Shown: positions 1 to 47,722 of the stretch, piece by piece
Layout of the letters: each line of letters opens with the position of its first letter
Numbering within the stretch: position 1 is the first letter of the stretch
Assembly: GCF_004010195.1 (NCBI RefSeq)
Contig: NW_025214631.1
Coordinates: 1 to 47,722 of the forward strand
Direction of reading: 5' to 3'
Length of the DNA stretch: 47,722 bases
DNA from: Chiloscyllium plagiosum
Taxonomy: Eukaryota
The notes under the pieces: model-generated
What the model was told of the DNA's origin: nothing
Seen by the model: only the letters and a program-made list of their open reading frames with translations
Databases searched by the model: none
Program-made: the position numbers and the translations under genes

Positions 1-129
1 TCATGGGGTTGCACTGCCAATGTAGTGTTAAACGTCATGGGGGTACTCTCCCAGTGCACAGAAAAATGCCTGGATGATTACAGCCCATAGTCATAATGGG
101 ATCAACCGAATGTCATGGTAAATCTTGAG

Positions 130-465
130 CACTTGGTTCATATGAACAGACAATTTAAGAGCAGGGTTAGGCCACTCTGCCCATCAAACCTGCTCTATCA
201 CGCAAAATGATTATGGCTGCCCTAAACGTAACCTCAAGTCCTTGCATTCTTGCATACCCTTGGATGACCTTTCATACCCTCTTAATTAGCAAAAATACAC
301 CTACCGCTTCCTTAAAAACATTTAAGGACTCTGTTTTCACTGACTTTACAGGAAAAGAGTTCAAAAGACTTTCAACTATCTGAGTGAATATTTAAAAATC
401 TGTTTTAAATGGGCATCCCCTTACTTTGAAGTATGACCCCAATTCCAAAATTTTCCACTTCTACA
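130..465 (-). mobile_element. Old degraded CR1-type LINE 3' fragment
   Basis: Resembles the reverse complement of other LINE 3' ends here (ttaggccactctgcccatcaaacctgctc; ctgttttaaatgggcatccccttactttgaa). Confidence 0.5.
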
Positions 466-469
466 CAGG

Positions 470-3400
470 AAGTCTACACCTGAACCAGACTATGAATGAT
501 CTATGCCTGAACCAGACTGGAATTAATGTCCTTGGGGGAGTTTTTGCCACTGCTGTTGGGGTGGGTTTAAACTAATGTGGCAGGGGGCTGGAAACCAGAA
601 GAGAAAACGAGTAGACAGTGAGGTGGAAACTAGAGACTGTACGGATCATGTAGTTAGCATTACCAAAGGGAAGAGTAGGCAGAGAGCAGATGAAGGCAAA
701 GGAACTGGTGGTCTGAAGTGCATATGCTTTAATGTTTGTGGGTAAGGCAGACGAACTTAGGGCTTGGATTGGTGCCAAGGAGTATGATGTTATTGTGATC
801 GCAGAGACTTGGTTGAAAGAAGGGCATGATTGGCAACTAAATGTTCCAGATGCTTCAGACAGGACAAGGAGGGAAGTAAAAGGGGGAGAAGGAGTTGTAT
901 TGCTGGTCAGGGACGATATCACGGCTGTGCTAAAGGAGGACACTATGGAAGGTTTAGGCAGTAAGGCATTATGGGTAGACCTGAGAAATAAGAAGAGTGC
1001 AGTTACATTGTTGGGGCTGTACTACAGGCCTCCCAACAGTGAGCATGAGGTAGAAGAACAAATAGGGAAACAGATTATGGAAAGATGCAGAGACAACAGG
1101 GTGGTGGTGATGGGCAATTTTAATTTTCCCAATGTTGACTGGGATAGACTTAGTGTCAGAGGTCTGATGGGGCAGAATTTGTAAGGAGCATCCAGGAGAG
1201 TTTTCTAGAGAAGTATGTCGATAGTCTAACGAGGGAAGGGGCCATATTGGTCCTGGTGTTGGAGAATGAGCCAGGCCAGGCATTGCAAGTTGCAGTGGGG
1301 ATTTCTTTGGGAATAGTGACCACAATTCTGTAAGTTTTAGAAGACTCATAGACAAAGATAAGAGTGGTCCTAAGGGAAGAGTAATAAACTGGGCCAAGGC
1401 CAATTATATCAAAATTAGGCAGGAACTGGGAAATGTGGATTGGGGGCAGCTATTTGAAGGGAAGTCCACATTTGATATGTGGGAGGCTTTCAAAGATAGG
1501 TTAAAGATATTACAGGATAGGTATGTCCCTTTGAAAACAAGGGATAGGAAAGGCAAGATTCGTGAACCGTGGATGACAGGAGAAATCGTGCACCTAGCCA
1601 AGGGGAAAAGGGAAGCATACATAATGTCCAGGCAGGTAAGGACAGAATGGGCCTTGGAGGAATATCAGGAGAGTAGGACCAATCTTAAACGAGGAATCGA
1701 GCGGGCTAAAAGGGTCATGAAATAACTTTAGCAAGCAGAATTAAGGAGAATCCCAAGGCCTTTTATTTATATATAAGAAGCAAGATGGTAACTAGAGAAA
1801 GGGTTGGTCCATTAAAGGATAAGGAAGGAAGGCTGTGTATCGAACCTGAGAAAATGGGTGAGATTCTCAATAATTACTTTGCATCAGTGTTCACTGAGGA
1901 GAGGGATATGATGAATGTTGAGATGAGAGATAGATGTTTGTTTACTCTGTATCATGTTGACATAAGGAGGGAAGATGTATTGCGTAGGCTAAAGGATATT
2001 AAGGTGGATAAATCCCCAGGACCAGATGGGATCTATCCCAGGTTGCTGAGGGAGGCGAGAGAGGGAATAGCTGGGGCCCTGACAGACATCTTTGGAGCAT
2101 CCTTAAACACAGATGAAGTGCCGGAGGACTGGAGAGTCGCTAATGTTGTCCCCTGTACAAGAAGGGTAGTAGGGATATTCCAGGTAACTACAGACCAGTG
2201 AACTGGACATCAGTGGTGGGAAGGTTGCTGGAGAAGGTACTGAGGGATAGAATCTATTTATATTTGGAAATGAATGGGCTTATCTGTGTTAGGCAACATG
2301 GTTTTGTGTGGGGTAGATCATGCCTTACCAACTTAATAGAGTTCTTTGAGAAAGTGATCAAGTTGTTAGATGAAGGAAGGGCTGTAGATGTCATATACAT
2401 GGACTTTAGTAAGGCATTTGATAAGGTTCCCCATTGAAGACTAATGGAGAAAGTGAAGCCACATGATGTGCAGGGTGTGCAGGGTGATAAAGAACTGGTT
2501 GAGCAACAGGAGACAGAGAGTAGTAGTTGAAGGGAGTTTCTCAAAATGGAGAAAGGTGACCAGTGGTGTTTCATAGGGGTCAGTATTAGGGCCACTGTTG
2601 TTTGTGATATACATAAATGATCTAGAAGAGGGCATTGGTGATATGATCAGTAAGTGTGCAGATGATACGAAGATTAGTGGAGTAACAGAAAGCATAGGGG
2701 ACTGTCAAAGAATACAGGAGAATATAGATAGACTGGAGAGTTGGGCGAAGAAGTGGCAGGTGGAGTTCAATCTGGGCAAATCTGAGGTGATACATTTTGG
2801 AAGGTCCAATTCTAGGGCGAACTATAAAGTAAACAGAGGAGCCTTAGCAAAAGTTGATGAGCAGAGAGACCTGGGACTTCAGGTCCACTGTACCCTGAAC
2901 GTTGCTGCACAGGTAGACAGAGTGGTCAAGAAGGCATATGGTATGCTTGCCTTCATTGGATGGGTTATTGAGTATAAGAGCTGGCACATCATGTTAAAAT
3001 TATACAAGACTTTAGTTCGGCTGCATTTAGAACGCTGTGTACAGTTCTGATTACATTACCAAAAGGATGTGGATGCCATGGAGAGGGTGCAGAGAAGGTT
3101 TACGAGGATGTTGCCTGGTATGGAAGGTGCTAGCTATGAAGAGAGGTTAAGTAGGTTAGGAATTTTTCATTAGAAAAAGGGGGGACCTGACCGAGGTCTA
3201 CAAAATCATGAAGGATATAGACAGGGTGGTTAGAGATAAGCTTTTACCCAGGGTAAGAGATTCAATAATGAGAGGTCATGTATTCAAGGTGAGAGGTGAA
3301 AAGTACTTTACACAGAGGGTGGTAGGTTCCTGGAACGCATTGCCGGCAGAGGTAGTAGAGGCAGACATGGTAGCTTCATTTAAGGTGCATCTGGACAGTT

Positions 3401-3532
3401 GCATGAGTAGGTGGGGAGCAGAGGGATACAGATGCTTAGGAATTGGGCGTTAGGTTTAGACTGTGGATTTGGATCAGCACAGGCTTGGAGGGCCGAAGGG
3501 CCTGTTCCTGGGCTGTAAATTTTGTTCTTTGT
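470..3532 (+). mobile_element. CR1-type LINE: end of ORF1 plus frameshifted ORF2 (APE endonuclease and RT) and 3' UTR
   Basis: ORF pieces 732-1184 (AETW, YYRPP, MGNFN), 1785-2201 (KSPGPDGIYP), 2198-2437 ([15 protein letters not shown]), 2598-3050 (KCADDTK); 3' end gggccgaagggcctgttc. Confidence 0.93.
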
Positions 3533-3547
3533 AAGTCCTCTCAGGAT

Positions 3548-5620
3548 AATAGACAATAGACCATAGACAATAGGTGCAAGAGTAGGCCATTCTGCCCTTC
3601 GAGCCAGCACCACCATTCATTATGATCATGGCTGATCATCCTCAATCAGTATCCTATTCCTGTCTTATCCCCATAATCCTTGATTCCACTATCCTTAAGA
3701 GCTCTATCCAACTCTTTCTTGAAAGTATCCAGAGACTGGGCCTCCACTGCCCTCTGGGGCAGAGCATTCCACACACCCACCACTCTCTGGGTGAAGAAGT
3801 TTCTCCTCAACTCTGTTCTAAATGGCCTACCCCTTATTTTTAAACTGTGTCCTCTGGTTCGGCACTCACCCATCAGCAGAAACATGTTTCCTGCCTCCAG
3901 AGTGTCCAATCCTTTAATAATCTTATACGTCTCAATCAGATCCCCTCTCACCCTTCTAAACTCAAGCATATACAAGCCCAGTCGCTCCAATCTTTCAGCG
4001 TAAGATAGTCCTGCCATTCCGGGAATTGACCTTGTGAACCTACGCTGCACTCCCTCAAATTTGGAGACCAAAACTGCGCACAATATTCCAGGTGCAGTCT
4101 CACCAGGGTCCTGTACAGCTGCAGAAGGACCTCTTTGCTTCTATACTCAATTCCTCTTGTTATGAAGGCCAGCATGCTATTAGCCTTCTTCACTACCTGC
4201 TGTACTTGCTTACCTTCATTGACTGGTGTACAAGAACCTTCCTGAAGAAGGGCTCATGCCCGAAATGTCGATTCTCCTGCTCCTTGGATGCTGCCTGACC
4301 TGCTGCGCTTTTCCAGCAACACATTTTCAGCTCTGATGTACAAGAACACCTAGATCTTGTTGTACTGCCCCTTTACCTAACTTGACTCCATTTAGGTAGT
4401 AGTCTGCCTTCCTGTTCTTGCCACCAAAGTGGATAACCACACATTTATCCACATTAAACTGCATCTACCATGCAAATCCGTCCACTCACCTAACCTGTCC
4501 AGGTCACCCTGTCTTCTCCTAACATCCTCCTCACATTTCACCCTCCCACCCAGCTTTGTGTCTTCATCAAATTTGCTAATATTACCTTTAATACCTTCAT
4601 CTATATCATTAAGGTACATTGTAAAAAGTTGCAGTCCCAGCACTGATCCCTGCGGCACACCACTGGTAACTGCCTGCCATCCCGAAAGGGAGCCGTTTAT
4701 CACTACTCTTTGTTTCCTGTCAGCCAACCAATTTTCAATCCATGTCAGTATTTTGCCCCTAATACCATGCACCCTAAGTTTGCTCACTAACCTCCTATGT
4801 GGGACTTTATCAAAGGCTTTCTGAAAGTCCAGGTATACTACATCCACTGGATCTCCCTTGTCCATCTTCAGAGTTACATTCTCAAAAAATTCCAGAAGAT
4901 TAGTCAAGCATGATTTCCCCTTCATAAATCCATGCTGACTCTGACCTATCCTGTTACTGCTATCCAGATGTATCGTAATTTTGTCCTTTATAATAGACTC
5001 CAGCATTTTTCCCACCACTGAGGTCAGACTAACTGGTCTATAATTCTCTGTTTTCTCTCTCGCTCTTTTCTTAAAAAGTGGTACAACATTAGCCACCCTC
5101 CAATCTGCAGGAACTAATCCCGAATCTATCGAACTCTGGAAAATAATCACCAACGCATCCACGATTTCTCGAGCCACCTCCTTCAGTACCCTTTATATTT
5201 TTGGCCAGTTTACCTTCGTTTACCTTATTTTTTCTTTGCGTATTTCCTTCTTAGTAATCCTCTGTTGTTCTTTAAAAGCTTCCCAGTCCTCTGATTCCCC
5301 ACTCACCTTTACTATGTTATACTTTTTCCCTTTTGTCTTTATATGGTCCTTAACTTCCCTCGTCAGCCACGGCCACCCCTGCCTCCCCTTAGGAGCTTTC
5401 TTCCTTTTTGGAATGAACTGATCCTGCATTTTCTGCATTATACCCAGAAATACCTGCCATTGTTGTTCCACTGCCATCCCTGCTAGGATATTGCACCATT
5501 GAACTTTGGCCAGGTCCTCCCTCATAGCTCCATAGGTCCCTTTATTCAACTGAAATATTGTCACTTCCGATTCTACCCTCTCCTTTCAAACTACAGATTA
5601 AAGCTTATTGTTTTGTGGTC
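3548..5620 (-). mobile_element. CR1-type LINE, 5'-truncated, disrupted
   Basis: Minus ORFs 4392-5177 ([21 protein letters not shown]), 3646-4083 and 5220-5564; (CTATTGT)n-type tail near 3548-3572. Confidence 0.92.
4238..4336 (+). mobile_element. Short PLE terminal-repeat insertion (family A) with minimal hammerhead motif
   Basis: CTGAAGA(4242)-A-GGGC-tcat-GCCC-GAAAtgtc; 11-bp direct repeat tgtacaagaac at 4227-4237 and 4337-4347. Confidence 0.85.
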
Positions 5621-5624
5621 ACTA

Positions 5625-6020
5625 CACAAACAGAAATTGTTGGTGAAACTCAGACCATCTCAGGAAAAAGATCCAGTGACACTTCATCAGAACTGACAGC
5701 AACTAGAAAAAACTCTGCCGAATAACTTTTCAGCACATGTGTGGGGGGAGAGGTGATGGTGTGGGAAGGAGAGGTAAGCAGATAGGTGGAGATGGAGCTC
5801 AGAGAGACAGATGGAGAAATAAAACATGTAGGTAAATGAAGGCATTATAGGTGCCAGGCCATGATAGAAGAGAAGCTGAAGCAGTGATAATGAGAGCTAA
5901 GAGTAGCAGAGAATGGGCAGTTGGTGCTGAGATAATAGGCCTGAGATTAAGTGCGAATAGTGATTGTGCTAAAAACAACCCATGTCATAACAAATAAAAT
6001 CTGAAAGAACTGCAAAGGTC
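5625..6020 (-). mobile_element. Degraded PLE 3' remnant (family B terminal repeat)
   Basis: Minus strand reads cagttCTGATGAagtgtcactggatc near 5670-5696, similar to family B copies at 33975 and 44520. Confidence 0.45.
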
Positions 6021-6022
6021 TT

Positions 6023-6550
6023 TTTAATATTCCTTGGGATGTGGGCATCACTGGTTGGTCACCATGTATTAACCGTCCCTAGTTGTCTTTGAACTGAATG
6101 GCTTATTAGGCTATTTCAGAGGGCAGGAAAAGCACAGCAGGTCAGGCTGCATCCGAGGAGCAGGAAAATTGATGTTTTGGGCAGGGCTTTGGATGCAGCC
6201 TGACCTGCTGAGCTTTTCCAGCACCACTCCAATCTTGACTCTAATTTCCAGCATCTGCAGTCCTCACTTTCACCTATTTCAGAGAGCAGCCACATTGTTG
6301 TGGGTCTGGAGTCACACGTAGGTCAGACCAGTTAAGGTGACAGATTTCCTTCCCCAAAGCACATTGATAAACCAGATGGATTTTTCCAACAATGGTTTAA
6401 TGGTCATTCACAGATTCTAATTTCCCAATTATTGTTGAATTCAAATTCCACCACCTGCCCTGGTGGGATTTGAACCCAGGTCCCCAGAACACTAGCTCAG
6501 TTTCTGGATTAGTAGTCTAGTGATAATATCGCTAGGCAATCACCTCCCCC
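6023..6550 (-). mobile_element. tRNA-derived SINE (second family), interrupted by an inverted PLE repeat pair
   Basis: Minus-strand head ggggaggtgattgcctagcg..gggttcaaatccc (A/B box-like); a similar split copy lies at 20105-20725. Confidence 0.75.
6127..6273. mobile_element. Inverted pair of family A PLE terminal repeats
   Basis: aaagcacagcaggtcaggctgcatcc mirrored by ggatgcagcctgacctgctgagctttt; flanked by ctatttcagag(g/a)gcag at 6111 and 6274. Confidence 0.75.
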
Positions 6551-7299
6551 CGTTGCCTCTTGGAAACAAAAATAGAAATTGCTTGAAAAGCTCAGCAAGT
6601 CTTGTAGCATCTGTGAAGGGAAATTAGAGTTAATCTTTCAGTTTGAGGTGACCTTTCCTCGGAACATTCCTTCTTAAATATGATCATCATTACTGTAAAT
6701 CAGTGGATCCTGATCCTTTCAGAAACTTGTGACACTTCAATTCCATGACACACCCACATTTTTCATCTGATTACTCATAAACTACATCACAGTAGGAATG
6801 GAGACACAGAGTGAGGCTCTCCCTGCAGCCTCCTCACTCACTACTCCCATCTCCACCCACCAGCCATCCATCTGTCCAGCTACCTATCACCTTGCTGAGG
6901 TCACTGGAAGACCTAGTGTTGGAGAGGAAGCCTATTAGCCAGGAAAGCAGCTGACCCCGCCTCGCTGTGTAGGCCTCAGGTGAAGGGGTGAGGCAGGCCC
7001 CTCCTCCCAGAATGCAGTTCTCATCTCAGGGCCATCTGAGTTTAGTGCAATTCCCACACTCACCACATTCTCAACCCTACTCACTCCTTGTGTCCCCCAG
7101 TCACAGCAGTGAGTGCCCTGTTTGGCTCAGCCCAGGAAAAGGGCAAAGGTCAAAGGTGACAGATTCACTGGGGGGCCCACACACTCTGCCTTGTACCAAT
7201 TACAATCTGGGAGCTGCTCCCTTCCTCCCTTCCACCTTCCCCCCTCCCAAACAGGAAGGTCTGTGGTGTCAGCAAATAAAATGACACTGCTTCCGGAAC

Positions 7300-7690
7300 A
7301 TTCCTGGATACCAGCTGAAAAATGTACTTGTCCACTGTATCTGTCCAGGTATGGCTTCACCACCACCCTATAGAACTGAGGCATCATCTTCCTACTCTTG
7401 TATTCAGTTTTCCTCACAATAAATCATTACACTCTATGATCTTTCACTCACTGTGCCTACATACTAACCTGTTATTCATAAACTGGGACACCCAGATCCC
7501 TCTGCATCTCAGAGCTCTGCAACCTCTCACCGTTTAGATAATATGCTTCTTTTTTACTCCTCTGTCAAATGGATAATTTCACACTTGCCCACATTGTACT
7601 CCATTTGCCAGATGTTTACCTACTACTGAACCCACCTTTACCACGTTGTAGGTTTCTTAGATCATCACAACTCATCTTCCTACCTGCCTA
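7300..7690 (-). mobile_element. Old CR1-type LINE RT fragment
   Basis: Degenerate EYKSRKMMPQFYRVVVKPYL (compare EYRSKEVLLQLYRTLVRPHL) and ggcaaatggagtacaatgtgggcaagtgtga on the minus strand. Confidence 0.65.
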
Positions 7691-7837
7691 GTATCCTTCA
7701 TTGAATAAAGTATGAAGGGAGATGTTTGTAAGTAGAATAAGTACTGTTAGGTGTTTTAGGATGCTGGAAAAAAACAAGATGATGATATTCACTTGCTGAG
7801 ATTGATCAGATCTGAATGATTTAGGAAAGATACTTAC

Positions 7838-8113
7838 TACAGAACTGAAGCACAAAATCTTTGTGTTTGATACTGATGTGGTTCCTGGCCTGGCATCTGT
7901 AAGTGCCAACATCACTTTCCTGCAAGTTCAGCAGAGTCAAGGAGCGATTGTTCTTGGACATACGATAGTTTTTACCATCAGACAGAGATTGCTCACATCT
8001 GTACCAGCTGTAATGAACCAGGTTCCCCTCCAGGATGGAGCATTGCAGAGTGACATTGTCTCCCACCTGAGGAACCTTAGGAAAGATCTCAATGTGTGGA
8101 ATAGAGACAGCAA
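7838..8113 (-). CDS. Exon encoding an Ig C2/I-type domain of the same gene
   Basis: Acceptor tccacag| at 8114; donor TGTA|gtaagt at 7837; 276 nt, phase 1-1. Joins the IgV exon in frame (..LTVN-V-AVSIPHIEIFPKVPQVGDNVTLQC..YSWYR..SLTLLNLQESDVGTYRCQARNHIS..LQFC), giving the canonical C..W..DxGxYxC pattern. Confidence 0.93.
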
Positions 8114-8799
8114 CTGTGGATATGAAGACACAAGATTTTATCCAGAGTCTAAGGAGCAGAATATTCCAAACTACTTAAGCCTGATAAACACAAGCTACTG
8201 AAGCCACCCAAATAGGAACTAAAGGATTTGAGATTATTAGCTTTACTGACTTTCACCCCCAGCCCAATCAGTGGCAAACTGAGAGTTACCTGATTCTTAT
8301 ATAGTTAATTTTTATAGTTAAATAATTCCAAAAGCAGGGAGAACTAATTTCAATCTAAACACTGATGAAACTAGCCTGACTCAGAAGCTCCATAGAACTT
8401 AATTCAATGAATCTTGACTTCACTAGAAATCAGGTACCATAATGGAGCTATAAAGGGACTGATGAGAGATGTCCAATGAAACTAAAACTGTGACAAGAAA
8501 ATAACAAGAATTATGTTCCTAAACCAATCATCAATAAGCTATGGGCAGGCTGAAGTGCCTGAGGGACTGTATGATGAGCAGGAGTGGTCAGTAATTGTTC
8601 AGTTGGATTGGAATGAGAGTGACAGAGGAACAATGACTGATGGTGACCTGTGAGCAAGCTCACATCCAGGGCTTCTGGTTAGAGTTTGAATAAAATGTCT
8701 GAATGTCATCTCAAGAAATTTGAAGAGTTATTGGCTGCTGAGCAGCTGCTGTTGGGCATACTGTTACAAGTCTAGTGATTTTGAAAAACAGGAATTTCT

Positions 8800-9120
8800 A
8801 AAAGAGCACTGGGAGAATTTATAGACAGAGGGAGGCAGCTGATTTGTGAGTAAGGGTAATCTCCAGCCTATGGTAAATAGTACAAAAGTTACTTTTAAAG
8901 TCAGTTAAAATAAATGAATGTAATGAAAGATAAAATAAGTGAAGTAACTTCAATATTTAAGTTTAAGTTTAAGGCATGACAGGACAGGTTAAACAAGTGA
9001 AATGCACATCTTGTAACATGTGCAAATTTGTGTATGATTTTCCTGAGCCATGTGCAGCTATGTTCATGAACTTTGGATTTTAGAGCTTGAAATTTGCAGC
9101 TACACTCTCCATAGCATTCG
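8800..9120 (+). mobile_element. Probable degraded CR1 5' region / ORF1 N-terminal Cys motif
   Basis: ATG at 8977 gives MTGQVKQVKCTSCNMC.., resembling the CxxCxM start of CR1 ORF1; quickly disrupted. Confidence 0.35.
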
Positions 9121-9369
9121 GATGGGTCTTGGGAATACTTGTCCAGAACATTCCCACTACCTAATACTCCTCAGGGAAGTGCAAGATTTTCAAGACCTTT
9201 AACAACACTTCTCAGTTTTCATCAATATTCCAATTCTATACCAATGACTGTTTAATCCAGATCCCATTTCAGGTGCTTTTTTCCTCCTCACAACTCACTT
9301 TCCTCTCAATCTTAAAACTGTCAGCAAATTTGCCAACAATACAGTCAGTCCCTTTGTCCAAGTGTTTGA

Positions 9370-9595
9370 TAAGACAGGGTAGGACTTACAAAATTAATGG
9401 TAGACACCTGGGGAGTGTTGTCAAACAGAAACCTAGAGGTTCAGGTTCATAGTTTCTTGGAAGTGGCATCACAGGCAGAGAGGGTGGTGAAGAATGCATT
9501 TGGTATATTTGCCTTCATTGGTCAGAGCATTGAGTACAGGGGCTGGGACGTCATATTTCAGCTGTAGGGGACATTAGTGGGGCCACTTTTGGAAG
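9370..9595 (+). mobile_element. CR1-type LINE RT 3' fragment
   Basis: agggtggtgaagaatgcatttggtatatttgccttcattggtcagagcattgagtacagg matches other copies. Confidence 0.75.
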
Positions 9596-9639
9596 GCCGC
9601 TGTCCTTCCTTACCATTGGTACAGATGTTACCATTGTCG

Positions 9640-11925
9640 AGGAGGGTCTGCCTACTGAGTCAGTATGGGTGGAAATTAGGAACAGTAAGGGAGCAGTCAC
9701 CTCTTTAGGGGTTTACTACAGGCCCCCCAATAGCAGCAGGGAGATTGAAGAAAGTATAGGTCGGCAGATTTTGGAAAAGTGTGAATGTAGTAGGGTTGCT
9801 GTAATGGGTGACTTTAACTTTCCCAATATTGATTGGAACCTCCTTCGAGCAGATGGTTTGGAAGGAGCTGTTTTTGTAAGGTGTGTTCAGGAGGGTTTCC
9901 TAACTCAGTACATTGACAGGCCGACGAGGCGAGAGGCCATTTTGGAATTGGTGCTCAGCAATGAGCCGGGGCAGGTGTCAGATCTAGTGGTGGGAGAGCA
10001 TTTTGGTGATAATGACCATAACTGCCTCACATTCTACATAGCTATGGGGAAGGAGAGAAGCAGGCACAATGGGAGGATATTTAATTGGGAAAAGGAAACT
10101 ATGATGCTATCCGACGTGCATTGGGAAGCATGGACTGGGAGCAATTGCTCCATGGAAAGGGCACTATAGACATGTGGAGACTGTTTAAGCAACAGTTGTT
10201 GCGAGTGATGCATAAATGTGCTCCTCTGAGACAGGCAAGAAGGGGTAAGATAAAGGAACCTTGGATGACGAGAGCGGAGGAGCTTCTCGTCAAAAGAAAG
10301 AAGGCAGCTTACGTAAGGTGGAGGAAGCAAGGATCTTGCTCAGCTCCAGAGGATTACAGGTAGCGAGGAAGGAGCTCAAAAATGGTCTGAGGAGAGCCAG
10401 GAGGAGGCACAAAAAAGGCTTGGCAGGAAGGATTAGGGAGAATCCAAAGGCATTTTACACTTATGTGAGGAATAAGAGAATGATCAAAGAAAGAGTAGGG
10501 ACGATAAGGGATAGCATAGGGAATTTGTGTTGGAGTCTGAGGGGGAAGGGGAAGCCCTAAATGAGTTTTTTGCTTCTGTCTTTACTAAAGAAAAGGACCT
10601 TGTAGTAAATGAAACCATTGAGGATCAGGTAAGCATGCTGGAACGGATAGAGATAGAGGAAGCTGATGTGCTGAAAATTTTGACAAACATTAAGATTGAC
10701 AAGTCGCCAGGCCCGGACCAGATTTGTCCTCAGTGGCTTTGGGAAGCGAGAAATGTGATTGTGTCGCTGCTTGCAAAGATCTTTGCATCCTCGCTCTCCA
10801 CTGGAGTCGTACCTGGGGACTGGAGGGAGGCAAATGTAATTCCTCTCTTCAAGAAAGGAAATAGGGAAATCCCTGGCAATTACAGACCAGTCAGTCTCAC
10901 ATCTGTCATCTGCAAGGTGTTAGAAAGGATTCTGAGCGATAGGATTTATGACCATCTGGAAGAGCATGGCTTGATTAAATGCAGTCAGCACGGCTTTGTG
11001 AGGGGCAGGTCATGCCTCACAAACCTTATCGAGTTCTTTGAGGATGTGACTAGAAAAGTTGATGAGGGTCGAGCTGTAGATGTGGTGTATATGGACTTCA
11101 GCAAGGCATTTGATAAGGTTCCCCATGGTAGGCTCATTCAGAAGGTCAGGAGGAATGGGATACAGGGGAACTTAGCTGTCTGGATACAGAATTGGCTGGC
11201 CAGCTGAGTACAAGATTAAGGATAGAATTCTTGGCAGTGTGGAGGAACAGAGGGATCTTGGGGTGCACCTTAAAATGGCCACCCAAGTGGACAGGGTTGT
11301 TAAGAAAGCATATGGTGTTTTGGCTTTCATTAACAGAGGGATTGAGTTTAAGAGTCGTGAGATCTTATTGCAGCTCTATAAAACTTTGGTTAGATAGCAC
11401 TTGGAATACTGTGTCCACTTCTGGTCGCCCTATTATAGGAAAGATGTGGATGCTTTGGAGAGGGTTCAGAGGAGGTTTACCAGGATGCTGCCTGGAATGG
11501 AGGGCTTATCATACGAAGAGAGGTTGACTGAGCTCGGACTTTTTTCATTGGAAAAAAGAAGGAAGAGAGGGGACCTAATTGAGGTGTACAAGATAATGAG
11601 AGGCATAGATCGAGTTGATAACCAGAGACTATTTCCCAGGACAGAAATGACTAACACGAGGGGTCATAGTTTTAAGCTGTTTGGCGGAAAGTATAGAGGG
11701 GATGTCAGAGGCGTGTTCTTTACGTAGAGAGTTGTGAGAGCATGGAATGCAGTTGTGGAAGCGAGGTCATTGGGGATATTTAAGAGCCTGCTGGACATGC
11801 ATATAGTCACAGAAATTTGAGGGTTCGTACATTAGGTTTACCTTACATGAGGATCAATGGTCGGCACAACATCGTGGGCTGAAGGGCCTGTTCTGTGCTG
11901 TACTGTTCTATGTTCTATGTTCTAG
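9640..11925 (+). mobile_element. CR1-type LINE ORF2, frameshifted, with an internal RT deletion near 11205
   Basis: ORFs 9669-10169 (YYRPP, MGDFN), 10527-11207 and 11401-11727; (TGTTCTA)n tail at ~11903-11925; the GVPQG/FADD region is absent. Confidence 0.93.
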
Positions 11926-11989
11926 AACTGGAGAGAGTACTCCAGAACAGGCCTCACCAACATCCTGTATAACCTCAAAATACTTGTAG

Positions 11990-12325
11990 GGTTCTATAAA
12001 ATCGCAAGAGACATATATAGGGTGGATAGCAAAGGTCTTTCCTTAGGATAGGGGAATTCAAAACTAGAGGACGTAGTTTTAAGGTGAGAGGGGAAAGAGT
12101 TAAAAGGGAACAGAGGGGCAACATTTTCACACAGAGATTGGTGCATGTATGGAATGAACTGCCAGAGGAAATGGTAGATGCAGGTACAGTTATAACATGT
12201 AAAAGACATTTGGACAGGTAAATGAAAGGAAAGGTTTATGGTCCAAATGCAGGGACAAGTTTAGTTAGGTCAGTATGCACAATTTGAACTGAAGGGCCTG
12301 TTTCCATGCTGAATCACTCTGTGAC
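11990..12325 (+). mobile_element. CR1-type LINE 3' fragment
   Basis: ttttcacacagagattggtgcatgtatggaatgaactgccagagg..gaagggcctgtttccatgctg. Confidence 0.75.
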
Positions 12326-12454
12326 TGTTAAGTCATTTAGATAGAATGTAAATACTGATCCCTGTAGTAATAACCACAGAGAATGCTGGAGAAACTTAAC
12401 ATTTCAGCGTCTGTGGACAGAGAAACAGAGTCAATCTCTTGAGTCTTGGAAACA

Positions 12455-12680
12455 TTGTTAGTAGGAGCAGGAGAAGACCATTCTGGCACTTCAGGATGCC
12501 GTTCTCTTCAATATGACAATGATTGACCATCAAACTCAGTGCCCTGTTCCTGCTTTCTCCCCCATAACCTTTGATCCCTTTAACCTTTAGAACTATATCT
12601 AAACCGTTAATGTTTTGATTAACCTCTTTCTGTGCCAAAGAATTCCACAGGCTCACCACTCTCTGGGTGAAAGTTTCTAA
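12455..12680 (-). mobile_element. CR1-type LINE 3' fragment
   Basis: Minus translation FTQRVVSLWNSL..KGIKGYG. Confidence 0.7.
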
Positions 12681-12891
12681 TGATCCCTGAAGCAGTGGGC
12701 ATGAGTAGCAGCCCAATTTCCCTGGTGGGTCATGACAGAGAAAACACGCCATACCATGAGACAAGGTGGGAGAATGACAGCACATGAGTTGTTGTAGGTG
12801 ACAAACACAGACGTGACATGGGATGAATGGTCTTTCTCAGTTCTGTAATTCTGTGTGGTCCATCTAACCTGCCCAATAGCACCATAAACCC

Positions 12892-12985
12892 ATTCCTGAT
12901 GAAGAGCTTATGCTCGAAACGGGGATTCTCCTGGTCTTCAAATGCTGCCTGACTGGCTGTGCTTTTCCATCACCACACTCTTCTA
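12892..12985 (+). mobile_element. Family A PLE terminal repeat with hammerhead motif (variant stem II)
   Basis: CTGATGA(12896)-A-GAGC-ttat-GCTC-GAAAC followed by family A body; cleavage triplet mutated (ggg). Confidence 0.75.
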
Positions 12986-13003
12986 TATAAACCCTTCCCT
13001 AGG

Positions 13004-14985
13004 CCATAGAGCAGTATAAGCCCTTCGGCCCTCGATGTTGCACTGACCTGTGAAACCAATCTGAAGTCCTTCTAACCTACACTATTCCATTCTCATACAT
13101 ATGTTTATCCAATGACCATTTAAATGCCTTTAAAATTGGTGAGTCTACTATTGTTCCAGGCAGTGTGTTTCACACCCCTACTGCTGTGAGTAAAGAAATA
13201 ACTTCTGACATCAGTCTTATATCTATCATCCCTCAATTTAAAGCTATGTCCCCTCAAGTGAGCCAGCGCCATCTGAGGAAATAGACTCTCACAATCCACC
13301 CTATCTAACCCTCTCATCATCTCATATATCTCAATTAAGTCACCTCTCAACCTTCTACTCCCTAACGAAAACAGCCTCAAGTCCCTCAGCCTTTCCTCAT
13401 AAGACCATCCCTCCATATCAGAAAACATCCTAGTAAATCTCCTTTGCACCCATTCCAAAACCTCCACATCCTTCCTAAAATGCGGTGACCAGAACTGCAC
13501 GCAATACTCCAAGTGTGGCCACACCAGAGTTTTGTACAGCTGCAACATGACCTCATGGCTCCAAAACTCAATTCCTCTACCAATAAAAGCTAACACACCA
13601 TAGGCCTTCTTAACAACCCTATCAACTTGGGTGGCAACTTTCAGGGATTTATGTACGTGGTCTCCAAGGTCCCTCTGCACATCCACACTACCAAGAATCT
13701 TTCCATTGACCCAGTATTCTGCCTTCCTGTTATTCTTCCCAAAGTGCATTACCTCACATTTAGCTACATTGAACTCCATTTGCCACCTCTCAGCCCAATT
13801 CTACACTTAATCCAAGTCCCCCTGCAACCTGTAACATTCTTCCACACTGTCCACTATTCCACCGACTTTAGAGTCGTCTGCAGATTTACTAATCCATCCA
13901 CCTGTGCCTGCATCTAAGTTATTTATCAAAATGACAAACAGCAGTGGTCTCAAAACAGATCCTTGTGGCACACCATGAGTAACCGGACTCCAGGCTGAAT
14001 ATTTTCCATCAACCACCACTCGCTGCCTTCTTTCAGAAAGCCAGTTTCTAATCCAAACTGCTAAATCACCCTCAATTCCATGCCTCTGCATTTTTTCCAA
14101 AAACCTACCATGTGGAACCTTATCAAAGACTTTACTGAAGTCCATGTAGACCACACCAACTGCCCGACCCTCATCTACATGCTTGGTCACTTTCTCAAAA
14201 AACTCAATGAGGTTTGTGAGACATGACCTGCCCCTGATGAAACCATGTTGACTATCTGAAATCAAATTGTTGCTTGCTAGATGATTATAAATCTTATCTC
14301 TTATAATCCTTTTCAAAACCTTTCCTACAACAGAAGTAATGCTCACTGGTCTATAATTACCTGGGTCATCTCTGCTGCCCTTCTTGAACAAGGACACAAC
14401 ATTTGCAATCCTCCAGTCCTCAGGTACTAAACCTGTAGACAATGACAACTCAAATATCAAAGCCAAAGGCTCTGCTATCTCCTCCCTAGCTTCCCAGAGA
14501 ATCCTCGGATAAATCCCATCCAACCCAGGGGACTTTTCTACTTTCACTCCTTCTAGAATTGATAACACCTGTTTGTAACTAACCTCGATCCTTTCTAGTC
14601 TAATATCTCGTATCTTGTTCTTCTCCTCTACAATATTCTCCTCTTGCTGAGTGAAAACCGATGAGAAATGTTCATTTAGCACCTTTCCGATCTCCACAGG
14701 GTCCACACTCAACTTCCCACTTCTGTCTTTGACTGGCCCTATTCCTACCCTAGTCATCCTTTTATTCCTCACATACCTATAGAAAGCTTTAGGGTTCTCC
14801 TTCATTCTATTTGCTAAAGACTGCTCATGTCCTCTCTTTGTTCTTCTTAACTCTCTCTTTAAATCCTTCCTAGCTGATTTGTAACTCTCCATTGCCTCAT
14901 CTGAACCACTCGTTTCATCATCACATAAGCCTCTTTCGTCCGCTTAACAAGAGATGCAATTTCTGTAGTAAACCACGGTTCCCTT
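13004..14985 (-). mobile_element. CR1-type LINE, 5'-truncated RT
   Basis: Minus ORFs 13807-14892 (361 aa; [15 protein letters not shown]) and 13120-13779. Confidence 0.93.
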
Positions 14986-15013
14986 ACCTTACCTTACCTT
15001 ACCTTACCTTACC
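14982..15013 (+). repeat. (CCTTA)n microsatellite, about 6 units
   Basis: ccttaccttaccttaccttaccttaccttacc at a junction between LINE fragments. Confidence 0.85.
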
Positions 15014-15014
15014 C

Positions 15015-16315
15015 ACTGAAGTAAGGCTCACTGGCCTATAATTACAAGGGCTGTTTCTCCTCCCCTTCTTGAGCAAGGGCTATCCTCCAGTTTTCTGACA
15101 TTATTCCCGTAGACAACTCACAACTCCCCGCACAACCTTCCCACTACTGTTCTTGATTGGCCCTAAACTTACTCTAATCATTCTTTTATTCCTGATAGAC
15201 CTATAGAAAGCTTTAGAGTTTTCCTTGATCCTACCTGCCAATGACTTCTCATGTCCCCTCCTGGCTGTTCTTAGTTCTCTCTTTAGGTCTTTCCTGGCTA
15301 ACTTGTAACTCTCAAGTGCCCTAACTGAGCCTCATGTCTCATCTTCACATAAGCCTTCTTCTTTCTCTTGACAAGAGATTCAACTTCCTTAGTAAACACA
15401 GCTCCCTCACTCAACCACTTTCTCCCTGCCTGACAAGGTACATATGTATCAAGAACATGGAGTAGCTGTTCCTTGAATATGCTCCATATTTCAATTGTGT
15501 CCTTCCCCTGCAGTTTCTTTCCCCATTCTATGTGTCCTAATTCTTGCCTAATCACATCATAATTACCATTCTCCCTTTCCATCATTAAAGTAAACATAAC
15601 CGAATTGTGATCACTATCACCAAAATGCTCACCTACCTCCAAATCTAACACCTGGCCTGGTTCATTACTCAGTACCAAATCCAATGTGGCCTCACCCCTT
15701 GTTGGCCTGTCTACATACTGTATCAAGAAACTCTCCTGCACACATTTGTCAAAAATTGACCCATCTAAAGTACTCGAACTATAGTATTTCCAGTCAATAT
15801 TCAGAAAAGTGGGCGGCACGGTGGCACAGTGGTTAGCACTGCTGCCTCACAGTGCCAGAGACCCGGGTTCAATTCCCGACTCAGGGAACTGACTGTGTGG
15901 AGTTTGCACATTCTCCCCATGTCTGCGTGGGTTTCCTCCCACAGTCCACAGTCCAGTCAGGTGAATTGGCCATGCTAAATTGTCCGTAGTGTTAGGTAAA
16001 GGGGTAAATGTAGGGAAATGGGTAGGTTGCGCTTCGGCGGGTCGGTGTGGACTTGTTGGGCCGAAGGGCCTGTTTCCACACTGTAAGTAATCTAATCTAA
16101 ATAAAATTAAAAACTACCCTGTTACCTTCGCTCCTATCCAGAATCATCTTTGTTACCCTTTCCTGTATATCTCTGGAGCTGTATAAAACTTCCAACAGGG
16201 CAACCTTTCCTTTCATGTTTCTAACCTCAGCAGATGAGTCTTCAAATGTCCTTTCTGCCATGTAATACTACCCTTGACTAACAATGCCACGCCTCCCCCT
16301 TTTACCACCTTTGTT
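15015..16315 (-). mobile_element. CR1-type LINE endonuclease/linker fragments, interrupted by a SINE at 15811-16101
   Basis: Minus ORF 15298-15819 (YVDRPTRGEATLDLVL..GDSDH); endonuclease sequence resumes after 16102. Confidence 0.85.
15811..16101 (+). mobile_element. HE1-like tRNA-derived SINE
   Basis: Head gggcggcacggtggcacagtggttagcactgctgcctcacag..gggttcaattccc (A and B boxes); 3' end gggccgaagggcctgtttcc shared with the LINE tail; (TAATC)n terminus. Confidence 0.9.
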
Positions 16316-16404
16316 GTTTTTACAGATAGAGAAATCTATAAATGTGGAAAATTTCTGATATGAGTCAGACGTTGAGATTATTCAAAGAAGTGAAATTAAT
16401 TTAC

Positions 16405-16749
16405 CATTAACTGTTAACATGACAGAGTATTTTGTAGATTTTCCATCTGATGTTGTTGCTTCGAGTTCATATATTCCTTCATCACTCAGCTGGATATTTT
16501 TCAGCAATAACTCCAATTTGGAGTGGGAGAAATTCACTCGGTTTTTAAAAGAATCTGAGATATATGGGATGGGGGAACTGGGTGAAAATATGAGGATGGA
16601 TCTTACTGTCTCATTTTGAATTACTCTCCACTCCAAACTAAACACTTCGTTTGGCTGACTGATGTTTTGCATCATGGGTAGGAGTACAGTTTCAAAAATC
16701 GTTCCATGTATTGTTTTCTGTTGGGCAGCTGCCAGCACTAACCTTCTCC
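16405..16749 (-). CDS. Exon encoding an N-terminal Ig V-type domain lacking the canonical Cys pair (CD2/SLAM/CD48/HEPACAM-like receptor)
   Basis: Polypyrimidine tract and acceptor tttcttttgaag| at 16750; donor AATG|gtaaat at 16404; 345 nt, phase 1-1. Translation RRLVLAAAQQKTIHGTIFETVLLP..LEWR..FKNRVNFSHSKLELLLKNIQLSDEGIYELE..VMLTVN contains the IgV W, R-V-x-F, L-x-L-x-N-I-Q and D-E-G-x-Y motifs. Confidence 0.92.
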
Positions 16750-16867
16750 CTTCAAAAGAAAGAAAAATATTCACAAAGTAAGAACATATTACACAGAACA
16801 ATCATCTCTCAAAATTTCTATTTCAGTAATTGATAAAATCTGACCTAATTTTCTACTCTAATTGTTC

Positions 16868-17107
16868 AGAACATCAGAGGTAGGTTCTTTACACAGAGAG
16901 TTGTGAATGCATGGAATGCGTTACGAGCGGCGGTGGTGGAAGTGAAGTAATTAAGGACATTTAAGTGACTGCTGGACATGCACATGGATAGCAGTGAGTT
17001 GAGGGGTGCATAGGTTAAGTTACTATATTTTACATTAGGATTAGGTCTCGGCACAACATCGTGGGCCTAAGGGCCTGTTCTGTGCTGTACTTTTCTACGT
17101 TCTATGT
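16868..17107 (+). mobile_element. CR1-type LINE 3' end fragment
   Basis: Near-identical in structure to 11700-11925 (ggcacaacatcgtgggc..gggcctgttctgtgctgtac). Confidence 0.85.
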
Positions 17108-17199
17108 AATTGACAAGAATTCCCACAGAGAGAAGTGCAATTCTCTTATTACAACATTAATCCTCACTAAAATACTAATACTGCAGTACTCATTAAATA

Positions 17200-17490
17200 C
17201 CAAAAGTGTAGATAGAGGCCACTCAGTCCATCGAGGATCCACCGACCCTTTGGAGAGCATCCTATCCTGTCTATTTCCATAATCCTATATTTCCCATGGC
17301 TAATTCACCTAGCCTGTACATCCTTGGATTGTAAGGGCAATTTAACCTGACAAAGCTATGTATTCTGCATGTCTTTGGACTGTGGGAGGACCAGAGCCGC
17401 TAGAAGGAACCCACACGGACACAGGGAGAATGTGTAAGCTCCTGACAGTCAGTCACCCAAGAGTGGGATTGAATCCAGGTCCCTGGCAGG
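17200..17490 (-). mobile_element. Degraded HE1-like SINE
   Basis: gtctttggactgtgggagg..ggaacccacacggacacagggagaatgtg..gggattgaatccagg is the reverse complement of the SINE body. Confidence 0.75.
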
Positions 17491-17739
17491 AGTGATAAAC
17501 ACTGACATATCATGTTGTCTGGTGAGGGAACAGAACTTCTTTAGGAGAAAGGTCATTGAGTGATGGTGAGGTGTGACTGGTCAGAGCTGAAGTGAGGATG
17601 TGTGAAAGGCTATGGTTGGTGACAAGGATTAGTTTAGGCCAGGATGTGGGAAGAAAGGAGATGGGAGAGGGAGAAGGTGGGAGAGGATGGTGGGGGGGAG
17701 GGGATTGACGGAGATGGGGAAGAATATAGAGCAAGCAAC

Positions 17740-18617
17740 ATTGAACAGTACAGATTAGTACAGGTCCTTTAGCCCTTGATGTTGTGTCAGCCTTCTATCC
17801 TACTCTAAGATCAGACTAACCTCCAGACCCTTCATTGTACTATCTTCCATATTCCTTTCCAAGAGTCACTTCAATTTCCCTAATGTATCTGACTCTACTA
17901 CCACTGATGACAGTGCATTCCACACACCCACCACTCTCTGAGTAAAGAATCAACCTCTGACATCTCCCATAAACCTTCCTCCAATCACCTTAAAATTATG
18001 TCCCCTCATGATGGCCACTTCCGCCCTGGGAAAAAGTCTCTGGCTATCCACTCTATGCCTCTCATCACCTTGTACCCCTCTATCAAGTCACCTCTCATCC
18101 TTCTTTGCTCCAATGAGAAAAGCCTAGCCCCCTCAACCTTTCTTCATAAAACATTCTCTCCAATCCATGCAACATCCTGGTAAATCTCTTCTGCCCCCTC
18201 TCTAAAGATTCACATCTTTCCTATAATGAGGCAACCAGAACTGAACACAATATTCCAAGTGTGGTCTAACCAGGGTTCTAGAAAGCTGCAACATAACCTC
18301 ACGGCTTTCGAACTCTATCCCTCTGCTAATGAAAGCCAACACACCCATATGGCTGCTTAACAACCTTATCAACTTGGGTAGCAACTTTGAGGGATCTATG
18401 GACATGGACCCCAAGATCCCTCTGTTCCTTCACACTGCCAAGAATCCTACCTTTAACCCTGTAATGTGCGTCAACTTTGACCTTCCAAAGTGAATCACTC
18501 CACACTTTTCTAGGTTAAACTCCATCTGCCTCTTATCAGCCCAGTTCTGCATCCTGTCAATGTCCCATTGCAACCTAAAACAGCTCTCGACACTATCCAC
18601 CATTCCACCAATCTTTG
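17740..18617 (-). mobile_element. CR1-type LINE 3' portion
   Basis: Minus translations TKIGGMVDS..MEFNLEKC and LVRPHLEYCVQFW. Confidence 0.88.
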
Positions 18618-18799
18618 TGGGGATGGAGTCGGGACCGGGAGAGAAGAGGGGTGGACTAGCTAGGCAACAGCTGGGTGACTGGTTGTGGGTTCTCCTCTGT
18701 TCTCCAGAGCAATGCTCACACCTCCCCCCTCCCCCTACCCTCGGTACTCCAACCCAGGTCATGACACAGGGATCCCCTCATCTCCAGTCATCCTTCCAC

Positions 18800-19112
18800 A
18801 CACCCAGTGGGCCCTGACTCCATCTCATAACCTTAATGATCATCAGAATCTCTCTAAACCCCTGCCTCATTACCCTAACCCCCTGCCTTGTCTCCCTAAC
18901 CCCCGTCTTGTCTCCCTAACCCGCAATCTCGTCTCCCTGACTCATCTGTCTCATCTCCCTGATCCCTTTGTTTCATCTCTCTGACACCCCCTTTCGTCTC
19001 CCTGATCCCTTCGTCTTATCTCTGTGAAACCCCTCCATCTCATCTCCTTGAGCACTCTCTCATCTCCCTGACACCCCAATTTTGACTCCCTGACTCCCCA
19101 ATCTCGTCTCCA
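18800..19112 (+). repeat. Pyrimidine-rich degenerate minisatellite (tctccctgac/taacccc units)
   Basis: Recurrent (g/a)tctccct(g/a)a motifs. Confidence 0.7.
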
Positions 19113-19675
19113 TGATGTGGATGTGGTCTACCTAGACTTCCAAAAGGCCTTTGATAAGGTGCCTCATGGGAGGCTGCTGAGCAAGGTGAGGGCCCATGGT
19201 GTTCGAGGTGAGCTACTGGTATGGATAGAGGATAGGCTGTCTGACAGGAGGCAGAGAGTTGGGATAAAAGGTTCTTTTTCGGAATGGCAGCCGGTGACAA
19301 GTGGTGTCCCGCAGGGTTCAGTGTTGAGGCTGCAGCTGTTCACGTTATATATTAATGATCTGGATGAAGGGACTGGGGGCATTCTAGTGAAGTTTGCCGA
19401 CGATACAAAGTTAGGCGGATAGTCAGGTAGTACTGAGGAAGTGGGGAGGCTGCAGAAGGATCTAGACAGTTTGGAGTAGTGGTCCAGGAAATGGATGATG
19501 GAATTCAATGTGAGCAAATGCGAGGTCTTGCACTTTGGGAAAAAGAATAGAAGCATGGATTACTTTCTAAACGGTGAGAAAATTCATAAAGCCAAAGTAC
19601 AAAGGGATCTGGGAGTGCTAGTCGAGGATTCTCTAAAGGTAAACATGCAGGTTGAGTCCGTGATTAAGAAAGCAC
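19113..19675 (+). mobile_element. CR1-type LINE RT core fragment
   Basis: [34 protein letters not shown]. Confidence 0.9.
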
Positions 19676-19904
19676 ACATGCACTCGTGCTGTTATACCCA
19701 TGGCTCATTTTTAACTTGTACTGTGCCCAAATTACATATGTTTGGTTCAAGGTATCATCATAGTACACATTATATCAAAGGTTTATTTCATTAAACCAAC
19801 ATTGTGGGCACAATGTGCATTTTAAATTTATGATACGTATCCGTGTATATGTTCAATGAATACAGATGAGTTTATTCTGCACATTGTTATTTTTGTAGTA
19901 TTCA

Positions 19905-20069
19905 CATTCAAGGCAGAAATTGATAAATTCTTGATGTCACAAGGAATTAAGGGCTACGGGGAGAATGCGGGTAAGTGGAGTTGAAATGCCCATCAGCCAT
20001 GATTGAATGGCGGAGTGGACTCGATGGGCCGAATGGCCTTACTTCCGCTCCTATGTCTTATGGTCTTAT
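19905..20069 (+). mobile_element. CR1-type LINE 3' end
   Basis: gatgggccgaatggccttacttccgctcctatgtcttatggtcttat terminus. Confidence 0.8.
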
Positions 20070-20104
20070 AACCTTCTTATTGTTGCGCTGTAGATCATGT
20101 ATGT

Positions 20105-20725
20105 GTGCATTTATCGGACATAGGGCTGAGCCAGCATTTATTGACAATCCCTTAAAGCTTATTCAGATATTTAGAGTCCCCACAAGCTGAGGGTCTAGAG
20201 TGACACGTGGGTCAGACTCAGTAAGGACAGTACATTTCCTTCCCTAAAGGACACAGTTTAAAAATAAAGGGTAGGCCATTTAGAACAAAGTTGAGGAGAA
20301 ACTTCTTCACTCAGAGAGAAGTTGATATATGGAATGCTCTGCCCAGGAGGCAGTGAAGGCCAAGTCACTGGATACTTTCAAGAAAGAGATGGATAGAGTT
20401 CTTAGAGATAGAGGAATCAAGGGTTATGGGGATGAGGCAGGAACAGAATACTGATTGTGGATGATCAGCCATGATCATAATGAATGGTGGTGCTGGCTCG
20501 AAGGGCCGAATGGCCTACTCCTGCACCTATTGTCTATTGACAGTTGTGAAGTAGATGCTTTTCTTCCTAAAGACAGTCAACATCGGTTACATGATCACAG
20601 TCGCATCAGCTCTTTATTCCAGATTTTATTGATTTCAAATGTCATGGTCTACCACAGGCCCAGAACATTAACTTGAAGTTCTGGATTACTAGTCCAGTGA
20701 CAGTATCACTATTCAATACCTCCTC
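20105..20725 (-). mobile_element. Second-family SINE split by a plus-strand LINE 3' fragment (~20254-20540)
   Basis: Halves match 6023-6550 (gggtctagagtgacacgtgggtcagac; ctggattactagtccagtga); the insert ends in ctcctgcacctattgtctattg. Confidence 0.7.
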
Positions 20726-22288
20726 TGTATAAATGGTCACGTTGACTAAAGCTCCACCTCTTTCTTCATGACCTGGGTAACATCTTCCTTGATAAAGACA
20801 GCTACAAAGAATTCATTGACTATATCAGACATGACTCCTACCTTTATGTGTAATGTCCTTAGTAATTCCTAATCAGCTCTATGCCTTTTATATTTCTTTC
20901 ACTATTTAGATAGCTATAGCTTCTTATTGTTTTTAGCTGCCAATTACTTTTCATGCTCCCCCTTTGTATTGCTTATTTTCTTTTACACCATCACTTTCAA
21001 ACTTCCTGACACCTGACTACTTTTTCTTATTTTTTCTGTCCTCTGTCATCCACGGAACGATGGATTTATTTTTTACCCTTCCTTTTCAGAGGGAATGTAC
21101 TTTAACTTTGCCCAAAACATCTTTTTGAAGGTAATCTGTTCTTATGTTTGTGTATTTCCCACAAAACTTTGACTCAACTCTGTCAAGCTCAGATCTGTTC
21201 CTGCTCCAATGGCTTTCCCTGAATTAATTATTCTCAGTCTCATTGTCCATCATCTTTTTCCATAGTCAACCTAAAATCTGAGTCAATACCTCCTTAATAC
21301 TGACTCCCATCACTCACTGTTCTGTACGTGACTCACATCAATTCTGTCCCATAACATAACTGCAGCTACTCTCTTGTCCCATCACTTACTGCTGTATACA
21401 GTCCAACTATGCTGTACTTGGGACTCCTGTCACACCGAGGACTAGATTTGATCCCATTCCTTCCTGCAGTACAGGTGACTCAGTTGCTCTCTTGACTTCA
21501 TGTGACACTGTTCAACACTGATCTATATGTGACTCCTGTCCCACACTGGTCTGCACATAACTCCTATCACTCACCATTCCACAACAGAGTCCTTTTCCTC
21601 CCTAGTCTACATATAAGTCCTGTCCCTCTCTGTTCTATACAGGACTGTTGTGCCTCTTGCTTTCCTTGTGGCTTTTGCCCCACTTTGGCCCATACGTCAC
21701 TCCAACTCCACGTTAGTTTATTCTTGACTCAGACTTCTGTTCCTCTCTATCCCTCCCTGTCCGTCTATCCCTCTCAGTTTATACATAACTTCTATCTTTC
21801 TTGCATCTCCATGTGACTCCTGTCCTAATCTGACCTACACATGACACCCTTTCCTCTCTTGTATATAATTCTGGACTGTCTACAGATATATGTGACTCCT
21901 GTTAAACTCTAGTCTGCAGGTAACTCCTGTCCCTCTGCCAACTCCACGTGACTCCTACCAAATCTGATCTATATGTAACTCTTGCCGCTCTCCAATCTAT
22001 TCTTGACCGCTCAATTTCTTCAGTTGAATCATGACTCTTGTCCATTTCAAGTCTATGTCTGATTCCTGCCCCTAACTGTTCCATACGTGTTTCACATCGC
22101 TCTCTCATTCAAACAGAACTCCTGTCCAATTCTGATCTATATGCATTGCCGATCCCTCACTGCTGTAAAGGTAACTCCTATACGTGATTCCTGTCCCACC
22201 ATGGTCTACATATGATCCCATTCCTTCATGCTGTACAGGTGACTCCCTTCCCTCTCTCTGTCTTCATGTGACACCTGTCCAATACAGA

Positions 22289-22420
22289 TAGAACATAGAA
22301 CACTACAGCGCAGTACAGGCCTTCAGCCCTTGATGTTCCACCAACCTGTGGAAGCTATCTGAAGCCCATCTAACCTACACTATTCCTTTTTCATCCATAT
22401 GTCTATCCAATGACTATTTC
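22289..22420 (-). mobile_element. LINE 3' tail fragment inserted in the array
   Basis: tagaacatagaacactacagcgcagtacaggcc..gaagcccatctaacctacac. Confidence 0.85.
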
Positions 22421-22670
22421 AATTATACGTATGTGAGTCCTGTCCCTCTCAGGATTACACATAACTCCTGCTCCTCACTACATTATAAGACACACTATCC
22501 TTCTCTGATCTATCCGTAAATCCTGTCCCAATCTGCTCTACATGTAACTCCTGTCCTTCCCTGCTCAATATGAGACCCCTCCCACCATGGCCTAAATTTG
22601 TTCCTATTCTTCCCTACTCTACAGGTGAATCCAATTCCTCTCCTGAATTCACATGACATCTGACCAACAC

Positions 22671-22752
22671 CATAGAACATAGAACATAGAAGAATACAGC
22701 GCAGTACAGGCCCTTGGGCCCTCGATGTTGCGCCGATCCAAGCCCACCTAAA
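22671..22752 (-). mobile_element. LINE 3' tail fragment inserted in the array (same subfamily as 25428-28736)
   Basis: Near-exact reverse complement of 28652-28733. Confidence 0.9.
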
Positions 22753-24223
22753 ACTGACCCATCTAACGAACTTGAGCTATAGCTTTCCCAATCAACCAGT
22801 CTATATGTGACTCCTGTCCCTCTCTTGTCTATTCTTGACTGCTTTCTTCAGTCAAAGCATGACTCCTGTCCATCTCAAGTCTATGTCTGACTTTGCTCCT
22901 ATCTGTTACAAACGTATCTCCTGTCCCTCTCTCACCCATATGTGACTCCTGTTCACTGCTGATCAGTACATGTCTCCCACCCACCTCTGGTGTATTCGTA
23001 ACTCCTGTCCCATTCAGGTCTATATATCATACAGTCTCTCTCTGGTTTAAATGAGGCTCCCACATATGATTCCAATCCCACTCTAATCTATTCTTGACTC
23101 ATGACTCCAGTTCCTCTCTCTGCCTCCCTGCCCGTCTATCCCTCTTAGTCTATAAGTGAAATTCATTTGTCTTGTATCTCTGCATGACTCCTGTCCTAAT
23201 CTGAACTATATGTAACTCCCTTTCCTCTCTTGTCTATATGTGACTCCAGACCATCTCTTGACTATATGTGATTCCAGTCCAACTCTGGTCTATAGGTAAC
23301 TCCCACTCTCTGCTAACTCCACGTGACTCCTTCCAAATTTGATCTATATGTGACTCTCTTGTAGATACGTAACTCCTGTCCCATGAATCCTGTCTCTCTT
23401 TAGTCCACACATGTCTCCTCTCCCACCCTGATCTATACCTGAACCCCTGTCCCTCTCCTGACTTCATGTGACATCAGTCTGACTCTGATCTATATGTGAC
23501 TCGTGTCCTTCTCTGGTCTGCAGATGCGTTCTGCCTCTCTCTCCTCTACAAGTAATTGTTGCCCCTCTCTGCTCTACGTGTGACTTTGATCCCACTCTAT
23601 TCTTGGTTCCTGATTCTCTCCGGTTGATTCAAGATTCCTGACCAATTTTAGTCCGTATGCAACTCTTGCCCAACTCTGGTCTACAGGTAATTACCGTGCC
23701 TTTCCCAACTCCATTCCTGTCCTAATCTGATCTATAAGTGACTCCTGTCCATCTTTTATCGACATGCGATTCCCATCTGTCTCTTATCTGTATATGAGTC
23801 CTGTCCCACTCTGCTCTACATGTGACCCTCATCCCACTCTTGTTTACACCTGATTCCTGTCCCAGTCATTCCTATCCTTGACCCCTGTCCCTCTCTGTTC
23901 TATACATGACTCTGAACCATCTCTGATCTCTACAGGACTCTCGTCCCCTTGAAATGTGCATGACTCCTGCGCCTCTCCACTCTACAGGTGACTCCTGACC
24001 CTCTCTGCTTTACATGTGACTCCTGTCCTCCTTGATATACATGGGACCCCTGTCCCACTCTGCTCTCCACATGAGTCCTGTCCCTTTCTGGGCTACATGA
24101 GATTCTCTGCAGTGGAGGGTCTAATCTCAGTGTGGAGTTGATGTTTGGATCTGGCTCTAGGCCACAGCATTATCAGTTCCTGTTCAATGCTCGTTTGTGG
24201 GTTTTAGACCCTGTCACTGGCAG

Positions 24224-24346
24224 CAGCTGACACCCACAGACATATTTCTTACTCAAAGTAAACCCATAGTTGAACAGGAAAAACAAAGCTGAATACTGAG
24301 AAAACAGGAAGTGAAATGTAAGCTCGGGTCTGACCATTAAACCACA
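24224..24346. promoter_or_regulatory. Cluster of haematopoietic TF motifs (ETS-IRF composite, Runx, E-box)
   Basis: GGAAGTGAAA at 24307-24316 (EICE consensus GGAAnnGAAA), AACCACA at 24340-24346, CAGCTG at 24224-24229; another TGTGGTT at 24644-24650. Motif matches only. Confidence 0.35.
24253..24337 (-). CDS. Alternative candidate leader exon (MVRPELTFHFLFSQYSALFFLFNYGFTL-R)
   Basis: ATG at 24337, open hydrophobic peptide, phase-1 donor TTGA|gtaaga at 24252, in frame with the IgV exon; lies in unique sequence. Confidence 0.4.
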
Positions 24347-25427
24347 AAAGCTGTTGTCAGAATGTATTGTGTCTTTGAGGGCAATTTCTTCTCTGTCCTC
24401 TGTTTTGGGGTTTGCTGTACTCGTACCTCCAAGTCCTTTCACCTGAATATTCTCTCACTGTGGACTATCGGTTTTCGTGCTCCCTGTGGTCAATGTATTG
24501 ACTTCTGATGTTATCCCCTGTGACCCATGGCAAAGGATAAATAAATCACATTAGTCAAAATGAAGAGGTCATGTCAATTGTTTCAGGACTGCAATAGCGG
24601 CCTTTTCTCAGAAAGTCCGATTATGTAAACACTCAAAGAATGCTGTGGTTAATTCAAAAGTTTATTTTTTGAAACATTGTCTTGAATACTTTTAAGGCAA
24701 TGCTAGGTCAATATTTGATAAACAACACAGTAAAAGGTTATCGGAGATATGCAGGAATGTGGAGAAATCAAAACTGCTCAAAGGACTGAACAAAGAATAG
24801 TACAGATGATGCCTTTTTAAAACTAAAAACCTTTATCCCTGCACGGTCCATATCCCTCTATTCCCTGCCTATTCGTTGTCTGTGTAAATGCCTCTTAAAC
24901 ATTGCTACTATATCTGCTTCTACCTCCTGCTTCCCTGGCAGCCTTTTCCAGGCACCTTTTTCAGTCTGTGTAAAAGACCTGTCTCAATATCTCCCTGAAA
25001 CTTTCCACTTCTCACCTTAAACCTAGGCCCACTAGTTTTTGACATTTCAACCCTGAGCAAAAGACTCCAACTATCCACCCAATTCATGCCTCTAATAATT
25101 TTATAAACTTCTATCTGGTAGCCCCTCAGCCACTGATCCTCAAGTGAAAACAATCCAGGTTTGTCCAACTACTCCTTATAGCTAAAGCTCTCCAATCTAG
25201 GCAACATCCTGGACAACATCTTACATCTTCTCCAAATTCTCCACAGCCTTTGGCACAAGAACTACACAAACTCCAACTGTGGCCTAACTAAATCTGCAAT
25301 ATGACTGGTTCACTTTTATAGTTAATGTTTTGACCAACGAAGGAAAATACGCTGTATGCCTTCTTTACCACCTTATCCACTTGTTACCACTTTCAGGAAG
25401 TTACAGACTTGGATTCCAAAATCCATC

Positions 25428-28400
25428 TCTTGGGGGGGGTTTAAACTAACTCTGCAGGGGCATGGGAACCCAGATTGTAGCTTCAGGGTGCAGGGCCTGG
25501 AGTGTAGGGAGGTTAGGAACATGGCATCAATTTCCAAGGAGGGTGCCTGTAAACAGGAAAGTGGCTTGAAGTGTGTATACTTCAATGCAAGAAGTATACG
25601 AAATAAGGTAGGTGAACTTGCAGCGTGGGTTGGTACCTGGGACTTCGATGTTGTGGCTATTACGGAGACATGGCTAGAACAGGGACAGGATTGCCTGTTG
25701 CAGGTTCCAGGGTTTAAATGTTTTAGTAGGGTCAGAGGGGGGGGTAAAAGAGGGGGAGGTGTGGCATTGCTTGTCAAAGATAGTAGTACAGTGGTGGAAA
25801 GGACGATGGATGAGGACTTGCCATCTGAGGTAGTTTGGGCTGAGGTTAGGAATAGGAAAGGTGAGCTCACCCTGTTAGGAGTTTTTTACAGGCCTCCTAA
25901 TAATCCTAGAATCATTGAAGAAAGGATAGGGAAGGTGATTCAGGAGATGAGTGACAGTAATAGGGTGGTTGTTATGGGGGACTTTAACTTACCTGATATT
26001 GATTGGGAAAGCTATAGCTCAAGTTCGTTAGATGGGACAGTGTTTGTTCAATGTGTGCAGGAGAGTTTCCTGACACAATATGTAGACAGGCCAACAAGAG
26101 GTGACGCCATACTGGATTTGGTTCTGGGTAACGAACCAGGCCAGGTGTTAGAATTAAAGGTAGGTGAGCACTTTGGGGATAGTGACCATAATTCGGTGAT
26201 TTTTACACTCGTGATGGAGAGGGATAAGTGTGTACTACAGGGCAAGAGTTATAGCTGGGGCCAGGGAAATTATGATGCGGTGAGGCATGACTTAGGATGT
26301 GTGGCTTGGAAAAGTAGACTCCAAGGCAAGAGTGTAAATGATATGTGGAACTTGTTCAAGGGGCAACTATTGAGTGTCCTTGATAATTATGTACCGGTCA
26401 GGCAGGTAGGAAAGGGTCGTGCGAGGGAGCCGTGGTTTAATAAGGAATTGGAATCCCTTGTTAAATGGAAGAGGGCGGCCTATCTCAAGATGAGACGTGA
26501 AGGTACAATTGGGGCGATTGAGAGTTATAGGGTAGCCAGGAAGGACCTGAAGAGAGAGCTAAAAGCAGCAAGGAGGGGACATGAAAGGTCCTTAGTAGAT
26601 AGGATTAGGGAAAACCCTAAGGCTTTCTATAGGTATGTTAGGAATAAAAGAATGACTAGGGTAGGAATAGGTCCAGTCAAGGACAGTAGTGGGAAGTTGC
26701 GTGTGGAGGCGGAAGAGATTGGGAGACACTGAATGAATACTTTTCTTCAGTATTCACTCAGGAACAGGGCATTGTTGTCGATGAGAATACTGAGGCACAA
26801 ATAAGTAGAATGGATGGCTTTGAGGTATGTAGAGAAGAGGTGTTGGAAATCCTGGAAAAGGTGAAAATAGATAAGTCCCCTGGGCCTGATGGCATTTATC
26901 CTAGGATTCTCTGGGAAGCAAGGGAGGAGATTGCAGAGCCATTGGCCTTGATTTTTATGTCCTCTTTGTCTACAGGAGTAGTCCCAGAAGACTGGAGGAT
27001 AGCAAATGTGGTTCCCTTGTTCAAAAAGGGGAGTAGGGATAGCCCTAGTAACTATAGGCCGGTGAGTCTCACTTCTGTTGTGGGCAAAGTCTTAGAGAGA
27101 ATTGTAAGGGATAGGATTTACGCACATCTGGATAGGAATAATGTGATCAAGGATAGTCAGCATGGTTTTGTGAAGGGCAAGTCGTGCCTCACAAACCTTA
27201 TTGAATTCTTTGAAAAGGTGACGAAGGAGGTTGATGAGGGGAAAGCGGTAGACGTGGTATATATGGATTTTAGTAAGGCGTTTGACAAGGTTCCCCATGG
27301 TAGGCTACTGCAGAAAATACGGAGATATGGCATTGAGGGTGAGTTGGAGGTTTGGATTAGGAATTGGCTGGATGGAAGAAGACAGAGGGTAGTAGTTGAT
27401 GGCAAAGTTTCTTCATGGAGTGCCGTCACTAGCGGTGTTCCGCAAGGATCTGTTTTGGGACCATTGCTGTTTGTCATTTTTATAAATGACCTGGAAGAGG
27501 AGTTAGAAGGTTGGGTGAGCAAGTTTGCGGATGACACAAAAGTCGGAGGAGTTGTTGACAGTGAGGAAGCATGTGGCAGGTTACAGCAGGATAAAGAGAA
27601 GCTGCAGAGCTGGGCAGAAAGGTGGCAGATGGAATACAATGTAGCTAAGTGCGAGGTGATTCACTTTGGGAAGAATAACAAAAAGATGGGGTACTGGGCT
27701 AATGGTCGGATACTTGGTAGTGTGGATGAGCAGAGGGATCTTGGTGTCCATGTACACAGATCTCTGAAAGTTGCCACCCAGGTAAATAGTGCGGTGAGGA
27801 AGGCATATGGCGTACTGGCTTTTATTGGTAGAGGAATTGAGTTCCGGAGCCCTGAGGTCATGATGCAGTTGTATAAGACTCTGGTACGGCCGCATCTGGA
27901 ATATTATGTGCAGTTTTGGTCGCCATACTATAGGAAGGAGGTGGAGGCACTGGAACGGGTGCAGAGGAGGTTTACCAGGATGTTGCCTGGTATGGAAGGA
28001 AAATCGTATGAGGAAAGACCGAGGCACTTGGGGCTGTTTTCACTAGAGAAAAGAAGGTTTACGGGTGACTTGATTGAGGTGTACAAGATGATTAGGGGGT
28101 TAGATAGGGTCAACAGTATGAACCTTTTCCCGCGTATTGAGTCGGGTATTACAAGGGGGCATAGCTTTAAATTAGGGGGGGGTAGATATAGGACTGAAGG
28201 TAGGGGTAGGTTCTTCACTCAGCGAGACGTTAGTNNNNNNNNNNNNNNNNNNNNNNNNNNNNNNNNNNNNNNNNNNNNNNNNNNNNNNNNNNNNNNNNNN
28301 NNNNNNNNNNNNNNNNNNNNNNNNNNNNNNNNNNNNNNNNNNNNNNNNNNNNGTTTTCATTAGAGAAAATAAGGTTTAGGGGTGACTTGATTGAGGTGTA

Positions 28401-28736
28401 CAAGATGATTAGGGGGTTAGATAGGGTCGACAGTATGAACCTTTTCCCGCGTATTGAGTCGGGTATTACAAGGGGGCATAGCTTTAAATTAAGGGGGGTA
28501 GATATTGGACTGAAGTTAGGGGTAGGTTCTTCAGTCAGCGAGTCGTAAGTTCATGGAATGCCCTGCCAGTAGCAGTGGTGGACTCTCCCTCTTTATGGGC
28601 ATTTAAGCGGGCATTGGATAGGTATATGGAGGATAGTGGGTTAGTATAGGTTAGGTGGGCTTGGATCGGCGCAACATCGAGGGCCAAAGGGCCTGTACTG
28701 CGCTGTATTCTTCTATGTTCTATGTTCTATGTTCTA
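25428..28736 (+). mobile_element. Young CR1-type LINE with near-complete ORF2 (APE endonuclease and RT)
   Basis: Endonuclease motifs YFNARSI, ITETW, FYRPP, MGDFN, LDLVL, SDH; RT motifs [28 protein letters not shown]; one frameshift near 26721; (TGTTCTA)n tail. Confidence 0.97.
28235..28352. other. Assembly gap (118 N)
   Basis: Run of N. Confidence 1.
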
Positions 28737-30256
28737 TCTCGAAACCAATGCTCCTAAGGTTCCTGTCACTTACTGGATTCTTTTCTCTTCAATTTGACTT
28801 CTCAACATATTTCATTTCACACGTGCCCAGCTTGAACTCTATATGCCATTTCTCCACCCAACTTTCTAACTGATCTATATCCTAACTCCAATGATTTTTA
28901 TATCAGGTTTATTAATCAGGTTTCCTAGATTTACATTCAAATCATTTATATTACAAAGCAACAGAGATCCCAGAACTGATCTTTGTGGAATACCACAGGT
29001 CACATATTCCAATCAGAAAAACATCCCTCCACAACTACCCTCTGTCTTCTATGACCAAATTAATTTTGTACCTATCTTTCTGATATACCTTGGATTGCAT
29101 ATGATTTTATCTTCTGGACCAGTCTACCATGGAATGCTTTAGTAAAGTCCATGTAGACAATGTTCACATACCTATCCTCATCAATCACCTTTCTCAAAAC
29201 TTCAGTCAAGTATGTGAGATAAGAATTCCCCTGCATAAAGCATTACTGATATTCTGAATAAGTCTATTCTTCTCCAAATGCAAGTAAATCCTGTCCCTAA
29301 GAATCTTCTCCAATAATTTCTCTACCAGTGACGTAAGGCTCACTGACCTATAATTTCCTGGATTATCCCTATTACCCTTCTTGAACAAAGGAACAACGTT
29401 GGCTATTCTGCAGTCTTCTGGGATCTCACCTGAGGCAAGTGGACATAAAGATCTCAGTAGCTTCTTCTCTTGTCTGTCTCAGTATCCTGGGATAGATCCC
29501 ATTAGGACCTGGGGACTTATATACCTTAAATGTTTTTCAAGACATCCAACGCGTCTTCCTTCTTATTATTGACATGCTCTGGAATATCAACATATTCCTT
29601 CCTAATCTTACAATCATCTATGTCCCACTTGATGAATACCAATACAAAGTACTCACTAATGACTTCACTCACTTGTTTTAGCTCCATACATAATTTTTCT
29701 CCTTTACTCTTAAATAGACCTCCCTTTCCCTCGCTACCCTCTTGCTCCTAATAAATGTATACAATGCTTAATTTTAATCCTACTTTTCAAGGACGTCTTG
29801 TAGCCCTAGTTAGTTCTACTAATTCCTTGTTTGCATTCTTTCCTGCTTTTTTTGTATTCATCAAGTGCATTGTCTGATTTCAGTTTCTTGAACCTTATGT
29901 ATGTTTCATCTTTTTAACTCACCTTTCAATATCTTTTGTTATCCAGGGTTCCCTTATCTTCCTCATCTTTCACTCTCAGAAACATGCTGATCCTAAACAC
30001 TGATTAATTACTGACTAACTAAAGACTCACACGTGTCAGATGTAGATCATCAAACATAGAACATTACAGAGCAGTACAGGCCCTTCGACCCTCAATGTTG
30101 CACTGACCTGTGGAACCAATTTGAAGCCTATCCAACCTACACTATTCCATTTTAATCCATATGTTTATCCAATGACCATTTAAATGCCCTTAAAGTTGGC
30201 GAGTCTACTATTGTTGCAGGCAGGGCATTCCATGCCCCTACTATTCTCTGAGTAAA

Positions 30257-30675
30257 GATTAGATTAGATTCTCTACAGTGTCGAAATAGGCCATTTGGCC
30301 CAACAAGTCAATACCAACCCTCTGAAGAGTGACCCACCTCCCTACATTTACATTCCTTACATTCTTCTTGAAGGGCCTATGCTGAAAACATCGATTCTCC
30401 TGTTCCTCAGATGCTACCTGACCTGCTGTGCTTTTCTCAACTCCCTACATTTACCCCTGACTAAAGCACCTAATACTAGGCCAATTTAGCATGGCCAAAT
30501 CACCTGACCTGCACATCTTTGGATTGTGGGGTGAAACCGGAGCATCCAGAGGAAACCCAGGCAGACTCGGGGAGAATGCGCAAACCACACAGACAGTCAC
30601 CTGAGATGGGAATCGAACCTAGGTGCCTGGTGCTGTGAGGCAGCAGTGCTAACCATTGAGCCACTGTGCTGCCCC
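30257..30675 (-). mobile_element. HE1-like SINE containing a family A insertion
   Basis: (GATTA)n tail at 30257; head complement gctgtgaggcagcagtgctaacca..gctgcccc. Confidence 0.88.
30352..30440 (+). mobile_element. Degraded family A PLE repeat
   Basis: 14-bp direct repeat ctccctacatttac at 30338-30351 and 30441-30454. Confidence 0.8.
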
Positions 30676-30717
30676 GAAAAGAAACTACCTCTGATATCTG
30701 TCCTATATCTATCACCT

Positions 30718-32082
30718 GAAAATGTGTTGCTGAAAAAGCGCAGCAGGTCAGGCAGCATCCAAGGAGCTGGACCAGTATTGGAATTGGTCCTCCTGGGAGC
30801 AGATGCGGCAGAGATGAAAGAATTGGGAATATGGGATGGCGTTTTTACAGGGGGCAGGGTGGGAGGAGGTGTAGTCTAGGTAGCTGTGGGAGTCGGTCGG
30901 TTTATAGTAAATGTCCGTGTTGATTTGGTCGCCCGAGATAGAAATGGAGAGGTGTAGGAAGGGAAGGGAGGAGTCTGAGACGGTCCAAGTAAATTTGAGG
31001 TCGGGGTGGAAGGTGTTGGTAAAGTGGATGAACTGTTCAACCTCCTCAGACGAAGGAATTGGGAATATGGGATGGCGTTTTTACAGGGGGCAGGGTGGGA
31101 GGAGGTGTAGTGACGAAGGAATTGGGAATATGGGAGACGAAGGAATTGGGAATATGGGAATATGGCCTCCTTCTTCAAAGACCAATACCGAACAACCCAG
31201 ATGGCCTCCTTCTTCAAAGACCGCAATTTCCCCCCAGACATGATCGATGATGCTCTCCACCGTATCTCCTCCACTTCCTGCTCCTCTGCCCTTTAGCCCC
31301 AACCCTCCAATCACCACCAGGACAGAACCCCACTGGTCCNNNNNNNNNNNNNNNNNNNNNNNNNNNNNNNNNNNNNNNNNNNNNNNNNNNNNNNNNNNNN
31401 NNNNNNNNNNNNNNNNNNNNNNNNNNNNNNNNNNNNNNNNNNNNNNNNNNNNNNNNNNNNNNNNNNNNNNNNNNNNNNNNNNNNNNNNNNNNNNNNNNNN
31501 NNNNNNNNNNNNNNNNNNNNNNNNNNNNNNNNNNNNNNNNNNNNNNNNNNNNNNNNNNNNNNNNNNNNNNNNNNNNNNNNNNNNNNNNNNNNNNNNNNNN
31601 NNNNNNNNNNNNNNNNNNNNNNNNNNNNNNNNNNNNNNNNNNNNNNNNNNNNNNNNNNNNNNNNNNNNNNNNNNNNNNNNNNNNNNNNNNNNNNNNNNNN
31701 NNNNNNNNNNNNNNNNNNNNNNNNNNNNNNNNNNNNNNNNNNNNNNNNNNNNNNNNNNNNNNNNNNNNNNNNNNNNNNNNNNNNNNNNNNNNNNNNNNNN
31801 NNNNNNNNNNNNNNNNNNNNNNNNNNNNNNNNNNNNNNNNNNNNNNNNNNNNNNNNNNNNNCACCTTAACCTCCTTCCACCTATCGTATTCCCAACGCCC
31901 CTCCCCCAAGTCCCTCCTCCCTACCTTTTATCTTAGCCTGCTTGGCACACCCTCCTCATTCCTGAAGAAGGGCTCATGCCCGAAATGTCGATTCTCCTGC
32001 TCCTTGGATGCTGCCTGACCTGCTGCGTTTTCCAGCAACACATTTTCAGCTCTGATCTCCAACATCTGCAGTCCTCACTTTC
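30718..32082. mobile_element. 5'-truncated, partly inverted Penelope-like element
   Basis: Minus 30770-31045 translates to FTNTFHPDLKFTW..PFLHL..IYYKPTDSHSYLDYTSSHPAPCKNAIPYSQF (PLE RT/thumb); plus-strand continuation MASFFKDRNFP; terminal repeat with hammerhead at 31962; 17-bp duplication tcctatatctatcacct at 30701-30717 and 32083-32099. Confidence 0.9.
31340..31861. other. Assembly gap (522 N)
   Basis: Run of N. Confidence 1.
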
Positions 32083-32159
32083 TCCTATATCTATCACCTC
32101 TCAACTTAAAGCTATGCCCCCTCATGCCAACAATCACCATCCAAGGAAAACAGCTGCCC

Positions 32160-33090
32160 ACAATCTAATTTCTCCAGTTCCTGCTTCATACTTGTGTGCT
32201 TAGCCTTTTCCCAAGTTAGCATTTTCACCTGAGGACCAGTCTTATCATTATCCATAACTATCCTAAAGCTATGGTCATTGTTCCCACCGCCACTTTAACT
32301 TAGATCATCTGGCCAGGTTCATTCCACAACACAATGTCTAACATGGTCACTTCCCAAGTTTAGCTATCAACATACTCTTTCAAGAAACCTTCATGAACCA
32401 ACTAATTCTGCCCCATCTAAGTCCCTGGCACTAAGGGAGTCCCAGTCAATATTGAGGAAGTTAAAATCACCCACTATAACAACTCTGCTGTTTTACATCT
32501 TTCCATGATCTGCTGACATATCTGTTCCTGTATCTACTGCTGGATATTTGGAGGCCAATAGTATAACACCATCAGAGTGATTACACGTTTCTTATTCCTA
32601 AATTCCAGTCTTATGACCTCACTGGACAAATCATCCAAGGTGTCCTGTGTTTCTACAAATGTAATATTCTCCTTAATCATTAATGCAACTCCCTCACACC
32701 TTTCCATCCCTCGCTATCATGCCTGAAATATCTAAACCCTGGAATGTTGAGCTACCAGTCCTGCCCTTCTCCCAAACAGGTTTTTGTGATGGCTCCCACA
32801 TCATAGTTCCGTATGTTAATCCAGGCTCTAGTTTAAATATTCCCGAGTAGCACCAGCAAACATCACTGATGGTTTAGATACAACATGTCCTTCTTGTACA
32901 GGTCCCTCCTGCCCTGGAAGAGATCCCAATGATCCACATAGCTGAAGCCCTTCCTCCAACATCAGCTCTTTAGCCACACATGCAACTGTGTTATCTTACT
33001 ATTTCTGCCTCACTTTCACATGGCATACGGGCAACCCTGAGAGTATAACAACAGAGTTTCTGATTTTCAACTTTCTCCGTACCTCCCTGA
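32160..33090 (-). mobile_element. Old CR1-type LINE 5' portion (ORF1 end and endonuclease)
   Basis: Complement of gtgggtgattttaacttcctcaatattgactggga (GDFNFxxIDW) and gggacctgtacaagaaggac. Confidence 0.75.
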
Positions 33091-33617
33091 ATTCATAGAA
33101 TTCCTCCAATGTGGAAGACTGCCATTCAGCAGGTGGATTTTTCGAGTCCACACCAACCTTCCAAAGATCATCCCAACCAGACCCAACCCCATCCATATAA
33201 TGCCACATTTCCCATGGCTAATCCACCTAATCTGCACATCCCTGGACTCAATAGGCAATTTAGCATGGCCAATCCACCTAACCTGCATGTCTTTGGACTG
33301 TGGGAGTCAAAAGGTGTGGTGCTGGAAAAGCAGTGTCTGAGGAGCAGGAGAATCAATGTTTCGGGCATAAGCCCTACATCAGACATTCCTGATGAAGGGT
33401 TTATGCCCAAAACGTCAACTCTCCTGCTCCTTGGATACTGCCTGACCAGCTGTGCTTTTCCAGTGCCACACTTTTCGGCTCTGACTGTCCAGCATCAGCA
33501 GTCCTCACTTTCGCAGACGTGGGAGAAAAGACACAGACAGTCACCTAAGGCTGGAATTAAACTCAGGTCCCTGGTGCTGTGAGGCAGCAGTGCTAACCAC
33601 TGAGCGACTGTGCCACC
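33090..33617 (-). mobile_element. HE1-like SINE interrupted by an inverted family A pair (~33308-33512)
   Basis: SINE head complement at 33570-33617; body gcaatttagcatggccaatccacctaacctgca; insert centred near 33385. Confidence 0.85.
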
Positions 33618-33706
33618 TAGAAGCTCCCTTTGCAGAATCTCATTTCTCTTCCTGCATGTATCATTAGCTTTATCAAGATTCAATTCCATTTGCTACTGTC
33701 CAAACT

Positions 33707-33832
33707 AGGAGAAAGTGTGGACTGCAGATGCTGGAGATCAGAGCTGAAGAAGGGCTTATGCCCGAAACATCGATTCTCCTGCACCTTGGATGCTGCCTGA
33801 CCTGCTGCGCTTTTCCAGCAACACATTTTTCA
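33707..33832. mobile_element. Family A PLE repeat with inverted 5' segment and hammerhead motif
   Basis: CTGAAGA(33744)-A-GGGC-ttat-GCCC-GAAACatc; 15-bp duplication gctactgtccaaact at 33692-33706 and 33833-33847. Confidence 0.88.
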
Positions 33833-33974
33833 GCTACTGTCCAAACTGTCTAAATCTTTTGGTTAATCTAAGGTTATCTATGTGACAATTTACTGCCTCT
33901 CTAATGTTTGTATCATCTGTGAACATACTGATCAATCCTCCTCCATTCAATCTAAACCAGTTACACAAATCACC

Positions 33975-34085
33975 ATCAGTTCTGACAAAGGGTCACTGGA
34001 CCTGGAACAGTAACTTTGTTTGTCTCTCTATAGATGCTGCTACACCTACTGACTTTCTGCAGCAGTTTCTTCTTTTGTTTAGAAT
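33975..34085 (+). mobile_element. Degraded family B PLE repeat
   Basis: ttctgacaaagggtcactggacctggaacagtaac..agatgctgct. Confidence 0.6.
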
Positions 34086-34319
34086 CACCCTTTATTTTCC
34101 CCACCATTATCCTTCCATGCTCCTATTTTGCTCTCCTAATTTCCTTTTTAAGATTTCTCCCTTGCACATTCTGTAATCCTCTAGGGCTTCAGTCCTTTTC
34201 AGTCCTTTGTTTCTGTCATAAATCTCCCTTCTTTTCTCTTTATCCAGTTTTGTGTATTCTTAAACATCCAGGCTTTGATGGATTTATTGGGCACACTCTA
34301 TTTTTATGGGAATATGTTA

Positions 34320-35910
34320 TCATAGTCATAGAGATGTACAGCACAGAAACAGACCCTTTGGTCCAACTTGTCCATGCTAATCAGATATCCTAACCTAATC
34401 TAGTCCCATTTGGCAGCACTTGCCCATATCCCTGTAAAGGAAGAAATGGGTACTGCAGATGCTGAAGATTAGAGTCAAGATTAGAGTGGTGCTGGAAAAG
34501 CACAGCAGGTCAGGCATGAACCGAGGAGCAGGAAAATCGATGTTTCGGGCAAAAGCAATTCATCAAGAATAAGGATGGATACATGCAAGTCCTGGGCCTC
34601 CTCCACCACCACTCCCTCACCACCCAATGCCTGGACGAAGAATGCTTCATCTTCCGCCTCGGTATCCTTCAACCCCATGACATCAATGTGAACTTCACCA
34701 GTTTCCTCATTTCCCCTCCCCCCACTTTACCCCAGTTCCAACCTTCCAGCTCAGCACTGTCCTCATGACCTGCCCCACCTTTCAATCTTTCATCCCACCT
34801 ATCCGCCCACTCTCCTCTCTGACCTATCATCTCACACCACCTCCATCCAACTGTTGCATTCTCAGCTACCTTTCTCCCCCCAGCCCCTTCCCATTTATCT
34901 TTCCATCCCCTGAGGCTCCCAGCCTCATTCCTGATCAAGGGCTTTTTGCCCGAAACATTGATTTTCCTGCTCCTTGGATGCTGCCTGATGTGCTGTGTTT
35001 TTCCAGCACCACTCTAATTTTGATTCATATCCCTGTAAACCCTTCCTATTCATATACCCATCCAGATGCCTACTAAATGCTGTAATTGTACCAGCCTCCA
35101 CCACTTCCTCTGGCAAGGCATTCCATACACACACCACCCTCTGAGTGAAATATTTGCCCCTTAGGTCCCTTTTATATTTTTCTCCACTTACCTTAAACCT
35201 ACACGCTCTAGTTCTGGACTCCCCCTCCCAAGGGAAAAGACCTTGTCTATTTATCCTATCCATGCCCCTCATGATTTTATAAACCTCCTATGCTCCAGGG
35301 AAAACAGCCCCAGCCTATTTAGCCTCTCCCTATGGCTTAAGTCCTCCAACCTTGGCAACATTCTTGTAAATCTTTTCTGAACCCTTTCAAGTTTCACAAC
35401 ATCTTTCCAACCTGCAACTGTATTTTCAAGGAACTATGTACCTGCACTCAAAGGTCTCTTTGTTCAGAACACTCCCTAGGACCTTACCATTAAGTGTGTA
35501 AGTCCTGCTCTGATTTGCTTTTCCAAAATGCAACACCTCACATTTCTCTAAATTAAACTCCATCTGTCATTCCTCAGCCCATTGGCCCACTTGAACAAGA
35601 TCCTGTTGTACCCTGAGGTAACCTTCTTCGCTATCCACTGCACCTCAAATTTTGGTGTCATCTGCAAACTTACAGACTATACCTCCTATGTTCACATCCA
35701 AATCATTCAAATAAATGACGAAAAGCAGTGGACCCAGCACTTTTCCTTGTGGCACTCCATCGGTCACAGGCCTCCGGTCTGAAAAGCAACCCTCACCAAT
35801 CCCTGTCTTCAACTTTTAAGCCAGATCTGTATCAAATGGCTAGTTCTCCCTTTATTCCATGAGATCTAACCTTGCTAACTAGTCTCCCATGAGGAACCTT
35901 GTTGAACACC
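34320..35910 (-). mobile_element. CR1-type LINE 3' portion split by a PLE insertion
   Basis: Minus translation FTQRVVCVWNALPEEVVEAG; (TATGAC)n-type tail at 34320. Confidence 0.85.
34439..35025 (+). mobile_element. PLE 3' fragment (GIY-YIG endonuclease C-terminus and terminal repeat) with an inverted repeat at its 5' end
   Basis: 34583 translates MQVLGLLH..LDEECFIFRLGILQPHDINVNF; 14-bp duplication catatccctgtaaa at 34425-34438 and 35026-35039. Confidence 0.88.
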
Positions 35911-35961
35911 TACTGATTTCCTTCTTGAATGTATCTCACTGCTCTGACACAGCTTTACCTT

Positions 35962-36175
35962 GATGTGGAGGTGTCGGTATTGGGCTGGGGTGGATAAAGT
36001 CAGATGTCACACAGCACCAGGTTATAGTCCAACAGGTTTACTTGGAATCACAAGCTTTCAGAATGCTGCTTCTTCGTCAGGTGAAGTCACTTCAGCTGAC
36101 AAAGGAACACACTCTGAAAGCTTGTGATTTAAAATAAACCCGTTGGATTATAACCTGATGTCATGTGACTTCTGA
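35962..36175. mobile_element. Family C PLE repeat, palindromic inverted pair with hammerhead motifs
   Basis: Arms of about 85 bp centred near 36088; minus strand reads TCAC-CTGACGA-AGAAgcagcaTTCT-GAAAGCTT-GTGA. Confidence 0.8.
36048..36084 (-). ncRNA. Minimal hammerhead ribozyme motif (family C)
   Basis: Helix I UCAC/GUGA, core CUGACGA and GAAA, helix II AGAA/UUCU, palindromic AGCU, UU cleavage site. Confidence 0.65.
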
Positions 36176-37563
36176 TAGATTCACTTGAAAGTATTTGCTT
36201 ATAATCCATTTTGGCCAAATCAAATCTGCTCTTATTAAAATCAGCCTTCCCATAGGTTAAGATCTTTGATTTCAGGCCCACTCTTGTCATTTTCCATAAC
36301 AATCTTGAAAGTAACAGAGTTATGAGCATTGTCTGCAAAGTGATTCCCCCACTGACAGCTCAACCACTTGTCCAGCTATGTTCCCTAAAATTACAGTCGT
36401 CTCTCCATCTTGTAGGGCCATTTGTGTACTGGCTTAGAAAGCTGTTTGGGATGCATTCTAACAATTCTGCCCCCTCTAAATTCAAATTTGTAATACAATC
36501 CAATCTAAAATTTTACTGTACTTAAGTACATATGACTACAATAAATCCATCAAATCAAACTCTAGCTGTATTGAGGTTGTTAGTCACTACCATCAACAGA
36601 ATAAGATGTTGATTAACAAAGGATACATGAGATAAACTGAAATTCCAGATTAATAATTCTGAATTAACCGAACCCATACACATTTGTTATATAACCACAC
36701 CAAACCAATCATAGAATAGCTAGAAATAGAGTGAACATTTCGTTGTTGTCTACAGGAAGACTGGAGGATAGCAAATGTTGTTCCCTTGTTCAAGGAGGGG
36801 AGTAGAGACAACCCTGGTCATTATAGACCAATGAGCCTTACTTCGGTTGTGGGTAAGGGTTTGGAAACATTATAAGAGATAGGATTTATAATTATCTAGA
36901 GAGGAATAAGTTGGTTAGGGATAGTCAACACAGTTTTGAGAAGGGTAGGTTGTACAATACAAACCTTTTTGAGTTCTTTGAGAAGGTGACCAAACAGGTG
37001 GATGAGGGTAAAGCAGTTGATGTGGTGTATATGGAGTTCAGTAAGGCATTTGATAAGGTTCCCCATGGTAGGCTATTGCGCAAAATACAGAGGCATGGGA
37101 TTGAGGTGATTTAGCAGTTTGGATCAGAAATTGGCTAGCTGAAAGAAGACAGAGGGTGGTGGTTGTTGGGAGATGTTCATCCTGGAGTTCAGTTACTGGT
37201 GGGGTACTGCAAGGATCTGTTTTGGGTCCACTGCTGTTTGTCATTTTAAAAATGACATGGATGAGGGCATAGAAGGATGGGTTAGTAACTTTGTGGATGA
37301 TACTAAGTTCGGTAGAGTTGTGGATATTGTCGAAGAATGTTGTAGGTTACAGAGGAACATTGATAAGCTGCAGAGCTGGGCTGAGAGGTAGCAAATGGAG
37401 TTTAATGTAGAAAAGTGTGAGGTGATTGAGTTTGGAAGGAGTAACAGGAATTCAGAGTACAGGGCTAATGGTAAGATTTTTGGTAGTGTAGATGAACAGA
37501 GAGATCTCGGTGTCCAAGTATATAGATTCTTGAAAGTTGCCACCCAGGCTGATAAGGTTATTA

Positions 37564-37688
37564 GGAGAAAGTGAGGTCTGCAGATGCTGGAGATCAGAGC
37601 TGAAAATGTGTTGCTGGAAAAGCAGAGCAGGTCAGGCAGCATCCAGGGAACAGGAGAATCGACGTTTCGGGCATAAGCCCTTCTTCAG
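37564..37688 (-). mobile_element. Family A PLE repeat insertion
   Basis: 13-bp duplication gataaggttatta at 37551-37563 and 37689-37701. Confidence 0.9.
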
Positions 37689-37690
37689 GA
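37655..37690 (-). ncRNA. Minimal hammerhead ribozyme motif with intact core
   Basis: CUGAAGA-A-GGGC-uuau-GCCC-GAAACGUC; all core nucleotides present, palindromic ACGU helix III, GUC cleavage triplet; helix I is weak or truncated by the insertion boundary. Confidence 0.7.
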
Positions 37691-38699
37691 TAAGGTTATT
37701 AAGAAGGCATACAGTGTGTTAGCTTCTATTGGTAGAGGGATTGAGTTTCAAAACCATGAGGTCATGCTGCAGCTGTACAAAACACTGGTGCAGCTGAACT
37801 TGGAGTATTGTGTACAGTTCTGGTCACCGATTATAAGAAGAATGCAGAAGCTTTAAAAAGGGTTCAGAGGAGGTTTATTGGGATTTTGCCTGGTATGGAG
37901 GGAAGCTCTTACAAGGAAAGACTGAGGGACTTGAGGCTGTTTTCATTGGAGAGAAGAAGGTTGAGAGGTAATGTAATTGAGCCATTTAAGATAATCAGGG
38001 GGTTAGATAAGTTGGACAGTGAGAACTTGTTTCCTCAGATGACGATGGCTAGCACAAGGGGGCATAGCTTTAAATTGAGGGGTGATATATATAGGACAGA
38101 TGTCAGAGGTAGTTTCTTTACTCAGAGAGTAGTAGGGGTGTGGAACACACTGCCTGCAACAGTAGTAGACTTGCCAATTTTAAGGGAATTTAAATGGTCA
38201 TTGGATACACATATGACCGAGAATGGAATAGTGTAGGTTAGATGGGCTACAGGTTGGTTTCACAGGTTGGCACAACAGTGAGGGTCGAAAGGCCTGTACT
38301 GTGCTGTATTGTTCTATGTTCTATTTTGAGTCTGGCATGATCCTTTTTCAGTCTTCCTTCCAGTTCTGAAGAATAGTTATATTGGACTCAATGTTAGCTC
38401 TATTTTTCTCTCTCCACAGATACTGTCAGATGTGCTGAGTTTCTCCAACATTCTCATTTCCAGAATCCACAAAACCTTGATTTTGTTACAGTAGAGTATC
38501 ACAGAAATAGGTTCATTTTTTCCTAGAGCTGTGACTATGCTGGTCTCACCCTCATCCAGAATGAGTAAATCCAATGGGATATGTTTTACACAGATGAAAC
38601 TCGGTAGTTTCCCATCTTTGACGAGATCTAGCTTCAAGCTGAAATGTGTGGAGGTGGAAATTGAAGCAAGGAATGGGTCACAGCTAAGTCTGTGCCTAC

Positions 38700-38754
38700 C
38701 TGCAGATACACAGAAGCTGCTGCTTCATATGACGAAAAGTGTTAGCATCCACAT
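38700..38754 (-). pseudogene. Candidate signal-peptide exon with an in-frame stop (MWMLTLFVI*SSSFCVSA-G)
   Basis: ATG at 38754, hydrophobic leader-like peptide, phase-1 donor GCAG|gtaggc compatible with the IgV exon; TGA at 38725-38727; lies in non-repetitive sequence; possible upstream acceptor tttgtcttgtacag| at 38785. Confidence 0.55.
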
Positions 38755-39599
38755 TGCTTTGTGAATGTCAAGACATTGTCTACACTGTACAAGACAAACA
38801 AAACTCTCTGCAACTTTGAAGCATGTACTAGGAAAGTGACGAAAATGTAGCAACAGGAGAAAAGGACATCTGTCTCTGATAACTGCAAACACTGAGACAT
38901 TTTCTTAACCATCTGTTCCCAAATTGAACAGCTATAGAAATGCTGTGGGATTTTGCACTGTTTGACTGCATTGACAACACAGCAGCCTTGCCATGCAAAC
39001 GAGAAAAAAGATCACGATAACTCCAGGTGATGTTGCTGCAGGACAAATCAGATCTCGGATTGCAATCTGGCTTGATAGATCAGATTTTTTTTATTATCTT
39101 AGTTAACATGGTGGTAGATTGCTGAAATATAGTCACCAATTCTGCAGAGGTTTCTTTGACAACAGAACTGAAGAAAAAGAAACAAATCTATCTTAATATA
39201 AAACATAGTTTGAAAGATCTTAAATCACACAGAAAAATAAAGTCTAATTCCATTTTCCAACATTTTCCATCACAGAGACTCAAATCTGGAGAAATTACAT
39301 CTCTGTTGTCAAAACTATAAATTCAATTTAATTGATTCCGCCCAGTTGTTTCCAGGGAACTGTGGTGTCTTCTTACATGACTATTCACAGGACTTCAAGT
39401 TTACACTTTCGCACCTCATAACAACCCAAAGAACTTGATTTTATTGTACTATGTTTGAAAGTTTCACAAGCAAATCTTTTACAGCCAGGTGGCTGTGTTT
39501 AACCTGAACTGTCCTATTCCCTTTTATAGGTGAGAAACTATTTGTTTCTGACTGTAGTCAGGTCTCCTTTGAACTACATTGAAATCTTCCAGTCTCTGG

Positions 39600-40525
39600 A
39601 TTTTCTAAGTTAAAATCAATACTTGAATATCCAGAACTGAAAGCAAACTCATAACCTGCAATGTTTACCCAACTTGCCAATCTTTGCATGGCTCAAAGAT
39701 TGGTGTGAGAGAAATGGGTTTGAATTCATGGGGCATTGGCACCAGTATTGGGGAAGATGAGACAGCTTTATCTGAAAAATACTGGGATCAGAATCCTAGT
39801 GAATTGCATAACCTGGGGCTGTAGATAGGGCTTTAAACGAAATGGGGGAGAGTTTTTGGTGGGGGTGGGGGGGAGGTGGGGTTGACTCAGTTATAGGGGA
39901 AATTAGAAAACCCAAATTAAAGGAGGTAAGAGTGCCAAGCTCAGGAGAGGTTTTTAAAATCTCCACCACAGACACAAATAGGACAGAGCGTATGGAAAGG
40001 GTTAGCAATCAAACTTCAAGCACACTGGATAAACGAATGACAATGAAAAGAGGGACGGTTAATACAAGACTGAAGGTGCTATATCTGAATGCACAACGGT
40101 ATTAGGAATAAGGTAAATGAGCTTGTGGAGCAGATTTAAATTAGCATGTATGACGTGGTGGACATCACGGAGACGTGGGTGCAAGGGAATCAGGATTGGG
40201 CACTGAATATTCAAGGATATACATCCTGTTGAAAAGACAGGAGGGAATGTGGTTTCCCTGTTGTAAGAAATGAAATTTACTCAATAGTAAGAAACACAGT
40301 AGGGTCAGTTGGTGTAGAACCTGTCTGGGTAGAGTTGCGGAACCGCAAAGGTGAACAAAACCAAAGTCCGATTTGTGTATTGACGTCCAAACAGTAGTCA
40401 GGAACGGGGCGCAAGATACACCAGGAGATAGAAACGATGTATAGAAAAGGCAAAGTTATAGTGATCATGGGGGATTTCAATTTGCAGGTGGACTGGGAAA
40501 GTCAGGTTGATAGTGGATTGCAAGT
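39600..40525 (+). mobile_element. Older CR1-type LINE 5' fragment (ORF1 end and endonuclease start)
   Basis: WCERNGFEFMGHWHQYWGR-like ORF1 end; LKVLYLNAQ; atcatgggggatttcaat (MGDFN). Confidence 0.8.
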
Positions 40526-42547
40526 GGTGTGCAGCCAGAAGTCGTGGTGCACATTGGCACCAACGACATAGGCAGGAAGAGGGGTGGGGAGGTCATTCAG
40601 GAGCTCAGGGAGTTAGGCTGGAAGCTAAAAGCTAGGATGGACAGAGTCATCATCTCTGGGTTGTTGCTGGTGCCACGTGACAGTGAGGCAAGGAATAGGG
40701 AGAAAGTGCAGTTGAACACGTGGCTGCAAGGATGGTATAGGAAGGAGGGCTTCAGGTATTTGGACAATTGGACTGCATTCTGGGGAAGGTGGGACCTGTA
40801 CAAGCAGGACGGGTTGCACCTGAACCAGAAGGGCACCAATATCCTGGGAGGTAGGTTTGCTAGCACTCTTTGGGAGGGATTAGGAGAGCTAAGAGAGGGC
40901 ATGAAAAATCTTTGGTGGGTAGGATCAAGGATAACCCCAAGGCATTTTATGCATATGTGAGAAACATGAGAACGAGGGTAGGTCCGATCAAGGTGGATGG
41001 GATCCGGACTTGTAGTCCAGCAAGTAGGCTAGCTGTTTGTCAGGCTGTTCAAGAATGTAGCACTGTGAAGAAGGTAGCACTGACAGGGAGTACTTGCGGA
41101 CACAGAGATGGGTTCAAGTGTGTATACTTCAACGCAAGGAGTATCAGAAATAAGGTGGGTGAACTTAAGGCGTGGATCGGTACCTGGGACTACGATCTTG
41201 TGGCCATCACGGAAACGTGGATAGAAGAGGGACAGGAATGGTTGTTGGAGGTTCCTGGTTACAGATGTTTCAGTAAGATTAGGGAGGGTGGGAAAAAAGG
41301 AGGAGGGGTGGCATTGCTAATTAGAAATGGTATAACGGCTGCAGAAAGGAAGTTTGAGGGGGATCTGCCTCTGGAGGTAGTATGGGCTGAAGTCAGAAAT
41401 AGGAAAGGTGCAGTCACCTTGTTGGGTGTTTACTATAGGCCCCCCAATAGCAGCAGAGATGTGGAGGAACAGATTGGGAAACAGATTTTGGAAAGGTGCA
41501 GAAGCCACAGGGTAGTCGTCATGGGTGATTTCAACTTCCCAAATATTGATTGGAAGCTCTTTAGATCAAGTAGATTGGATGGGGCGGTGTTTGCGCAGTG
41601 TGTACAGGAAGCTTTTCTAACGCAGTATGTAGATTGTCCGACCAGAGGGGAGGCCATATTGGATTTGGTACTCGGTAATGAACCGGGACAAGTGATGGGC
41701 TTGTTAGTGGGTGAACATTTTGGTGATGGTGACCACAATTCTGTGACTTTCACCTTGGTTATGGAGAGAGATAGGTGTGTGCAACAGGGTAGGCTTTACA
41801 ATTGGGGGAAGGGTAAATACGATGCTGCAAGAGAGGATCTGAGGAGCATAGGTTGGGACCATAGGCTGTCAGGGAAGGATGTCATTGAAATGTGGAACTT
41901 TTTCGAGGAACAGATACAACGTGTCCTTGATATGTATGTACCTGTCAGGCAGGAAAGAGATGGTCGTGTGAGGGAACCTTGGTTGACGAGGGAGGTTGAA
42001 GGTCTTGTAAAGAGGAAGAAGGAGGCTTACATAAGGCTGAGGAAACAAGGTTCAGACAGAGCATTGGAGGGATACAGGATAGCCAGGAGGGAGCTGAAGA
42101 AAGGAGCTAAAGATCTTTGGCGGGTAGGATCAAGGATAACCCCAAGGCCTTTTATGCATATGTGAGAAACATGAGAATGACGAGAACGAGGGTAGGTCCG
42201 ATCAAGGACCGTAGTGGGAGACTGTGTATTGAGTCGGAAGAGATAGGAGAGGTCTTGAATGAGTACTTTTCTTCAGGATTTACAAATGAGAGGACCGTAT
42301 TGTTGAAGAGGAGAGTGTGAAATGGACTGGTAAGCTCGAGGAGATACTTGTTAGGAAGGAAGATGTGTTGGGCATTTTGAAAAACTTGAGGATGGACAAG
42401 TCCCCCGGCCTGACGGGATATATCCTAGGATTATGTGGGAAGCAAGAGAGGAAATTGCGAGCCGTTGGCAATGATCTTTTCGTCTTCACTGTCAACAGGG
42501 GTGGTACCAGGGGACTGGAGAGTGGCGAATGTTGTGCCCCTGTTCAG
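40526..42547 (+). mobile_element. CR1-type LINE with ORF1 SGNH-esterase segment and ORF2 endonuclease, 3'-truncated
   Basis: 40529: VVVHIGTNDIG..DGLHLN (SGNH block III GxND and block V DxxH); 40870-42165 endonuclease motifs; ends at NVVPLF. Confidence 0.93.
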
Positions 42548-43394
42548 ACAAATTTCATCACTAGATCAATGAATTTTTTCAGAGCTGGCATATAATGTTT
42601 TGTCAAACATTTTACCACACAAGCTCAGGCTATTTGTAAAGTGTAAACAAATCAAAAATAAAGGTGTTCTTCACCTATTTACTGTGTCACTGCATTTTCA
42701 TTTTTAAAAATGTAGATTGGATTTGTATTGAGTTACACAGCAGCTACTTAGTCCATCCTGGAGCTTCACTTGACACAGTGTACCTTCCACCCACCACACA
42801 ACTCCACAATGAATTTTAATACCATTTCATTGCCAGATCTGTAGGCAGCACATTGCAACAATTGGATGATGAATACTTCAGTTCTTCACAAATAAGCAGG
42901 ATACAGACTTTGCTCAAACAATCACACTTGTAGAAATCAAAAATAAAAGGGTTTCAGTGTGGGTTTGTCTTTTCAGGTTAGCCCAGGCCAGTCTTTGTCG
43001 TGTTTCTTCAAGCTGTGTTTTTTGATATTATGTACGTGACAATTGACAGGCGATTATTATTTCCTTGAACATTCTATCTCTGGAGTTGATCCAGTTTTGA
43101 ATAGGAGTTGTTGAAGCCACATTGACTGAGAATGCAATAAATATGCTCATCACTCTCAACTCCTGGTCAAGTGGGATTTTCCCAGAAGCCATTATTGATT
43201 TTAAATTCAATGAGAAGAATACTGTTGCTGTTACTGTTACTGCCCTAGTTGTAATCAACATAGGATGCAGGATTTACCTCCATCTGAACAACTTAATGGA
43301 TTTGTGTTGGGGTCAATGCAGAGGCACAGCTGACCATTTAGTTTTGGAATGGTGACCAGATTGAATCATCATTGAGTTGGTTGAGTGATACAGT

Positions 43395-44230
43395 ATATGG
43401 ATGCACAAATAAGGAGTAATTGTAGCCCTTTCAGCCCTTCTAGCCTGGTCCATCGTTCAATAATGTCATTGCTGATCTGATTGTAATCTCGAATCGATAT
43501 TCCTGCCTATCCTGAAAACTTTTCATCCCTTTGTTTAGCAAGAATTATATCCATCTTAACCTTACGAATAGTCAGGTCTTTGCTTTTACACCTTTTAGCA
43601 GGAGAGTTCCAAAGTCTTACAATTCTGTCTGAGAAGAAAGTCGCCTCATCCCTGTTTTAAATGATTTTTTAAAAGTGATCTGTCATCTGAGGTTCTCCCA
43701 AGTGTGGAAACATTTTCCGGATTCCTCCCATCAGGACCCGTCAGGAGTTTAAATGTTTCAATCAGGTTGTCTGTTTTGTCCAATTTATTTGAGTTCTTTA
43801 AAGCAGTAACATGTCATAGAGATGTACATCATGGAAATATGGTGAATTAGTCAATATATTACATTTAGATTTTCAAAAGGCATTTGATAAGACGCCACAT
43901 GAAAGGTTATTGTGGAAAATAAAAGGTCTTGGTGTAAGGGGGTAATATTTTGGTCTGGAGAGAAAATTAGCTGACTAACAGGAAGCAGAGAGCCGGAAGG
44001 AAGTTGGAAGAATGTCATGAGTGGCGTGTCACAGGAAACAGCGCTGGGTTGGGCAAGAGTGGGTAAATATGAGAAAACAGAATGTGCAAAAATATGAAAT
44101 TGAACTTTTTGGCAGGAAAAAGAAATATCAGAATGATGAGAGATTGCAGAAATGTAATTGGATCTGGGTGTCATGTTTTTATGAAACTCAGAAGGTTCGC
44201 ACATAGATAAAACAAATAATTTAGAAAGCT
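43395..44230. mobile_element. Two old LINE fragments (minus ~43395-43770, plus ~43770-44230)
   Basis: ttagattttcaaaaggcatttgataagacgccacat ([12 protein letters not shown]); 3' UTR complement at 43405-43460. Confidence 0.7.
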
Positions 44231-44514
44231 TTTCAAAAATTCATTCAGGGATATGGGTGTCATTGACTGGCCCAGCAGTACTGTCCACCCCTAATTGCAA
44301 AAAATAATTACCGTTCCCTAATAGTTTTGTGGGTATATCTGCACTTGGACTACAGCAGTTCAGGGAGGCAGCTCACTACCACTTTCTTAAGGGGCAGACA
44401 ATAAATGTTGGGCTCACCCCAGCATTAACCACATCTCGTGAGTGAATATAAAACTGGTTAAAGGATGTTTGAGCAGAGTGGATTTGAGAACAACTCTGTC
44501 CTGTTCTCAAAGAA

Positions 44515-44600
44515 TTCAGAATAGGAAGGGTCACTGGACCTGAAATGTTAATTTTGATTTCTCTTCACAGATGCTGCCAGACCTGCTGAGGTTTTCCAGG
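44515..44600 (+). mobile_element. Family B PLE repeat fragment
   Basis: gaagggtcactggacctgaaatgttaa..cacagatgctgccagacctgctgag. Confidence 0.65.
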
Positions 44601-45411
44601 CTGCTTAGGAGTGATACTTATTATCTTACAACAAAAGGGAAGCCGATCCAGTCAATCAAATCTGTGTAATTGTCTGGCTGCTTAACTTTAGCCAAATGCT
44701 TTACCTATTAAAAACAACTTTCAGAAATGTTTTATGCATTCCAAAACACTGCTGATGTTAGTGTTTCAATTCAATCTTTCAGGATCCAGTCTCTTGAACT
44801 AAGAATATTGTGGGATTTAAACAAAGGAGTTGAGGGACAGATAACCCATTATTGAAATGACAGGGAGGCCCAGATACAAGGGGCCATACGGCTTCCTGTT
44901 GTTCCTCATGATCCTACAAATTTGTGAATTTACCAGAAAATCTTTAACATTAAGGTTGAAAAGTAAATTATCTGTTTAATGGGCATTTGACACTCTGGCT
45001 GGTCTAACAGTTTCTAATTGAATAAGACAAACACTCACAGGCCTTTCTGATTGGAATGAACTTTCAACATTCCCTGTTCAACCTTCCTGTTGAGAAAAGC
45101 CCCAGAGAATGAGTGAAATTGAAAGTCCCTCTTGGTGTCATATAGTCAGAGTTCCTCATAGTGAACCATTACCGAGAATAAATTATTGTTCTTTAGACAT
45201 GGCAGACTGACTTTCTCTTCAGAATCACAGAATAATTAAAAACCAGAAGGAGGACATTCTACCCGTCATGAAAGTGCAACTCTCCAAATGAGAAATTCAC
45301 TGAGTGCCATTCAACCATCTCAGCCATTACATTCCAGATCCTAACCACTCAAATGAACCTGGTTGTTGGAGGTTAGTTATCTCAGATCCAGGACATCTCT
45401 GCAGAAGTTAT

Positions 45412-46050
45412 GAAAGAGAGAAGTGCAGCACAGGAACAGGCCCTTCGGCCCTCCAAGCGTGTGCCAATCATCATGCCCTGACTAAACTGAAAAACAAACC
45501 TTCTGCCCTTATTTGATCCGTATCCTTCTATTCCCTCCCTATTCATGTAACCATCCAGATGCCTCTTAAATGTCACCAATGTGCCTGCTTCCACCATCTC
45601 TTCTTGCAGTGCACTTCAGGCTCCTATCACTCTCTGCATGAAAAACATCTCTCACACATCTCTCTTAAACTTTCCCCATCTCACCTTGAACCTGTGCCAC
45701 CCCTCCTTGTAATTGAAGCTTCAACCCTGGGAAAAAGCCCCTGACTATCTACCCTATCTATGCCTCTCATAATTGTGTAGACCTCTATCAGATCTCCTCT
45801 CAGCTGTATTCTTTCCAGTGAAAACAATCCTTTTTTTTAACATTTCCTCATAACCAATGCCCTCAAGACCAGGCAACATCCTGGTGAACCTTCTCTGCAC
45901 TCTCCAAAGCTTCCAAATTCTTCCAGAGGTGTGGCAACCAAAACTGCACACAATATTCCAAATGCAGCCAATCTCAGGTTTTATAAAGCTGCAACATGGT
46001 TTGCCAACTCTTGTACTCTATGCCCAGGCCAACAAAGATATGTCTGCTAT
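45412..46050 (-). mobile_element. CR1-type LINE 3' portion
   Basis: RVQRRFTRMLPGLEG; VEAGTLVTFKRHLDGYM. Confidence 0.85.
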
Positions 46051-46054
46051 ATAT

Positions 46055-46310
46055 GTGAAATTGAGGACTGCAGATGCTGGAGATCAGAGTCAAGAGTGTA
46101 GTGCTGGAAAAGCACAGCAAGTCAGGCAGTATCTGAGGAGCAGGAGAATCAACATTTCGTGCCAAAGCTCTTAATCAGAATCCTGACAAAGGGCTTTTGC
46201 CCGAAATGTCGATTTTCCTGCTCCTCGGATGCTGCCTAAACTGCTGTGCTTTTCCAGCACCACTCTAATCCAGAATCTGGTTTCCAGCATCTTCAGTCAT
46301 TGTTTTTAAC
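46055..46310. mobile_element. Head-to-head inverted pair of family A PLE repeats
   Basis: Arms of about 125 bp centred near 46180; degenerate hammerhead on each strand. Confidence 0.85.
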
Positions 46311-46315
46311 CAACA

Positions 46316-46382
46316 CTGACGGCACAACATCGTGGGCTGAAGGGCCTGTTCTGTGCTGTACTGTTCTATGTTCTATGTTCTA
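46316..46382 (+). mobile_element. LINE 3' tail fragment
   Basis: Matches 11863-11924. Confidence 0.85.
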
Positions 46383-47400
46383 ACATAGAAGTACAGGCCC
46401 TTCGGCCCTCGATGTTGCGCCGACCTGTCATACTAATCTGAAGCCCATCCCACCTACACTATTCCATGTACGTCCATATGCCTGTCCAACTTGGTGAATA
46501 TACTACCGTTGCAGGCAAAGCATTCCATACCCTTACTACTCTCTGAGTAAAGAAACTACCTATGATATCTGTCTTATACCTATCCCCCCTCACTTTAAAG
46601 TTGTGTCCCCTCGTGTTTGCTGTTCCCATACTTGGAAAAAGGATCTCCCTGACCACCCTATCTAACCCTCTGATTATCGTATATGTCTCTATTAAGTCAC
46701 CTCTCAACCTTCTTCTCTCTAACGAGAACAGTCTCAAGGCCCTCAGCCTTTCCTCATAAGACATTCCTTCCATACCAAGCAACATCCTAGTAAATCTCCT
46801 CTGCACCCTTTCCAAAGCTTCCACATCCTTCTTATAATGCGGTGACCAGAACTGTACACAATACTCCAAGTGTGGCCATACCAGAGCTTTATACAGCTGC
46901 AGCATAACCTCCTGGTTCCGGAACTCAATCCCTCTATTAATAAAGGCCAAAACACTGTATGCTTTCTTAACAACCCTGTCAATCTGGGTGGCAACTTTCA
47001 GGGATCTGTGTACATGGACACCGAGATCTCTCTGCTCATCTGCACTCCTATGAATCTTACCATTAGCCCAGTACTTTGCATTCCGATTACTCCGTCCAAA
47101 GTGTATCACCTCACACTTGTCCACATTAAACTCCATTTGCCACCTCTCAGCCCAGCTCTGCATCCTACTACATCCTTTGTCACTATCCACAACTCCACCA
47201 ACCTTAATGTCGTCCGCAAATTTACTAACCCACCCTTCTAAGCCTTCATCCAGGTCATTTATAAAAATGATGAACAGCAGTGGACCCAACACCGACCCTT
47301 GTGGTACACCGCTAGTAACTGGACACCAAGATGAACATGTTCCATCAACTACAACCCTCTGTTTTCTTTCCACAAGCCAATTACTGATCCAAACTGCTAA
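46383..47400 (-). mobile_element. CR1-type LINE RT C-terminal half
   Basis: Minus ORF 46459-47373 ([20 protein letters not shown]). Confidence 0.93.
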
Positions 47401-47722
47401 CAGGGCTAACAGTTCGATAGTTTGGGGAGTAATACCACACCAGTCTCCACCAACTTGATAAAGTACCCCATCTCAGATCAAGACCACTGCTCTCAGGGGA
47501 AGCGAACGTTGGAATGGTTTGCTGGAATGCTTACTGGGATTATGTATGGAGTTGGGTGTGTGGAGCACAAGGAACGGGAAGAGAGACAGAGAGAAATATA
47601 GGGAGTGAAGGAAGGAGTAAATGCAGTGACATCCAGTGAGTTATGGAGAGTAAGCAGAGACTTTTGTTAAAGCAGAGGCTCAGTTGCTAGCTATCTGAAG
47701 CTTCAACACATGGCGACTTTAC

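Follow-up and report, generated by a model that had tools for sequence, protein, structure and literature searches.

Short hammerhead-bearing repeats of Chiloscyllium plagiosum are terminal repeats of a Penelope-like element and probably originate as run-off cDNAs

The short hammerhead-bearing repeats dispersed in the C. plagiosum genome are copies of the pLTR, the terminal repeat of an endonuclease-bearing Penelope-like element (PLE) with a Neptune-type linker. The short copies probably record cDNAs that ran off the likely capped 5' end of the PLE mRNA. A first-pass annotation of the window (the whole 47,722-nucleotide stretch analysed) had considered them either as extreme 5' truncations of a PLE or as a retrozyme-like family whose boundary is set by the ribozyme, and neither option fits well. 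Here, positions within the repeat are counted from C3 of the hammerhead core, taken as 0, with the predicted cleavage between +27 and +28. A fixed-interval genome sample of 1.59 Mb out of 3,556 Mb was studied alongside the window.

Identity of the element

The pLTR family has very roughly 500,000 insertions in the whole genome. Locus L211 shows the pLTR-ORF-pLTR arrangement over ~3.2 kb, and the single ORF carries a reverse transcriptase (RT) followed by a C-terminal GIY-YIG endonuclease, an order seen in L211, L140 and L135. Pfam recognized RVT_1 in L198 (E 9.5e-9) and GIY-YIG in L059 (E 3.5e-4, below the curated cut-off), and gave no match for three of the PLE fragments submitted. A Pfam family called at 30778-31047 of the window was spurious. 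No intact ORF was recovered among the loci examined, and the body-linked copies form a 5'-truncation series. Translations of L059, L148, L157 and L205 contain a C-X4-CxxC linker. The Neptune clade is described with a CX2-5CxxC linker between RT and endonuclease, which Penelope and Poseidon lack (PMC8557442, in part). The element is assigned to the Neptune clade provisionally, the linker motif being the only character used, and Nematis has the same linker.

The pLTR layout is also that of endonuclease-bearing PLEs. The 3' ends are bimodal, at about +90 and about +126, and adjacent inverted copies have a tail on one side, as in L211. Among 56 pair rows, 44 joined a long and a short end, 1 two long ends and 5 two short ends, while 6 were unclassified. 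Target-site duplications vary in length from 8 to 17 bp. In itself, the element is an unremarkable representative of a known class.

Copies in the window

Family copies were confirmed at every place named in the first-pass annotation. Four of them are solo stubs. The stub at 4238..4336 (+) starts at about -4/-3, has a short 3' end near +94 and is flanked by an 11-bp duplication at 4227 and 4337. The stub at 12892..12986 (+) starts at -4, belongs to an older subfamily with a GAGC/GCTC stem II pair and has an 8-bp duplication, while that at 30352..30440 (+) has a decayed core and a 14-bp duplication at 30338 and 30441. The stub at 37564..37688 (-) has a long 3' end at +124 and a 13-bp duplication, and alone among the window copies it retains a complete core, with GAAACGTC (37688-37661). 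Four family-A segments of the window passed the minimal hammerhead descriptor.

The repeats at 6127, 33308, 33707, 34439 and 46055 are head-to-head pairs. The pair at 6127..6273 has no core, its arms start at about +13 and +42, and its 16-bp duplication has one mismatch. In the pair at 33707..33832, which has a 15-bp duplication, the minus-strand arm covers +84..+126 and has the long end, while the arm joined to it starts from 0 and has the short end. The exact duplications of 11, 13, 14 and 15 bp read earlier were all recovered, the 14-bp length occurring at both 30352 and 34439. The pair at 33308..33516 (arms from 0 and -5) has only a 7-bp candidate duplication and that at 46055..46310 (arms from about 0 and -4) none longer than 6 bp.

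Two insertions depart from the ORF-less units of 100-250 bp described previously. At 34439..35025 (14-bp duplication), an inverted pLTR (34439-34579) is followed by the 3' end of the endonuclease, coding for its C-terminal end, with the 3' UTR (34581-34926) and then a pLTR. The repeat listed at 31960 is the end of a 1.37-kb composite insertion (30716..32086) made up of a pLTR arm in inverted orientation, pieces of the RT region in both orientations, an assembly gap, the 3' body and a pLTR (31958-32086). Its flanking duplication is 17 bp, overlap included. The genome sample and window together had flanking duplications at 42 of 59 paired rows and at 25 of 137 segments that were unpaired, whereas shuffled pairings gave 10 of 681. 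The earlier proposal of a Penelope-like origin and of independent insertion with duplications is supported.

A pile-up of 5' ends before the hammerhead core

The sample yielded 245 usable 5' ends. Among the copies reaching the zone, 76 of 136 end within -10..0, a rate of 0.051 per nucleotide, compared with 0.006 at -50..-21, 0.004 at -100..-51 and 0.005-0.008 at +11..+50. The rate before the core is therefore 8-14 times that just upstream. The pile-up is broad, as 38 more ends lie at +1..+10 and the alignments place an end only to within a few bases. In independent runs on contigs (X15) and RNA reads (X19), the best of the listed 5' loose ends that adjoin unrelated sequence was at -4. Extreme 5' truncation, as first suggested, describes the outcome and misses this sharp pile-up with its G excess. 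The proposed check of 5' endpoints gave non-uniform ends, yet no separate family was found, so the check is not decisive. The commonest start is the A of TCATTCC, which we take to resemble an initiator. In body-linked context this motif lies at 31956..31962 (+), where the A at 31958 is position -4, the likely transcription start. There was also a downstream-promoter match with the expected spacing, but it was too weak to be retained.

The base preceding the exact 29-mer from -4 was C, the template base, in 17,449 matches, G in 3,955, A in 1,854 and T in 747. G thus makes up 3,955 of 6,556 non-template cases, or 60% of non-C against 26% expected from composition. Hand counts of the first 100 matches listed gave G 21, T 16 and A 63 before +1 starts, and G 14 and A 86 before +33 starts, while plain mutation at -5 in body-linked copies gave T 70, A 18 and G 12. 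On reading 40 G-class loci, 5 had a clearly untemplated G, about 17 shared the G with the target or the opposite arm by microhomology, 5 were short self-duplications and the rest were complex. If the GG and TG classes are set aside, 1,173 cases of G remain against 747 T, an excess of about 2.4-4.5-fold depending on the baseline. The extra G at full-length L1 5' junctions has been attributed to the cap (PMC11702581, in part), and position -4 is probably a capped Pol II transcription start.

Proposed origin of the short copies

In the reading which we consider probable, the enzyme would begin to copy the mRNA at either of two sites, about 95 and 130 nt from its 5' end, and continue to the likely capped start, 4 bases before the core, where it would run off. 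A solo stub would result if the run-off cDNA then joined the second strand of the target, and a head-to-head pair with a one-sided tail if it joined another cDNA, primed at the other site from the opposite strand. Alternatively, it could jump to another point of RNA, giving a pLTR, a variable stretch of 5' ORF and a further pLTR. The hammerhead would be carried along because it lies within the first 35 nt of the RNA. In 14 of 20 loci with 5' ORF, an ORF piece ending at about +266 to +680 is joined to a new pLTR, with rejoining at -8..-3 in 11 of the 14 (one read by eye). None of 19 readable loci has 3' body upstream of the ORF-linked pLTR.

A more elaborate version, which we regard as doubtful, makes these events part of a strong-stop and strand-transfer cycle. 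After priming inside the capped 5' end and run-off, the cDNA would jump to the RNA 3' end. Hammerhead cleavage in the downstream copy would make that 3' end and leave a 32-nt redundancy (-4..+27), which would guide the jump and regenerate the pLTR, and the hundreds of thousands of stubs would be failed transfers. This jump is unsupported in body-linked copies because these have no G scar of a template jump at -5; for them, a 3' pLTR or a tandem one may have been the site of priming. In the literature searched, with subscription journals and Repbase notes outside its scope, a cap, strong-stop or jump was not found described for PLEs.

In RNA sample X19, 2% of a polyA single-cell run, there was no place where many molecules begin. 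The reads come from both strands, 82-94% continue into the flank, and coverage falls to few reads past the pLTR. X19 gave no discrete ends or listed cleavage-site joints, and such a polyA library is ill-suited to circular or unit-length RNA.

Hammerhead fold and alternative explanations

The minimal type I hammerhead with palindromic helix III proposed earlier is supported as a fold, with self-cleavage putative. The descriptor gave 98 matches in 1.59 Mb, against 0 in one shuffle, belonging to at least 4 families with differing stems. An Rfam scan gave no hammerhead family at E<=1; its miRNA matches are hairpins formed by inverted pairs. Loop variation and CpG decay of ACGT, noted before, are both real. 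The stem II covariation is likewise present at 12904 (GAGC/GCTC) and amounts to one subfamily change: 8 of 136 copies, which group together on the tree, have both sides of one helix II pair altered, against 10 single-side changes. In other hammerhead families, helix I compensation was seen by eye. The predicted monomer forms helix II, and the helix III dimer, predicted at -3.1 kcal/mol, is suggestive only.

Structure and proposed start site coincide because -4 is the outer end of helix I. One alternative is that the copies were primed at the 3' pLTR and truncated at the 5' end in the ordinary way, with reverse transcriptase pausing at the hammerhead fold. Helix I has its last pair at -4, a perfect 4-bp helix ends at this position in one subfamily, the ends at +1..+10 suit such a pause, and these elements are as a rule heavily 5'-truncated (PMC8557442, in part). 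However, a roadblock would be expected at the 3' side of the helix (+19 or +31) and not past its 5' strand, and the rate at +11..+35 is only 0.005-0.008. Helix I is weak and missing from the predicted minimum-energy fold. Neither the G excess nor the lack of upstream body at ORF-linked pLTRs is explained in this way, and we consider a pause site unlikely.

Slightly less likely still is an RNA 5' end made at -4 by processing (another nuclease, splicing or trans-cleavage), with the G added by the enzyme independently of a cap. The same pile-up and jump junctions would be expected, and one end of an intron in D. virilis has been placed at the 5' end of helix I (PMC4209133, in part). On the other hand, there is no AG acceptor before -4 in body-linked copies and no common upstream exon in short copies, and the sequence before -4, as read, cannot form hammerhead helices I and III in trans. 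Cap-independent addition also predicts a G excess at internal starts, which do not have it.

A separate, non-autonomous retrozyme-like family copied through ribozyme-cut, possibly circular RNA is largely refuted for these copies and is the least credible explanation. In its favour, short copies outnumber long ones, non-LTR retrozymes are reported to derive from PLE pLTRs, including in one cartilaginous fish (bioRxiv 10.64898/2026.07.22.740005, in part), and the matches listed include one 47-bp-period cluster on C16 whose members start at +28. Against it, each unit carries just one hammerhead and does not end where cleavage would, and short and body-bearing copies belong to the same subfamilies, 58 short and 36 body-bearing rows intermixing on the tree (94 rows, 88 columns; 28 changes against 28.8 shuffled; nearest-neighbour value 0.55 against 0.61). 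No common period links the 24 rows that have a same-strand neighbour within 1 kb, and no fixed-period head-to-tail arrays occur in the 1.59 of 3,556 Mb, a coverage at which rare arrays are possible. The claim that ribozyme cleavage sets the boundary is also not supported, as genome-wide counts showed no peak at the cleavage site (159 matches against 177 in the control, patterns that differ so that the totals are only roughly equal). A mild sample cluster at +26..+29 (10 of 245) was not upheld by these counts. Such stubs should not be annotated as retrozymes or SINEs.

Implications and comparison with known systems

Very many short, dated insertions in one genome are a record of the points at which cDNA synthesis begins and ends. 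Should the start prove to be a capped RNA end, one reaction would account for solo stubs, inverted repeats with one-sided tails and partial tandems alike, and would make clear predictions for an existing in vitro system. The start base with its surplus G hints at the copying mode of a poorly understood kind of element. The minus-strand strong-stop DNA of LTR elements is a short cDNA with its priming site close to the 5' end of the RNA, and it is transferred after run-off. The reaction proposed here would differ in being target-primed, with no tRNA primer and no integrase, and its run-off product would often integrate as it is.

With Neptune-clade PLEs the element shares RT followed by GIY-YIG, the DKG motif, the C-X4-CxxC linker, the pLTR, the adjacent inverted copy, a 30-40-bp tail at one end, variable duplications and heavy 5' truncation, whereas most insertions here are only 95-250 bp; the parts of the sources concerned do not describe a 5' pile-up at one base with G excess (PMC8557442; PMC3846280). 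The Anolis carolinensis Poseidon element PAc, studied in vitro, likewise extends both strands, begins reverse transcription at two internal sites, by which the tail is delimited, and has a hammerhead close upstream. Its reaction needs the RNA downstream of the sites; cleavage is dispensable for its insertion, and no RNA-seq ends lie at the cleavage site. PAc belongs to another clade, its ORF starts in stem II while here the ORF starts about 160 nt past the core, and the available part of that account does not treat cDNA ends and solo stubs (PMC11167929).

The core, the extra base between 9 and 10.1, G10.1-C11.1, the palindromic helix III, the short helix I and the mostly single dispersed motifs, ascribed to truncated elements, are shared with metazoan PLE minimal type I hammerheads, and the copies here differ in a 4-bp helix II and, in most subfamilies, a U-U mismatch in helix I (PMC4209133, in part). 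One supplement file of that source has no match for shark, Callorhinchus, Leucoraja or skate. Non-LTR retrozymes share the type I hammerhead, the pLTR origin and many dispersed monomers, and differ in fixed-period tandem units processed at the ribozyme (PMC7229834; bioRxiv 10.64898/2026.07.22.740005, both in part); the copies here form no tandem units, do not have the cleavage site as a boundary and do not make up a lineage of their own. The surplus G at the 5' junction is shared with full-length L1 insertions (PMC11702581, in part).

Identity of the element and its copies in the window

Family A, the dispersed hammerhead-bearing repeat of the window (4238..46310), is the terminal repeat (pLTR) of an endonuclease-bearing Penelope-like element, as judged from translations, a 5' ORF, the layout of one long locus and a linker motif. 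A query from upstream of 34930 returned a truncation series of copies with 0 to ~1,350 further upstream bases, and translation of the upstream-extended copies revealed RT and GIY-YIG regions. A query from downstream of the repeat led to the 5' ORF. Locus L211 carries an inverted arm, pLTR, ORF and pLTR across ~3.2 kb, interrupted by gaps and breaks. The RT-endonuclease linker motif is C-X4-CxxC, a type which PMC8557442 gives for Neptune and Nematis, not Penelope/Poseidon. The element itself adds a new member to a known class whose architecture has already been published.

The genome was sampled at fixed positions along contigs C1-C30, each of the 159 stretches being 10 kb long (1.59 Mb in all, 80,571 N). 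The sample contained 273 pLTR segments, which scales very roughly to 500,000 insertions in the 3.56-Gb genome. Loci L273 and L274 (G000:C1:3.888 and 3.892 Mb), separated by 3.7 kb, share one insertion together with its flanks, which reflects either a local duplication or an assembly repeat.

In the window, copies were present at every place named in the first-pass annotation, and the flanking duplications of 11, 13, 14 and 15 bp read there were each exact. Two entries contain coding fragments and two want a convincing target-site duplication. Five entries are head-to-head pairs (two inverted arms), and the pair at 6127 is missing the hammerhead core. Among the family A copies of the window only 37688(-) has a complete core, and the ribozyme call found no match among Rfam hammerhead models run on the window. 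An assembly gap at 31311-31865 lies inside a composite insertion. Because such gaps are common within long copies of young age (L178, L188, L211), the assembly probably captures long copies incompletely.

Several stubs (short pLTR copies alone), e.g. 37564, are nested in decayed LINE copies. These LINEs occupy 25326-28363, ~700-3050, 9534-11900, 13120-15850, 36800-38300, 40864-42165 and 46400-47470 and are presumably CR1-like; the one at 25326-28243 encodes AP endonuclease and RT (Pfam). The window also holds a diverged array of 28-bp period with strong pyrimidine skew (21279-24100). An open frame at 16382-16801 (-), with an immunoglobulin V-set domain (E 2.6e-8) and a weak 2B4 receptor family match, probably belongs to a host gene for a cell-surface receptor, as one of its exons.

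Ends of the copies

Positions were numbered from C3 of the hammerhead core (C of CTGA) as 0, with predicted cleavage between +27/+28. After 28 of the 273 segments were left out (5' flank at an edge or N), 245 were used. The 5' stopping rate per base was 0.005-0.008 at +11..+50, 0.022 at +1..+10, 0.051 at -10..0 (where 76/136 copies stop), 0.015 at -20..-11, 0.006 at -50..-21 and 0.004 or less farther upstream, end positions from local alignments being fuzzy by a few bases and worse in old copies. The endpoints are non-uniform, and the pile-up at -10..0 is not at the cleavage site. That ribozyme cleavage sets the boundary is not supported by whole-genome exact counts of copies beginning after two non-template bases, 159 at +28 vs 177 at the +33 control. 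One small tandem array (G000:C16:42817619-42817930) lists six pLTR matches ~47 bp apart, each beginning at +28.

When public runs were aligned to a real copy, the top-ranking 5' loose end among those listed that continued into unrelated sequence was -4, in contigs (X15) as in RNA reads (X19, 2% of a polyA single-cell run), and depth rises several-fold at that position. X19 gave no discrete RNA start; its reads are on both strands, mostly running into flank.

The 3' ends are bimodal, at ~+90 and ~+126. Head-to-head rows (n=56, one a duplicate) comprised 44 long+short, 1 long+long, 5 short+short and 6 unclassified, and the one-sided tail of inverted pairs was already known from PMC8557442 and PMC3846280. 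At least 2 further bases match the 5'-UTR continuation in 16 of 49 sampled long 3' ends (chance ~6%), indicating that the template ran on past the modal end. The arms of one pair are often mutual closest relatives on the tree (L052, L250, L265), a kinship consistent with one template for both.

Hammerhead motifs

A minimal descriptor gave 98 matches in the 1.59-Mb sample vs 0 in one shuffle, distributed over at least four families with the same core and different stems. The proposed stem II covariation is present as one helix II pair changed from G-C to A-U in 8/136 family A copies, but this is a single subfamily event; other subfamily variation affects N7, the loop and a helix I mismatch. Helix I is weak and absent from the predicted fold; the helix III palindrome could pair between two units. 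Low activity is described for such motifs in PMC4209133, and Penelope-class cleavage as protein-assisted and dispensable for insertion in PMC11167929. Self-cleavage of family A is a prediction from sequence. At least three other hammerhead families share the core with different stems, at window 36042-36085 (-) and ~44525-44600 (+) and at sampled loci such as L077, L081, L065, L085 and L103; in two of them helix I is changed on both sides.

Relation of short and long copies

A separate retrozyme-like family, as had been suggested, is not supported: the tree mixes the 58 short copies with the 36 body-bearing ones, loop haplotypes are common to both, and label changes numbered 28 vs 28.8 shuffled, on only 88 columns. 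Same-strand neighbours had no shared period in 24 rows. Among 20 loci with the 5' ORF, which were best matches to one query and not a random draw, 14 have a new pLTR attached to a fragment of the ORF, whose length varies. Rejoining points were at -8..-3 in 11, with one each at +3, +37 and -173. No 3' body was found upstream of the ORF-linked pLTR in any of 19 readable loci.

An extra G before position -4

The base before -4 was counted over exact matches to one young-subfamily 29-mer starting at -4. It was C (template) in 17,449, G in 3,955, A in 1,854 and T in 747, a G share of 60% of non-C bases vs 26% by base composition. The +1 control is a better baseline than composition because the opposite arm is G-rich; before +1 starts, G was 21, T 16 and A 63 (hand count, first 100 of 843 listed). 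In body-linked copies (pLTR joined to 3' element body), mutation at -5 gave T 70, A 18 and G 12 (hand count, first 100 of 168). With the GG and TG classes removed, G remained at 1,173 vs T 747. Forty G-class loci were inspected, taken in list order: 20 in which A or C precedes the G and 20 in which neither does. By reading, the G is clearly untemplated in five (L277, L278, L280, L288, L299), in ~17 it is common to the target or opposite arm, five are short self-duplications, one is a body-linked substitution, and the remainder are complex. The shared-G loci fit a cap origin, without proving it, because cDNA ending in cap-templated C would prefer G-containing microhomology. The A at -4 lies in TCATTCC, which fits the initiator consensus.

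Proposed mechanism and comparison with known systems

Transcription of Penelope and Chlamys starts within the pLTR, according to PMC2377424 and PMC8557442. In PMC11167929, a Penelope-class enzyme nicks and extends both strands; it has two initiation sites close to the beginning of the ORF and requires RNA downstream of both. The junction between 5' pLTR and ORF supplies such RNA. Were the mRNA to start at -4, cDNA begun at these internal sites would run off after ~95 or 130 nt, lengths that agree with the stub sizes. Run-off cDNA joined to target would give a solo stub, two joined cDNAs a tailed inverted pair, and a template jump a pLTR-ORF piece-pLTR. Body-linked copies have no G scar at -5, and so may arise either by a seamless jump or by priming on a 3' or tandem pLTR. 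An ordinary element offers a real, testable clue to the copying mechanism.

No description of the fixed start with G excess was found in the text consulted of PMC4209133, PMC11167929, bioRxiv 10.64898/2026.07.22.740005, PMC8557442, PMC3846280, PMC2377424, PMC7229834, PMC11702581 and PMC7353768, or among the titles listed by literature searches. The same extra G at full-length L1 is ascribed to the cap in PMC11702581. The first few element bases are directly duplicated at the 5' junction of L295, L296, L302, L306 and L307, and also of L081, L154 and L217. These duplications look as if the enzyme had realigned at the template end, and by analogy are reminiscent of telomerase repeat addition.
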